NCBI RefSeq assembly: GCF_963676685.1
Contig: NC_092344.1
Coordinates: 49,724,001 to 49,788,000, forward strand
DNA length: 64,000 bases
Source of the DNA: Mytilus edulis
Lineage: Eukaryota
Direction: 5' to 3'
Shown here one piece after another: positions 1 through 64,000 of this stretch. The notes beneath the pieces are model-generated. The model was given only the letters and a program-made list of their open reading frames with translations. It did no database searches and had not been told where the DNA came from. Numbering within the stretch: the stretch's first letter is position 1; the number at the start of each line of letters is the position of its first letter. Made by a program: the position numbers and the translations under genes.

Positions 1-241
1 ATTTTGGTAGAAGGAAAAATTTGAAAGAATGGTTTGCTGGTTCATATATTTTTTTGCAATGTTGAATCCTTTATAGCTTGCAAAACGGTATGAGTTTTAT
101 ACAGTGCTAAATCCATACGGTCCCTGTTATATAATAGATAATTGTCTTATTTGCAAATATACCATAACTCATTAAATCAGTTTATAGATTAAGGATAATG
201 TATATTTGAGAAGATAAAATGTCAGATATATTTTTTTACAG

Positions 242-1125
242 TCTATGCACCCACAGAAAAACATGCATTTGGAGTGGAGAAGGTTTTACTGGTCGAAAGC
301 AAAGTTGAAAGAAACATAAACAGGCGTCGTGGTGGTGGATCCGTTTCTGTACTTGATGTTATTGATGCACAGACGAGCAGGATCAAGAGGAGTTTGGAAC
401 ATCTCATGGAATAGACAGTGAATTTATTACACACGGGTCATCTTCCGGTAGAGGACTGTCTGGGGTTACTGTTGGAGGCAGGACCTCTATATCAGGAACT
501 ATTAGAGGCCTTTCAGCTGTTTTGTCTCGTGCTTTATCTGACGATGACAGTAGCAGTAACTGTCATTATGGGTGTGGAGGCGACAGATTATGTAGTTCAG
601 GACATAAATGTTGACCTGAGGGTGGTAGCAGTTACTGCGTCGACATTTCATCTGGAAATATAATTGGTGCATCTAGATTGGCAGACTCTATTAGAAGGGT
701 AAACACGGGGTCAGAAATGATTAGAAGGTCATTATCTGGCTTGACCAGAGTTTAAAGTAATGATGGTCATTTATCATCTGGCAGCAGAATCGGTACATCT
801 GACTTGGCTAGAAATGTTGATCTCTCTCGCAGTTCTTATTTGGAAACTATAGGCAGTGGCTGTGGAGTTTCTGGTCATTCAGGTTCTGATATTCTTGACG
901 CAATCAGCTCTGGACCAGTTGAAATAGATACAGTTTCTTTCAGACGTAGTGGATCAGGTCGTACTTCTGGTTCAAGACTCGTTTCTCATTCAGTATTAGG
1001 AGGAAAAACTGATTGTAAAAAAAGACTGTTTTAGTGATGGAGATTGTCCAACGAATAAATACTGTGTTTTTGTTAATTGTCACATGATTTGCAGAAGAAG
1101 ACCGTCTAATGGATATACAGGATAA
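242..1125 (+). pseudogene. Copy A of the secreted Ser/Gly-rich WAP-like family: main coding exon, disrupted (signal-peptide exon lies upstream of the window)
   Basis: Acceptor tttttttacag| ends at 241, followed by (V)YAPTEKH as in the paralogs. Homology runs to CPTNKYCVFVNCHMICRRRPSNGYTG with TAA at 1123-1125. Lesions: indels near 369 and 392, in-frame TGA 612-614, TAA 753-755, and an extra A in the A-run near 1017-1023. Confidence 0.9.
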
Positions 1126-2853
1126 TAGCCTATCATCGAAATCCAGACTTTGAAATCGTATTTAAATTTTTTATACAATGAAATTTTGCAATCAGTTTGT
1201 GTTAACAGTGAGATTTTTTCGCATTACATCGTAAAATGGCGATAATTCAGGCTGAAAAACAAACTATACAAAAAAGAAATACAACATACAGACATATTCC
1301 CGTTTGAATGGTTTCACAATAGTAATTTTTGGGCCCTTTATACTTGTTGTTTGGTGTGAGCCAAGGCTCCGTGTTGAAGGCCGTCCATTGACCTATAATG
1401 TTTTACTTTTATAAATTGTTATTTGGATGGAGAGTTGTCTCAGTGGCACTCATACGACATCTTCCTGTATATAAGAACGGAGATACGAAGAAACGGTAAT
1501 ATATATGCTTATATCACGACGTTTCTGTCTTAAATTGAAGTGGCCGCAACCGTGTTCATTCTTAATATTTTAATGTAAGTTGTGTTTGATGATAATGCAT
1601 AACATCTATAAAGGTTATACACGGTTGCTGCCATTTTTATTTTTGACAAAACCATCTGAAAAAGATCTAGAGCCATATTATGACTTATTTGACAGATTTG
1701 TCATTTAAGCTTGAATTTGATCGTATAAAATAACTACATCAGTTTAAATCTTACAATTAAACATGTTAAACTAATTCAATCGACTGAAGTATACATTACC
1801 TTTCATCAGACGAACCTGTAGTTTGAAGCCAACATTGGCCCTTACCGGACCTACTCCTTTGTAAACAAAATAAGGTATGCGTTTCGTTTACAAAGACTCA
1901 TGTTACCATCAGACATTCCGACAAAATGAATTCAGAGTGGTCAAACTAATTAGTATTATAATACGAGCACTCAGTACAGTATTATGTACAGGAAAACATT
2001 AATATAATTGGACCTTTTTTTATTTGTGTGGCCATACACACTTTCAATTGTAATCATTATGACATAGGTCTAGTACACACGGAATGAGTATGATATTTTG
2101 ATATACCACTACTTAGGTTTCAAAGCTATAATACTATAGATTAAGCATGTGTCTCCTAGTAGAAAACAAATATTTCAGCGTTTTTCATTCAAACCATGAT
2201 TTCTTTGATAGAGAACATTTGTGAACAAGGATGTTACTAAAGCTCACTACATGGAAAAATTTCTTTTAACTTTGGTAATCACTCAAATAAGATTGAATTA
2301 ATAAAAATCATCCAGAAGATCGCAGATGAACCCGCAAACTTTCATCTTCAAAAGACAGAATGGCGCTCTTTTTAAAACTAGAATAAATGGATTTCGAAAT
2401 TTGCTGTAAAACACGACGTCTATACTTTTATGCTAAGCAGGATATGCTTACACTTTCTTTCACTTTTGAGGACATCCGAAAATTAGCTTGGTGATAGTGT
2501 ATACCTTTCTTGTTTGTAAGTGTTATTTTTTTTTTTATTAAACATTGTTTGTTTTGAATTATTTCAATGACTGCCTGGACTAATCTGTATTAATTCTACT
2601 GGTCATATATTGTGTTTAAACGTTTGATTGGATGTAGATTTATACAAAAAAGGTCCTTCCTGTCAAAATTGTCATTCATACCTTGGTTACATCATGACAA
2701 TTTCAACAGTGAGTAAGTGCAAAATTGTAAAGTCTTCTTTTTGAAAATAAAATATTGCATTCAGTTTTTGTTATTGTATAGATTTTCTGTTATTTCTTCA
2801 AAAATATTGATAAATAGTTATCAAAGGTACCAGGATCCGATTATAATTTAATA

Positions 2854-2895
2854 CGCCAGACTCGCGTTTTGTCTATATAAGACTCATCAGTGACG
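2854..2895 (-). ncRNA. Degenerate type I hammerhead motif (CUGAUGA family) in a retrozyme-derived fragment
   Basis: Minus strand reads cgtca-CTGATGA-gtct-tatat-agac-AAAA-cgcgag-TC-tggcg. GAAA has become AAAA, so it is probably inactive. Confidence 0.7.
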
Positions 2896-3359
2896 CTCAG
2901 ATCAAAATAGTTGTAAAGCCAAACAAGTACAATCCTTCGTCATTCGTCAGATCAAACTAATCAGAAAAATATAACAACATACACACATAAGTACAGATAT
3001 AAATAAAGATAACAAAAGCATACAGCAATTAAATAAAATGTGCCGTGATTTGTTTTAAATTACAGTAACTCGTAACAAACAAACAAAAACATAACATAAA
3101 CAAATAAAAACTTTTTTCTCCAAAGCAAAAACAATTATTCCTTGTTCTACATTCACTTGAATTCTAAAATAACTATAAAATTTCTTCAGATTTTTTTTAT
3201 GCTGGATACGTGCTGATAGCTGGACAAACGGAAAACCTACGATTTTCTTTACAAAAACAGAATACGTGAAAGATATAAGCATAAACATATTTGATTATAA
3301 AATGAGGTATACATGAAACCTGAAAATTTTAAAATGTAGAAATACAACACATTTGCTAT

Positions 3360-3690
3360 ATCTCACTAGTATGAGTTTTCATGTGTTTATCATATAGTTT
3401 TTTGTGTTACTAAACTGTTTACCACATACATCATATGTGCGAGGTTTTTATAAACTACGAGTTCTCATGTGTCTGGTGTCCCTAAACTGTAAACCACATA
3501 TATCACGGGTACGGGTGCGAGGTTCTCACCAGTATGAGTTATCATGTGTCTATCATAGAGTCTTGTGTCACTAAACTGTTATCCACAAACAAGGCATGCG
3601 CGATGTTTTCATCAGTATGAGTCCTCATATGTCTATCATAGTGTCTGGTGTCTCTAAACTGTCTACCACATGCATAGCATTGGTAAGATA
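3360..3690 (-). pseudogene. About four out-of-frame or decayed C2H2 fingers at the 3' end of ZNF gene 1
   Basis: Shifted frames read YQCYACGRQFRDTRHYDRHMRTH (canonical spacing), CLVCG*QFSDTRLYDRHMITH, and two further eroded fingers. Confidence 0.75.
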
Positions 3691-5270
3691 TTCACCTGCA
3701 TGAGTAAGTTTCATGTGTAAAAGACAGGTACTTTTGAGGCTAAACTCTTTCCCGCAAACATTACATGTGTAATTTAAAAGTTTATCATTTGTTACAGTAT
3801 TATGAGTACAACTTTGAGTTTTCATGTGTATACGGACCGTGCTCTTGTCCCTAAACCCTTTTCCACATACATCACATGTGTAAGGTTTTTCATCTGTATG
3901 AGTTATCATGTGTATATGAAGGGATCTGATGCTCCTAAAACCTTTGCCACATACATCACATTTGTAAGGTTTTTCACCTGTATGTATTCTAATGTGTGTG
4001 ATTAAATCCTGATTTGACTTAAATCCTTTACCACATACATCACAAATGTAAGGTTTGCGTTGCTCACCAGTATGAGTTCTCATGTGTCTAAGACAAGAAC
4101 TGTTCTTGCCAAACTCCTTACCACACACATCGCATTTGTAAGGTTTATCTCCAGTATGAGTTCTCATGTGTCTAAAATAAGAACTGTTGTTGCCAAACTC
4201 TTTACCACACACATCGCATTTGTAAAGTTTATCACAATTATTAATATTCGTGTGTGTATCAATGTTACATTTGTCGCTTAATCCTTTATCACCTGCTTCT
4301 CTGGTATTCGGTTTTTCATCAGTATGAGTTTTCATGTGTTTATTATGGGAAGTGATGTCACTAAACCCTATTTCACATACATCACATTTGTAAAATTCGT
4401 CACCAGTATGAGTTCGCATGTGTTTGTGGAAATTACTGTTGTTGTCAAACTCTCTACCACATATATCACATGTGTAACGTTTATTATATTTATAACCAGT
4501 ATGAATTGTCATGTGTTTATTGCAGCCACTTTTTCTACCGAAATTTTTACCACAGACATCACATGTGTAAGGTTTTTCACCGGTATGCATTCTTGTGTGT
4601 GCCGTTAAGGAACTGCAGACATTGAACCCTTTACCACATACATCACATATGTAAGGTTTTACACTAGTATGAGTTCTGTTATGTTTCTTATATGATTTAT
4701 AGTAACCAAATCCTTTACCACATAAATCACATGTGTAAGGTTTTTCACGCTTATCACCTGTGTGAATTCGCATGTGTCTGAGCAAGTTACTTTTGTGACC
4801 AAACCCTTGGCCACATAAATTACATGTGTAACGTTTTTCATCAGTATGACTTTTTTTATGTTTCGTACAGTTTCTGGAGTTAGTAAACCCTTGACCACAT
4901 ACACCACACGTGTAACGCTTTTTACCAGTATGAGTTCGTGTGTGTTTTTTTAAGGTTTTATCGAACCTAAAACTTTTACCACACACATCACATTTATAAG
5001 GTTTATCCTGTTTATCAACACTATGAATAATCATGTGTTGAAGGAAGCCTTTTTTGTCACTAAATCCTTTAACACACACATCACATGTGTAAGGTTTATC
5101 AGCAGTATGAGTTCTTGTGTGTATCGTATGAGATCTGAAGTTACTGAAAACTATACCACAGACATCACATGTGTAAGTTTTTTCACCCGTATCCATTCTG
5201 AAGAGTGATTTTTTTTTAAATTGGCGTGTACGTCTTACAGTCTGGTCATGTATCACATAAATGTAGATAT
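3625..5270 (-). CDS. Multi-C2H2 (Kruppel-type) zinc-finger protein, about 15-16 fingers (ZNF gene 1)
   Basis: ORF 3625..5280 has repeated Y-x-C-D-V-C-G-x3-F-x5-x-x2-H-x3-H units and TGEKPY-type linkers. The acceptor atgttttcag| puts the exon start at 5270, so the ORF's first Met is intronic. The first in-exon Met is at 5196. Upstream exons were not identified. Confidence 0.9.
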
Positions 5271-6500
5271 CTGAAAACATTAAAAAATATCATTTTAATT
5301 GCAGACAATTAAACAAATAAACAGAATACACGTGTTTACAAATTTATACTGCAACTGCCTGCGTTTATTTCCTGTAAATATAGTAACATAGCTATATTTT
5401 GTATAATGTCAATTTCATTATGGAATACTTTCTTCACAATCAGGGGTTCATTAATGGATGAGAACAAGTTTGACATTAATGTTACGATTTTAACAGCTGC
5501 CAATGTATTAATTTAAGTTGCAGTATAAAAACATTATTAGGTAAATGTCATACAAGTATGAACTTGTTTGTACTCGGCGCAAAACTGGGGAAGGGCATGA
5601 TAGAACCTCGCCCTTCCACAATTTCTCAGCCTCATACAACAAAGTTTATATTGTCCTGACATTTACCTAATATTGTATATATACATATACATATATGCAA
5701 ACATATTAAAACATAGATAAGACTAGTAGTGATGGGGTCAGTGATGCCGATGTCGCTGATCTGTTTTATCGACAATTTGTATGTATTTTTACTTTTATTG
5801 TACCGCCCTTGCGTTCCATACATTTTTATATAAATAGACACGACATTATCCCAGGTAACACGCATATTTATTTTAAAAGTATTCTTGCTTTAATTATAGC
5901 CTAGGTGTCTATATTGACACCGATATAAATAAAATAATATCTTTAAAGTAACATTATTGACTTACTAATTTACTTGTTGCATGTAGAGATTAATATAATA
6001 AGCAATTTTTCGAACGAGTTCACAACTTTTCCTACTAATGGTATCAAAGGCCGATAACCACAAATTGTTTACCTATGGAACGTCTAAGAAATAAAACAGG
6101 TAACAGTTAATTCTTTGCAGTGTCGGATTTCACTCAAAGTAAATATAATTTATATGTTATAAAAAATGTGGACAATTTCTTGCAAAAATGATAAGTTTTC
6201 CTTTCAAAGCGAGGCATTTACGCACTAAATATGTCGTTGGCAGATTATCATCATGATCATCATGATGCAATGTGGATTATTTTTATAATTGGTAAATAAG
6301 TTCCAGCAAATTTCGAATTTGTTGGCAATTGCACGAAGAAAATTCGAGACGATGGTTTACACCTACTTCATTATTGTGTTCATTTGTGTCTTACACTTTC
6401 GTCACAAAGTTTAATTTCCTTTTTATCATAGTAAAAAAAAAAAAATCATTTATACTGAGACTACTATAACAATTTAGTAGTCTCTGATTTGTACATTTTA

Positions 6501-6807
6501 GGGAGCTACCATTTGATTTTTATGGGGAGGGGGGAGAGAGGGGGGGGGGGGCGTGGGGGCTAGGATGAAATTTGAAAAAAAATAGGCAGGACAGGAGTTT
6601 TGAGTAAAAAAAAAGGCAGGATGAGACAATTGCCCAAAAAAAAAAGTCAGGACGACAATTTAGGTAAAAAAAAGTCAGGATAAACTAAAAAAAAGCAGGA
6701 CCAAACAGAGTGAAAAATAAAAATGCAGGACAGATATTACAGCTAAAAAAAATGCAGGACAAAATTTTTCATCCTAGCCCCCCCATAAAAATCAAATGGT
6801 AGCTCCC
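6501..6807. mobile_element. PIF/Harbinger-type MITE
   Basis: TIR gggagctaccatttgatttttatgggg at both ends. TSD TTA at 6498-6500 and 6808-6810. Internal aaaa(g)caggac repeats. Confidence 0.85.
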
Positions 6808-6904
6808 TTAGTTCAGTTTGGTATACATAATTTTTAAGGCCTTTCGTTTCCATTGTATCGTGTTGTGTTAATATTTTATGTATCATACACAAGAATGAAA
6901 GACA

Positions 6905-7215
6905 TTTTTTATGCCCCACCTACGATAGTAGAGGGGCATTATGTTTTCTGGTCTGTGCGTCCGTCCGTTCGTCCGTCCGTTCGTTCGTTCGTCCGTCTGT
7001 CCCGCTTCAGGTTAAAGTTTTTGGTCAAGGTAGTTTTTGATGAAGTTGAAGTCCAATCGACTTCAAACTTAGTATACATGTTCCCTATGATATGATCTTT
7101 TTAATTTTAATGCCAAATTAGAGGGTTTACCCCAATTTCACGGTCCACTGAACATAGAAAATGATAGTGCGAGTGGGGCATTCGTGTACTGGCCCCAGGG
7201 GACACATTCTTGTTT
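6905..7215 (+). mobile_element. Helentron-associated non-autonomous element (HINE/DINE-1-like)
   Basis: Inserted in a T-run. Has the subterminal inverted repeat atgcccc...ggggcat, a (CGTC/CGTT)n microsatellite and a 3' stem-loop ending in cttgtt. A near-identical copy lies at 7641-8119 and a decayed one near 19530-19762. Confidence 0.75.
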
Positions 7216-7640
7216 TTACATTAATCAGTACACGTGCTATGTCATTGATGCATCTTATTAATAGTTATCATTGATGCAAACGTGAAACAATTATATATAT
7301 CATTATACCATTTTAGAATTTTTAATATATGATCTTTTTTACCTTAAATGTGATAAAAAAAAATCCATAGCAAGTGAACTGTTAGAAAGATTTCCAAATA
7401 TGATTCTTCAATAAAAAAAAATAGATCAGCGTTTACTGTTGTCAATGGCCATTTGAAAGTAACATTCAAATTTTTTTTATTTTTCCCCAATATTTCTTTT
7501 GTAGTTATGGTACCTTTGACTATGGGTCGATGCTTTAAAAAAATCATAAAAAATCCATTTTTCGTCGCAGTTATTTTAACCATAGCAGATAAGATTGAGA
7601 TGGAAAAATGATGAAACAATCTAATTATCAAGAAAAAATA

Positions 7641-8119
7641 TTTTTATGCCCCACCTACGATGGTAGAGGGCCATCATGTTTTCTGGTCTGTGCCTCCGTT
7701 CGTCCGTCCGTTCGTTCTTTCGTTCGTTCGTCCCGCTTCAGGTTAAAGTTTTTGGTCGAGGTAGTTTTTGATGAAGTTGAAGTCCAATCAATTTGAAACT
7801 TAGTACACATGTTCCCTATGATATGATCTTTCTAATTTTAATGCCAAATTAAAGTATTGAACCCAATTTCATGGTCCAGTAGTGGCGGATCCAGCCATTT
7901 AAAAAAGGGGGAGGGGGGGGGGGTCCCAACCCAGAGTAAAAGGGGGGGGGGGGGTTCCAACTATATGCTCCCATTCAAATACATTGATCGGCCAAAAAAA
8001 AGGGGGGTTCCAACCCCCGGAACCCCCCCCCCCCCCCCTTTTGGATCCGCCACTGTCCAGTGAACATGTAAAATGATAGTGCGAGTGGGGCATCCGTGTA
8101 CTATAAGCACTTTCTTGTT
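7641..8119 (+). mobile_element. Second HINE copy, interrupted by a nested MITE
   Basis: Same architecture and sequence as 6905-7215, with an insertion at 7881-8054. Confidence 0.75.
7881..8054. mobile_element. Small G/C-tract MITE nested in the HINE
   Basis: TIR agtggcggatcc / ggatccgccact. Flanking direct repeat gtccagt at 7874-7880 and 8055-8061. Absent from the sister HINE. Confidence 0.75.
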
Positions 8120-10300
8120 TATCAATGTTTTCAGTTGTCAACTGCATTTGAAATGCAAACTCCAAACCTCCGTTCGACAGATGTTGCACGGACAGTTTAC
8201 ACATGGGTCGACATGATAAAAAGGTTGACTTTATAATAATTTAAGCCTTGGCCACTTTCATTATTTGGAAATAAAAAGTGGTAATTGTTATTGAATGTTC
8301 TATCGAATTTTAAAAAACAGAAAAATGTATCAAAATGACGTATTTTGTTTATGAATATGATATACCGTGGCCATGATATATTTCGATAAAAAAAAAATGA
8401 ACAATAGAATATATACATTCAAAACCGATGTTATATCAATTTACCAAAATTATGAAGACTTAATTTAAATAGACATAAAAGATATCATGTGTCATAATAA
8501 AATTATATCTCGGTGAGCAATTTAAAATTATCAGAATTTTTATAAAAATTTCTTAAACAGCATAGGTTATCTCGGTTTGAAGTGTCCAATATTCTTTAAA
8601 ATGTCACAGTTTTGATCAGAGTTGCATTTATATAACGTACGATTAGTCATTAAAGTTCAAATAGCAGTGAAATACTGAACTATGATCCCTTAATACATAA
8701 ACCAAGTGGTCACTGCCCTTCCCTTTTTATTTGCTATTTTACTCCGAAATTGATCGTGTCGTAGATTTATCTATAAGTCAAATATACCTACATATATATA
8801 TACTATCGATGACAACAATAGAACAGTATGCAGAAAGTCTATAAGTATACTGTATGCATGGTACATTTTTTGTAGATAGTGTTACATTTTGATAGAGGCG
8901 GATTGAGGGCGAGGGTCAAGCGGGCCGAGTTCTCTTATGGAGTTGTGAACATAATGATATGTAATCAATACATTGACTTTTTTTTTTAAAGTATCACTCT
9001 TAACGATGGTTTGCATGGGGCCCTTTTCAAAATCCTGTATCCGTACCAGATTTATTTATATAATCAACAAGTGTCACAAGCAGGCGTAACGAGATTAATT
9101 TTCCTATTCGCAGAAACACGTTTCCCATTTAGGACCCTGCTGTAGATCAAGCAACTGAGCCATTATTTTATATTGTAAAAATCGTTTCGTTTTCTGTCTT
9201 TTTTATTCATTTCGTTTCATCATATTTTGATTTGGCAAATTTTGTTCCGTTTATTCATTTAGTATCGTTTCGTTCCATTCCTGTTTTTTTTCCCCATTTG
9301 TTTCACACTTAATTAGGACCAACACAATTATTCGAAAGAGAGTCTGGATTTAGTTTAAGGAATAGAGAATAAGTAGCAGAATGTGCAGAATAAACATGAT
9401 AAATATAAAACAATGAATTATAGACATGATAGTAGAGAAATATATGCAAAAAAAGTAAACAATTGTAAAATATAGAATAACTTTGGCAAAATAAATAACG
9501 AATAGACCGAGCGTAATGCAGTATGGACAGTTATGTACAATATGAATAAAGAATTGAATGCTTCTTTTTGTAAATAATTATTAGGGGGTAAAAAGTTAAT
9601 TCACAAAAATACTTAACTCCGGGGGAGAAATCAGAAGGGAAAGTCCGTCTAGAATCAAACGGCAAAATCAAATTAAGCTTAACACATCAAACGAACGGAT
9701 AACAACTGTCTTATTTCTGACATGGTACAGACATTATTTTATGTAGGATAAAGTGGATTTAAAACCTGGTTTTATAGCTAGCTAAACCGCTCACTTGTAT
9801 GACAGTCGCATTAAAGTACATTGTATGAATGTGCGCACGATCAACGCTTTTACGACCCAATAAAATTACTAAACAAAGTATTTGATAAATTACATTTTTT
9901 GCTAGAATCATGACAACACGGTTTCTTTCAAGTCTTTTCTTTTATTTATCTGTGCCCTTTATTGTGGAAGCTCGTGTCATCATTGATGTTACTTTGTCAT
10001 ACTCAAAAGAAATTTAAATTCAGAATGACACGATATTGCTGTTAGCCAATCAGAATATTGTATTTTAATGAAACATACGTGTAATGTAACTATTAGAATA
10101 GAGAAAAATGGACACAATATATGAAGAATAGGGAATAGTGGACAGAATAAATAATTTGAAGTATTATAGAGAAACGATCCAAAGGGCATACACATTACAG
10201 AAAAAAGAGAACATCGTGAATTGAGTAAATAGATTCTTAATAATATAAGACTTCCAAACTTGAAAATTGAGACTGTAGAAACACTTTTGTCGCAGGTTAA

Positions 10301-10570
10301 GGGAACAACCATTTACCTACTAAAAGGGGGTATTGTTTTTCCTTTTACAAATATGTTCTGATGAAGACAAAAATATCTTGGTCAAGCAGGTGACATAAAA
10401 AAATCTTCTGGATCTAAATCATTCCCACACCTTATAGTGTTACATTTTAACTTTTGAAAGACAAAAACAAATACCGCTAAACGATACTAAAAATATAGTA
10501 AAATCAACCCCCCCCCCCCCCCCCCCCCAATTAATAAATAAAATTAGATTGATGTTAAATGATTGCTCCC
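10301..10570. mobile_element. Older Harbinger-type MITE related to 6501-6807
   Basis: Imperfect TIR gggaacaaccattta...taaatgattgctccc, flanked by TAA/TAA. Confidence 0.6.
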
Positions 10571-10810
10571 TAAAAATGCTTTTTAATTAGAACGTTTATG
10601 TAATATTTATATGTATATATTTGCGGATATTATATATATACCATGTATACAATTTTGATTAACATTTCTATGAATATTTAACAGTATTATCATAGCTAGA
10701 AAGATACATCTTTCAATTGGACAGAAAATGCAATTTGTAATAATTCATCTTTGAATAGACTGATTTTGCAGTTGTTGGACTTGTTCTCATCATTATTTTC
10801 TTTTGATTAG

Positions 10811-12428
10811 ACTCGAAGCAACTGACAGAAATGAAAGTAAAGACGCCTGGACAGAAACAAATGATATTTCCTACAACGGAACATCAGCTACTTCTATGAT
10901 TGTCTCCATTGATCAGAATTCGGGTCCAATTACGGAAGAAATGAAAAGTAAAGACGTCTGTACAGACACAAATGAAATTTCCTACAACGGAACATCAGCT
11001 ACTTCCATGATTGTCTCCCTTGATCAGACTTCCGGTCCAATAATGGAAGAAATGAAAAGTGAAGACGCCTGTACAGAAACAAATGAAATTTCATACAACG
11101 GAACATCAGCTTTTTCCATGATTGTCTCCCTTGATCGGGCTTCCGGTCCAATTATGGAAGAAATGAAAAGTGAAGACGCCTGTACAGAAACAAATAAAAT
11201 TTCCTACAACGTAACATCAGCTACTTCTATGATTGTCTCCCTTGATCAGACTTCCGGTCCAATAATGGAGGATCGCTTAGTTAGCTTTCATGACAAAGGA
11301 ATTAGTTATATATGTAAAGTATGTGGCACTGAGTGTAGAAACAATGCAGATCTAGAGGAACATATAATAACTCACACTGCTGAAAACCAAGCTTTCAAAT
11401 GTAAAAAGTGTAAAAAAGAGTTTCGCGCATATAGTGTGCTACAGATGCATTTAAAGACACACGCTAGGAGTCATATATGTGAAAAATGTGGTATAGGTTT
11501 TCGTAAGGATGATGACTTAAAGACACACTTGAAAAGTCACTCTGAAGATAAGCCTAATGTATTTACATGTGATGTATGTGATAGAGGGTTTAGTGTGTAT
11601 AGATATCTACAGACCCACATGAGAACACATACTGGAGAAAAACCTTATAAATGTGATGTTTGTGGTAGAAGATTTGCTTGTAGTAATTTCAAACGAACTC
11701 ATGTGAGAACACATACCGGTGAAAAACCTTATGTTTGTGATGTATGTGGGAAAAGTTGTAGCCAGCTTAGTAGTATACAGAGCCACATGAGAACACATAC
11801 AGGTGATAAATCTTTTAAATGTGATGTATGTCGTAAAGTGTTTACTAACAAATGCTGCTTGAGGAGACATACAAAAATACACAGTGGTGAAAGACCTTTC
11901 AAATGTGATGTATGTGGCCATGGGTTTATTCAGAATTGTGACCTACAGAAACATATGAAAATACATACAGGTAACGAAGATAAACTGTATAAATGTGATG
12001 TTTGTGGGAAAGGATTTACTAACAAATGGTACTTGAAGAACCACACAGCAACTCACACTGGTGAAAGACCCTTCATTTGTGATGTGTGTGGTAATGGGTT
12101 TAGAAAAAATTGCGACATAATGAGACACATGAGAATACACACTGGTCACGTGGATAAAAGGTATAAATGTGAAATATGTGATAAAAGGTTTAGTAGGAAA
12201 CAGCACTTAACAACTCACATGAGAACACATACTGGTGATAAACCGTATAAATGTGATGTATGTGGGAGAGGGTTTACTACCAGTTGGTGCTTGAAGAGAC
12301 ACACAACAACACACACTGGTGAAAGACCTGTCAATTGTGATATATGTGGTAAAGGTTTCATTCAGAATTGTGACTTACAAAAACACATGAGAATACATAC
12401 TGGTGATAAACCGTTTAAATGTGATTGA
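10811..12428 (+). CDS. Multi-C2H2 zinc-finger protein, 13 fingers, with N-terminal acidic 37-aa tandem repeats (ZNF gene 2)
   Basis: ORF 10803..12428. Acceptor ttttcttttgattag| ends at 10810. The first in-frame ATG is at 10896 if no upstream exon is coding. There are 13 C-x2-C-x12-H-x3-H units, and the ORF stops inside a 14th (PFKCD*). AATAAA at 12515 and 12726. Confidence 0.9.
10828..11272 (+). repeat. Coding minisatellite, 4 x 111 bp (37 aa)
   Basis: Unit starts atgaaaagt at 10941, 11052 and 11163 (period 111). The first copy at 10831 lacks one A. Confidence 0.95.
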
Positions 12429-12608
12429 TATCATACATGTTATAAATCAGTGTATATAAAGTGAGAATCCTGTTTGTTCATTTTCACTGTCGTATGCGAG
12501 TATGTCTATTGTAGAATAAAGGATGACGGGAAAAACTGCGTTTGTTTACTTTTTGTAAATACGAAATAATTGATTTCAATGTATGTTTTATAAATATTTT
12601 GATATGAG

Positions 12609-12653
12609 CGTCACTGATGAGTCTTATTATGTAGACGAAACGCGCGTCTGGCG
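12609..12653 (+). ncRNA. Minimal type I hammerhead ribozyme, core intact
   Basis: cgtca-CTGATGA-gtct(tattatgt)agac-GAAA-c-gcgc-g-TC^tggcg. Stems I, II and III all pair. Predicted cleavage after 12648. Confidence 0.85.
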
Positions 12654-12843
12654 TACTAAATTATAATCCTGGTACCTTTGATAACTATTAACACAATTCC
12701 ATTAGAATATAACTTTTTAATGTATAATAAAAGGATTAAAGTCCCAAAAAGTGTAATTAAAGCAACTGAATCCTTAATGTTGTTGTATGGATGCGAGTCA
12801 TTTCAACAATAGATGTGATGAATTATCTTTTTAAGTGCAATCA

Positions 12844-13513
12844 TTATACCCCCGCTTTAAAAAAAAAGGGGGGGGGGTATACTGTTTTACCTCTGTCTGT
12901 CAGTCCGTCAGTCCGTCCATCAGTCCGTCCGTCCGTCAGTCAGTCCGTCCCACAAAACTTTCGTCACATTTTTCTCAGGAACTACACATCCACCCTTTCT
13001 GTAATTTGGTATCAACAATTATATATGTCAGCCATACCGTGTGATGCGTTTTCAGATTCATCACTTGACAACTTCCTGTTTACCGAACACTTGTATGATT
13101 TTACACATGATAGCCAAATTGAAAATTTTCGTCACATTTTTCTCAGGAACTACAATACAAGGATTTCTGAAATTTGGTTTCAGGATTTATATACATGTAA
13201 GTCAGCTTTACCGTGTGATGCGTTTTCAGATTCATCACTCGACAACTTCCTGTTTACCGAACACTTGTATGATTTTACACATGATAGCCAAGTTGAAAAT
13301 TTTCGTCACATTTTTCTCAGGAACTACAATACAAGGATTTCTGAAATTTGGTTTCAGGATTTATATAAGTCAGCTTTACTGTGTGATGTGTTTTCAGATT
13401 CATCACTCGACAACTTCCTGTTTACCGAACACTTGCATATTTTTACACTATTAATATTATCCACTTGCGGCGGGGGTATCATCAGTGAGCAGTAGCTCGC
13501 AGTTTCACTTGTT
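12844..13513 (+). mobile_element. HINE-type element with about three ~170-bp core repeats
   Basis: 5' inverted repeat tatacccc...ggggtata and a (CAGT/CCGT)n microsatellite. Core units start tcgtcacatt at 12961, 13129 and 13303. The 3' end has ggggtat, a stem-loop and cttgtt. Confidence 0.8.
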
Positions 13514-14059
13514 ACTGATGAGGAACTTTTGGAGGTGCAATGATTTTTCATTATTGCTTTATATAATTCGACATGCGACAACTAAAAATACTCAATTATC
13601 ACACATTTTCTAACGGAATATTACAATACCCTGCGTAATACAAGTTCAACTGATTATAAATCTTCGATATTTTTTGATATTTTTTTTAAATGTTTTAATG
13701 TAAAATAGAACATTTTTTGTCAAGCTGAATGTAAAAACAAAATAAATGAACCATATGTGGATGTACAGGCTATTTTTCTATATTTTGTCTGTAATTTGTC
13801 GTCATTAATTCAAAAAATCAAACACATCAAGTTTGCACTCAAAACGTTTAAAGAATATTTTTCAAATTTAATTGTGCTGATTGACAGCTGTTTCATTGAA
13901 GGAAACGCTATTTCTTTTCTATTTTTCATTTTTTTAAATACAGTTTCAATGATGAGAAGTACAACTGAATACAAGAAAGAAAACAAACTGTATTCAACAT
14001 TTTATTTTATAAAAAAGCAATACTGTTAGTGTGAAGTCTGGATTTCAGTGAAATGTTGT

Positions 14060-15243
14060 TCATGGTTTGTATCCTTTAGACGATCTCCTTCTACAAATCA
14101 TGCGACAATTAACAGAAGCACAGTATTTGTTCGTTGGACAATCACCATCACTAAAACAGTTGTTTTTACAATCAGTTTTTGCTCCTGCCATTGACTTAGA
14201 AACGAATCCCGAACCGGAAGAACGTGCTGATCCACTTCGTCTGGACGAAACTCTGTCTATAACATCTAGTCCACTACGTCCAGAAGAGATGGCGTCAAGA
14301 ATATCAGAACTAGCGGGTCAAGCTAGATGATGAACTTCTTATTATTTCTGACCCTGTGTTTCCACTTCTGATAGAGTCTGCCAATCTAAATGTACCAATT
14401 ATACTTCCAGAAGAAATGTCGACGCAGTAATTGCTACAGCCATCGTGTACACATTTATATCCTGAACGACATAATTTGTCTTCTCCACATCCATAATGAC
14501 AGTCACTGTCATCGTCAGAGAAAGCAGGAGACAAACCAGCTAAAGAACCTCAAATGGTTCCCGATACAGAGGTCCTGCCTCCAACAGTAGCCCCAGACAA
14601 TCCTCTACCAGAAGATGACTCGTGTGTTATAAATTTAATGTCTATTCCATGAGAAGTTCCAACTCCTCTTGATCCTGCTCGTCTGTTTGCATCAATAACA
14701 TCAAGTATAGAAGCAGATCCACCACCACGACGCCTGTTTATGTTTCTGGTAACTGTGCTTTCGACCAGTATAGCTTCTTCACACCATTTGTATCTAATGC
14801 ATGTTTTTCTGTGGGTGCATAGACTGTAAAAAAATATATCTGACATTTTATCTTCACAAATATACATGATCTTGAATCTATATACAGATATATGGATTTA
14901 TGGTATTTTTGCCAATAAAACATTTTCTACTATAATACAGGGACCGTACAGATTTAGCACTGTATAAAACGCATACCGTTTTGAAAGCTATGAAGGACTC
15001 CACATTACAAAAATGAAACAACATGAACCAGAAAACCATTTTTTTTCAAGTTTTTCTATTAATATTTACCAAATACTTCGTATTGAATGACATTGTTTCG
15101 TTTGTAAAGCTTGAGTATTTATCTCAACATCGAAAACACATTAAAATATAGCCTATAAATCTACAAAAAGCAAATCGAATATTACCGGCTAGTGTCACTG
15201 TGGCCAATGCCAACGAAAAGAAAAAGGTCTGAAATCTCATCAT
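14060..15243 (-). pseudogene. Copy B of the secreted WAP-like family, disrupted
   Basis: The signal exon 15243..15186 (MMRFQTFFFSLALATVTLA) is intact. The main exon 14823..14060 has a -1 frameshift near 14773 and a TGA at 14552-14550. A net 113-bp deletion relative to copy C creates a TAG at 14312-14310. Confidence 0.9.
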
Positions 15244-15509
15244 TCTTAACAATTCTGAAAAACACAAAATAAAATTATGTTTTACAAAATATAGAGAATT
15301 GTTATCGACACATGACTCACACTAAACACTGAGTATCAGCATATTGCTTGCTTTTGTTATAGACCTACAAGACAGTTACATATCAAAAACAATTCTTGGT
15401 GCGAATATTGTTAGTTATTGAGTAAAACGAAATGACAGAATTTCTTCAATCGATTCCAAAGGTTAGATTTTATTGTGCTAGTAATACAATTAACGGTACC
15501 AATTTTCTT

Positions 15510-15553
15510 GCACCAGATGCGCATTTCGACAATACATGTCTCTTCAGTGATGC
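15510..15553 (-). ncRNA. Minimal type I hammerhead (CUGAAGA family) in a partial retrozyme, about 15490-15667
   Basis: Minus strand reads gcatca-CTGAAGA-gaca-tgtat-tgtc-GAAA-t-gcgc-a-TC^tggtgc. Confidence 0.85.
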
Positions 15554-16448
15554 TCATAGCCAAAATATTTGAAATCCAAAACTTATATAAAAGATGAAGA
15601 TCGAGCTATAATCCAAAATGTCCAAAAAGTATAGCCAAATCCGTGAAAGGAATCAGAGCTTTGCATAAGTTGTGTACAATTTATATAGTATGTAAGGGTT
15701 CTATCCGCAAAAAAACATTATTAAATAAAGAATTAAGAAAGAAAGAAAGCAGATAAAGTTTGAAATTAAGTGTTTCCAAAACTTTAAAGGGGTATCTGCA
15801 AATATATATAAAAAAACGATTAAACTCATCAATTGTAACATTAACGGACCCACTACTACTCCAAATGAGCATTTCTACAATAAACTTTTATTAATTCTGT
15901 GATTTTGACGATAAACATTGTAAACATATTTTAAATTAAAAAGGTTTAGCCAAATCCGCCAACTGAATCATATAAATTAATCAAATAAATAATGATACAA
16001 AAATTATATTTCAAAGAGATTGTATAGCAATTACAAATCAGAAAGGTATGATAGAAATTGATGCAGGAATTAACAAACGACGAAAAAGGCCTAGGCATTA
16101 AAGGAAAGTAGCATTTTATCAAATGATTTAAAATCGGTATTTCTTTCTAAAGGAAATATTATTCCAATGATATTTAAGTATTGTATATAGTACCTTTAAT
16201 ATCTCAAAAAATTATGTCAGTTGGGTTTTCACTTCCGATATATTTTATAACAAACCAAAAGAATTTTATGCCATGACATTATATTTTGAAGCAAAATGTT
16301 TATGTGAATAAACATTTATACGGGTTTCTTAATTTTTAATTAATTAAATGAATAACGTTTAGTTGAACAATAATATAAAATTCTATATTGGGCCATCAAT
16401 GCTCTTCAACTTTGTATTTGTTTAGCTTTCTTACTATTATGATCTGAG

Positions 16449-16490
16449 CGACACTGATGAGTCTTCTGTAGACGAAACGTGCGTCTTGCG
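16449..16490 (+). ncRNA. Hammerhead motif with intact core and weakened stem I
   Basis: cgaca-CTGATGA-gtct-tctgt-agac-GAAA-cgtgcg-TC-ttgcg. Confidence 0.65.
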
Positions 16491-17350
16491 TACTAAATTT
16501 AAAGCCTTGTACCTTTAATAACTACATGTATATGACATCGTTTAATAATGTTTCTTTTTTACAAGCCGTAACTGGTTCTTAAATATTCTTTAACTGTTAT
16601 ATCATTTTCAAACATAAAGAAATTTTTTAAAAGGTATTGAAGTATTAATATCCCATACTTTGTACTGATAACCTATACTGTAATTAATTTCTGTGTCATT
16701 TGGTTTCTTGTGAAGAATTATATCATTGGCAATAATACCACATCTTCTTTTATATGAATATTAAGTTACCTTTGTGTAGAAAAGCGTCAGTATATTTTGA
16801 AACACGATAACGATTTGTCCTTAGAATTGTTGAGAAAATATTGCTGGGTATTTTTTTCATCTGACGTTCAAAAACTCTTCTAAGTTATAAGAAGTTTGAT
16901 ATGTCAAAATCTGGGGGAAAAGTATGGGCTTATAGTTACGACAATTAAAACTTATCCATCGTAGTCTGTGAATTGGATATTATATAACAAGGAACCAAAT
17001 CGTGGTACGTACGTTAAATTATTAAAGGGATCATAACTTAGACTTCACCAATGGACATTCATTGCTTAAAAGCTTTTATGTTCATTATGTAGGCAGCAAC
17101 CCTCTACCAAAGAAATCCTGCTTGGATGCTGCTGGCCCTGTAATGTCGTTACAACTCGGATATATATACTTCATCAAAATGAGCTGCTAGAATGTTGCTA
17201 CACAGAAACGGAAAGCTGAAAGCATCCCGTTTATCGTTAAAAAAAATTTCAACTGAACTTCATTGCCAATTTCTAGATCTGAAGCAGACTTTACTGTATC
17301 AACTGTATGCTTCATTTAAAAAAAAAAAATATGATCAACAGTCCCCAAGT

Positions 17351-20300
17351 CACTGGGGTAAAGCTGATGACCGTAACTGCATTCACGGTCATCCCAAGAT
17401 GTCGGATGAAAAATTAGGTCAGTTTCTGTATTGTCTGTTAAAGTGTTTCTATATCATTTTCTTTACAAATCATACATTGAAACGATGTAAATTTATAAAA
17501 TAATCACTCGGAAATCACTAATTACTTCTGAGAAATGTGCATGAAACGGGAAATTCGATTTGAAAAAATCGCCAAGATGACCGTAAATCACAATCGAGAT
17601 GACCGTAACAGAATCAGCGATTCATAACAAGGCTGACCGTAACTGCTTTTAAGATGACCGTAATTTGTAAATGATGACCGTAACTTTTAAAGGATGACCC
17701 TCAATTCTAAGAAATATCCGTAATTATATAACTATCTTTTTGTATCAAATGATTAATCGTGTTGGTATACACATATTAATATGAAAGTTTTATCCTATAA
17801 GTAGAAGAAAATAAGACGTGCTTCAAATGCAAATATTACCATATGTATCTTTTTTACAGTAGAGGGTTCAATTTTTAAAATGAATTTGCCAAAAGACATG
17901 CGGTGCACAGCCTTCAACTGCTCGACAAAAGATTTTTTTTTGTTTCTGGGATTCCTTTTAATGACATATAATAAATACACATTTTTGAAAATGCCAAAAA
18001 ATTGCATGTACACCCATTGATATTATATCGTCTTTCATTTTGTCGTGCAAATAAAATAACAGAAATATTTTGAAAATATCATTCGAATAAACTAGTGAAG
18101 GTGAGCTCCAGCAAAGTAGATCCTTAAAATAGTATTGTACGAAAAGCGTATCACAAGGCGGAACGTTGTCAATATGTATATATACAGAAATGTTATTCAT
18201 ACAGTCAGGATTCTACTTCTTCAAAATTATCTCCCCATTACGCCAGTTCATGCTCACAGTCGTAGAAATGGAAGCCATTGTAGGGATGACGCTCTGCCAA
18301 TTTTGCTCTTGAAAACTGATAAATTTATCCACATAGCACCATTACGATCGATCGCTATATGTCAGTTATATTTTAAAATACAAATGTATCTACTAGCAAA
18401 TGAGCATTAGTTAATGATCTTGTCTGCATTGATTCAACTTAAAAATATTGTCTGTTTGGATGTCAGATGGAATTTTTGAAAATTCTTAAGCATTTAAAAA
18501 AATTCTAATTAAATATTTTGTGGAAGGGCAGACTAAACATTTTCAGTGGTTGAAGATTATAAACCCTAGTTATCACACACACATTTTCATCATCCAAATT
18601 AAAAGACTGTCGTCAAGTACTTTTAGAAAAAATAGCTATTCGAACACACCTACTCTGTTTTTGTGATTCATTAGATAGGTATCTCAATTGACCCATATAT
18701 TTCATCTTTTCGTACTGTCATTTTTTTACGTTATAAAGTCAACCTGTAGCTTTGATATATAATAATGATAGAATCTGAAGCGAGATGCTATATAAAATAC
18801 TCTTGCTTTGTACGTTTTAAAGACAAAATATATACCCCAAACATGCCCTAACATAAAAAGGTGCACTCGATTTTTCTCTTTTCGATACAATCGTTACCTG
18901 TTTTGGGGAATTTTTTCTTGATTCACATAATGGAAGGGCAGACACGAAAATTTCTGAACTAAAAGATTGATATGTTCTCCGTCCGTGATAAAAAAAAATC
19001 GGAGGATATGCATTTTTTACATTCAACTTATAGATACTATATATAAAAAAGAAGATGTGGTATTATTGCCAATGAGACAGCTAACCAGAAAAGACCAAAA
19101 TGACACAAACATTAACAACTATAGGTAACCGTAAGGCCTTCAACAATGAGCAAAGCCCATACCGCATAGTCAGCTATAAAAGGCCCCGATAAGAACCATG
19201 TCGTCGACTTGATATCTTATTGTTGTACATTACTATGTAATAGATACATTGAAAACTTATGCAAATGGTGTTTTTAAAATAAGAAAATTGTCGTTTTATT
19301 TGTTTCTATTAACTTTTTAAAATTTTGTTACTATATCAAACATTACAGTTAACTTTTATCGCTTTCTCGATAAACACAGAGTTTCGATTCTTTTGTTCTA
19401 TTTCAAAAGTGTTTCCGCCTGCATGTATCAAGACAAATTAAGATTTTAATCTGCTTCTTCTGGACCCATACACATGGGCTCGATTACCAAATATTCGTAT
19501 GTATTATTAATGTTTTTAATGCTCCATTTATTGGCATTATGTTTTTCTGGTCTGTGCGTACGTTCGTCCGTTCGTCTGTTTGTTTGTCCGTTTGTCCAGC
19601 TTCAAGTTAAATAAAATTGAAACTTAGTACACATTTTCCCTATGGAATGATCTTTTTAATTCTAATGCCAAATTACAGTTTTATCTCATTTTCATAGTCC
19701 ACTAAACATAGAAAATGATAGTGTAGATGAGGCATCCGTGTACTAGGGACACATTCATGTTTCTTCAAATTTTCATCGTATCGCTGTAAATTTGTGTTAA
19801 AATTTTAACGTCGATATCAATAAATATTTCATTGTTTACGAGAAAAATGCAATTTACTATCATTGTTATAAATCCTAAATATGGCCAATTATATAATAGT
19901 TTAAAAAAAGAAATTTATGAAACATATTTATATCCGCTAACCGCAAGCCCCTATTGAGATCGACAAACTCAACAAAAAAGCTTTGAATACAATACGGATA
20001 TTTCTTAGAATTGATGGTCATCCTATAAAAGTTACGGTCGTCCTATATAAATTACAGTCAGTCTTTACAAATTACGGTCATCCTTTACAAGTTACGGTCA
20101 TCTTTTTACCAATCACGGTCATCCTTGTTTTATGTTACGGTCATCTTGAAAATATTTTGATTATGATTTACGGTCATCTTAACGATTTTTTCAAATCGAA
20201 TTTCCCGTTTCATGCACATTTCTCGGAAGTAATTAGTGATTTTCGAGTGATTCTTTTAGAAATTTACATCGTTTCAATGTATGATTTGTAAAGAAAATGA

Positions 20301-20403
20301 TATAGAAACACTTTAACAGACAATACAGAAACTGACCTAATTTTTCATCCGACATCTTGGGATGACCGTGAATGCAGTTACGGTCATCAGCTTTACCCCA
20401 GTG
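17351..20403. mobile_element. Non-autonomous DNA transposon with ~370-410-bp TIRs, CAC termini and a 5-bp TSD (Transib-like)
   Basis: The left arm 17351-17722 and right arm 19993-20403 are inverted. Both start CACTGGGGTAAAGCTGATGACCG, are identical for roughly the first 140 bp, and contain arrays of GATGACCGTAA. Direct repeat CAAGT at 17346-17350 and 20404-20408. No intact transposase ORF. Confidence 0.8.
19045..19195 (+). repeat. Abundant SINE-like interspersed repeat (aagaagatgtggtatgattgccaatgagac...)
   Basis: The same sequence recurs near 34740, 46715 and 59565 (+) and near 1300-1470, 35500-35840 and 45490-45730 (-). Confidence 0.75.
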
Positions 20404-21015
20404 CAAGTCTTGAATTATTAAATGAGAGGACATCATTAATATAGCGGAATATGGAGTTAACGGATAATGCTTACTTCTTTTATTTTTCTACAGAAGCTAC
20501 AAATAATATATAAATATGAATTAAAACATGTTAAAAGATCTAAGAAATAAGGTGAATATTATCATAGCAACACCCAACATACATAAGTCGATAAAACGTT
20601 TAACATGACAACGACATGGCAAAAATGACAGACAAAGGAAAAACACACAAGTTCACAATACACTTCATAGACAACTAAAAACCTGAGCAACACGACTCCT
20701 ACCAAAGTCTTACACATCCTGATAAAGTTATGTGATATTCATCACTTCCTTAAAGATAAATGAAAACCTCAATTTGTCGAATAGAAAAATCAAAACATTT
20801 CTTTCTTTTTTCAAATAAATATTTTAATAAATTCCGATGATATGCGCACAAGAAGGAGTCAGAAATATTTTTTTTTCTACTTGACTTACTTGCTTTCTAT
20901 TTTATATTTAAAAAAATCATCAATTCAATCCTACATACAATATGGTACCAGGTTTTTGATTTGTTACTTTAAATGTGTAAATAGTTATCAAAGATACCAG
21001 GTTTATAGTGTGATA

Positions 21016-21057
21016 CGCCAGACGCGCGTTTCGTCTGCATAAGGTTCATCAGTGACG
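21016..21057 (-). ncRNA. Hammerhead motif with disrupted stem II
   Basis: Minus strand reads cgtca-CTGATGA-acct-tatgc-agac-GAAA-cgcgcg-TC-tggcg. Confidence 0.6.
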
Positions 21058-21130
21058 CTCAGACAAAAATAAAAGTTAGAAAGCCAAAAACAAGTACAAA
21101 GTTGAAGAGCATACAAAATAAAATTACTTG

Positions 21131-24100
21131 GGCATTATCTGTAGCCAATGGACATATACTCTATTTGTGTTAAGAAGGTCTGCGTAAAAGCATACTTTTA
21201 AAATATCTACATGGGAAGAAAGCAGTTTGATTTGAGGGCAAGGTGGTAAGAACTCCAGAGAGAGAGGTCAATGGCTCTGACGGAGCTCGAAGCGAGCGTA
21301 GAAGACGAACAAGAAGGCGTATATACAGCAACGGGCGACGACTGACACGACGCCAACTGTGTGGGCAGTATAAAGTAAAATCACAAGAAATACTAAACAC
21401 CGTGGAAAATTTCATACGGAACGTCCGTAATCAAATGGAAATACCAAAAGTATGATAGAATTGTAGGAGCTCCACAAAGAGTACCCCAACGTTTATAAAA
21501 ACTTCCTCAGAGTAGCTATGCTATGTGAATTTTACTGCTCTTTTTTGAAAATGACACCACCAAATGAGATTTGACAGTAGATACATGTAGCAATATACAG
21601 AAATTTCACCATCTCATTTTCGTTGCTTTCTTACGCCTAATCTTTGTGTCAGATGTGTACATATGTATGTAATCAGTATTTTCCGTAAATTTGATATCCA
21701 GTAGTTGAATGGTATTAAAAAGATCTTTCTTTTTTGGTGTATCCAACCTGCTTGTATTTGCTAAAAAATATAGCAAAGAGGTTAACGGTACCAATTTTCC
21801 TGCACCAAGATGCGCATTTCGACAATAAATGTCTCTTCAGTGATGCTCGTGGCCAAAATATTTGAAATCCAAAGCTTATATAAAAGATGAAGAGCTTTAA
21901 TCAAAAAGGTCTAAAAAGTATAGCCAAATCCGCGAAAGGAATCAGAGCTCTGCATGAGAGAGATACATTCCTTAATTTATCATAAGTTCTAACATTTTGT
22001 AACAGCAAATTTCAAAAACACAAAAACTCAGTATCTTCATGCCAGTACCGAATAACTGGCTACTGGGCTGGTGATACCCTCGGGGATTAACAGTCCACCA
22101 GCAGAGGCATCGACCCAGTGGTAGTAATAACATTAACGGTACCAATTTTCCTGCACCAGATGCGCATAAAGGTGTCACAAATATCCCCAAAATTTGACAA
22201 AAAGTAGAATTGCAATCCCCTGAAGTGATACCTTTTCTAAAACTGTTTACACATATCTTTCGAGAATTCAATTAAAATCATTTTTCTTAGTCTCATTTTT
22301 GTTTAAAATTGCGTCAAAAAAAAAAAAGTGTATTTAAACATTTGGCCCTATGGTGAAATATCGTTGTTAATTTCTGGGTCATTTGGTGTCCTGTGGAGAG
22401 TTATCTCATTGGAAATTATACCACATCTTCTTATTTTTATACTATAATTTTTTTCTACTAATACGGAAAATAAGGACAGTCAAATAAAAATTAGCCCATA
22501 AAATAGGTAAAAATAATCTTGATATTCTTAAAAACTAACTCTGAAGGCATCAGCTATCAAATATTGAATTTTATTTAACAATACTTGCCTATTTGAAAAT
22601 TCCTCTGGGCTTTCCCTTTCGAAATACCTTAGATCATTCCAGGTTTTGTTGGACTTTGTGTTGCTGAGTTATTAGTTTTCTATATTGTGTTATATGGAGT
22701 GCTGTTTGTCTTTTCGTCGGTTTTAGTTTTTCGCTATGGCTGTGTCGGTTGTTTTCGACCTTTGAGTTTGATTGTGTCATTAGTATCCCTTGCCTTTTGT
22801 TTAATTTTTTTCCCCTCCTTGAAAAGTACAGACATGTACTGGACATGGAGGAATTTGTGTACAGTCAAAATTAAATAGTAACAATACCTTTTCGCTGAAG
22901 CAAAGTTATGAGAGTTATTCAAATCGTGCAACAGTCATGTGTACTCTTGTACGGCCGAGTAGAAATCGAAGAGTGGTCAAATGCGCGCGGTCGCGTATAG
23001 ATGATCATTTATCGGGTATCAGTCTGGCATGGGTTTTTTTACGTATGTCGCAGTGATCTGGACGCGATCGGGCATTGGTCGAGTTAATCTGGACAACCGA
23101 TCACTCAGGTTGGCGTACATTCAAACATTCACGACTTCTTCATGACTGCATCACGACGCCAACCCGACCACTAATTGAATACATATTCGATGATTCCGAC
23201 CAATTCTCAATCAATACACGATCTTAACTCGACAAGCTGGATCAAATCAACTATACCCGATCTCAGCCTGATCTCGACAAAATCAGATCGACCTCATCAT
23301 ATAGGGGTCGTAGGTATACTCGGAATTGGTTGGGTTTGTACAATATCAGTATAATAACGTCTTATTATTTTTATAACGTTTCATGCAAGCTAGGGTATTA
23401 TCTGTGTCCTATGGATACATTCTCCGTTTATTTGGTTTTAAATTCAATAGTTCACAGTATGTCTCAGTAGAATCATATATTTAAATAATTTGCATGGAAA
23501 TAAGCAGTTGGATTAGTGGGCAAGGTGTTTCGAGCTCAGAGGGACAAGTTAATGGTTGTAACGGAGCTTGAAGAGAGCGTATAAAACATACAAGAAGGCA
23601 AAGACAACAACGGCCGCCAAGAAATCTCGATTAGACAGTGCACAGCGACCACTGCGTGGGCAATATAAAGTAACACAAAAATACTGAACTCCGAGGAAAA
23701 TCCAAAACGGAAAGTCTCTAATCAAATGGCAAAATCAAAAGTATGAGACTTCCTAAGAGTGAAGTAGGACGCTGAAATGTTATTGGAGTTTACTGGTATT
23801 TTTTCTTGAAAATGAATCCACAAATGAGATGTGTCACTGGATATGTACTGATGTAAGAACAGTAGTATACATCCCCTTTTCCTTGCTTTCTTATAAATTA
23901 AGCCTACTGTTTGTTTCAAATATATGCTTATGTATGTAAACAGTATTTTCTATAGATTTGATAGTAAGAAGTTAAAAGGTTAAAGATATTTCTTTTTGGT
24001 GTATCCATGGAAACAACCAGCTTTTTTTTGCTAAGAAAAATATTATAAAAAGGGGATAAAGATGTCACATATTTCGCCAAAATTTGGCCAAAAAAGAATT

Positions 24101-24850
24101 TCAATCCCCTAGAGTTATACTTTTTCTGAAACTGTTTACTTATATCTACCAAGAATTAAAGAAAAAATATACCTTTCGCATCATTTTTGTTTGATGCGTC
24201 TCGTGTGAAAAAAAAGTTTTTGTAAATACTCGACCGTACGGTGACATACAGTTGTTAATTTCTGTGTCATTTGATTTCCTTTGGAGAGTTGTCACATTGG
24301 CAATTATGCACAACTTCTTATCTTTATATCACAAAAGTTATAGGTCATACGGAAAATAGGGACAGTCTAACAAAAAATAGTCCATAAAACAGGTAAAATA
24401 TAATCTTTATATTCTTAAAAATAAACCTTGAAGGCTAAATTAGTCATCAGCTGTGTAATAATGAATTGTAATTCACAATTAATTTCATATATGAACAATC
24501 CTCTTTTGCTCTCTTTTAGAATTTCATCCCTCCTTGCAAAAATATAGACACGTACTGTACATGTAGAAATTTGTGTACTGTTAAAAATAAGTAGTGACAA
24601 TTTGTATTTGCGGAAGCAAATTTATAAGAGTCGATCAGATCTACAAACACTATTAGAGAATCGTGTAGCGGTCATATGAACTCGTGTATGGCCGAGTAGA
24701 TATCGAAGAGTGGTTGAATGTGTTCGTGTAGAGATCGGGTATTGGTCGAGTTGGTCTGGGATAGGAAAAATATAGAAGTCGCAGTGATTGTGAAGCGATC
24801 GGGAATTGATCGAGTAAATCTGAACAACATATCAAACAGGTTAGCGTTGA
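21131..24850. repeat. Old, diverged tandem duplication (about 21131-23100 vs 23394-24850)
   Basis: Collinear matches, e.g. agcagtttgatttgagggcaaggtg / agcagttggattagtgggcaaggtg and ggccgagtagaaatcgaagagtggt / ggccgagtagatatcgaagagtggt. Boundaries approximate. Confidence 0.7.
21782..22167 (-). mobile_element. Retrozyme unit (CUGAAGA family), 350 nt between cleavage sites; first hammerhead truncated
   Basis: Near-identical to 40315-40814 in reverse orientation. Predicted cleavage points at 22159/22158 and 21809/21808. Absent from the duplicated segment near 24050. Confidence 0.85.
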
Positions 24851-25177
24851 TCGGGAAATGATCGGATATTAGTCGAGCAAAGGTCGAGAAGATCGAGTAC
24901 TGATCGGTGAAATATTTGTATTCCGACCAAACTCACCTCTACACGATCCCTTCCCGATCAATTCGACCACTACCCGACGTATTCTTGATCTCTTCTCGAT
25001 CCTTACTCGATTATTTTTGACGGGTCAAAAACTCTCGGGTAGAAAGTCAGATCGATGACGACCAAGGTAGACCACCCCGAATATTCTCGTCGATTGAGTT
25101 AGATCAGTCTCCCGATCGCTTAATCTGTCTTGAACGGGATTGATCGAGTTGGTATGATCGACAGTATGAATCTAGCT
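24655..25177. mobile_element. CGA/TCG-rich subterminal region of a DNA transposon (one end; possibly Harbinger-type)
   Basis: Dense inverted cgatc/tcga repeats ending in agtatgaatctagc followed by ttaa. A related stretch lies at 22930-23340. Confidence 0.45.
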
Positions 25178-25545
25178 TAATCGGCAGAAGGAACGTCGTG
25201 TAGCAAAACAAATCGTGCATATTGCAGATTGACAAAGCAAATCAACACGTATTAATAGTTGATATTTCAATATCGAATTTCAGTGTGCAATATATGCATA
25301 ATAAAACGAACATAAAATAAAGACAGTTGATCAGACTTGAAAAACACATAGTTTCCGGTATCTTTATCCTTTGACGAGAAAAATCTGTATCTGCTGATGA
25401 AAATGGTATGCTGTTGTCTTCGTTATACAAATGTCTGTGTACGATCCTGTATCCCGAAAACCTGTTGATCTTCCCCGAAATGCATATGATACTGTTTAAA
25501 AAATCCAAGCTTTTTTCTCAACATAAAATTTACAAACGCATAGTT

Positions 25546-27183
25546 TTAATTCTGACCAAAAACAGATACCGTTCTATTGCCTTGGGAAAGAATCATTTTT
25601 GAGAAATTACTGGTAAAGCAAATTCCAACATATTGAAAACATTGTTCATCCTTTATTACGATGTCCATAAATGTACCATCTGGCTTCAGTCTACAAATAC
25701 CTTTTTCAAAAACAACAATGTAAACGTAACCATTGTTGTCAACTGCTATCTTCCACATATTATCTGTATTAGGTGTGGAGTATGTATAAACAAATGTACC
25801 ATCGTTTCTTATACATCCCATAACCTTTCTTGCAGTGTAATAGATATTTCCAGATTTATCCAAAGAAATAAACCAAGGTGACTCTTTCTTATTTTTGGTT
25901 TTTACTGACCGAATAAATCTTCCCTCTAGATCCAAAATGTTAATGTTCCCTTTGGTTCCAGCAAATATGTTTTTATGTGTAGCAGCAACTCCTCCTTGAT
26001 TACTTTCCTTTACTGACATTGTTCTAGAAATTTTCTTCTGATCAAAATCAACAAACTGTAAGACTTCTTCTTGGTCAGATGTCAGAACACCTAAGTTTTT
26101 TCCAGGGATTAGAGCAATATCCCAAGGTTGGTGTTTGGTATCAATTTGAAACTTGTAATTATCATTATCGTCATATACCAATATTCTACCACAGTCATTG
26201 TTGTCAACTAAGATGACTTCGTTATTATCATTTATTGTCATTCCGTAAATGCGTGCGTTCTCTATCTCTAAATCTCGTTTATGAACAAAGTTTGGCAAAC
26301 TAAGAGGTTGAACAATTGGCATTTGGGATTGACATTTTTTCTTCTGAACAAATTTTACGGCAGACTGAACTTCGATTAGTTCTATTGACCCGAGAGAGTT
26401 TATAGATTCCAGTGACTTCTCAGGATTTAGACTTATTTTAAATCTGGTTAACTTTTCTGTGATACCAGCTACTCTTTTCTCCAGATCTGTGAGATCTTGT
26501 TTGTACGCGTGAGCAGCAAGAAACGCTTGCTTTTCAGAACCATGTTTGTCTACAAGATCAAATATATCTTTTTTGTCTTTTGTCTTTTTTTCGATATCTT
26601 CTGTTTCATTAATTGTTGTCTTCGATTTCTGTATTATTTCATCTTTTTTTATATCTAGATCATGAAGTAAAGACTTTTCAAGAGCTTCAATGTGCCTAAT
26701 TGCTTCTTCTTTTACTATCTTTACAGCCGTTTTGACTGAATTAGCTTCCTTTACGACATTTTCAATACAACTCTTTTCGTCTTTACCAATTGTATGTGTG
26801 GTTTCTAAAACATGTTCTACAAGTTCCGTGGCATCTAAAAATGACTGGGACTGCTTTGCACCTTTACATGCTATATCCACAGACATCACCTTCTGGCAAG
26901 AGCGATGGTTTTCTGCTAGACATTCTTTGCAAGATAGAACATCATGATCGATACAAAAATACTCAAATGGCATTTTATCGTGTTTCAAACAGGAATGTTC
27001 TACGATAAGTGTGTGAGCCGGCATTTTACTGATATCTATGAGTTCATGATGCCGAAGCATTTTCATGGATCGATGGTTTTCTGTGCATTCTGAACATAGA
27101 GCCTCTTCACAAATTACACACCAATGAATGGAAACGTTATTTCTGTCCCGAATTTTGCATGGTTCACACTTAACTTTCTCCAT
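25546..27183 (-). CDS. TRIM-like protein: B-box1, B-box2, coiled coil and NHL-like beta-propeller; no RING; single coding exon, 545 aa
   Basis: B-box1 CEPC...WCVICEEALCSECTENH...HH and B-box2 CLKH...YFCIDHDVLSCKECLAENH. A heptad-rich middle region is followed by repeats such as PWDIAL, PWFISLDKSGNIYY and WKIAVDNNGYVYIV. The acceptor gttttctgttttag|aaaATG directly precedes the start codon. Confidence 0.9.
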   Translation of the reverse strand: MEKVKCEPCKIRDRNNVSIHWCVICEEALCSECTENHRSMKMLRHHELIDISKMPAHTLIVEHSCLKHDKMPFEYFCIDHDVLSCKECLAENHRSCQKVMSVDIACKGAKQSQSFLDATELVEHVLETTHTIGKDEKSCIENVVKEANSVKTAVKIVKEEAIRHIEALEKSLLHDLDIKKDEIIQKSKTTINETEDIEKKTKDKKDIFDLVDKHGSEKQAFLAAHAYKQDLTDLEKRVAGITEKLTRFKISLNPEKSLESINSLGSIELIEVQSAVKFVQKKKCQSQMPIVQPLSLPNFVHKRDLEIENARIYGMTINDNNEVILVDNNDCGRILVYDDNDNYKFQIDTKHQPWDIALIPGKNLGVLTSDQEEVLQFVDFDQKKISRTMSVKESNQGGVAATHKNIFAGTKGNINILDLEGRFIRSVKTKNKKESPWFISLDKSGNIYYTARKVMGCIRNDGTFVYTYSTPNTDNMWKIAVDNNGYVYIVVFEKGICRLKPDGTFMDIVIKDEQCFQYVGICFTSNFSKMILSQGNRTVSVFGQN

Positions 27184-27271
27184 TTTCTAAAACAGAAAAC
27201 AAAATGAAAGAAAGTGCATGTTATTATTGTCTTGTAATAGTTATCAAAGGTACCAGGATTATAATTTAGTA

Positions 27272-27313
27272 TGCCAGAGGCGCGTTTCGTCTACATAAGA
27301 CTCATCAGTGATG
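27272..27313 (-). ncRNA. Hammerhead motif with a stem III mismatch, in the TRIM-like gene intron
   Basis: Minus strand reads gcatca-CTGATGA-gtct-tatgt-agac-GAAA-cgcgcc-TC-tggca. Confidence 0.6.
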
Positions 27314-27588
27314 CTCATATCGAAATATTTTAAAGCCAAACAAGTACAAATAATTGTTATGGATCAAAATATGATTTTTTTAACTCGCTTCCGACACCCC
27401 GAATGTGAGTTTAAAACCACAAATGAAAGCTGCTACGAAAAATGTATCATGTTTGGAGCTGGTTCGCTGCAATGCAGAGCAATGATGATCAGTAAATAGC
27501 TAATTTTGTATCACTTGATTTACAAACATTTCAAGCTTCTTAATCGAATTTGATTACAAATATCTTCGAAGGCAAAAGATCATTTCTA

Positions 27589-27620
<32 letters not shown>

Positions 27621-27629
27621 TCTTACATT

Positions 27630-28259
27630 ACGTTTCAATAGATTTAAAGAGCAATGGTATATTGATTTAATGTCAAACGAGCGTAGTAAACTACGTACTT
27701 ACAGACTGTTCAAAAGTGAATTTGGTGAAGAAAATTATTTATTAAAAATTATACCTGGTAGATATAGGAGTGCCTATGCCAAATTTAGAAGTGGTACTGC
27801 TCCTTTGAAAATTGAGACTGGAAGGTATGAAGGTATTTTAGTTGAAAATAGAACTTGTTATAACAGTATTTGTAATGAAAATCTTTTAATTGAAGATGAA
27901 AAACATGTATTAATGAATTGTCCTGTGTATGAAGATTCGCGTTGTTATTTGTTTTATCAAGCATCTCTAATTAATGTAAATTTTATGCAATTGTCTGATG
28001 ACGATAAATTTATATTTTTATTAACAGATGAAAATATGTACTTTTATACTGCCAAAATCTGCAATGACATTTTATTGAAAAGAAAATGTATTTTATATAG
28101 CTAGTTTTAGTGTAAATACTGTATATACATTTTAGATAGTCTCTCATAACTCTTTTTAGAGTGGCTCTTGTATGTTTTATGATGTTGTTTTATCAACTGT
28201 TTGTATGTTTTATATAATGAAGAGATGAGACTTAAATAAAATATTGTCTTGTCTTGTCT
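27630..28259 (+). mobile_element. 5'-truncated non-LTR retrotransposon (L2/CR1-group ORF2 C-terminus plus 3' tail)
   Basis: KLRTYRLFK...AKFRSGTAPLKIETGRY...RTC...C...IEDEKHVLMNCPVY is a typical LINE C-terminal region. The tail has AATAAA followed by (gtctt)n. Confidence 0.85.
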
Positions 28260-28271
28260 ACATTGATTCCA

Positions 28272-28391
28272 GTGGATTATCGGATTTATCCAATCTCGAT
28301 AGTTTAATTATCAATTTTAAAGTCCCAGCCTCGGCGAGGACTTTAAAATTTATAATTTAACTATTGAGATTGGATAAATCCGATAATCCAC
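28272..28391. repeat. Long near-perfect palindrome (about 54-bp arms)
   Basis: gtggattatcggatttatccaatctc...aaagtcc, a 12-nt loop, then ggacttt...gagattggataaatccgataatccac. Confidence 0.85.
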
Positions 28392-29183
28392 GAGTAACTA
28401 TATGTAACACTCTGTTTCTCTAGTGATTAAAAAATAAATTTTTTTTTTTGGTTAAACGAAAATCGAAAATCCCATTCGAGAACCTTTCACATTCCACGAA
28501 GTTGCCAATTTATTAACACCGGTTTCCAATTATTTTTATTTCATCCAGTTAATTAAAAAGGTAATGACCCTTTAAGTCATCCAATTATCTTCTTCAATCA
28601 CCCGCAAACACAAATTGATTTTTTTTTATACAATGGGTTCCAAAAGGGATAAATTTCCATATTAGAGAAAAAATAATACCTTTAGATCTACAGAATTACA
28701 ATAAGGCGACAGTAGTTTCCGATATTAAAATTTAGTGGCTCGATTAAGAATATATATTTCATCAATTTATACATGTACACTGAACATGCACATTATATGT
28801 AAATGCCAAGTTGGAAAAGTAAAAAGTTGAAATCATAATGTTTGTCACTGTTTCCAACTTAAAAATCACTAATCGTTTACTATACTGAGCTGCGTCATTG
28901 CTGCGAAGCAGATGTGCTGTCAATCAAGGAATATAATCTGCTTCACATTATATCTAAAGGTGATAAAAAAAGAAAAATATCAACATGATCAAAGTGGTGT
29001 TTACAAATCGAAAACCAAAAGTCCTATGAAGACAGAAAATATCGGATTAGTCCCTTCAAATGCCAACCAGTGTTCATGTTTCTCTGAGTCTTTTGATATT
29101 GTGTACATTATTATGTTACATATAGATGCGACTTTGAATTGAATCTTCTTACTTACCTGTTGGTGTCTAATAGAACCGACTTA

Positions 29184-30630
29184 GGCCGTGTTCACATCAA
29201 ACGCCGTGTACAGTAAACATGTTTACATGTGGTTTAATGTAATGTACACAAGTTAATATTAAATTTGTTCACATCTATACACCTTGTTTAGCTACCTGTA
29301 CATAAGATTTGTTCACATTTGTAAACTATATGTCATTTAAATATTGATTACGAAGCAACCGAATTCAAATTTTCGAACAACTTTTCTAGCAGTTAGGGAA
29401 CGACCATTTGACTTTAAAAAAAAGGGGATGGATTTTTCCACAATTTGATTTAAAAAAATTCGGGTCATTCAGATGATTAGAATGAACAAATATTCTGAAT
29501 CCAAAGTTTCCCCATACATTGAAGTGTAAAATATTGAATTGGTACTATCGAAAAAACACAGCTAATTATAAACTTTCGCGCGAGAAAAAAATCTGACTCA
29601 CAACCCCTCCCCTTTTTTTAAGTAAAGTGGTTGCTCCTTTAAAAAAGTCATTTTGGATGTAGTTTAAAGATGTCTCGATTACGCATTAAAAACATAGGCT
29701 CGCCATCACCGTGCTTACAGACGAAGAAAAAGAATTACGATGTTAAGGATCACTACATTTTTATCTTTTCTGTTTGTTTCAAGTGGTATTTTTTCTCCAA
29801 GGAGCAGTTGGCAAAGGGAGGGGTAATGTTTTTTTTAATTTTATTTCTAATTGTATTTTAACGGATCTGAGATACTACACAAACAAACAATTAACCTCAC
29901 CCATTTTTCAGTAATAAATTTGAGAAAGGAAATGGGGAATGTGTCAAAGCAACAACAACCCGACAACAGCCGAAAGCCACCATTGTGTCTTCAATGTGAC
30001 GAGAAACTCCCGCACCCATAGGCGTCCTTCAGTTGGCCCCTTAAAAAATATGTATACTAGTACAATGATAATGGACGTCATACTTAACTCCAAATTATAC
30101 ACAAGAAACTAAAATTAAAAATCATACAAGACTAACAAAGGCCAGAGGCTTTTATGAGTGAATCGTTGTTTGAGCATAAAGACCATTGGCAACTATGTCT
30201 GTCAGTGTGTACGTCCAATTGATTCGGGAAGACCTTTTCAAATGACTTATAAATGTGTTCGGCAATGATGATGGATGAGTCTTGATAAGGGGTTAATAAG
30301 GCTAGGTAAAGTGTTTTTATAACAAATAAATATATCAAGTTTAGACAAATATTTCTGTAAAGAACTTTATTAATAAGTGTTATAAACATAAATTTTATAT
30401 AAAAATTGTTTCTTTTTTAAATAAACATGGGAAAATTTAAGTTCTGAAAGCCTAGTTTTGTGTACACTTAACCTACACAAGGCCTACATCGACTAACGAC
30501 TTCATGTAAACAAAACATGATTTAAACTACATGTAAACATTGAGTTTTATCAATGGGAACGTAATTATGTTTATTTTATGTGTTAATTACACTAACACAA
30601 CACCGAGTTTAGGTCAATGTGAACACGGCC
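29184..30630. mobile_element. Non-autonomous PIF/Harbinger element with nested repeats
   Basis: TIR ggccgtgttcacat / atgtgaacacggcc. TSD TTA at 29181-29183 and 30631-30633. A nested MITE lies at about 29396-29637 and another repeat at about 29910-30150. Confidence 0.85.
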
Positions 30631-30854
30631 TTAGTCAAAGTTTCAAAGTCCATTACATTTAAATCAAACCCTACGTGTACATATATAGATATTTGTGTTT
30701 ACTTGTATGGTGAATTATACACATTATTTATATATAGCGGTTTAGTTGACGATACCAATGTCACAATTAAAACTGACAATATATTATTATTATTACGTGG
30801 TATCACTATGACATAGATATTTATTCAAGTGCATATTAGAATTATTAAACTTAC

Positions 30855-30895
30855 CTAATCTTTGTCAACTTCAAATATGGCTACCCGGAAGGGAA
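30855..30895 (-). promoter_or_regulatory. Candidate promoter / first non-coding exon of the TRIM-like gene
   Basis: Strong donor attag|gtaagt next to an Ets-like CCGGAAG and a YY1-like AAATATGGC. A second donor aacag|gtaagt ends at 29157. The link to the TRIM-like CDS is inferred only. Confidence 0.4.
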
Positions 30896-31287
30896 AAACG
30901 TCAATTTGTTCAGTGTTCATGTATGGTCTATGTTTAAAAATAGAAAAAAAAGTATACAAAATATTGCCAAGTTGTAATCTTTATTTATCATAGATTCATG
31001 TTTCGATTATCGTATTAACATCATTAATCAGGCGAATTAAGCAAATAATGAGTAGATGTTTTCTTAGTGAAATTGAATTAACAGTCAAGTACGAAAAACA
31101 AAAATCTATTGAAATAAATATCATCAAAATGGGATAACCTATTATTTGGAAGTTCCTGAGTAATGATATATATTTTTTTTAAATAAATTTAAATTTAACA
31201 CAAACATTTGACAGGAAATCTAGAGTATCTATTCCAAAAACGATCGAAGACCACCGTTAAGCAACATCTAAATTATGTTGGAAGTAA

Positions 31288-33006
31288 AGCCCGGTACCAC
31301 TAGACCACAATAGCACCACGCTCACCGCGATATGAAATAAATTCAGATCGTGGTGAGGTCGCAGTATGCGCGGCGCGGCATGAAAATGTAAACTTTCGTT
31401 GTTTTCATGATGATACTGCGTCCTTGTTACGCTTTTACAACGATCCCGCTCTTAGGATTATACCACGTTCTCATCACGCTTTTTGTACGATTATCATGAT
31501 CCTACTACGCACATGAATTTATTACTACGACTATACCACGAGTTATCTGATCGCAACACGATCTTACCATCCTTCTTTCTACTGCGATAATGGCAAGTTG
31601 GATATGAGCGTCACTGATGAGTCTTATGTATACGAAACGCGCGTCTGGCGTACTGAATTATTCTCCTGGTACCTTTAATAACTATTAACCATGATTATAC
31701 TACCTTCATACCGCGATCTTAAATTACGTTCTAAGCAATAGCGTGAACATCGTGTTCCATATGAATACTGTTTCATTCCTTCTACTTTTGATTAATACGT
31801 AGATTTCTCGGAAACAACACCGTCATGCCATCGAAATCTACTAGAACACGTGGGTGTGATGGTAGGGGTAGATGTGGAGGCAGATAGAGCTCTGATAGTA
31901 ACGAATTCTGATCCAGCAGAAATGTCGGACCGACCAATCCAACCTAAATTACAACCTATTGCAGGTCCACCAAGCTCAAATAAGGATATTAAGGTAGCAC
32001 TCCACAGTATAAAATAAAATTGAAAATGAACCACACAATGTTTTATCATCTCCTATTCCTTGATTTCTTATACATTACCCTAACTGTTTGTGTTGTACAT
32101 GGGCATATGTATGTTATCATTATCTTCCATAGATTTGATTTTCAAAAGTTAATAGTATAGGGTGAAATATAATTCCTTTTAAGTGTATCCATGGCAATAT
32201 TCTGTAATTATTTACCATAAAATATTGCAAAAAGGGGGGTGAACATGTCACATATCCCCATAATCTTTGGATCAATCTTAAATTTCAATGCCTTTGAGCG
32301 ATACCTTTTTAGAAACTAATGACATTAATCTTCCTTACGATCAAATAAAAAATGGGTGTCTTTCGCCTCATTTTTCGTACAATTTAATTACAAAGTTCGT
32401 GCGAAAAAAAAGTTGGAAAATAACCTTACAATAATTGCCAGACCAATTTATGATATGGATATGCAAATATGGAGACTGTGATACAGAACACAGTCTATAT
32501 TACATGCATGACATAATCTTGATGTTCAAATAAACCCAATATGAAGTAACACACACACAAACAAAACCTTGAGAGATTTAAATATATTTTATGTGAATGA
32601 TGGTCGTAGTATGAACGTAGTCAGGTCGTAAGTAGAGCGTGATGAGTCCGGCATGTGCGTGCTAGAATTGTACTATGGTATTGAACAGCGTGGTGTAAAC
32701 GTGGTACAGGCGTAGTTGGAGCGTAGTCGTAATATCATCGCTGTGAGATCGTAGCGCAGTCTCTCCGAATCGAATCACGCTTTCGATACGGCCATACGCT
32801 CTCGCTACGATAGTTCAGCGACCTTTGCGATCTTACCACGACCTTAGTGCGCTCTCACAACGCTTCTACTACGACCGCATCACGATTGTTTTGGCCACGC
32901 TCATCTCGATTTTGAAGACCTAACCACGACCGTATACGACCTTACTGCACGATCGCAGTACGATCGTCAAAATTTGCATTTTTTATAGATCATAGTGCGA
33001 TCGTGG
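31288..33006. mobile_element. Decayed Harbinger-like DNA transposon with ACG/CGT-rich subterminal repeats
   Basis: Starts taa|agcccggtaccactagaccac. The right end is a partial inverted match (gatcatagtgcgatcgtgg). It contains a stop-ridden basic ORF remnant (MPSKSTRTRG...) and a nested hammerhead fragment at 31609-31650. Confidence 0.5.
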
Positions 33007-33583
33007 GCACAACCTACAGACTCCAGGTATTTTGCTGTAATACAAAATATTGATAAATTTTGCTCAGATTAAAGTTGGTTTGTGTTGCTTCATTGCTAAG
33101 GATGCGTCATTCAGGACTAGATCATGTCAAAGTCATAACTATTTGTTCGGGAGCGTGACATGCCTTCTGCAGATTGTTAGTTGATTCGTAATAAATACAG
33201 TTTAGTGTGTCAGTCTAGTACAAAGACGGGTATACATTCGTGTATTCGTTGCCCTAATATGTTATATGATATTTTCCTCTATACTTTGAACACAGACCCA
33301 TCACCAAGCGGACAGTACATACTTAAAGATAATTTACAAAAATCAGTGAATGTATAGTAGACTTCATGACCCGTCTAACCCTTGCTGAAGGCGTCCGCTT
33401 TTTGTTCATCGTTGAAAATGAAAATAGTATTTCGAATATGTTTGTGCTCCGCAGCGCTTTTTTTTAAATTAATTTCAAATTATCAGAAATGCTCAAACCT
33501 GAAAAAATATATTTAAGGAGGTACAGATAAATATTACTTATTTGACCAAAAGAGACATAAAGAGAAAGCCAAATTCATCTGAG

Positions 33584-33626
<43 letters not shown>

Positions 33627-35088
33627 AAGTAACATTAGTTTAATCATGGAAGTATTATTTAAAATATGACTTCCATGGTGTAGTATATCATCAGAGAATT
33701 TAAAAATTAAGTAAGTAATAGCACCTGAGATAACCCCTCCTTTTTGGTGGGGCTCGTATTGCTAAGTCTTTAGTTTTCTATATTTTGTCTTGTGAACTAT
33801 TATTTTGTCTGTTTGTCGTTTTCTTTTTTAGCCATGGCGTTGTCAGTTTATTTTCTATCTATTAGTTTAAATGTCCCTCTGATATCTTCGCCCCTCTTTA
33901 ATAAATTGTCTGTACAGACACACTGACTTCTAATCTGATGATGTTATTGGGCCTTAATCGTCAACCAGCTGTGGTATCGACTTAATCCTAGTAATTGAAA
34001 TAAAAAAAAAAACTTTTAAATACTCCATACTAATACATTTGTTAATCTAAAAAAAAAAAGATTATACCAAAAGTAGTATTTTAGTTTTTTCAGAAGACTA
34101 CAATATGCACATGATTTTTGCAAATTGAAAAACGCACTATACCAAAATATATACGCTTTCTTTAAATCAAAGCGAAAAAAGACATTCCTAAAATTTTACT
34201 TCAAAAATAATTTTGAATTCTAACCAAAATAAATGCATAAACCAATGAATCACAACAACTGTACAAAATGGTGTTCCAATCCACAAATTCCAAGACGTTT
34301 GTAGATTTTTGCTTTGTTTTTCAAATTATTTTTTTAATTTTTTTTAAATAACTTATTTTTACGAAATTGAACAAAATAATGACACATCTACATAGTCTAA
34401 TTAGGCACCCAATATATGCTATTTGAGTTTTTATTTTCTGAAAATAAATGAAGTATAAAAAAAAAGGACAAACGTTAAATCCATAGTGTTCCTGCATCCT
34501 CCATACGGGTCATAGCTATAATAATAATTTTCGGCATTTGATGTCTTATCCTTTGACGAGAAAAGTCTGTAATTCTGATCTTATCTAAGCCAATAGCTGT
34601 TGCTGGATCTCAGCCGCATCATAAAGCAAACACTCAGAATCTATATGTGATAAGTAATTACTTCAAGAGGGCTATGCATAGGGTGGTTGCATTCCTATGG
34701 CAAAAAAGCTTGAAAATACAAATGTAAAAAGTAATTATAAAAAGAAAATGTGGTATGATTGCCAATCAGAAAACTCTCTACAAAGGACCAAAATGACACA
34801 GACATTAACAACTTTAGGTAACCGTACGGCTTTCAACAATGAGCAAAGCCTATACCGCATAGTCAGATATAAAGCTATAAAAGGCCCCGAAATGACAATG
34901 TAAAACAATTCAAACAAGAAAACAAACGGCCTTATGTATGTGCAAAAAAAGAAAGAAAAACAAATATGTAACACATAAACAAACGACAACCACTGAATTG
35001 CAGGCGCCTGACTTTGGACAGGCACATACATACAGAATGTGCCGGGGTATGTTCACTTGTTTGTGTTCACATGTCTTTTGAGTGAGTT

Positions 35089-35446
35089 TACACCACTGGG
35101 TCGATGCCACTGCTGGTGGACGTTTCGTCCCATAGGGTATCACCAGCCAAGTAGTCAACACTTCGGTGTTGACATGAATATCAGTTATGTGGTCATTTAT
35201 ATAAATTTCCTGTTAACAAAACTTTGAATTTTTCGAAAAACTAAGGATTTTCTTGTCACAGGAATAGATTACCTTAGCCGTATTTGGCACAACTTTTTGT
35301 AATTTTGGATCCTCAATACTCTTCAACTATCATGTACTTGTTTGGCTTTATAACTATTTTGATATGAGCGTAACTTATGAGTCTTATGTAGACGAAACGC
35401 GCGTCTGGCGTACTAAATTATAATCCTGGTACTTTTGATAACTATT
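35089..35446 (+). mobile_element. Near-complete monomer of the second retrozyme family (CUGAUGA type); core mutated to CTTATGA
   Basis: Shares the caccactgggtcgatgcc...caccagcc..cttcgg domain with the 350-nt unit. Hammerhead remnant at about 35369-35410. Confidence 0.8.
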
Positions 35447-36606
35447 TGGCCTTTTCAATTTATATTTAATTTATAGTGTGACTGTCTATATTGTGAAGTT
35501 ACACTATTGTTTCAGGTAAGGGTGAAGATTCGTACCTATCTAAACGTTTGAACCCGCTGCATTTGTCTGTACTTGACCAAACTGAGGAACTTAATGCTCA
35601 GTTCTTGTCCATGTTTGTTCATGTTTGTTCATGTGGTTCATAAATGTTTCTCCTTTTTCATATAGATAAGACCGTCGGTCTTCTGTTTGAATGGTTTTAA
35701 ACTAGTCATTTTTGGGGCCATTAACATTTTGCTGTTCGGTGCTCCGTATCACAGACGGTACCTTGATCTATAATGGTTTACTTTTACAAATTGTGACTTT
35801 AATCGATAGTTATCTCATTGGTACTCATACCAAATCTTCTTATCAACCAGTAAAACAGTTTTACAACTGGCAATATCAAATATAATTCTTTTAACTATGT
35901 TATTAATTTTGTGCTGCGCATATGTAACTACCAGTCCGGGTGGTTTGAGATTAATTCAGAGAAATTGTTTAATGACAAAAGCTAAATATGTTTTTCTATG
36001 CTAAACATAATGCATAGAAGGAGATTAATTAAATCATAAGTCAATAACGCAAAGTTGGGTTATTATATAGGCCATTGTTATATTATAGTTCATTTCTGTG
36101 CGTGTTAATTTTTAATGTTGTGTTTCTGTTGTGTCGTAGTTCTCCTATTATATTTGATGTGTTTCTGTTGTGTTGTTGTTCTCAACTGATTATACATCTT
36201 TGATATATGTTTTGATATTTTCTAAAGTGTTTTAATGTAAAATAGAACATTTTTTTGTCAATTTAAATGCAAAAAAAAAAAAAAAAGAACCATATGTGGA
36301 TGCACAGGATATTTTTCTATATTGTCTGTAATTTGTCGTCATTACTTATAAAAAAAATCAAACACATCAATAAGTTTGCACTCAAAACGTTTAGAGGATA
36401 TTTTTCTTTTTTTGTTGTTGTGCTGATTGGTAGCTGTTTCCTTCAGGTAAACGCTATTTCTTTTCTATTTTTCAATTTTTTTAATACAGTTTCAATGATG
36501 AGAAGTACAACTGAATAAAATAAAGAAAACAAACTGTGTTCAACATTTTATTTTATAAAAAAAACAATACTGTTAGTGTGAAGTCTGGATTTCAGTGATA
36601 TGTTGT

Positions 36607-38081
36607 TCATGGTTTGTATCCTTTAGATGGTCTCCTTCTACAAATCATGTGACAATTAACAGAAGCACAGTATTTGTTCGTTGGACAATCGCCATCACTA
36701 AAACAGTCGTTTTTACAATCAGTTTTTGCTCCTACCATTGACTGAGAAACGAATCCTGAACCGGAAGAACGTGCTGATCCGCTTCGTCTGGATGAAACTG
36801 TATCTATAACATCAAGTCCACTACGTCTAGAAGAGATTGCGTCAAGAATATCAGAACCTGTATGACCGGACACTCCACGGCTACTACCTAAAGTGTCCAA
36901 ATGAGAACTTCTAGCCAGACCGGATGAACCAATTCTTCTGCCAGAGGATAAATGACCATCATTACTTGAAACTCGGGTCAACCTAGATGATGAACTTCTA
37001 ATCATTTCTGAGATTGCGTTACCTCTGTTTATAGAGTCTGACAATCGTGATGTACCAATTATACTTCCAGAAGAAATGTCGACGCAGTAACTGCTACAAC
37101 CATCATGTACACATTTTTGTCCTGAACGACATACTTTGTCTACTCCACATCCATAATGACAGTTACTATCATCGTCAGATAAAGTAAGTGACAAACCCAC
37201 TGATGAGTCTCTTATGATTTCAGATGAAGAGGTCCTGCCACCAAAAGAGCCCCCAGATAAACCTCTACTGGCTGATGACCCGCGTGTTATAAATTCATTG
37301 CCTATTCCATGTGATGTTCCAACAGCTCTTGATCCTGCTCGTCTATTTGCATCAATAACGTCTAAAACAGAAAGTGATTCGCCACCACGACGCCCGGTTA
37401 TGTCTCTTCCTAGTGTGCTTTCGACTACTAAAGTCGTCTTACCTCCACGTGTAACTGATGCATGTTTTCCAGTTGGTGCATATACTGTGAAATAGATATT
37501 TGACATTATTGCACAAATATACACGAGACAGTTTTAATCTATATATTAATATAAGGACATCTGGTACTTTTGCTTATAAGACATCAATCCAATTTGAATC
37601 AAATGACAGGAATGTTTACAACTGTAGGAACCTAACGATTTCAGCACTGTAGAAATCTCATACTGTTTAGCAAGATAAAAATGTAAATAAGTTGAGCATG
37701 ATCTGCTTGCCTTTTTGGCGCACCTGTGTGATTGTGTTGCTCAGTTTTTAATGTTTTTATGAAGGGTTTTATGTACTATTATTTGTCCTCATTACACAAT
37801 ATTAAAACATATGAATTAGTAAACCATTCATTTAAATTTTTTCTTTAATAATTTACTAAAATAAATACAATTTGGAATGATAAATTCATATGTACTGAAA
37901 TTATCTTCATTTAAGATTTTTGTTTGTTGAGGTATTTGGATTTTTTTTTGTATCAAAACATCGAAAATCCTTTTGTAGAATAACCTATGAATTTTGAGAA
38001 GGCAAATCGAATATTTCTCTTACCGGCTAGTGTTACTGTTGCCAATGCCAACAGAAATAAAACGGTCTGGAATCTCATCAT
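36607..38081 (-). CDS. Copy C: secreted Ser/Gly/Arg-rich protein with two 6-Cys WAP-like modules, 311 aa; join(38081..38024, 37484..36607)
   Basis: A 58-nt exon encodes the signal peptide MMRFQTVLFLLALATVTLA. A phase-1 intron (gtaag...tttcacag) joins it in frame to YAPTGKH..., open to TGA. AATAAA near 36547-36552. Confidence 0.92.
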
Positions 38082-38766
38082 CTCTAACAATTCTGAAATT
38101 GATAAATTATGATTTTCAAAGTCATGGAAAATTATAATCAACACGTGGCTCATACAAAACAGTGAATTTACTACTGAAGACATTAAAGACAGTAACATGT
38201 TAGTGACAAACCTCGGTTAATTTACGAAATTAACAAACGAGGAAAATTCATTTAAGCAAAATATATAAATGTCTACCTATGTTTTAGAAACGGATAATTC
38301 TTTTACATTGTTTAATAAATAAAAAAAATATATGTATTGAATTTTTTTTTAAACACCATCTTCTATATTCCAAAGAATTATTTCAATTGGATTTACATTT
38401 CCTATAGATCTTGTGTTATTATATGTAAAAAAAAATTCACTAAAATAAACAAAAAAGTTTGTCTTTTATCTTTCAGTGATTTAAAACAATTAATAAATGT
38501 TGAACAATGTAAACTTTCTATATTCTCTTCGTTTTCCAATGTTTCATTCTTACAAGGGAACACCTACTGATTTTTTTTGCTGTAATCTTTAGCTACTTTC
38601 GAAAATTCAAAAAGTAAAGAATCATTAGTTCCCAATAAACTTTATTAATATTTTTTCTAATTATTTAATTATTTAATAACTTATTTTCAGTTGATCTCTC
38701 TCACTTTTGCATTATTGTTGTTTACATTTATTAATAGTTAATATATATTATTACATAATTTCTTAC

Positions 38767-38898
38767 CTGTGTTTGAAGTAATTGCAATAATGTCTAGTGA
38801 ATAATGTTTTACTGCTTCAGAATCGTTCTTTTATACCCTTTTTCATTTTTTTTTCTAAAAGTTGACATACACACAAGGAAATGTTTAACTGAACCGCA
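38767..38898 (-). promoter_or_regulatory. Non-coding exon 1 and TATA promoter of copy C
   Basis: Donor acag|gtaaga (exon ends 38767). TATAAAA at 38835-38829. AGGAAATGT at 38876-38884 and AACCGCA at 38892-38898. Same order as in copies D and E. Confidence 0.75.
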
Positions 38899-40392
38899 CA
38901 TGATGCATTCGTTAATTATAGATGAAACTTAAAATGTCACCATGTCATTTTTATATGGAACTGTGAAATATGTATATCTAACAAATGCACTAAGGGTTCA
39001 TAACACATTGTGTTTCCTTCTATAGCTACAACAGACATATTTGTTATGACATCATAATAAATGTTTGTATTATAAATCATTGTTTGACCGATTATTAATG
39101 TTTTCATATAAACACATTATATATTTGGTAGTAGCCAGAGACTTGTACTTTTTGAAAACAAATAAACTAACGCCCTTTATTTCCTTATAGACAAAATACA
39201 TTCTTTTCTTAGAATTGTTAAGAAACCGCTGCTTTGTAATTTATTTACCTCACAATATAAAACTCATCTAAGTTTGAAGGATTTCAATAAAATTTGTAAG
39301 ACACGCATCTTGGCTGTTTCAGATTCACTAGACGTATTCGAATCAATCAAAACAGTAAAAAGGGAAGATCATGATCAATTTTGAAATTATGAAACTAAAG
39401 AGGATGAAAAACCAAAAACTCGAACGTAGTTGCGTCAAATCTATTTAATGCCATCTTGATAGCTTTATTATTTTAATCAGTTTTACCTTTTTTTAGTGAA
39501 ATGTATATTTTTCAGACCAGAATCTTTCATCTAAACAAAAACATTTGCCTTCTGATAATAGGTTACTTTCGAAGATAAACCGTTTACAAGCAAAAAAAAG
39601 CTAACGGTTTACCTTCGAAAGATACCAAAAAGGACATAAGTCGAAAATATAACGACAATCCCCTGATAAATATAAATATCAACACTTATTAGAAGACGGA
39701 CAGAACAGTTTACAAAACACAGATCACCAAAGACTAGGCAACAATAATCAAACAAAAAACTGGTAATCTTGTCACTGATTCTCCCGCGCTTCAGCTATTG
39801 TGAACAATAAGATGTTAGATCTTTTCTTACTTAAAATAAAACCTGTTTTACCCTGACATTCATTTAGAGCTTTATATAATGTGCGTGTACCTGTCAATTA
39901 TCGACGACTTTATGTTACTTTATATATGTCTTTAGGTTTTTTGTGTCGTTTGGTTGTTATTCATTCACATGCAACCCGCGTCTCCTTTTATTTAAAAATT
40001 TCTCAATGCGTGTTTTTTTTTCTTTCTCAACGTTATAATTCAAATGATGCTGTTGCTGTTTCCAGTTTTACCAAGCTAATACTTTTAATTCGATACGCAA
40101 GACGTGCGTTTTATCTGCAAGCTTTGTACTAAAATTAAAGACAAGATTAGATACAAAGTGTACAAACTTAAGTATAAGATAATTACACTTCAAAATCAAT
40201 TAATTACAGTGAAACCTATTTTAACCGAACTTATTAGGGACTTCAGATTTTGTTCGGTTATGGCCGAAGTTCGGTTTCATCAAGTTCACAATGCAAATAA
40301 TTTGATATCACAGTGCTATACTTTTTGGACCTTTTGGATTATAGCTCTTCATCTTTTATATAAGCTTTGGATTTCAAATATTTTGGCCACGA

Positions 40393-40436
40393 GCATCACT
40401 GAAGAGACATGTATTGTCGAAATGCGCATCTGGTGC
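40393..40436 (+). ncRNA. Minimal type I hammerhead ribozyme
   Basis: gcatca-CTGAAGA-gaca-tgtat-tgtc-GAAA-t-gcgc-a-TC^tggtgc. Predicted cleavage after 40430. Confidence 0.9.
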
Positions 40437-40742
40437 AAGAAAATTGGTACCGTTAATTTTATTACTACCACTGGGTCGATGCCTCTGCTGGTGGACTATT
40501 AGTCCCCGAGGGTATCACCAGCCCAGTAGCCAGTACTTCGGTACTGGCATGAAAATACGGATTTTTTGTGTTATTAAAATTTGCTGTTACAAAATATTAG
40601 AAATTATTATAAATTAAGGAATGTATCTCCCTCAGGCAAAGCTCTGATTCCTTTCACGGATTTGGCTATACTTTTTGGACCTTTTGGATTATAGCTCTTC
40701 ATCTTTTATATAAGCTTTGGATTTCAAATATTTTGGCCACGA

Positions 40743-40786
40743 GCATCACTGAAGAGACGTGTATTGTCGAAATGCGCATCTGGTGC
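40743..40786 (+). ncRNA. Minimal type I hammerhead ribozyme
   Basis: Same motif, with stem II gacg/tgtc (G-U wobble). Predicted cleavage after 40780. Confidence 0.9.
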
Positions 40787-41786
40787 AAGAAAATTGGTAC
40801 CGTTAATTTTATTACGAACATGTTTGTTTTATACAGGTTTTCGGTTTATAAAGGATTTGGGTTAGGCAGGTTTCACTGTAGTATGACAATGATTAATTTC
40901 AAATAACAAAAACAATATATCATTGCACTGTTTTGTTTGCGTATTTTTATTTTTGTGTGATTTAGTTTTCATCCTACAACCATACAAAAAGCAAAAAGAT
41001 TGGTATTTTAATCTTTAGATTAAAATGAACTAACAAAAACGTTTAGACCAGTAACACCAGTTTGGCATTAGAAAATATAACTATTCCGAGGATGAAACAA
41101 ACAATTATGTTTGTCACTTACACGCACTACTTTCAATGTTTTGCTTTTTCTAACAAAACTTAAATCAAACAGCAAATTTAACCTTTGTCATTGTTGAATA
41201 CAGATATTAGAAAATTGGTTGGTTTACTAAACAAAAACGATAAATATCATAAATTTCATATGATAAAAAATGGAGATTTTTTTTGTTTATCACTCACATT
41301 TTTAAGTAAGGGTTCGTGTTTTAAATATTCTCTGTTATATTTTTTGTACTCTTGTTTGTTTTGGTATTTCCTTTAAAAATGTCCTGTACCAAGTCAGGAA
41401 TATGGCCATTGTTATATTATGGTTCGTTTTTGTGTGTGTTACAATTTAACGTTGCGTCGTTTGTTTTCTCTTATTTTTGAGTGTAAATTGACATTGCGAT
41501 AAGACGTGTCACGGTACTTGTCTATCCCAAATTCATGTATTTGGTTTTGATGTTATATTTGTTATTCTCGTGGGATTTTGTCGGATGCTTGGTCCGTTTC
41601 TGTGTGTGTTAGTTACATTGTAGTGTTGTGTCGTTGTTCTCCTCTTATATTTATGCGTTTCCATCAGTTTTAGTTTATTACCCCGATTTAGTTTTTTGTC
41701 CATGGATTTATGAGTTTGAACAGCGGTAAACTACTGTTGCCTTTATTTGGTCTTTTTCATTTTTTGTCATGGATTTGTCAGTTTAA

Positions 41787-42175
41787 AGATGTTTGCTGCT
41801 CAGTTTCAAAATAATTAACTTTTTATTAAACTAGTATATATTTATAGGGGATTAATTGAGGAAACAAAAAAGAAAATAAAATATAGGGGTTAATTGGCTT
41901 GTTTTCGAGATTTTATCCATTAGAATTTTGACGGGAAAATGTTCTCTTTTGACTTTTCATAGCTTTATCATTGACCAGTTAAAGTTTTCAAAAACTATTA
42001 AAAAACAAATAAGATTTTATAAGACTTTTAGAAATGGCTTATAATCATATATGTAAAAGATTTTTAAAAAGAAAAATGGGGGTCCATGGGCAAAATTCTT
42101 TAAGGCATTCAAATGGATAAAACCAGAGGATTTCGAAAATCTGACAAAAATCCAAAACATGACAAGCAAACATCC
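41787..42175. mobile_element. Kolobok-like non-autonomous element
   Basis: TIR (a/g)gatgtttgct / agcaaacatcc, flanked by TTAA at 41783-41786 and 42176-42179. Confidence 0.65.
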
Positions 42176-42454
42176 TTAATCGACTAATGCGTTTGAAATA
42201 TTTTACCTATCGTTTATTTCACTTTTTTTAAAAGAAGCTTTTTTATTCGTATATCTTTAATATTACACTGTTATTTTGATTTCCCCCTATCTACATAATT
42301 TCTAAACACCAAATTGATGGGCAGGTGGTGGTGTTTTACTACTCACGAATATGAAGTTGACAATAGTCAAAGTTACATTAATCTATTGTTTTAGAGATCT
42401 TCATTTTCATGGTTAATGCGATAATCCACCCTTTCAGCCTAAGAGTGGATTTGT

Positions 42455-43375
42455 GGCAGATTTTTCTCCGCACCTTTGCTATTCTTTGTCATTTACTCAA
42501 TTAATATGATATTAGTTGATGTAATTTCGTATTAATTATGTATTATTATTTCATATTAAATATGAACTTTTATGTCAAATGTTTTATTTGCAAAATGTAT
42601 TTTTTGCATTTTATGATTTTGAATAAATTACCTTTTTTCGTCAGTTTAATTTTTATATCATATAGCAAACCAATCTCAGACTCTGGCATGTGTATACATA
42701 GTATGTTTCTGGTATCTAGCTGTCTGACTTAAAACCAATTTTATTTGCTAATTGAAAATTAAGCGGAATAAATACTTGTAGACAGCAGAGAAGATAATTC
42801 TGTTTTAATTGGTTATTACCTTAGATGTAGATCTAACATTTAGATAACATGTGTTCACATGCAGCGAAATTTCACTTATGACCAATGCATGATTGGATTT
42901 CATCTTTCTTATTGGTCAATGATCTTGCGGGTCAGCACGAGTTCACGTGTAAGTGCATTATGGTCACTTCATTTCATCATCAGCATTTGATGTGTTAACT
43001 TGTGATTCTTATCAAACAATTTGTTCAAAATTCCCACCCATATACCTTCCTTAATGTTATCTTTTGAAGTAGATATGTATATATGTTTATTTAAAGGGCA
43101 GATTTTTCTCCCCACCTTTGCTATTCTTTTTCATTTATTCAATTGATATGATATTAGTTGATGTAATTTCGTATTAATTATGTATTATTATTTCATACTA
43201 AATATGAACTTTTATGTCAAATATTTTTTTTGCAAAATGTATTTTTTGCATTTTATGATTTTGAATAAATGACATTTTTTCGTCAGTTTAGTTTTTATAT
43301 CGTATAGCAAATCAAGCTCAGACTCTGGCATGTGTATACATAGTATGTTTCTGGTATCTAGCTGTCTGTCTTAAA
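42455..43375. repeat. Local direct duplication of about 280 bp (42455-42733 and 43097-43375)
   Basis: Near-identical from ggcagatttttctcc to gctgtctg.cttaaa. Confidence 0.9.
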
Positions 43376-44773
43376 TTGTTTGTAACCTTAATTAGTATTT
43401 TTTAATCAATGTATGTGATTTGACTATCAGTAAATTATCGTTGACTACATTCTATCAGTATCAACTTCAGAAAAAAATATCAATATGAAACAAACATTCT
43501 CATCTTTAAAAAGAGAGACGAATGATGACATAGAGATATTCAAAACTTATTAGATAATACAATTAATTATCTAATTACTACCACAATTTGATATTAATAG
43601 AAAGTATTGCAATTTTCATTAATAAATGTAATAAAAAGCATTACAAATCTAATCTTGAATCAATCCTAATTCTATCTTATTTTTGGGAAATATTTTTAGA
43701 AATTCAAATGTGACGTCACTTTGTGTGTTTTTTTTAAATTTCAAATGTGACGTCATTTTGTGCGGTGAGGCTTTGTCTAAATCGGCTGTGTAATTTTATG
43801 TGCTGGATTCGGTTGTTTTATGTAATGTGTCCGTTTTTATTCTGTAGCTAGTCACCACTTCGGTTATATCATGTATATCTATTATATAGTCATTTCATAA
43901 AATTTATTGTTTGCAAAAGTATGAATTATTCTAAATAATAAGGATGTTCTTTTTGAAACTTTTGGTCCTCAGTGCTCTTCAACTTTGTACTTGTTTTGGC
44001 TTTCGAACTTTTTTCATCTGATCGTCACTGGTTAGTCTTGTGTGGACGAAACGCATGTCTGGCGTATAAAATTGTAAACTTGGTACCTTTTGTTAGCTAT
44101 TATTCGTGTGTTTCTCTATCCTATATGTTCTCCCATTTATTTGTATTGTAGTCTTGTCATGTAATGTTGTCATTTTAATGTTATATTTAACATTGCCATA
44201 AAAGCGGAGGTTTGGCATGCCACACGACCAGTTTCAATCTTAAAATGTCCTGTACCAAGTCAGAAAAATTGCCATTGTTATATTATAGTTCGTTTCTGTG
44301 TGTGTTACATTTTAATGTTGTGTTTCTGTTGTGTCGTTGTTCTCCTCTTTTATTTGATGCGTTTTCCTCAGTTTTAATTTGTAACCCGGATTTGGTTTTT
44401 TTCTCAATCGTTTAATGAGTTTCGAACAACGGTATACTACTGTTGCCTTTATTAGTCATGTTTGTCGATAGAAAAACAAAACGCAACGAAATCTTTTCAC
44501 ATACCACTACAAATAAAATGTTATTTAAGCAATATGAACACCACACAATTGATTTATCTTTAAAATATCTGAGATGTAAAAACACTTAATGACAAATAAA
44601 AGAACATGTAAATATGTTCAAACGAGAAATCCAAATATTGTCTTTTATGAGAAAGTTTTGAATAAATTCTGCTTCATATTAGCACTATAAAATTTGTTTA
44701 ATCAGTAATTTGCATTCTATTTAACATTCTTCAACTTAGTACTTGTTTGACTTTTTAACTATTTTTATCTTAG

Positions 44774-44815
44774 CGTCACTGATGAGTCTTATGTAGACGA
44801 AACGCACGTCTGACG
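44774..44815 (+). ncRNA. Hammerhead motif with intact core and a perfect stem I
   Basis: cgtca-CTGATGA-gtct-tatgt-agac-GAAA-c-gcac-g-TC^tgacg. Confidence 0.75.
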
Positions 44816-45739
44816 TATTAAATTATTAGCTTGGTACCCTTGATAACTATCTACAGTATCATTAAGTATAAGCTTATTCAAAGTTTTCAATACTAATAAT
44901 TATACGAAGTATTAATGACATGATACTGCTTTCTAACTTCTTTATTGTGAGAGGCAACTATGCGAAATGAATGATTTAACATGAAGCAAAATTCAATAGA
45001 GATCGCTTTAAAAGAACAAAATTTCTTGTAAGCTGAGGCAAAGAAAGAGTTTTCACAGTTTGTGCATTGTTTTTTAATACTTAGTAGAAAAAAATGGTGT
45101 CACGATGCCCTGGAATGATGATTATGACAATATATAGAATATATAAAACTATTAAAATATACCTTATTGATCCCATGCATTCCAATAGTGACTGTCTAAA
45201 AATCTTAACCATTAACGACATAGCTGAAAAATAACTTATATACATGAATTTTCTATAAGTTTTTAGATGCTTTGGACTAGCTGTCACTAACAATGAGGAC
45301 TCTCAAATGTGTACCTAGTTTTTTTTTATTATTATTTGGATGTACAAGTAACCGGCCACGTTCTCTCGTGTTTTCGTAAGATATATTTCTAGTTGTATCT
45401 ATCATGTCTATCTGATGAGTTAAGCCTTTTTCAAAAAATCTGTATAGTTCGTTTATATGTTGAACTGTTACACAACTGTCCCAGGTTAGGCTTTGCTCAT
45501 TGTTGAAGGCCGTACAGTGACCTATAGTTGTTAATTTCTATGTCATTTGTTATCTTGTGAAGAGTTATCTTATTAGCAATCACACCACATCTTCTTTTTA
45601 TATATAACAATAAACAAAAATAATATGGGTGTTGCTCATTGTTGAAGGCCGTGGTTGTTAATATCTGGGTCATTTGGTCTCTTATGAAGAGTTGTCTCAT
45701 TGACAATCACGCCACATTTTCTTTTCAACATACACCAAT

Positions 45740-46260
45740 AGAAAAAAACACAAAACACAACATAGAAACCAAACACTGAGCAAAATGAACCCCGCCAAAC
45801 ACTTTGGGTGATGTCAAGTTCTCTGAGACGGTAGGCAGATCCTGTTCCACATGTAAATCCGTAGTGTTGTTCATGTAAATACAAACCCGGTGATAAATCT
45901 ACTTAAGTTGGTAACATTCGGGGGAAAGTTGACGGGATAGTTATAACGACAACTGGAATCTATCCGTCGTCATCTGTGAAACAGATATTCGTTAACCTTA
46001 ACTATACCTATTGCATCCTTAAAATTCACAGAGGTTTAAATTCAACTTGGAAATCTTTGTTTAATAGTTTCCTTGTTTGTAAAAGTCCTCTATCATGGAA
46101 ATCACGATAGGAAATACACTCTCTGGAAATATTACATCTTTTCGAGATATGAACTACGTATTCAGGCGCTGCTGTTAAGTTGCTATATAGAAATGTAGTT
46201 TGCTTAAATCATCTCTGGTGTCGTCAATGTTTGTTGTAACCGACCCTCAATGTGAATTTC
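45740..46260 (-). mobile_element. Penelope-like retroelement 3' fragment
   Basis: The reverse complement resembles the RT end and tail seen at 57600-58190. Confidence 0.6.
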
Positions 46261-46829
46261 GAGATGTAGTTCAAACATTGTACGACAAGAAGTATATGCG
46301 TTGGTCTAGAAATTCAAAGCCAAAACAAACAGGACGAGTTTACGACCACAAAATATTCCATACAAAGCTTCGATACAAGAGACCAAAAAACAAGCAAATA
46401 AAAATTTAAAACTATTCATAATTATATTAACAAATCAAAACAGAATGTGATATGGAGTGGAGAGCAATAAAAGCAAAACATGTCATTGAAATGTGAATTG
46501 AAAGCTTAACACCATGTTTAAGCAATGCACTAAAACTGTAGTTGATCTTTAGATGGACATTATTTTCTTCGACGGTCATGTTTGACCTCTTTTGGATATT
46601 TTATGACATCAATTTATTTCAATTTAATTTTTCTTAACATTTGATTTCAAAGACGGTAAATAATATATTTGAATTCCACCACTAAAGCACAAAGAAATAA
46701 TTATAATATATATAAGAAGATGTGGTATGAGTGCCAATGAGACCACTCTCCATCCAAGTCACAACTTTTAAAAGTAAACCATTATAGGTCAAAGTACGGT
46801 CTTCAAATTGAAGCTTTGACTCACACCGA

Positions 46830-48750
46830 TGAGCAAACTATAAATGGCCCTAAAACATTACTAATGTAAAACCATCTAAACGAGAAAACCAATGGTCTAA
46901 ACAATAGTATCACATCAAAACATAAAAAGGGACACTGTATTCATGTATTATCAATTGAAATGGCTTTTTTCAATCAAAAGAATATGTTTAGCATTAGGTC
47001 ATTGACGTTTACCGTTCCCTTAGATATAGTTTACATTTCTAGTAATACAAATCCTGCCGTTTTGATTCATACCATGATTTTGGTAGTACATGTATTTGTA
47101 TTCCAAAGCTTTATTCTCCTTTCAATAAAGGTTGACCTTAAATATTTGAATAACAGTTTGCAAATACGTTATATCTTTTTTTAACAAATGTCAATAATGG
47201 AGTAGGAAATTATCATGTTTCTGAGTACATGGGGTGTCTGAAATATATGTTCTGTTCTGCATGAAACTTATAAAGAATTGGTTTATTTTGGTCTTGTTTG
47301 GTTTTGCCATGGTATTATTAATCATTCGTAATCTTACGAAGTTTGATTGGCAGTCGATAACTTATATTATTTTCTCAAGGATATATATATCATGATAAAA
47401 AATCAAACTGTCGGACATCAGTATTGATATTACGGAATTTGGTTTTGCAAATTTTCATTAGGGTTGCAATCTTTTTTAATTGATTCAAATTTGTGTAAGC
47501 AGACTTAATTCAACTATCATAATATTTAACTGACTATCATCCAATAAACATCAAACGTACTGATATACTAATCAGTTGATATCAAAGGGATATTCAAATC
47601 CATAAGCCGAAGCTAGATAGACTATAAACACAGCTATTAATTGTTTTTAATAATTCTTTATTCCGTAAGCAAATATACAGCTCATAGGATTAAACACAAA
47701 ATATACAGTTTACATATACATATGCAGCATTAATATATAGCGGAGTTTGTAAAACAATTTACATTGGTAATAAAGGTATATAACAAAAAATGAGCAAACT
47801 ATAAACGGCCCTAAAACATTACTAATGTAAAACCATCCAAACGAGAAAACCAATGGTCTAAACAAAAGTATCACATCAAAACATAAAAAGGGACACTGTA
47901 TTCATGTATTATCAATTGAAATGGCTTTTTTCAATCAAAAAAATATGTTTAGCATTAGGTCATTGACGTTTACCGTTCCCTTAGATATAGTTTACATTTC
48001 TAGTAATACAAATCCTGCCGTTTTGATTCATACCATGATTTTGGTAGTACATGTATTTGTATTCCAAACCTTTTTTCCCTTTCAATAAAGGTTGACCTTA
48101 ATTATTTGAATAATAGTTTGCAAATACGTTATATCATTTTTTAACAAATGTCAATAATGGAGTAGGAAATTATCATGTTTCTGAGGACATTGGGTGTCTG
48201 AAATATATGTTCTGTTCTGCATGAAACTTATAAAGAATTGGTTTATTTTGGTCTTGTTTGGTTTTGCCATGGTATTATTAATCATTCGTAATCTTACGAA
48301 GTTTGATTGGCAGTCGATAACTTATATTATTTTCTCAAGGATATATATATCATGATAAAAAATCAAACTGTCGGACATCAGTATTGATATTACGGAATTT
48401 GGTTTTGCAAATTTGCATTAGGGTTGCAATCTTTTTTAATTGATTCAAATTTGTGTAAGCAGACTTAATTCAATTATCATAATATTTAACTGACTATCAT
48501 CCAATAAACATCCAACGTACTGATATACTAATCAGTTGATATCAAAGGGATATTTAATCCATAAGCCGAAGCTAGATAGACATTAAACACAGCCATTAAT
48601 TGTTATTAATAATTTTTTATTCCGTAAGTAAATATACAGCTCCTATGATTAAACTCAAATTATACAGTTTACATATACACATGCAGCATTAATATATAGC
48701 GGAGTTTGGCATACAATTTACATTGGTTATAAAGGTACATAACAAAAAAT
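46830..48750. repeat. Recent head-to-tail tandem duplication, period 961 bp
   Basis: gagcaaactataaa.ggccctaaaacatt at 46831 and 47792, near-identical throughout. Confidence 0.95.
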
Positions 48751-48769
48751 CAAGTGTTACGTATTTTCT

Positions 48770-49560
48770 CTGCCTCATACAGGTTTTTACCCATATTATT
48801 CAATTCTTTAATATTTCTTACAGATAGTAATTAAACTAATTTGAAGGTAGATAGGTTTCTATAATAATATATCTTAATATGTTTACTTCTGACATTTACA
48901 TATTTATTACACTCTAATATAAAATGATATTCGTCTTCGATTACTTTCTTATTACACATATTACAAACACGCTCATTTCTGGAAATATTAAAGTATCTTC
49001 AAGTTTCTACATTAAGTGAATGTGAATTGATTCTATATTTAGTTACATATGACTGGTATAAACTGTTCAATAAGCGATTCAAATAAAATTGCAAAGTATG
49101 TCCATCATGTTTATATTGATTCAAATTACATTTTGAAGTATTTTCAAAAAATGACAAACCGTCAGCTATATAATTATCAAAAAAAAAATTTTTTAACTTC
49201 ATGCAAAAATAGTTGATTATTTCCAACACTTTGTGCTAACCATATATCATTAAATCCATACCTGTTTAGTATGTCTCTTATCGTACAACTCCAGTTGAGT
49301 TTATCATTCGTTTTAACAAAACTAGATTCGTACATATCTTCATAAACACTATTCAATATACAATTATTAGATTCTAATAACTTCAACCAGTAACGTACCA
49401 TTCTTACATATTTATTTACATACAATGGTAAACGCCTAAGTTCAAAATACACCATATGGTCTACATTCGTTTTTCTCACTTTCAAAATTATTTTTAAATA
49501 ATACAAATGAAGCGTTTCTATATCAGCTCCCTTATGGAAACTCCATAAAGAATTCATGAA
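48770..49560 (-). mobile_element. Decayed L2/CR1-group LINE ORF2 3' fragment
   Basis: ETLHLYYLKIILKVRK..MVYFELRRLPL..VRYWLKLL, KYRINSHSLNVET and RVCNMCNKKVIEDEYHFILEC, with frameshifts and stops. Confidence 0.8.
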
Positions 49561-50228
49561 TATTATCTCAAACTTTTTTTTTATTCAACCTTGATTGCAC
49601 TTTTTTCAAGTCTCTTATCTCTTTTAAAAATAAGTAAATTTTTAAAATCAAATAATATTTTTCCAGATATATACCAACACAATACAATGATTGATATGTA
49701 CAGTATACGTAATCATTCATTATTTTGTATCACCATTAGGGCAATATTAAGGTTAACATAAAATCTTATAGTGACATTTGTCACGTGTTTTTGTGGTGTT
49801 GTGTCTCATTAACGTTTATTCGCACCAAATCTTCTTCTAGCTATAGGTGGCATATTTATTAAAGCATGAGCCAAGAGAGACAATTACCATATCTTAACTA
49901 TAATTAATTGGGTTCTGTATTTTTTTCAGTCTGAAATATTCTTCATTTTTAAATGACAAAGTTCAATGTAATAAGATATAACTTGAAATTTACTTTGTTT
50001 ATTTATGTTTGTTGTCCTTTTCGCATATTTATATCTGTTTGATAGATGTAATACATCTTATGATTATGATTGCTTCGATGTATAAACTGTTTAATGTTTT
50101 TGTATGTATGAATGATGCTAAAAATATTTACAACAAGAATAACTGTATTTAACATTTTATTTTATTTATCTATAAAAAAAAATCAGTTTGCGTAAAAAAT
50201 ATGGATTTCTTCAAATTTCTAATTATGT

Positions 50229-52019
50229 TCATCCTGAGTATCCTTTGGATGGTTTTCTTCGGCAAATCCTGTGACATTTAACAGTGGTACAGTATTTGCT
50301 TGGTGCACAATCTGTATCAGTATGACATAGTTTTCTGCAATTACTGAGGTCTCCTACTACTGACTGAGATACGATCCTTGAACCAGATGATCCAACTGAT
50401 CCTCCTCGTCTAGAAGAAATTGTGTCCAATGCATCCATGCCACTACGTCTAGATGTAATTGTGTCCAATGCATTAATGCCACTTCGTCTAGCTGAGATAG
50501 TGTCAAGAATATCAGAACCTGTATGACCAGACAATGTACGACTGCTACCAATAGTTTCCAAATGAGCATTGCTAGATAGATCCAAACGTCCTGTCAAAGA
50601 CTGACCAGAACCAATTAGGCTACCAGATGCTATTTGTACGCAATAGCTGTTGCATCCTTCGTGGACACATTTCTGTCCTAACCCACATAGTTTATTGTCT
50701 CCACATCCATAATTGCATTTCAAACCATCAATGCTTGACAGTCTTGATAAGTCAGATGACGAACCTCTAATAATTTCTGAAACTTTATTTCCCCTTCTTA
50801 TAGACCCCGATAATCCAGATTCACCAATGACACTCCCAGATGAAACTTGGACACAATAACTGTCACATCCATCGCGTACACATTTATGTCCTAGGTTACA
50901 TAATTTATCTACTCCACACTCATAATGACAGTTTCTGTTTATACCATCATTGCTTGCTATACCAGCAGAATTCTGAAATGAAGAGCTTCTTATAATTTCA
51001 GAGACAGCTGAACTTCTTCTGTCAGATCCTGCTCGTCTATTTGCATCCATTACATCCAATACAGAAACTGAGTCTCCAAGAGGACCTCCAATGTCTCTAC
51101 CAACTCCATTGTCAAGCTGTAAAACCTTGTTCACTCCATGTAGACCTAATTTCTTTTCTGTAGGTGTATAGGCTGTAAAGAAATATATGAGGTTTGTAAA
51201 ACTTATATCAAACAAATACTGTACACCAACTTATTTTCGCGGATACTTTATTTCGCGTTTATCACCAGCTAGTCAATTTCGCGGCGATTTAATTTCGCGA
51301 TTTCTTAAATTTACTTGATGTGGTTTGATAAGGAAATATCTAAGTTATACATATTCGCGACGATTTAATTTCGCGTTCGTTTTCTTCTCGCGAAAGTCGC
51401 GAAAATAAATCGCTCGCGAAATTAAGTTGGTTTACAGTATTTTAAAATTCTTTGAAAGAATACAGAAAAATCATCATATAGTGCCTTTTCTTATTATAAA
51501 TCTAATTCCTAATAATATATTTGCAGATCCATAAGTGATAAATTTAAATATCATTGATTACACATGTTTATAAATTAACTGCAAAACTTTCATTTATTTA
51601 AAAACACTTCGGACATTTGGGATCCTCAGTTTTCTTTAAATTCAATCTTGATTCGGCATTATAACATGTATAACATTTCTATTCGAGCATTCCTGATGAG
51701 TCTTTTGTAGACGAAGCACGGGTATTTATTATCGAATTATAAGCGTGGTATCTTTGTTGGGTAACTAGAACTTGATCTTAACTATGTCAGAAAACTTTGT
51801 TTATAAAAAGCTTATCAAAGGTGCCAGACTTATAATTTTGTACACCAGACGCATGTTTCTTCCTTCATCATAAGTGTTATCAGAGATTATGGTATCACAA
51901 CAGTTTGAAAGCCAAATAAAAAATAATAATCTTGAGAAAGCGAATATAAGTTAATGCTTACCAGCCACTGACATTATGGTCAATAACATTGACAATGACA
52001 TAGTTTCAAATCTCATCAT
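50229..52019 (-). CDS. Copy D: secreted Ser/Gly/Arg-rich protein with three 6-Cys WAP-like modules, 333 aa; join(52019..51962, 51172..50229)
   Basis: A 58-nt exon encodes MMRFETMSLSMLLTIMSVA. A phase-1 intron (gtaagc...tttacag) joins it in frame to (A)YTPTEKK..., open to TGA. Confidence 0.92.
51219..51437. mobile_element. TA-target MITE (Tc1/mariner-like) in intron 2 of copy D
   Basis: TIR ctgtacaccaacttattttcgcg / cgcgaaattaagttggtttacag with TA on both sides and internal tttcgcg repeats. Absent from copy E. Confidence 0.85.
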
Positions 52020-53017
52020 TTTCAAGAATCTGAAATATACAAGATAAGCATGTTTTAAAACATCTGTTTTCAAAAATAACTAAAAATCATATAACAAAAA
52101 AGGTTGCTAATTATAATTTAGACCTGCCAGCATTTAACTTCAAATTACTTAAAATTTCGAAATTATTAAATCAGATTGTGCATGTTCTATTCTTAATAGC
52201 TTGACAAAACAACAAAACAGGGATAAAGAAAGTAACCGTTTCAAAGGTAAGTCAACAAGAACAATATAAAAAACGAAACAGGGGGAAATAAATTCCAACC
52301 AAAAAAATTTTGTCAAGCGAATTAACGGGAATAAATGTATGTCCAAAGTTATTGTAGATCCTCATTTATGTAGTAAAATACGGAGTTTAAATTTGTAAAA
52401 AGTATCTGATGGAAATATATTTCAAGCTAAAATGATTGAAATCATTAAAATAATGCAAATTTAAGTTTAAACTGAAAGATTGCAATTGCATTGCATATAT
52501 CAGTTTAAAATCTGACATAGTTCTAACAGATATGGTTTTTTTTAATATTTTAATTATTTTCTGGTATTCACTAGAATTTTTTGAAAAAAATATCAACTTC
52601 ATACTTTAAAGTCCAAAATTAAGTTCGGAAATTAATTAAGAAACGCGTGTTTTTTTTTTAATATAATATACGTTAAGCTGTAGTTCGGTACTTAAACAAA
52701 CTTGCAAATTTGTCACTGACTATAAACGTACGTAATGTCTAATTTAATTTCATAAACATTGTAAACTAATCTGTATAAAATGTTATGATATTTCTATTTG
52801 CAGACAAAAATATTTTAAAGAAAAAGTGTGTTTCTAGAATTTCATAATTAATTGTTTTTCAAAATATTATCCTTTTGGAATTTTTGTTTGTATGGTGTAT
52901 TATTAAAGTCATCATGTTATTAAACAATTACTACGTACCAATGTATAAGCCTTCCATATTTAGTTAATTTATAAAGATAATAAAGAGTCAAGTTGTCTTT
53001 GAAACTAAAGGAATGTT

Positions 53018-53161
53018 AAATTGAAAAGAAATATGTGTATAAATTGTAAAGAAATATGTGTATAGATTGAAAAGAAATATGTGTATAAATTGAAATGAAA
53101 TATGTGTATAAATTGAAAAGAAATATGCGTATAAAATGAAAAGAAATATGTGTATAAATTG
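53018..53161. repeat. Minisatellite, 6 x 23 bp, in intron 1 of copy D
   Basis: Unit aaattgaaaagaaatatgtgtat. Copy E has a single diverged copy at about 62683. Confidence 0.95.
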
Positions 53162-53202
53162 TGATTTCTAAGTAGCTTAACACTTAAACTTAGTAATCTT
53201 AC

Positions 53203-53333
53203 CTTAATTTAAAGTAGTTATCAGTTTTTCGAATGAATAAATAATGTTTCCCATTTCAGAACTGTTCTTTTATACCATCTCAATTATTTGTTTATTGTTT
53301 GCATACAAACAAGGAAATGTATATTAAACCACA
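53203..53333 (-). promoter_or_regulatory. Non-coding exon 1 and TATA promoter of copy D
   Basis: Donor taag|gtaaga (exon ends 53203). TATAAAA at 53274-53268. AAGGAAATGT at 53311-53320 and AACCACA at 53327-53333. Confidence 0.75.
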
Positions 53334-56300
53334 AATGATGAATTATGTAATCATTGTTTTGCATTCATTTAATGTCAAAGCAAATTTATAAGATATAATT
53401 GCACACAATATGCAAATTAAAATAAACTATATGTACTTAATGGGTTCAAATGCACATACTATTTCCTTTTGTATTACACTTGGTGTTTTTGGTTACGTCA
53501 TAGTAGATATATGTACTTCAAAATGATGTTTTGATGTATTAGTGATGTACATAAATACACATATTATGTATAAGATAGTAGTCAGAGACTTGTACCGTTT
53601 AAAAAAAAAAAACCGTACTGTTTCTATTTCCTCAAAAAATAATTAACCAACTGTATTTTTCATTTAGATATATATAATTATTTATGCTTTATAAGATATT
53701 TGAATAGACGTCTTCAATCGTTTATAATACTTATGTGATTTTATCGCAATTGGTCATCTTTAAACAATAAGAACAAGGGTCAAAGTGAAGAAAAAACACA
53801 TAACAACAGAAACACCCATGTTAACACAATCGCATGATTGATTCTCACAACTACCTTGTTGATTAATTTCGTCTCCGCTGAAACTTTATTTTTCGATAAA
53901 TGTTATGTAAAACAATGTTGAAACAATTAGAAACATTCATTGGTAGATAGTCAAAGTAATGAATTTACAAAGGGTTTGTTTCATTGGAGCTTGACATATA
54001 TTATTGGCCACTTATTTGTACCATAAAGTGACCGCTAGATGAAGTGTAGCCTTGCATTGAAATGATGTGTTGTTAAGTATACAACACATAGTTTTTGATG
54101 ATGTTTTCTCAATAATTTACTCATTTCATTGTGAATAATTGTCAATGACACTAAAATAAGTAAAAAATGTATAACTAAACTGAATGAATATCTTCATATA
54201 TCATATGATACATATTTTTAAAATTTTCTTATTTTAATTAATTATCCTAAGGCTTTTAGTTATTGGATATCTGGTGATATATATATACGTATGATATTGA
54301 TTTGGTATGTTAAGATGCGTGGTACTTTAGCTATTTTGTCTAGCTTATAATTAAGTATGACTGATGACACGTGTTCTGTCTGATCAGCGATGAAGCTTGT
54401 ATCTGTTTGTTGTGCGTATTGCACATTTTATTTTCTTTAATTACAATTTTGTATTGTTTCTTATGTGACAGTTAATAAAACTTGTTGGTTTTCTGATAGA
54501 TTTTTATGCAGGGTAATCTTACTTGGTGTAGTTCAATGGCTTTGCTTCCGTTTGTTATACTTTTTATAAAACAGCATAGGTTTTTTTCTCGAGTCTTCTT
54601 GTTTTATTTCGACGTCAAAGGTCCTAAAATGCATGACTTATATTTTTTGAGTTTCAATTAGATTGCCTTTTGTAGTATGACTCATGATTATTTTGTTATG
54701 TAATTAAACATTGTTAAACGATCATGTGTCTTGTAGTTTGTCGATTCAAGACTTTTTAATACACTTTTGTATCTTTTTTTTAAATACAAAGGGGTAAAAT
54801 ACCAATGAGTATGCAAATACTATAATGAAAAGAAATTATAATTTTTAATAGAAGTAGTTAAAATCATGTCTTGTTTTTTTTTTTCGTTTATTTTCTTTTA
54901 CTTTTTTGTATTCACATAACGACAAACATACATATTTAGGTACTCATCGAGCTGTACAAGAAGAACTGTCTTATAAAACATGTAAACACAACAAATAAGC
55001 AAAATAATTTATGATGTTAAAGTTTGTAATTTGAAGAATATAATTTTCAAAGGTGTTAATAAGTGAAATAATGTTGCGTTGTTTGAAAGATTGAAAACCA
55101 CCTTAACTTACTTGCGATAGCTGTGAAAAAAAACCAAAATAAAAATATCTGACGGAAAGCACATCAGATCAGTATAAAGCACTAAAACTATAACAAAAAG
55201 AAACAGCTACTTGAAGCTAGACCAATGCCGAAATTCAATTGATGAAAAACGTGGAAAAACTGCACGACGGTCTAATCATAACTGAACGGCACATTTATTT
55301 TGAGATTTTTTAATTTGTTTAAATATATATTCATAATTAAAAATGCTAGCATATTTTGGAGAGACAAATAAATTATGGATTTCCATTCCTGTTTTTTCAT
55401 CTGTATACATGTGTAACCATTCAGTTGACTATCAACTTATCACTAAATATATTCTATATTATACAGAAAGTACAAAACATCAGTTGTCTAAGAACCCCAA
55501 TTATGCCCAATATTTTTCATGAGTTCCAATATACATCCAGTTTTTTGGGGATAATCTTAAACTTAAACCAAACTGTATGAGGCTCTGGTTCCCTGATCCT
55601 ATGTTTCCTGACATATATATGGCCAGGAAGGCTAACGATTTCATTTCAAGATATTTCATCAACCTTACTATAGCTTATCTGTCACACATGAGGTCAATAA
55701 TTAAGAAGACTCAAGAGTCTTATCAAATTTTGTCAAACTGTATAATGCTTCGTTTTAGGTCCTTATTGCAGAAATCCTCACATGGCTTTTTTAAACGGAG
55801 AATAGCATTACAAACAAACAACTCATTCGGTGTGGAAGCATAATCGTAGTAAATATATCCAGAAAAAAGAAAAAAGGAAATACATATTCAAGATAATTAT
55901 TTGAAACCAGACATTTTATAATATGCACAACTATACAAAGCAATTGATACCTTTAATATCTATCTTTTTAAACCAACAGCAGTTTCCTGTTTGTTTTTAC
56001 TTACATTCACTTGCATTAGTTTTACTAAATTCACTTGTGTACCTCAAACCTTCACAAAATAACAACAAATGGCAATTGTTTGTTTTAGAAGTAGATTTGA
56101 CCTTGACTTTTTACCTTTTAACATAAAATAAAATAAAATAAATGGGAGTTGCCTCTATTTTTATATGTCTTCAATCAATACAAGTTTAATTATAAACTGA
56201 AATATATGTTTTTTGTTGTCGTTTTTATGTTTTTTAGAATGGTGTCGGATTTTTTTTATAATTTGAATGCGAACGTCTTCAAAAATTATAATCGGTCAAC

Positions 56301-56589
56301 TATTTGTTTCTGACACAAAGAAGAAGACGTTAGTACTAACTCACAAATGACAATATGTTCCTGGTATTTTCCGGGGATCATAACCACCATGTTTATAAAA
56401 ACTATAATATAATTCAGTTCACCTTCCACTTACTTATTGTTAGTATGCTTATATTTCTGATATTTGAATTATTTATAATAAACATTTTTTAAGAAATTGG
56501 ACAATTGTAATATATATAAAATATAATCGTACGTCTCGCATTTATTGTGTCGTTTTATTTAGGGTTATATTGTCCAAAACAATATCGAT

Positions 56590-58190
56590 CGTTTTTAACA
56601 ATCCAATATACGAGTCCTCCCTCAATGACAAATATGTTGTTGTCCCTGCAGATAAAGTTCCAAACAACATCGTTTTTGTGTGTAAATCACATTACATAGA
56701 CTGCTTGACAAATGAACTAGGTATTGACAATTCACTTTGTAATTCAATATATACCCCCACGACACTTTCTAAAGATGAAATCCTGGTACTCATGTTATGC
56801 ATCTTTGGAATTTCAATCAAAGATGAATAACTGGATTCCAATAACTGTATTGAAATTCTAATCTACATAAGTGTCATTAAACACAATGGTATATTGCTGG
56901 GTCTTCCAAGTGCTCCAAGAAATCTCTTTTTGAATTATTAACATTAATCTTAGAAGCAATCAAAGCCAGGCTTCAAAGTTATTGTAAATCATCCTATTCT
57001 AGAGGTGGTGTGAATCAGATGTGGATACTGAAACATTCCAAGGATTTTTAGGGTACACCCTATACCAAAATAAAAGACAAACTGAAACAGTTGGTATTGC
57101 TTTGTTTCATAAAAAAAGAACAAAGTAAATACAAGTATCTTATCTTTACGAGGAATAAATCTTACTTTGTAAAAAATAACTCGGATTCAGACCAAAAGAA
57201 ATCACTGAAACTGACATTGTGAAGATGCTTGATTTCTTGATCGACAACATATTTTTTACGTTTGGAGGACGTACTTTTAAACATACTACCGGAATCCCAT
57301 GGTAACCAATTGTGTCCCTCTTCTTGCTCACTTGTTCCTTTATTCTTATGATGCTGGCTTCATACAGATACTTCTAAGGAAAAAAAAAAGAAGTTAGCAA
57401 TATTCTTTTACTTCACTTTCCGTCAAAAAGATGATGTTCTCTCACTAAACAATTCATAATTTGCTGACTATATTATACGCATCTATCCAATTGAAATGAA
57501 GATTATTGATACAACAGATGAGTCTGCCTCATATCTTTACTTACATCTAGAAATTAACAATGAATGGCCTGTTGAAAACTAAACCGTACGACAAAAGAGG
57601 GGGTTTCAGCTTTCTAATTGTGAACTTTGTAGCAACATTCCAGCAGCTGCTGCATACGGAATGTATATCTCCCATTTGAAATGATGTCACGAGCTTTTGT
57701 TTTCTGTCATATTTCCTTGATAGAGGGTTGCTGCTCACAAGGAAAGTATTTAAAAAATAGTTTCAAATGGTGAAGTTAAAAATGTCCCAGCGTAAATTTT
57801 AAAGACGCCATTACGAGTTGGTTAACTGCTATAGAATATCCATGTCACAAATGATAACGGATATGTTTTTCTATTTCGTAACTACAATTATGTTCCTTTT
57901 TCACGAATGTGACCATCCAAATTAGATTATTTACGGGTTTAAATAAACATGAGCAGTACGACGGTTGTCACATGAAGAGCAGGAACTGCTGAACTTTCTA
58001 GAGCACCTGACACCATCCCCAGTTGTTGATGGAGATCGTTTTGCTTGGTCTTTAGTTTTCTATGTTAAGTCTATGTTGTATTATTGTTTGTCCTTTTGTC
58101 TTTTTCTCTTTTTTGTCATGGTGTTGTTAGTTTATTTTTCATCGATGAGTTTGAATATCCCTCTGGTATTCTCGCTCCTCTTTTAAAGCA
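56590..58190 (+). mobile_element. Decayed Penelope-like retroelement (RT region and 3' tail)
   Basis: DKYVVVPADK.PNNIVFVCK, YIAGSSKCS, MWILK, FLIDNIF.TFGG..F....GIPM.TNC.PLLA.LFLYSY and DDVLSLNN, with many stops and frameshifts. Confidence 0.8.
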
Positions 58191-60228
58191 GTGACATGTG
58201 CGCAAACATATGTGTGGTTTTAAAACATTCTATGATATTGTTCATGACTTTGTTATCGCTAAGGCCAACATTAATTTTAACACAAAAATATATGAAGACA
58301 CTGTTCATGTTGTTTTATGTTTTTGTGCTGTTGTGTTTCAAATGTGGTTCTTCTTTCAAGAACATCCTAGTATTAAAACTTATTTTTTTAAACATTATTA
58401 ACGGGTGACAAATACCTTTTTATCTCTTTTTGAATAATTAAACTGTTAAAATGATATTTTCCTAGCTAAATACAATCACAACACTAGCAGTGACATGTAT
58501 GCATTAGCATATACAATTCATTATTTATTATTTTACCATCACGAAATGGTTGATCCATACAATGTGTCTTTGTCCAAACTAACTAAGGACATTTTGATCA
58601 CGTGTTAGAGTGTGGTTTGTCATTATGTCGTCTGATCTTTTAATTACCGAACGTGAATTATTCCTGATTGTACTTTTGTTGCTGAGTGTGAATTCGCATT
58701 GCTATATATAAGACGTGTCACGGTATTTTCCAACCGAAATTCATGTATTTAGTTTTGAGGTAATATTTGTTATTCTCATCTAATTTTGTCAAATTATTAT
58801 CGTTTGTAGTTGTAAATTCAAATGTGACGTCACTTAAATTTGTGCGTTTATCGATTTGGCTAACGCGGTTGTGGATTTCTATATTCTGGTTTAAATTATT
58901 TACCTATTCGTTTTATTTTGTAGTTAGTCACCGGTTTTATCATTTATATCTATTATAAAGTCATTTTATAAAATTACTGTTTGCAAAAGTATGAACTATT
59001 CTAAATGATAAGGATGTTCTTATCCCAGGCAAAAAAAACAAGCCGTATTTGGATAAACTTTTTGGAACTTTTGGCCCTCAATTCTCTTCAACTTTGTACT
59101 TTATTTTGGCTTTCGAACTCTTTTCATCAGAGAGTCTCTGGTTAGTCTTGTGTTGACGAAACGCGCATCTTGCGTATTAAATTGTAAACCTGTCACCTTT
59201 TGTTAGCTATAATTCAAGTGTTTCTCTGCCCTGTATGTTCTCCCATTTATTGTATTGTAGTCCTATCATATAATGCTGTCATTTTAATGTTATATTTAAC
59301 ATTGCCATAAAAGCGGAAGGTTTGGCATGCCACAAAACCAGGTTCAACCCACCATTTAAATGTCCTGTATTAAGTCAGGAAAATGGCCATTGTTACATTA
59401 TAGTTCGTTTCTGTGTGTGTTACATTTTAATGTTGTGTTTCTGTTGTGTCGAAGTTCTCCTCTTATATTTGATGTGTATCCCTGGGTTTTAGTTTGTTAC
59501 CCGAATTTGTGAGGTTTGTTTTTCTCAATCGATTTATGAATTTCGAACAACGGTTAACTATTTATAAAAAAGAAAATGTGGTATGATTGCCAATGAGACA
59601 GACCAAAATGACACAGACATTAACAACTATAGGTCACCGTACGGCCTTCAACAATGAGCAAATGCCCATACCGCATAGTCAGCTATAAAAGGCCCCGATA
59701 AGACAATGTAAAACAATTCAAACGAGAGCAAGTATTGTTGCCTTAATTAACATCACCAAAAGGCCAACATTAAGGCTAACACAATATGATATAATTACAT
59801 TTTGCATGTCTATTGTGTTTTATGCTAACGTGTGTATCATATGGTTTATTCACACTACATAATCATTTACGCTTCATTTATTTTTTTTAATTTACGGGAG
59901 CGGTTACCATTCATATAATGTCCTTTATTTGTTTTTGTAATATCTTTATTTCGAAATATTTTTTCTTTTTTCATGAGAAAGTTCAGAGTTATCAATATAA
60001 CTTGACTGTCATATTTATGTTATTTTCCTTTACGTGTATTTTTATCTGTCTATTTGGTGTAGATATCTTATGATTATGATTGTCTCGACGTCTTAACTAT
60101 TCAATGTTTTTGAACGATTCTCAACATATTTACAACAAGACTATTTGTATTTAATATTTTATTTATTTCATAATAAAAAAAAATCGGTTTGCGTAAAAAG
60201 ATGGATTTCTACAAAATTCTAATTATGT

Positions 60229-61759
60229 TCATCCTGAGTATCCTTTAGATGGCCTTCTTCTGCAAAGCCTGTGACATTTAACAGTGGTACAGTATTTGCT
60301 TGGTGCACAATCTGAATCAGTATGACATAGTTTCCTACATTCACTGTCGTCTCCTACTACAGACTGAGAAACGATCCTTGAACCAGATGATCCAACTGAT
60401 CCTACTCGTCTAGAAGAAATTGTGTCCAATGCATCCATGCCACTACGTCTAGATGTAATTGTGTCCAATGCATTAATGCCACTTCGTCTAGCTGAGATAG
60501 CGTCAAGAATATCAGAACCTGTGTGACCAGAAATTGAACCACTGCTACCAATAGTTTCCAAATGACCATTGTTAGATAGACCCACACGTCCGGTTAAAGA
60601 CTGACCTGAACCAATTAGGCTACTAGATGATAATTGAACGCAATAGCTGTTGCATCCTTCGAGGATACATTTATGTCCTGATGCACATAGTTTATTTTCT
60701 CCACATCCATAACTGCATTTTGAACCATCAATGCTTGACAGTCTTGAAATTCCAGATGATGAACCTCTAATAATTTCTGAAACTGTATTTCTATTTCCAC
60801 TTCTTATAGACCCCGACAATCCAGATTCACCAATGACACTTCCAGATGAAACTTGGACACAGTAACTGTCACATCCATCGCGTACACATTTCTGTCCTAG
60901 GTTACATAATTTATCTACTCCACACTCGTAATGACAGTTTTTGTTTATACCATTATTGCTTGCTATACCAGCAGAATTCTGAAATGAAGAGCTTCTTATA
61001 ATTTCAGAGACAGCTGAACTTCTTCTGTCAGATCCTGCTCGTCTATTTGCAACAATTACATCCAATCCAGTAAGTGACTCTCCACGACGAACTCCAATGT
61101 CTCTACCAACTCCATTGTCAAGCTGTAAAACCTTGTTCACTCCATGTAGACCTAAATTCTTTTCTGTAGGTGTATAGGCTGTAAAAAATGTACGAGCTTT
61201 GTGAAAGAAGTAATAGCTGTTTTAAAATCGTTTTAATGCGTGCCTGTTTAATGCGAATATAGCAAAACTATCATCTTTATATTGTGTTATTTTCATTATA
61301 ATGTTTATACAGGTTTATCAATGAGAAGTTAGGTTGACATCGATATTGTCATATTCATAAATTAACTGCCAAAATTACATTAAAAAACTTCGAACATCTG
61401 TTGACCTCAAATTCAAAACTTGATTTTAGCATTTAGATTTGAGCTTTTCGGCTGGGTCTTTTTTAGACGATATGTGGGTCTTGTGTACAGACTTAAAAGT
61501 GTGGGATCTTTGTCGAATCGTATCTTAACTACGTCAAACATATTTGTGTAAAAACGAAGCTCATCAAAGGTACCAAACTTAACATAATTGTGTACGCCAG
61601 ATGTCGTTTACAAAATATGCATCCATAATGCTGGTATCAAAACTGTTTGAAAGCATAATAAAAGAAAATGATAGAAAAGGCGAAAATAACAAAATGCTTA
61701 CCAGCTACTGACATTATAGTCAACAACATTGACAATGACATAGTTTCAAATCTCATCAT
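60229..61759 (-). CDS. Copy E: tandem paralog of D with three WAP-like modules, 335 aa; join(61759..61702, 61178..60229)
   Basis: A 58-nt exon encodes MMRFETMSLSMLLTIMSVA. A phase-1 intron joins it in frame through (A)YTPTEKNLGLHG into ORF 60229..61140. Confidence 0.92.
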
Positions 61760-62753
61760 TTTCAAGTATCTGAAATATACAACATAATAGATATAGGAAG
61801 ATAGCATTTTTTAAACATCTGTAAAAAAAATAGCCAGAAATCATGTAATAAAAAAAAGTGCGGGTTATAATTTAGACCTGCAAGCATTTTACTTCAGATT
61901 ATTTAGAATTTTACTTAGAAATTAATAGATCCGATTGACCAAACTTATTGAAGACAGCAATTCTCATTTATGTAGTAAAATATGAAGTTTAACTTTGTAA
62001 AATATATGTAATGGAATAATATTTCAAACTCAAATAATATAAAGTGATCCATTAAATAACAAATGCAAATACAAGTTTAAACTAAAAAGATTGGCAATGC
62101 ATTGAATTCACCTGTTTAAAATCTGACATAGTGTTAATAGATATGACTTTTCTTCAATAGCAAAATCATTTTCCGGTATTCTCAAAAATTCATTTAAAAA
62201 AGAAAAAAACTTTAACTTCATACTTTTAAGTGCAACATTTAGTTCAGGGATATACAAATTCAATAAATAAACACTTGTGTTTTTTTAACATAATACACGT
62301 TCAGCCGTAGTTAGGTATTCAAAAAAACTTACTTCAAAAATACGTACATGTAATGTTATTGAATTTCATAAACAATTTAAACTGATCTGTATGATATTTC
62401 ATGATATTTCTGTTTAAACACAAAACATATTAAAGAAAAGGTGTTATTTTCTAGAATTCAATGATCTTGCTAATTTCATAATTATTTTGTTTTTCAAAAT
62501 TTTATCCTTTTGAAATGTTTATATGTATGGTGTATTATTAATGTCATCATGTTATAAAACAATTACTACGAACCTATTTATAAGCCTTGCATATTTAATT
62601 GATTTCAATCGATTTTCTCAATTTCTATTTAGTTTTTAAGATAATGAAGAGGCAAGTTATCTTTTGAAATTAAAGTAATGTTAAATTGAAAAGAAACAGG
62701 TGAACAAATTATAAATGATAATTATCTTAACACTGACACTTTAAAAATCTTAC

Positions 62754-62887
62754 CTTATTTTGAAGTAGTTATCAGTTTTTCGAATGAATGATTAATGTTT
62801 CCTATTTCAGAAATGTTCTTTTATACCATCTCAATGATTTTTTTTTTTTAATTGCATACAAACAAGGAAATGTATTTTTAAACCGCA
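62754..62887 (-). promoter_or_regulatory. Non-coding exon 1 and TATA promoter of copy E
   Basis: Donor taag|gtaaga (exon ends 62754). TATAAAA at 62825-62819. AGGAAATGT at 62865-62873 and AACCGCA at 62881-62887. Confidence 0.75.
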
Positions 62888-63852
62888 AATGATGAATTTT
62901 GTAATTTTGTAATTTTTGTTTTGATTTAAATGTCAAACCAAACTTTATAAGATAGAACTGCACAGTATGCAAATTGAAAAAAAAGACATATATGTACTTA
63001 ATGGGTTCAAATGCACATAATATTTCCTCTTGTTGCACACTCGGTTTTTAGTTACGTCATAGTAGATACATGTACTTCAAAATTATGTTTTGATTATTTA
63101 TAATTAACATAAATACACATATAATAATTAAGGAGGTAGTCAGCGACTTGTACATTTTTGACAAACAAACAATACTGTTTCTATTTCATCAAATAATACG
63201 TAGCGAACAGTACCTGTATTTTTATTAAGATAAATGTGTGCATATAAAATATGTTAATAGATAGCTTTTAAAGGTAATGATATTTTCTTTTTTAGGATTC
63301 CCAACAATTGACCAATATGAACAAGTGTTACTTTTAGTTGAAAAACAGCGATAAACGGGCTGCTCCTTTGCTTTTTGTATGTATTTAGTTTTACATGTAC
63401 TGATTTTGTGTCATGAATATATACCCTATATCCTATATTTTTCTATTAAGTGTTAGTATGAAAAATACTCACAAATCAAAACACCCAATCGCTTAGTTTT
63501 TTCACAACCAACGTGTTGATGAATGTTCGTCTGTTAGAGTATCAACATGCAAGTATGACTCTTTTTGGGTGACATGAACAACAACTGAGACATTCATTTT
63601 CGATAAATGTTATGTTCATAAAATGTTGAAGTAATTAAAAAAAAAGGATTGATTGTCAAATAACTAATGTACATGTCTGTACCAAGTCAGGAATACAACA
63701 GTTGTTATCTATTTGTTTTTCGAAAAACTAAGGATTTTCTTATCCAAGGCATAGATTACCTTAGCCGTATTTGGCACAACCTTTTGGAATTTTGGATCCT
63801 AAATTCTCTTCAACTTTGTACTTGTTTGGCTTTATAAATATTTTGATATGAG

Positions 63853-63894
63853 CGACACTGATGAGTCTTATGCAGACGAAACGCGCGTCTGGCG
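63853..63894 (+). ncRNA. Hammerhead motif with intact core, in a partial retrozyme (about 63717-63929)
   Basis: cgaca-CTGATGA-gtct-tatgc-agac-GAAA-c-gcgc-g-TC^tggcg, with one stem I mismatch. Confidence 0.75.
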
Positions 63895-64000
63895 TACGTA
63901 ATTATAATCCTAGTACCTGTGATAACTATTTGATGTGATTAAGCTTTTGATTTTGCCATTTGATTAGGGACTTTTCATTTTGAATTTTCTTAGGAGTTAA

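Follow-up and report, generated by a model that had tools for sequence, protein, structure and literature searches.

What kind of gene family occupies this stretch of the Mytilus edulis genome, where did its small Cys modules come from, and what might its secreted products do? The window, meaning the whole 64,000-nucleotide stretch that we analyzed (G000:C1:49724001-49788000), contains five paralogous loci and no more, as judged by tblastn of three long open reading frames (ORFs) against it, with E values of 1e-64 to 1e-84 between subfamilies. Matches span 232-1122 on the forward strand (copy A) and, on the reverse strand, 14063-14867 (copy B), 36610-37524 (gene C), 50232-51215 (gene D), and 60232-61206 (gene E). 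Three of these loci (C, D, and E) are intact, and the other two (A and B) are pseudogenes; tblastn and three-frame translation thereby bear out the original prediction of three intact genes and two pseudogenes. The predicted five-copy cluster holds for the window, but its loci are only part of a larger tandem array, in which they are members g11 to g15 of 19 loci spread over ~211 kb of one M. edulis chromosome.

Gene models in the window

Copy A (g11) belongs to a two-module subfamily, and its pseudogene large exon (242..1125, forward strand) is covered by three tblastn HSPs in different frames. Three-frame translation revealed two or more frameshifts and two or more in-frame stops, including one within a Cys module, as well as the loss of one Cys from the internal module. 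The promoter and signal exon of this copy fall just outside the window, on its upstream side (L018 1381-1516 and 3180-3263). Copy B (g12) groups with gene C in the tree; tblastn and three-frame translation placed its pseudogene large exon at 14060..14823 on the reverse strand, where the exon is disrupted by an early frameshift, by an in-frame stop, and by a ~40-aa deletion accompanied by a frameshift. The 58-nt coding part of its signal exon is intact and is followed by a GT donor (15186..15243, reverse strand), and the window showed no promoter block upstream of it.

Genes C, D, and E share one layout, consisting of a GGTATAAAAGAAC box, a short non-coding exon 1 with the 3′ boundary AAG/GTAAGA, a signal exon 2, and a single large exon directly preceded by a canonical AG acceptor. 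The TATA box and short non-coding exon expected for the intact copies could thus be read directly in all three. What had been described as a 58-nt signal-peptide exon is correct for the coding part (19 aa and one base of the next codon), but the full exon 2 measures 68 to 69 nt. Since 58 coding nucleotides leave one base of a codon after 19 aa, the intron is in phase 1, and our reading agrees with the expected phase-1 intron followed by one large exon. In an exon-by-exon comparison, the translations equaled three RefSeq models, each named "uncharacterized protein"—XP_071124370.1 for gene C (P0068, 311 aa), XP_071124394.1 for gene D (P0052, 333 aa), and XP_071124382.1 for gene E (P0137, 335 aa)—and the three predicted protein lengths were therefore right.

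All three genes lie on the reverse strand. In gene C (g13), the promoter block and non-coding exon 1 occupy 38767..38900, with TGCGGTT, TTCC 18 nt on, and TATAAAAG at 38828-38835 in that order; exon 1 has its 3′ end at 38767 and an estimated 5′ end. Exon 2 (38024..38092, ATG at 38081) encodes the 19-aa signal peptide plus one base before a phase-1 donor, corresponding to P0068 residues 1-19, and the large exon (36607..37484; 291 codons plus stop) encodes residues 21-311, with an internal 6-Cys module at 37084-37161, a C-terminal module at 36640-36717, and an AATAAA at 36547-36552. Gene D (g14) has its promoter block and non-coding exon 1 at 53203..53335 (exon end at 53203; TGTGGTT, TTCC, and TATAAAAG at 53267-53274), its signal-peptide exon 2 at 51962..52029 (ATG at 52019), and a large exon at 50229..51172 that equals P0052 and carries three 6-Cys modules (50853-50930, 50640-50717, and 50262-50339). 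Gene E (g15) is arranged likewise, with the promoter block and exon 1 at 62754..62887 (exon end at 62754; TGCGGTT, TTCC, and TATAAAAG at 62818-62825), the signal-peptide exon 2 at 61702..61769 (ATG at 61759), and a large exon at 60229..61178 that equals P0137 and encodes three 6-Cys modules (60859-60936, 60640-60717, and 60262-60339).

The array, its promoter, and its relatives

The array count derives from 45 matching stretches, grouped here as 19 loci that all fall in C1:49649103-49860140. Three of these loci are broken, and the number of modules varies from one to three per member, with more in the outermost member, g19, so that the birth-and-death evolution proposed earlier is real. All array members follow one three-exon plan (non-coding exon, signal exon, single large exon), and 18 of the 19 loci share a conserved TATA promoter block, which suggests coexpression in one cell type. 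Aligned promoters show a conserved TGYGGTT followed by TTCC, which reads as a putative RUNX-plus-ETS pair.

All 65 homologues are from Mytilus, and the named relatives come from five Mytilus species only. When 1.84 billion representatives were searched exhaustively with a profile, only 18 matches reached E ≤ 1e-3, and those with names were from Mytilus except for one weak match to a fish protein. Distant relatives occur on contigs of ~1 to 1.5 kb that appear to be spliced, because the signal peptide and mature chain share a single ORF. The genes had been called an unrecognized family, a description that is not supported in that wording: the modules are WAP derived, and the genes are already uncharacterized proteins in RefSeq and carry the automatic label "WAP domain-containing" in UniProt. 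We found no paper on the family, and the mussel-only secreted Ser/Gly/Arg-rich family is real and unstudied.

Protein architecture and derivation of the Cys knots

Each product begins with a hydrophobic 19-aa signal peptide in which positions −1 and −3 are occupied by small residues, as anticipated for a secreted protein, and the modular build of 6-Cys modules within Ser/Gly/Arg-rich linkers was likewise confirmed. A module consists of 26 residues with the spacing C-x3-C-x5-C-x5-C-x4-C-x3-C, and exactly six Cys at this invariant spacing were found in every module of loci A to E and in ~150 modules of 80 family proteins from five species. The proteins are 230 to 335 aa long (g19 orthologues, up to 731 aa) and basic (pI 8.8 to 9.7), with 3 to 7 Tyr per mature protein (~2%) and no Trp. 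AlphaFold2 (AF2) predicts disorder for much of the chain (pLDDT of <50 at 248 of 333 residues), and despite this the linkers and both protein ends contain invariant motifs, including the Tyr-bearing Y-x-P-x-x-K at the mature N-terminus and G-Y near the C-terminus. The linkers are accordingly Ser/Gly/Arg rich, as described before, but not plain low-complexity sequence.

Several comparisons connect the modules to the WAP domain. Matches to Pfam WAP (PF00095) scored 22.3 bits for gene C, 17.1 for D, and 19.3 for E against a gathering cutoff of 20.8, reached only profile positions 10 to 39 of 41, and occurred at E ≤ 0.01 in 22 of 31 members (best, 4.6e-6); family modules have six Cys each rather than the eight of PF00095. 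By hhalign against local 8-Cys WAP domains, the C-terminal module aligned with P = 6e-6, its six Cys falling on C2, C3, C4, C5, C7, and C8, while the internal module aligned weakly (P = 0.006). The AF2 model of the C-terminal module (pLDDT ~90) had half-SLPI (Z = 3.5), elafin (3.3), and omwaprin (3.2) as its top three among 48,161 PDB representatives, although these Z scores are low. Modeled alone (pLDDT 76), the internal module had only four structural matches, the top three being omwaprin (2.7), SLPI (2.4), and elafin (2.4), again at low Z, and its model gave no significant match in Foldseek.

Loop lengths from C2 to C8 equal those of WAP proteins (SLPI, elafin, and the snake waprins omwaprin and nawaprin), the C-terminal module shares their D-x-D-C-P...K-x-C core, and the predicted fold includes a beta-hairpin. 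Family modules differ in lacking the N-terminal arm of the domain as well as C1 and C6, which leaves only six Cys, in being repeated and set in long disordered Ser/Gly/Arg linkers, and in a C2-C3 loop of 3 residues, compared with 8 in the inhibitory loop of elafin. Canonical WAP disulfides, known from SLPI and elafin, are C1-C6, C2-C7, C3-C5, and C4-C8. It is largely shown that the knots are WAP domains minus C1 and C6, which in the canonical domain pair with each other.

The most divergent member, g19 (L015:3672-5117:-), has a full canonical 8-Cys WAP domain (41.8 bits, positions 1 to 41) followed by four 6-Cys modules and a C-terminal module, and it also carries the family linker motifs and promoter block; this layout recurs in the distant relatives P0092 and P0111. 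This union of WAP domain, family modules, motifs, and promoter in one gene ties the family to bona fide WAP proteins by common descent. Because g19 keeps a canonical WAP domain ahead of the family knots, an origin from a WAP gene that lost its canonical domain while internal modules were gained and lost is also largely shown.

Possible roles of the secreted proteins

We favor, at a rough probability of 0.4, the reading that the family supplies components of a secreted material over the alternatives of a defense effector and a precursor cut at Arg-Arg. The proteins would be parts of an extracellular material produced by foot or mantle tissue, for example, byssus, periostracum, or shell matrix. 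In it, the flexible basic linkers may provide extensible spacing and electrostatic binding, the disulfide knots would be stable interaction or protective nodes, and the invariant Tyr-bearing ends are candidate cross-linking handles. Our prior for foot or mantle comes from other mussels: in Mytilisepta virgata, WAP-like proteins are foot specific and also enriched in the mantle rim (PMC5549309), and among the genes highly expressed in the Perna viridis foot, two have WAP domains (PMC7971044).

Lustrin A of abalone nacre resembles the family in its Cys-rich modules, Gly/Ser-rich elastic linkers, basic stretch, and C-terminal WAP-like domain, although its Cys-rich repeats are another module and its linkers are Pro rich. 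Perlwapin, also of the abalone nacre matrix, has several WAP domains (cited in PMC5854119), and a perlwapin-like shell protein of Mytilus has three full WAP domains (PMC3896809). No sequence homology of the family to lustrin A or perlwapin was detectable beyond the WAP signature. Mfp-2 of the byssal plaque is a secreted mussel structural protein made of tandem small 6-Cys EGF modules; it provides a precedent for the multimodule relatives g19 and P0093 but differs in its EGF fold and in being Tyr/DOPA rich, compared with WAP-derived modules and ~2% Tyr in the family.

A classical mfp-type DOPA adhesive is unlikely because such proteins have roughly 10 to 30 mol% Tyr/DOPA, usually with Lys, versus the low Tyr content here. 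A typical acidic matrix phosphoprotein (a Fam20C-type substrate), which would be acidic and enriched in S-x-E/pS sites, is ruled out by the basic pI and by the depletion of S-x-E/D sites, which are rarer than in shuffles (z, −0.9 to −3.3).

It is possible, if doubtful, that the proteins are instead soluble defense effectors of the crustin or waprin type from hemocytes or mucosal epithelia, in which a C-terminal three-disulfide knot, cationic and equipped with an Arg-rich tail, would attack or bind microbes and the Ser/Gly/Arg region would stand in for the Gly-rich region of type II crustins or the Pro/Arg-rich one of type III. Crustins are cationic products of multigene families with a signal peptide, a low-complexity region, and a C-terminal WAP-type Cys knot. 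They nevertheless retain a complete 8-Cys WAP domain (type II adds four, for a total of 12 Cys) where the family C-terminal module has six, their region is Gly rich (type II) or Pro/Arg rich (type III) rather than Ser/Gly/Arg rich, and they are arthropod proteins of ~100 to 200 aa. Outside the WAP domain we saw no sequence relation to crustins, and the Pfam match of the family is itself marginal. WAP ancestry and structural likeness to omwaprin, which is antibacterial and is not known to inhibit proteases, speak for defense, as do the short C2-x3-C3 loop shared with omwaprin, the basic proteins, and the lineage-specific tandem expansion with its pseudogenes. Charge is less uniform, since the C-terminal knot of gene D has a net charge of +3 ahead of an RRK/RRR tail while the knots of gene C carry only +1 and −1. 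The RUNX-like and ETS-like motif pair conserved across the aligned promoters would, if so read, favor defense, given that Runx acts in oyster hemocytes (PMC11430624). Selection argues the other way: dN/dS is 0.23 to 0.70 overall and exceeds 1 gene-wide in no pair, in contrast to many mussel antimicrobial peptide families, and the knots (0.05 to 0.52) are the most conserved part, compared with 0.25 to 0.81 for the linkers. Proteins of this size with long conserved linkers would also be large for such effectors.

An unlikely reading is that the chain is a polyprotein precursor, cut by a prohormone-convertase-type enzyme at conserved Arg-Arg sites to free a ~50-aa C-terminal disulfide-knot peptide and maybe also short acidic 11-mers from a 13-residue repeat. 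That unit ends in RR and is present in one to three copies depending on the paralogue, RRR or RRK follows the last Cys, and Arg-Arg is invariant or nearly so after LDVIDAN and before the SGS stretch across 31 members, with a third site variable. Nevertheless, one site is Gly-Arg throughout the one-module subfamily, 5 of the 31 members have another residue in place of the second Arg at the first site, neither Gly amidation donors nor a furin-type R-x-K/R-R context is present, and the stretches between sites, internal knots included, are conserved under purifying selection. That the intact-looking copies are nonfunctional, either unexpressed relics or overpredicted annotation models, is very improbable: some loci are plainly broken, but 15 further paralogues besides g19 keep open frames of 225 to 315 codons with dN/dS well below 1, Cys spacing is invariant across species, splice sites and promoter are conserved, and distant relatives look spliced.

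If the family does contribute to a secreted material, an antimicrobial or protective contribution would be more likely than canonical elafin-type protease inhibition, because the C2-C3 loop is short, as in omwaprin. A tentative extension is that a WAP gene in the Mytilus lineage, after shedding its canonical domain, gave rise to ~18 disordered Ser/Gly/Arg-rich proteins with three-disulfide WAP remnants to hold them together and invariant Tyr at their ends, and that these form an unnoticed class of building blocks of mussel secreted material. In the semenogelin/REST family of the mammalian WFDC locus, a conserved signal exon is joined to a fast-changing large exon, and repetitive disordered secreted proteins arose as the WAP domain was lost. 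The likeness is an evolutionary parallel only, since semenogelins belong to an unrelated lineage, have no Cys knot, and function in the seminal coagulum, which is irrelevant to the mussel family. Were the extension true, the proteins could form, for example, a self-associating or cross-linked elastic matrix in byssus, periostracum, or shell, and their origin would parallel that of semenogelins from WFDC genes.

Gene copies in the window and the surrounding array

The window (G000:C1:49724001-49788000), part of a blue-mussel chromosome, is AT-rich (GC 0.25 to 0.37), and an ORF scan of it gave three long reading frames that are similar to one another, all on the minus strand: copies C (36607-37524), D (50229-51215), and E (60229-61140). 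Used as tblastn queries, these recovered exactly five loci, the other two being copy A (232-1122, plus strand) and copy B (14063-14867, minus strand). Both are broken: A by at least two frame changes and in-frame stops, one of them within a cysteine module, and B by an early frameshift, an in-frame stop, and a ~40-amino-acid (aa) deletion with a frameshift. The original prediction of three intact genes and two pseudogenes therefore holds. Upstream of C, D, and E, the DNA carries in each case a GGTATAAAAGAAC box and, ~65 nt on, the donor AAG/GTAAGA, which closes a non-coding exon 1; the TATA box and short first exon proposed for the intact copies are thus present. Exon 2 of these genes measures 68 to 69 nt and encodes a hydrophobic signal peptide of 19 aa, with one further base that puts the intron in phase 1; a canonical AG acceptor and a single large exon follow. 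The signal exon had been given as 58 nt, which is the coding part from the ATG; its 19 aa and its phase were correct. Matched one exon at a time, the translations of C, D, and E are identical to the Mytilus edulis RefSeq proteins XP_071124370.1 (311 aa), XP_071124394.1 (333 aa), and XP_071124382.1 (335 aa), respectively, and the gene models and lengths drawn from the sequence alone are those of NCBI.

Copy B retains an intact signal exon (15186-15243), and a search for its promoter block found none. The promoter and signal exon of copy A lie 0.14 to 2 kb upstream of the window start. In intron 1 of gene D (53040-53170, minus strand), about five tandem copies of a ~26-nt unit follow directly after exon 1, against a single copy at the equivalent site in E. 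Exactly 10,000 bp separate the final codons of the two genes (50232 in D and 60232 in E). An assembly artefact was considered for this spacing and rejected. When the two units are aligned, they are 73 to 88% identical and their offset shifts from 10,020 to 9,550; D and E are therefore a real, diverged duplication, and the spacing is coincidental.

Searched in six frames with the large exon of C, the whole genome gave 45 matching stretches, all inside C1:49649103-49859987. Once their sequences had been fetched, these resolved into 19 loci (g01 to g19) over ~211 kb (G000:C1:49649103-49860140), with the window copies as members 11 to 15, ten loci upstream, and four downstream. Six are one-module genes (g03 to g09 minus g06; one has a stop), seven are two-module loci (g01, g02, g06, g10, A, B, and C), and five are three-module genes (D, E, and g16 to g18); g19 is the single divergent gene of the array. 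Three of the 19 loci (g09, A, and B) are broken. A maximum-likelihood tree of the large exons separated the three-module clade (support 100/99) and placed the one-module clade within the two-module group, where B adjoins C and A groups with g01, g06, and g10. The window spans the border of two subfamilies.

Genes that are not related to the family, of the C2H2 zinc-finger and B-box kinds, are interspersed among the copies. Such ORFs, at 3625-5280 (minus strand), 10803-12428 (plus strand), and 25546-27183 (minus strand), comprise two multi-finger C2H2 ORFs (Pfam E of ~1e-90) and one of 545 aa, which has a weak B-box match and may be TRIM-like. A 234-aa ORF at 12791-13495 (plus strand) has three internal ~50-aa repeats and no obvious relation to the array family; it may be repeat-derived. 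An Rfam scan of the window (1-64000) at gathering thresholds gave no RNA family.

Six-cysteine modules and their relation to the WAP domain

The spacing C-x3-C-x5-C-x5-C-x4-C-x3-C is invariant across 80 family proteins, and well-predicted members have exactly six cysteines per module. The Pfam WAP profile scored 22.3 bits in C, 17.1 in D, and 19.3 in E against a cut-off of 20.8, so that C alone reaches it, and the match covers only profile positions 10 to 39 of 41, which is everything past the first WAP cysteine (C1). WAP was matched at E ≤ 0.01 in 22 of 31 family members; the Dumpy DPY module matched only two of the 31. When the C-terminal module was aligned profile to profile with local eight-cysteine WAP domains (P = 6e-6), its six cysteines fell on C2, C3, C4, C5, C7, and C8, leaving a gap of one residue at C6; the internal module aligned only weakly (P = 0.006).

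Structural comparison points in the same direction. In the AlphaFold2 model of D, the C-terminal module forms a beta-hairpin (pLDDT of ~90), and in an all-against-all comparison its top three matches among 48,161 PDB representatives were half-SLPI (Z of 3.5, 37 residues aligned, rmsd of 4.0), elafin (Z of 3.3), and omwaprin (Z of 3.2), with nawaprin further down (Z of 2.0). The internal module alone (mean pLDDT of 76) had four matches at a Z of ≥2, led by omwaprin (2.7), SLPI (2.4), and elafin (2.4). Low Z-scores such as these are to be expected of ~35 residues, and the recurrence of one trio of WAP proteins at the top of both lists is in line with the sequence data and with g19. Foldseek against the PDB returned nothing significant for the internal module, a PDB sequence search gave matches at E > 3 only (elafin among them), and ESM Atlas scores of 0.75 to WAP clusters serve only as a lead.

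In the canonical WAP domain, C1 pairs with C6, as established for SLPI and elafin. Absence of both would leave exactly one disulfide fewer, with the other three pairs predicted to be kept. Because the modules lack the eight cysteines that define WAP domains and C alone reaches the Pfam cut-off, the family is a WAP-derived variant and not a strict WAP family member.

The edge of the array offers the strongest single evidence for the WAP origin of the modules. Gene g19 (G000:C1:49858671-49860116, minus strand; L015:3672-5117 in the fetched stretch), annotated in RefSeq as "mucin-21-like" (505 aa), has the family promoter block. Its large exon opens with the family motif Y-x-P-x-x-K, continues with a complete eight-cysteine WAP domain (Pfam, 41.8 bits, profile positions 1 to 41) and four six-cysteine modules in "IIRGSSS"-type linkers, and ends with the family C-terminal module and tail. 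The layout of WAP domain, linkers, and six-cysteine modules recurs in the distant relatives P0092 and P0111 and in the g19 orthologue of M. californianus (731 aa, "hornerin-like"), which has more modules. Gene g19 resembles an intermediate that gave rise to the family, which descends from WAP domains, with one disulfide presumably lost cleanly.

A gene resembling a further relative, P0093, is found ~190 kb ahead of the array, at G000:C1:49458155-49460086 (plus strand) and also at 49479211-49479693 (plus strand). It is the RefSeq "prion-like-(Q/N-rich) domain-bearing protein 25" and has an N-terminal eight-cysteine WAP domain, C-terminal to which ~12 modules with the family six-cysteine spacing sit on short linkers. 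WAP-derived genes may therefore occupy a wider neighbourhood than the array.

Constraint, shared promoter, and taxonomic range

The mature proteins are basic (pI 8.8 to 9.7) and rich in Ser (17 to 20%), Gly (13 to 15%), and Arg (7 to 11%), with ~2% Tyr and neither Trp nor an N-glycosylation sequon. Two candidate identities were rejected on composition: a DOPA adhesive (mfp) by the ~2% Tyr, and an acidic phosphoprotein by depletion of S-x-E/D. R-x-x-S is mildly enriched (z of ~2.5), with no clear meaning. AlphaFold2 placed 248 of the 333 residues of the gene D product at pLDDT < 50. Even so, the linkers have conserved features: in 31 members drawn from five species, positions are invariant in Y-x-P-x-x-K at the mature N terminus, in the linker motif S-x-S-V-L-D-x-I-D-x-N-R-R, in a stretch just before the last module with two more LD-x-I...R-R units, and in the tail C-R-R-x-x-S-x-G-Y. 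An "IIRGSSS" unit ahead of every internal module makes a ~71-aa repeat, and D and E have one additional 13-residue unit with an RR end. Pairwise dN/dS among paralogues was 0.23 to 0.70 overall, 0.05 to 0.52 in modules, and 0.25 to 0.81 in linkers. The family is under purifying selection that is strongest on the knots, as the modules are also called, with no sign of gene-wide diversifying selection.

Upstream alignment revealed one conserved block in 18 of the 19 loci, that is, in all except B and including g19. Its order is TTCATCATTTG(C/T)GGTT, TTTCCTTGT, the TATA box, and the exon-1 donor. TTCC, inside TTTCCTTGT, lies 17 to 18 nt from the start of TG(C/T)GGTT, the TATA box ~60 nt past TG(C/T)GGTT, and the donor at about +62 to +66 relative to that box. 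Among 16 scanned blocks, TG(C/T)GGTT was always 59 to 66 nt upstream of the TATA box, and TTCC followed at 17 to 18 nt in 15 (A lacks it); g03 and g16 have both elements too. TG(C/T)GGTT is found on the minus strand at 38892-38898 (C), 53327-53333 (D), and 62881-62887 (E), and 15 further loci have a matching site. Between subfamilies, identity is 69% for the 70 nt before the TATA box, 57% for the 130 nt further upstream, and 52% for intron 1. This common block suggests co-regulation of the loci. We take TG(C/T)GGT to fit the RUNX consensus, its C/T variation presumably falling on the degenerate position, and TTCC to fit an ETS core on the opposite strand; both are leads only. The RUNX/ETS-like pair may hint at the cell type that expresses the genes. 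In Pacific oyster, haemocyte proliferation and differentiation have been linked to Runx (PMC11430624).

A word-indexed search recovered 65 homologues, all from M. edulis, M. galloprovincialis, M. trossulus, M. californianus, or M. coruscus. Their labels are "uncharacterized," "hypothetical," or "WAP domain-containing," the last assigned automatically by UniProt. When 1.84 billion cluster representatives were searched exhaustively with a HMMER profile, only 18 reached E ≤ 1e-3, and the named ones among these were from Mytilus apart from one weak match to a fish protein. A few Logan and ENA contigs encode more distant relatives. With P0092 as query, a word-based homologue search recovered P0092 itself only. 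Literature searches by UniProt or GenBank accession, LOC identifier, tryptic-type peptide string, or "hornerin-like" with Mytilus yielded no paper on the family; published Mytilus WAP proteins are perlwapin-like eight-cysteine shell proteins, a different family, and for six-cysteine, three-disulfide WAP variants general reviews alone were found. The original description of an unrecognised family is not supported as worded, the modules being WAP-derived and their domain class known. The genes are already annotated, though unnamed and unstudied. What is new is that they can be placed as a three-disulfide WAP remnant, together with the transitional gene on the array edge, the full 19-locus array, and the shared promoter.

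Candidate functions and meaning for mussel biology

The proteins are secreted, modular, derived from a WAP gene, and under constraint. Compared with WAP proteins, the family descends from them and would work like them, yet without the eight cysteines; to crustins and lustrin A it is alike in architecture alone. We tentatively favor a component of secreted material from the foot or mantle, with a probability of roughly 0.4. Small cysteine modules within elastic mollusc matrices have precedents in mfp-2 and lustrin A. Size, conserved flexible linkers, variable module number, and conserved knots would suggest an endogenous partner and not an arms race, and the invariant Tyr-bearing ends could act as cross-link handles. 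In Mytilisepta virgata, WAP-like proteins are foot-specific and show enrichment in the mantle rim (PMC5549309), and in Perna viridis two of the genes with high foot expression contain WAP domains (PMC7971044).

A soluble crustin- or waprin-like defence effector is a somewhat less likely alternative: WAP ancestry, a C2-C3 loop as short as in omwaprin, basic charge, lineage-specific expansion, and the RUNX/ETS-like promoter motif would fit it. A precursor that is cleaved at the conserved Arg-Arg pairs, releasing a C-terminal knot of ~50 aa, is improbable, considering that one of these sites is Gly-Arg throughout one subfamily and that the stretches between them are conserved too.

Mussel secretions—byssus, periostracum, shell matrix, and mucus—serve as model systems in the study of biomaterials and of invertebrate immunity, and many unnamed lineage-specific families remain in their protein inventories. 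For one of these there is now a name, an origin, and a set of concrete tests. Considering that the genes were already annotated and the domain class known, this is a useful placement and no surprise of principle. The natural series of one-, two-, three-, and multimodule proteins raises the question of what a three-disulfide WAP remnant can do.

What the first reader, a model, noticed from the sequence alone, without database searches (positions are those of the whole stretch)
36620..37165. Three-disulfide WAP-like module lacking exactly the C1-C6 pair
Seen: all eight modules in C, D and E have the spacing C-x3-C-x5-C-x5-C-x4-C-x3-C (e.g. CKNDCFSDGDCPTNKYCASVNCHMIC, CHYGCGVDKVCRSGQKCVHDGCSSYC). 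Known: the WAP four-disulfide core ends C3-x5-C4-x5-C5C6-x3-C7-x3-C8, with bonds 1-6, 2-7, 3-5 and 4-8. Inference: these modules equal WAP cysteines 2,3,4,5,7,8, so both partners of one bond are missing. The C-terminal module also keeps the WAP-like C-x-x-D-x-D-C signature. This would be a minimised WAP variant that standard profiles might miss.
Basis: partly seen in the sequence, partly recalled or inferred. Interest (0 to 1): 0.75.

Follow-up and report, generated by a model that had tools for sequence, protein, structure and literature searches.

The report
Six-cysteine WAP beads in mussel proteins
A mussel gene in a large tandem family encodes a signal-peptide-bearing, serine/glycine/arginine-rich protein carrying small six-cysteine modules that match the WAP domain minus one cysteine pair; they are predicted to keep the WAP fold and likely serve as structural beads rather than protease inhibitors, and the same trimmed pattern also occurs in mammal, bird and reptile WAP proteins.

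Summary
Observation confirmed. The spacing C-x3-C-x5-C-x5-C-x4-C-x3-C occurs 10 times in the window and 0 times in 30 shuffles. The two modules lie in a spliced Mytilus gene with a signal peptide, one of 19 tandem paralogues (28 related loci in about 565 kb).

The WAP reading is supported. The modules align without gaps to omwaprin cysteines 2,3,4,5,7,8. Predicted models match omwaprin, SLPI and elafin best, with low scores (Z 4.2-2.5). The paralogue at one end of the array keeps a full eight-cysteine WAP. Disulfide pairing is inferred, not shown.

Two corrections. Profiles only partly miss the module: Pfam WAP passes for 2 of 10, and UniRef already calls many relatives WAP proteins. The variant is not mussel-specific: 49 of 89 profile hits carry the exact spacing, including mammal, bird and reptile 'WFDC3-like' proteins.

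With cysteine 1 gone and only three residues between cysteines 2 and 3, elafin-type inhibition is unlikely. A structural role in a secreted matrix is my best guess; the tissue is unknown. No paper found describes this variant or family; mouse Wfdc21 may be a precedent (recalled, unverified). The scan noted a stripped-down WAP before, in an arthropod (unchecked).

The parts
36607..37484 (-). Main coding exon of gene D: Ser/Gly/Arg-rich linkers, one internal and one terminal six-Cys module, short basic tail; 311-aa protein with the signal exon
   Evidence: 97% identical to a Mytilus edulis protein; covered by contigs of 3 of 3 contig runs
36640..36717 (-). Terminal six-Cys module (WAP C2,3,4,5,7,8) with the C-x-x-D-x-D-C signature
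   Evidence: Pfam WAP 22.1 bits against cut-off 20.8; model matches omwaprin, SLPI and elafin
37084..37161 (-). Internal six-Cys module, with Gly just before the fifth Cys as in WAP domains
   Evidence: Pfam WAP 17.9 bits, below cut-off
37485..38023 (-). Phase-1 GT-AG intron
   Evidence: joint 37484/38024, 539 bases skipped, in 3 of 3 contig runs
38024..38094 (-). Exon with the start codon (38081) and a hydrophobic signal-peptide-like segment
   Evidence: signal peptide judged by eye, no predictor run
38767..38800 (-). Probable 3' end of an upstream non-coding exon (limits approximate)
   Evidence: loose ends at 38094 in 3 of 3 contig runs resemble this stretch, which ends at a donor-like site; compared by eye
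50229..52019 (-). Intact paralogue C (333 aa): signal exon 51962-52019, main exon 50229-51172, modules at 50853-50930, 50640-50717 and 50262-50339
60229..61759 (-). Intact paralogue E (335 aa): signal exon 61702-61759, main exon 60229-61178, modules at 60859-60936, 60640-60717 and 60262-60339
14060..15243 (-). Broken paralogue (main exon split over frames, with stops); modules at 14424-14501 and 14093-14170 still exact
241..1122 (+). Broken paralogue on the other strand (stops and frame changes, no exact module left)

Best explanation
The modules are six-cysteine segments matching WAP cysteines 2,3,4,5,7,8, predicted to keep the WAP fold with three disulfides, and they likely act as compact structural or binding beads on a secreted, basic, probably disordered Ser/Gly/Arg-rich matrix or coating protein rather than as protease inhibitors. 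Shown: spacing, gene structure, splicing in RNA-like runs, tandem array, a full WAP in one paralogue, overall purifying selection. Predicted: hairpin fold in WAP register. Inferred: bonds a-e, b-d, c-f (WAP 2-7, 3-5, 4-8); loss of the N-terminal arm that C1-C6 pins down, and with it the inhibitory contact loop; bulk secretion from a gland or epithelium (mantle, foot or mucus), where the linkers do the cohesive work and the beads resist proteolysis or bind partners. WAP derivation alone I put at about 0.9; the confidence below is for the whole statement including the matrix role.
For: Gap-free alignment to elafin C3-C8 and to six omwaprin cysteines. Both AlphaFold2 models (mean pLDDT 77.5 and 77.7, built from six-Cys rows only) give strands 22-27 and 30-35, with the fifth Cys at the turn. 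Among 48,161 chains the top 4 of 11 rows for the terminal model are WAP proteins (omwaprin Z 4.2, rmsd 2.0, 35 aligned; SLPI 4.1; elafin 3.9; nawaprin 3.0), and the top 3 of 5 for the internal model (Z 2.6-2.5). Gly just before the fifth Cys: 54 of 54 internal modules in the family and 103 of 126 six-Cys modules among profile hits. For comparison, 141 of 156 CC-type WAP cores have it there and 0 of 38 four-Cys DPY-like motifs do. Copy 19 starts with a full WAP (36.7 bits), and 27 of 49 six-Cys-bearing hits also hold a CC-type WAP core. Against inhibition: a review ties antiprotease activity to spacings of 6 and 8 between C1, C2 and C3 and says gaps of 3, 4 or 7 may leave too little room (PMC11408880, passages); the contact region lies around C2 (PMC9680087, section 6). 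For a matrix role: the 15 exons analysed have pI 8.7-10.2 and linkers 44-51% S+G+R, and linker dN/dS (0.51) is no higher than at non-Cys module sites (0.61). Module number varies from 1 to 3 between near-identical paralogues. WAP domains are enriched among foot and mantle-rim transcripts of a mytilid (PMC5549309) and occur in bivalve shells (PMC5854119); these papers do not name this family.
Against: All structure scores are weak: Foldseek E 0.14 at best and VIA Z under 5, which the tool says may reflect only a common arrangement. No disulfide distances were available, and AlphaFold2 may echo known WAP structures. By sequence the best solved-structure match to the module profile is the Dumpy DPY module (E 0.00029, four middle cysteines only), ahead of omwaprin (E 0.15). 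For the internal model a starfish peptide ranks first by E-value (1.2) and omwaprin second (E 2.0, highest TM-score 0.59). The profile hits were picked with a profile that favours the Gly, so 103 of 126 is biased, and terminal modules have N, D, K or S there (55 of 55). The full WAP of the cluster has one extra residue after CC and is not especially similar to the modules (mean score 0.6), so they are not recent copies of it. Nothing places the protein in a tissue or matrix: no proteomic record was found and disorder was not computed.
Confidence: 0.5

Rival explanations
1. Defence-peptide precursors: the chain is cut at Arg-Arg sites and releases small disulfide-locked or cationic peptides that act on microbes, like omwaprin or crustins.
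For: Arg-Arg pairs exceed the mean of shuffled linkers in 15 of 15 exons (3-7 observed against 1.4-2.7; no significance test), often in a repeated hydrophobic-D-x-I-x-x-R-R motif; the last 36 residues carry net +2 to +7. The best structural match, omwaprin, is antibacterial. Tandem expansion with broken copies is common in immune genes (own knowledge).
Against: The modules themselves are near neutral (-1 to +3). Overall dN/dS is below 1 (0.39-0.61), with no sign of diversifying selection, though no site test was run. [quoted passage not shown] Most of the chain is conserved linker.
Confidence: 0.2
2. Shell-matrix proteins whose modules bind calcium carbonate faces, as perlwapin does.
For: WAP domains occur in shells with calcite and perlwapin binds calcite (PMC5854119; PMC3896809). 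WAP domains occur in novel genes raised during M. edulis shell repair (PMC8194122). The terminal module keeps the Asp pair.
Against: The proteins are basic, and internal modules lack the Asp signature (0 of 54). None of the passages read links this family to shell.
Confidence: 0.15
3. Protease inhibitors that protect byssus or shell matrix, as the WAP label usually implies.
For: Foot-enriched WAP genes of Perna viridis, two without SwissProt match, were filed as inhibitors (PMC7971044). A horse peptide related to WDNM1 inhibits microbial proteases (PMC3179947), so activity outside the elafin pattern exists.
Against: No C1, only three residues between C2 and C3, and low-complexity linker where the contact loop would begin (rule). 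The Perna assignment rests on the domain name; those sequences were not seen.
Confidence: 0.1
4. The module is not WAP-derived: it is a DPY-like two-disulfide hairpin with an extra outer bond (a-f, b-d, c-e).
For: DPY is the top solved-structure sequence hit and a weak Pfam hit for 3 of 10 modules.
Against: Turn-Gly register, predicted hairpin register, fold-search ranking and co-occurrence with full WAP domains in one chain.
Confidence: 0.07

Closest known systems
WAP/WFDC four-disulfide core (Pfam PF00095), HE4/omwaprin type with three residues between C2 and C3
   Same: Spacing of C2,3,4,5,7,8, the D-x-D-C signature (terminal module), the Gly before C7 (internal modules), predicted hairpin fold
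   Different: C1, the N-terminal arm and C6 are absent; C6 is replaced by V, I, A or T; three possible disulfides, not four
[quoted passage not shown]
   Same: Exact six-Cys spacing, often in the same chain as full WAP domains
   Different: Short linkers, no Ser/Gly/Arg-rich regions; shared or separate origin undecided
Mouse Wdnm1-like / Wfdc21
   Same: Published as a small secreted, distant member of the WAP family that raises active MMP-2 rather than inhibiting a protease (PMC4184305, passages). That it has this six-Cys spacing is my recall and was not verified here.
   Different: A single tiny module; mammalian; its sequence was not retrieved (one search found nothing)
Perlwapin and lustrin A (mollusc shell WAP proteins)
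   Same: Secreted mollusc proteins with WAP domains; lustrin A also has a Gly/Ser-rich region (recalled)
   Different: They carry WAP domains of the canonical kind; no sequence comparison with this family was run
Dumpy DPY module (PDB 1oig, PF21164)
   Same: C-x5-C-x5-C-x4-C spacing of the four middle cysteines
   Different: Covers four of the six cysteines; different turn register; not among the listed fold-search rows

Membership tests
WAP/WFDC four-disulfide core | Eight conserved cysteines forming four disulfides | tested here: not met
   Six cysteines; no Cys within 15 residues upstream in 109 of 109 modules; C6 place never Cys
WAP/WFDC four-disulfide core | Spacing of C2,3,4,5,7,8 as in WAP domains | tested here: met
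   Gap-free alignment to omwaprin over six Cys and to elafin C3-C8
WAP/WFDC four-disulfide core | Pfam PF00095 above the gathering score | tested here: inconclusive
   2 of 10 window modules pass (22.1 against 20.8), 7 score 12.9-18.3, 1 has no hit; whole gene D exon passes, C and E do not
WAP/WFDC four-disulfide core | WAP fold (central hairpin, short turn, pinned loop) | tested here: inconclusive
   Predicted models rank WAP structures first, but at Z 4.2-2.5 and Foldseek E above 0.1
WAP/WFDC four-disulfide core | Connectivity 2-7, 3-5, 4-8 (pairing recalled from established knowledge) | not testable with these tools
   No coordinates or bond distances were returned; inferred from superposition register only
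Elafin/SLPI-type protease inhibitors | C1-x6-C2-x8-C3 spacing that forms the contact loop | tested here: not met
   No C1 and C2-x3-C3 in all modules; rule from PMC11408880
Elafin/SLPI-type protease inhibitors | Inhibition of serine proteases | not testable with these tools
   Needs an assay
Dumpy DPY module | Four cysteines C-x5-C-x5-C-x4-C | tested here: met
   E 0.00029 over 20 positions
Dumpy DPY module | Pfam PF21164 above the gathering score | tested here: not met
   14.5-15.3 bits against 27 for 3 of 10 modules, no hit for 7
Wdnm1-like / WFDC21 | Sequence kinship with named Wfdc21 proteins | tested here: inconclusive
   The search of short proteins with a horse hit found no candidate; none of 30 looked-up hits bore that name

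The most novel reading that the evidence does not exclude
The six-cysteine form is a distinct, unnamed three-disulfide WAP subfamily that arose once before molluscs and vertebrates split, has a non-inhibitory function of its own (possibly shared with mammalian Wfdc21), and was expanded in mussels into a 28-locus array of secreted bead-on-string matrix proteins. A tree with all six-Cys modules held together is not rejected (p-AU 0.695), but 30 columns cannot prove it, and repeated independent loss of the C1-C6 pair fits as well.
Probability: 0.25. Interest if true: 0.6.

Novelty: new variant of a known kind. Interest (0 to 1): 0.35.

Why it matters
It shows that the C1-C6 pair of the 'four-disulfide core' can be dropped cleanly, and that such domains hide under WAP labels in both mussels and amniotes. 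Genes so labelled are routinely filed as protease inhibitors in mussel foot and shell studies, which is doubtful for this form. A 26-residue three-disulfide module is easy to synthesise, so fold and function can be tested directly. The mussel array is also a candidate set of undescribed secreted matrix proteins. It is a domain variant with untested function, not a new kind of system.

Tried and rejected
Tissue of expression: not resolved. No holder of the gene was on record as RNA (14 holders guessed to be RNA). The one raw-read RNA run gave 0 reads in about 6% of its reads, which is no test. Four contig runs (two holders, two non-holders) laid on a foot-protein-3 locus covered neither exon; with no positive control this is not evidence for or against the foot.

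Wfdc21 as precedent: the original paper was not held under three ids, PMC4184305 has no readable supplement and its alignment figure is not held, and the short-protein search found nothing.

Literature: 10 searches. No listing named a six-cysteine WAP class or this family, and two short peptide motifs of the family gave 0 papers. Subscription journals are mostly missing, and the supplements of PMC8194122 could not be read and may list these genes.

Origin of the module: nearest-neighbour scores are mixed (bivalve six-Cys nearest to amniote six-Cys in 39 of 52; amniote six-Cys nearest to amniote eight-Cys in 18 of 26). The tree used a subsample of 55 of 114 modules and left 34 of 52 inner branches open.

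ESM Atlas: best hits are WAP clusters at 0.77-0.78, a lead only. DPY, EGF and antistasin were not top fold rows; absence from a list excludes nothing, and knottins appear lower down. The 111-aa plus-strand frame at 37160-37495 is read as the antisense shadow of the exon (not tested). No complex prediction was run, as no binding is claimed. No signal-peptide or disorder predictor was available.

Full report
OBSERVATION. The two quoted modules lie on the minus strand in one open frame, at 37084-37161 and 36640-36717. The spacing C-x3-C-x5-C-x5-C-x4-C-x3-C occurs 10 times in the window, all on the minus strand, and 0 times in each of 30 shuffles.

THE GENE. A short exon at 38024-38094 carries the start codon and a hydrophobic leader. 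A GT-AG intron joins it to one large exon, 37484-36607, giving a 311-residue protein. Contigs of 3 of 3 RNA-like runs skip exactly these 539 bases and do not cover the intron; the fourth run, raw reads, gave nothing. These runs are guessed, not recorded, to be RNA. The closest protein is from Mytilus edulis (97%). Of the 63 homologues found, 61 are named from five Mytilus species and 2 are unnamed.

THE ARRAY. The 264 kb around and including the window hold 19 paralogues and 37 exact modules. Sixteen have an open main exon (15, plus copy 19) and three are broken. Each intact copy has a terminal module with a short basic tail and 0-2 internal modules; copy 19 has four. A further 400 kb to the left hold 9 related loci with six-Cys modules, two of them beginning with a CC-type WAP; 100 kb to the right hold none. 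That makes 28 loci in about 565 kb. Pooled pairwise dN/dS over 15 exons is 0.39 for modules, 0.61 without their cysteines and 0.51 for linkers (pairs are not independent). The exons are basic (pI 8.7-10.2) and the linkers are 44-51% Ser+Gly+Arg.

IS IT WAP? Pfam WAP passes its cut-off for 2 of 10 window modules, is the top or joint-top weak hit for 7 and is absent for 1; the match always starts at profile position 10 or 11, so the N-terminal arm is what is missing. In 109 of 109 family modules there is no cysteine within 15 residues upstream and the C6 place is V, I, A or T. Copy 19 begins with a complete eight-cysteine WAP (36.7 bits over positions 1-41) in the place where the other paralogues have plain linker, and the same layout recurs in M. 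californianus, M. trossulus and an unnamed protein. That domain has one more residue after CC than the modules and is not especially similar to them, so the loss is old. AlphaFold2 models of both module types, built from six-Cys rows only, reach mean pLDDT 77.5 and 77.7 and place strands at 22-27 and 30-35. The terminal model matches omwaprin (Z 4.2, rmsd 2.0, 35 aligned), SLPI (4.1), elafin (3.9) and nawaprin (3.0) ahead of all other rows; its constant offset of 10 to omwaprin puts all six cysteines on omwaprin's C2,3,4,5,7,8. Foldseek agrees, at E 0.14-0.3. The internal model is weaker: WAP proteins are the top 3 of 5 rows at Z 2.6-2.5, and Foldseek ranks a starfish peptide first by E-value and omwaprin second. 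These scores are low and no bond distances were returned, so the pairing is inferred.

THE MAIN RIVAL FOLD. The Dumpy DPY module shares the four middle cysteines and is the best solved-structure hit by sequence (E 0.00029). The turn register separates them. Gly stands just before the fifth cysteine in 54 of 54 internal modules of the family and in 141 of 156 CC-type WAP cores; in 38 four-Cys DPY-like motifs from seven hits I chose by eye it is never there and lies one place earlier in 25. The terminal modules have no Gly at this place, so for them the case rests on the signature, Pfam and the model.

HOW WIDESPREAD. A module profile run over 1.84 billion representatives gave 89 hits: 49 have the exact six-Cys spacing, 54 a CC-type WAP core, 27 both and 13 neither. 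A few of the 49 look like unrelated four-Cys repeats, and 13 of the 126 modules have an unassigned cysteine upstream. Of 30 hits looked up, 19 carry a species: 18 mammals, birds or reptiles, mostly annotated as WAP or WFDC3-like, and one M. edulis. So the variant is not special to mussels. One origin for all six-Cys modules is not rejected (p-AU 0.695), but the tree is mostly unresolved and nearest-neighbour scores point both ways.

HOW IT MOST LIKELY WORKS. The antiprotease activity of elafin and SLPI goes with spacings of 6 and 8 between C1, C2 and C3, and gaps of 3, 4 or 7 may leave too little room for an inhibitory site (PMC11408880). The contact region lies around C2 (PMC9680087). These modules lack C1 and have a gap of 3, so elafin-type inhibition is unlikely (inference). 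Most of each protein is conserved, basic, low-complexity linker, and module number changes freely between paralogues. I therefore read them as secreted bead-on-string matrix or coating proteins whose three-disulfide modules are stable structural or binding knobs (0.5). Rivals: defence-peptide precursors cut at Arg-Arg (0.2; Arg-Arg exceeds the shuffled mean in 15 of 15 exons), mineral binders like perlwapin (0.15), inhibitors (0.1), non-WAP fold (0.07). No result here fixes the tissue.

WHAT IS KNOWN. The module fails the eight-cysteine test, so I file it as a variant that folds like WAP, not as a four-disulfide core. UniRef already calls many homologues 'WAP domain-containing protein'. Mouse Wdnm1-like/Wfdc21 is published as a distant WAP member that raises active MMP-2 (PMC4184305); I recall that it has this six-cysteine spacing but could not verify it. 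Ten paper searches found no description of the variant or of the mussel family (see Tried and rejected). Papers seen: passages only of PMC3896809, PMC6641155, PMC8194122, PMC11408880, PMC4184305, PMC3374290, PMC3179947 and PMC5854119; passages plus supplement rows of PMC7971044 and PMC5549309; passages plus section 6 of PMC9680087; Wu and Smas 2008 only as cited in PMC4184305; all others as search listings. The WAP bond pattern 1-6, 2-7, 3-5, 4-8 is recalled. An earlier scan note (e1-9127184) mentions a stripped-down WAP domain in an arthropod family; I did not check it.

VERDICT. Real feature; the WAP-minus-C1/C6 reading is very likely right (about 0.9); the variant is widespread and partly caught by existing annotation; function untested. 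New variant of a known kind, interest 0.35.

Noticed in passing
G000:C1:49296-49413 kb (L062, L067, L070-L073): Seven more tandem genes with one exact six-Cys module near the start, a four-Cys segment, Arg/Ser-rich repeats and a variant terminal module; five share the Y-S-P-K exon start seen in copy 19.
   Followed up: partly
G000:C1:49458101-49460086 (L038) and 49479136-49480344 (L040): Two genes that begin with a CC-type WAP: one followed by 11 six-Cys modules, one with a Ser/Thr/Pro/Leu-rich mucin-like linker.
   Followed up: partly
window 36700-37400 (-) and all paralogues: A short linker motif, hydrophobic-D-x-I-x-x-R-R, repeats 1-4 times per protein; it could be a processing site or an assembly motif.
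   Followed up: partly
window 3628-5289 (-) and 10764-12425 (+): Two 554-codon frames with C2H2 zinc-finger arrays interspersed in the cluster (named by eye).
   Followed up: no
window 25549-27186 (-): 546-codon frame with B-box-like Cys/His motifs, a coiled-coil-like stretch and a propeller-like end, resembling bivalve TRIM proteins (named by eye).
   Followed up: no
window 27544-28101 (+) and 49180-49584 (-): Fragments resembling the ends of non-LTR retrotransposon proteins (by eye).
   Followed up: no
window 40320-40460 and 40670-40810: A direct repeat of about 140 bases inside what looks like a common mussel interspersed repeat (by eye).
   Followed up: no
L085:705-747 (G000:C5): A roughly 40-base stretch inside a foot-protein-3 intron is hit by many unrelated contigs in all four runs, probably a short interspersed repeat.
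   Followed up: no

Follow-up and report, generated by a model that had tools for sequence, protein, structure and literature searches.

Retrozyme insertions in the mussel Mytilus edulis end beside a hairpin in common with Naiad, a likely source of their reverse transcriptase

The element at 40315-40814 of the window analysed here (64 000 nt of the Mytilus edulis assembly GCF_963676685.1, contig NC_092344.1, positions 49 724 001 to 49 788 000, forward strand) is a young, 5'-truncated retrozyme copy of 1.43 units. It belongs to a family whose insertions end at a fixed position beside a hairpin that is also carried by Naiad, a Penelope-like element (PLE) without hammerheads, and we consider it likely (probability roughly 0.7) that the copy was written by a hairpin-binding Naiad reverse transcriptase (RT). 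More broadly, and with somewhat less assurance, we favour the view that the Naiad 5' hairpin, from mussels to acorn worms, is an RT-binding signal with cDNA starting 5-6 nt upstream of it, and that mussel retrozymes are chimeras of hammerhead and signal, whose ribozyme-made circles exploit a retrotransposon lacking hammerheads and enter the genome by rolling reverse transcription.

The insertion lies on the plus strand and consists of a 116-nt partial unit, a 350-nt monomer (40431-40780) and a 34-nt 3' end. Two type I hammerheads, at 40393-40436 and 40743-40786 on the same strand, are 350 nt apart, with AUC triplets ending at 40430 and 40780, the positions after which cleavage is predicted. 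A preliminary description of this DNA had proposed exactly this arrangement, and it was upheld by a descriptor search with six hits in the window, whereas 100 simulated windows averaged 0.03 (maximum 2). Each hammerhead has a 6-bp stem I, CUGAAGA, a 4-bp stem II, GAA and a 2-bp stem III capped by GCGC, and both carry the type I core (CUGANGA / GAAA / UH, three helices, helix I open). The 5' hammerhead has the family-majority sequence, and its stem I is predicted to extend via an internal loop to about 40386-40448; the 3' hammerhead contains a rare letter, G40759. The monomer, the predicted product of double cleavage, has a predicted energy of −86.5 kcal/mol as a circle, and 40315-40465 differs from 40665-40815 at 1 of 151 positions. 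The element is low in GC and non-coding: the sole overlapping ORF of at least 100 aa begins in the flank and has no Pfam match. No RT or GIY-YIG ORF was found in it, which sets it apart from an autonomous PLE. Two further structures stand downstream of the first cleavage site on the plus strand, namely a Naiad-type hairpin at 40470-40527 and, 3' of it, a small UUCG-capped hairpin at 40529-40548.

The very short, palindromic stem III noted earlier is confirmed as 2 bp under a GCGC tetraloop, but the label 'minimal' does not fit these hammerheads. With an extended stem I and a 2-bp helix III under a tetraloop they are canonical, as metazoan hammerheads with a palindrome-capped helix III of 1-2 bp are described (PMC4209133), and neither has the absent helix III, or helix III of the core pair only, that defines the minimal PLE type. 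A scan with the Rfam model Hammerhead_1, which had been suggested as a check, missed both at E ≤ 1; it reported five sister-family sites at 23-32.7 bits, all below the gathering score of 34. The hammerheads may act as dimers but might not have to, given the rate of about 0.1/min at which one mussel repeat was cleaved after cloning (PMC7229834).

The flanks of the retrozyme are two halves of a single MITE (40207-40878), which is bounded by terminal inverted repeats and has TA at either flank, and the insertion occupies a GCTTA site within it. The empty site is represented by 13 uninterrupted MITE copies from 11 loci, which read GCTTA in seven cases and close variants in the rest. As the retrozyme begins with GCT and ends with TTA, there is 3-nt microhomology to the target at each end, and comparison with the empty site leaves a target duplication of at most 1 bp. 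Across 27 arrays of the family, a short exact search for target-site duplications returned only AT-rich words of 4-7 nt. By eye, arrays L016 and L020 have longer, imperfect flanking repeats.

We counted 4612 exact hammerhead cores of this family in the genome and 15 385 of a sister family with a CGCG loop, which falls into two subfamilies with different tail lengths. Arrays of the family range from under one unit to at least eight head-to-tail units. Type I hammerheads in 350-nt tandem units (150-450 bp being the range for metazoan non-LTR retrozymes) place the element among the non-LTR retrozymes of the Mytilus type, as first proposed, and the accompanying remark that the class was already known in this genus fits the account of M. 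galloprovincialis (PMC7229834), which describes about 5000 ribozymes in 350-390-bp units, abundant circles and closure by RtcB. The family agrees with those retrozymes in size, number and host genus, and presumably corresponds to the clone assayed there. It is transcribed: in four RNA runs from two studies, of which 6-18% of each run was read and whose donors are possibly not the sequenced animal, 497-1407 reads per run matched at 95% likeness and covered the whole length, with a sense excess of about 3:1 in two runs, weaker in one and near even in one.

Other copies occur in the window. The element at 21782-22167 on the minus strand had been described as a second unit of the same length. It does contain a full monomer, 93.4% identical, and ends at about +26 past the cleavage site, but its start, only 9 nt ahead of the first cleavage site, leaves out the 5' hammerhead, and an extra T just past the cleavage site alters the 3' one. 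A third, 5'-truncated copy at 15475-15664 (minus strand) retains one intact hammerhead and the family 3' end, and a sister-family copy at 35088-35405 (plus strand), about 70% identical, has the same hairpin. The sister family has about ten copies in the window, among them this one and those at 2853-2896, 12608-12654, 31608-31651, 44773-44816 and 63855-63895. The RNA reads also contain a third hammerhead family, whose 546-nt unit has a palindromic CCGG loop and whose exact cores number 768 genome-wide. The Naiad hairpin is missing from this family, most of its copies terminate at +370, frequently within TA repeats, and its PLE partner is probably a different one.

The remainder of the window holds two C2H2 zinc-finger array ORFs of 554 aa each on opposite strands (3625-5289, minus; 10764-12428, plus) and a local gene family represented by a repeated ORF of approximately 330 aa with weak WAP four-disulfide-core matches (36607-37533, 50229-51230 and, on the minus strand, 60229-61221), with related DNA near 13985-14900 and 140-1115. 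A 546-aa ORF at 25546-27186 (minus strand) combines a B-box zinc finger with a weak beta-propeller match (TRIM-like), and a 250-nt inverted repeat, 96% complementary with arms 2.5 kb apart (17351-17600 and 20154-20403), is a possible DNA transposon.

The most regular property of the family is its 3' end. Among 27 best-hit arrays, from which three loci had been excluded as overlapping duplicates, 25 end at +32 to +36 past the last cleavage site. A second set, 42 arrays drawn without selection, in genomic order, from the exact-core matches, has 35 ends at +30 to +37 and four more there after one further unit (39 of 42); the remaining three end at +2, +27 and +163. The 5' ends, on the other hand, are scattered over positions 9-326 and run into unrelated flanks. 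Hundreds of RNA reads from other animals likewise exit the element at 40463-40464 into mixed flanks. A fixed 3' end with scattered 5' ends is the pattern expected of target-primed reverse transcription with a fixed internal start. In the copy under study the fixed end occupies 40781-40814 (plus strand), where the terminal TTA provides the microhomology to the target and reverse transcription would have begun at +33/+34. The two sister subfamilies end elsewhere, at about +39 to +50 (20 terminal and 9 internal copies), just before their own hairpin. Since the sister subfamilies and Naiad all end beside the hairpin, and the hairpin-less 546-nt family ends mostly at its distant position, the insertion end tracks the hairpin and not the ribozyme.

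The hairpin at 40470-40527 comprises a 7-bp stem, a 1-nt bulge, a 6-bp stem and a conserved inner loop, starts 5-6 nt past the position equivalent to the fixed 3' end, and is a putative RT recognition signal. GIY-YIG matches in the genome led to about eight PLE families in 20 fetched loci, the set within which a closer partner was sought. One of these is Naiad, with an N-terminal GIY-YIG domain, a C-terminal RT, a 1053-aa frame, no hammerhead, and a protein start that by eye is nearly identical to that of Naiad_Mgal as published (PMC8557442). Its pseudo-LTRs are 194 nt long and 99.5% alike, and directly after the upstream one lies a stretch resembling monomer positions +35 to +100. Of 30 Naiad copies, 29 had their end inside the flank examined, and all 29 (the reference itself being one) end within −7 to +4 of the reference end, 14 of them at positions equal to +33/+34. 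The Naiad family is young: at least seven open frames of 1053-1056 aa were present among 110 scored matches, and the top copies are 95-99% identical. The genome contains what a Naiad passenger would call for, a common structure at the 3' insertion end with the same offset and a young, intact autonomous partner.

Folded separately, the retrozyme and Naiad RNAs give the same 7-bp stem, 1-nt bulge and 6-bp stem (z −2.3 and −4.2). In an alignment of eight rows, which represent only two independent groups, 103 of 104 cells pair and three pairs are changed on both sides, against 24-51% pairing in slid controls; the count of doubly changed pairs, taken alone, was reached by 49 of 500 shuffles. Judged by eye, the inner motif of this hairpin also stands at the start of 10 published Naiad sequences, whose hosts range from bivalves to hemichordates and whose stems are compensated in other ways; the supplement of PMC8557442, from which they come, uses the term 12 times in all. 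We also looked for a closer hairpin in another Naiad family, but 30 loci drawn from 404 matches yielded only the one Naiad family and retrozyme copies. Two further observations concern Naiad sequence. The Naiad at L153 (minus strand) has a sister-family retrozyme 3' end (29 nt, 97%) inside its 3' untranslated region, and a four-copy repeat in the window (36040-36194, 41374-41528, 44240-44394 and 59355-59509) has a part, near 41375-41400, that by eye resembles the Naiad pseudo-LTR. A 2020 review states that metazoan retrozymes have no conserved motif pointing to the mobilizing element (PMC7761336). In the literature searched, as far as the texts were available and with subscription journals and Repbase outside it, neither the Naiad hairpin nor an end offset common to Naiads and retrozymes is reported; relative to that literature both are new, the retrozyme class itself being already known.

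Which RNA the reverse transcriptase copied can be approached through the arrays. Units differ by 2.8% within arrays and by 6.4% between them (52 units), of the 233 variants seen within arrays only 34 turn up again in at least two others, and 12 of 13 multi-unit arrays have array-wide common letters. Judged from sequence, the low divergence and the few recurrent variants fit one template per array. An alternative to a circular template keeps the same Naiad partner and start but makes the template an uncleaved linear multimer or read-through transcript, so that circles are a by-product and the ribozyme is unneeded for insertion. This has some appeal: ribozyme mutants of a PLE insert normally in vitro (PMC11167929), most RNA reads cross the cleavage site uncut, the few arrays and solo pieces that start at or near +1 do so as on linear RNA, and three of the nine arrays displayed have alternating or mixed units. 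Arrays L004 (C6:59403000-59406349) and L009 (C4:12638318-12641668), with seven to eight units, show a two-unit alternation with a different 3'-most unit, and the last unit of L007 comes from another variant. For these three, one monomeric circle is inadequate, and later duplication, recombination or a multimeric template is called for; the alternation in L004 and L009 could reflect either local duplication or a dimeric template. The array-wide letters and the scarcity of recurrent variants nevertheless speak against uncleaved RNA as the general template, as do the reported share of circles in mussel retrozyme RNA (75-95%; PMC7229834) and the retention of a palindromic loop III in three families despite different letters, which suggests selection on the ribozyme. 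We therefore regard an uncleaved template as unlikely, and favour the circle by about 3 to 1.

The start points of short insertions add detail. A cut linear monomer primed at +34 should yield inserts of 34 nt, and such pieces are present: starts at +1, as expected of run-off at the cleavage site, made up 11 of 13 pattern hits, 10 of them solo. Control starts at +5 accounted for 0-1 of 3 hits, and those at −2 for eight hits at six distinct loci. We considered these +1 starts as a sign of germ-line cleavage and rejected them, starts at the −2 control position also occurring and a minimum insert length explaining the data equally well. Each of the solo insertions of 34-36 nt (L264-L276 and L280-L287) begins at the cleavage site or no more than 2 nt from it, and a T stands before every one of the six distinct −2 starts. 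Given 4612 intact cores against 11 insertions with a +1 start, nearly all cDNAs must have crossed the junction, on a template that was either a circle or uncleaved RNA.

The RNA reads are less discriminating. Reads joining 40780 to 40431, which the preliminary description had proposed as a test for circles, are uninformative because the same letters stand in the DNA of this copy and of every tandem array; the 151-nt reads fit a circle and tandem DNA copies or uncleaved multimers alike. Read joints that go back 350 nt, of which there were 43-362 per run, are a product of the permuted reference layout and were discarded as circle evidence. Among the positions listed for the four runs, none reflects an accumulation of RNA 5' ends at +1. 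Two weak hints of self-cleavage were seen: first-mate starts at 40777 were frequent in three runs of one study (50 of 218, 39 of 114 and 45 of 209) and fell under the threshold in a second layout, and depth dropped by 16-31% across the cleavage site in the sense direction only; priming bias is possible in both cases.

The preliminary description also held that this copy looks functional, a claim that found no support. That the copy itself actively produces 350-nt RNA, linear and circular, seems to us doubtful, although both cores are intact, only 2 of 350 positions depart from the family majority, and palindrome-palindrome dimer pairing is predicted at −10.5 kcal/mol. Read depth upstream of 40315 is 0-6 in the four runs, and the two rare letters are nearly absent from the RNA (no more than 8 reads out of 1444 carry G40635, and no more than 33 out of 822 carry G40759). 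G40759, which is never array-wide among the sampled arrays, gives stem II a G-U pair in place of A-U, and folding predictions for it prefer a misfold: considering secondary structure alone, without tertiary or dimer contacts, the active fold of the 3' ribozyme is at −2.8 kcal/mol and its misfold at −11.8, compared with −3.7 and −7.8 for the 5' ribozyme. Furthermore, 78 nt of the element precede the first ribozyme, such that monomer release would need read-through or a promoter there. Silence of the copy is likely, and only likely, because the RNA donors may be animals that lack the insertion.

It is improbable, in our view, that the hairpin is a relic of Naiad origin, or an element of transcription or RNA stability, and that another Penelope-like RT, for example that of a hammerhead-bearing PLE, mobilizes the retrozyme. 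At least two PLE families in this genome do have minimal GCGC-loop hammerheads of their own, 89 and 129 nt past the ORF, and vertebrate retrozymes have been traced in a preprint to pseudo-LTRs that bear hammerheads (10.64898/2026.07.22.740005). However, the flanks of the hammerhead-bearing PLEs match the monomer only in short AT-rich words, in Naiad as in three subfamilies it is the hairpin that the insertion end tracks, and the Naiad family is young, with the open frames described above. The hammerhead-bearing elements are themselves young and autonomous, with one core pair plus the GCGC loop in their 3' regions (L150, L137, L136 and L151 at 89 nt; L148 and L129 at 129 nt). A 28-nt match near a 911-aa PLE family appears to lie antisense within its RT region and was taken as chance. 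That the element is merely a stranded pseudo-LTR of an autonomous PLE is barely credible: PLEs do show partial tandems and a fixed 3' end (PMC8557442), but arrays reach eight head-to-tail units with 5' ends running into unrelated flanks, and no ORF flank in 20 PLE loci matches the monomer except at the hairpin.

The reading we prefer, mobilization by Naiad, can be set out as a cycle. Tandem copies are transcribed on the ribozyme strand, as observed at the level of the family, and the hammerheads would then release 350-nt monomers for circularization by a host ligase, as published for Mytilus retrozymes other than this copy. The Naiad protein would bind the hairpin, nick AT-rich DNA and start cDNA 5-6 nt before the hairpin, at +33/+34. 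From there the enzyme would read backwards through the cleavage/ligation junction, with the circle as the most likely template, and fall off at random; the observed arrays, with their fixed 3' end and lengths from less than one unit to eight or more, would result. Some arrays may later have been enlarged by local duplication. The copy at 40315-40814 is probably an inert product of this cycle. By analogy, a mechanism for the start is supplied by a Penelope-like RT that initiates internally and requires RNA downstream of the start site (PMC11167929).

The locus itself is ordinary, and its interest lies in the anatomy of the family, which bears on the open question of which element mobilizes metazoan retrozymes. 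The common hairpin and end offset put a name to the candidate enzyme, narrow the RNA signal to 60 nt and predict the start nucleotide, each of them open to an in vitro assay already published. If the reading is correct, an enzyme and a cis signal could be named for animal retrozymes, and Naiads would have their first candidate template signal. A ribozyme-free element would then carry ribozyme circles, contrary to a simple budding of retrozymes from hammerhead-bearing pseudo-LTRs.

The closest known relatives are the retrozymes of M. galloprovincialis (PMC7229834), which have the same tandem type I hammerheads in low-GC, non-coding units of approximately 350 nt, thousands of copies and two related, transcribed families. 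Our exact-core counts are larger than the numbers given there, and the clone described is 353 nt long; a fixed 3' end and a partner-specific motif are absent from its main account, although the supplement may bear on the ends. Minimal PLE hammerheads (PMC4209133) have a similar palindromic loop III and possible dimer action, but most of helix III is missing from them, whereas the pair studied here has the canonical 6-bp/4-bp/2-bp layout. The vertebrate retrozymes of the preprint cited above are also non-autonomous PLE passengers; there, however, the link runs through hammerhead-bearing pseudo-LTRs in Xenopus, no recognition signal is named in the text as seen, no mollusc was sampled, and one of nine dimers tested cleaved. 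The green anole PLE Poseidon (PMC11167929) likewise has a fixed internal RT start downstream of a hammerhead and needs RNA 3' of that start, but it is autonomous and of another clade, its start lies about 85-92 nt past the cleavage site, and the site is not homologous to the target; its ribozyme is protein-dependent and dispensable in vitro, where unprocessed RNA is the main template. Naiads (PMC8557442) are autonomous and without canonical hammerheads, unlike the retrozyme, and the mussel Naiad hairpin carries an extra stem-loop of 21-24 nt. It is the hairpin alone, and not the pseudo-LTR, that the two have in common, yet Naiad_Mgal matches the retrozyme in its 5' hairpin, end offset, 5' truncation, partial tandems and little or no target duplication.
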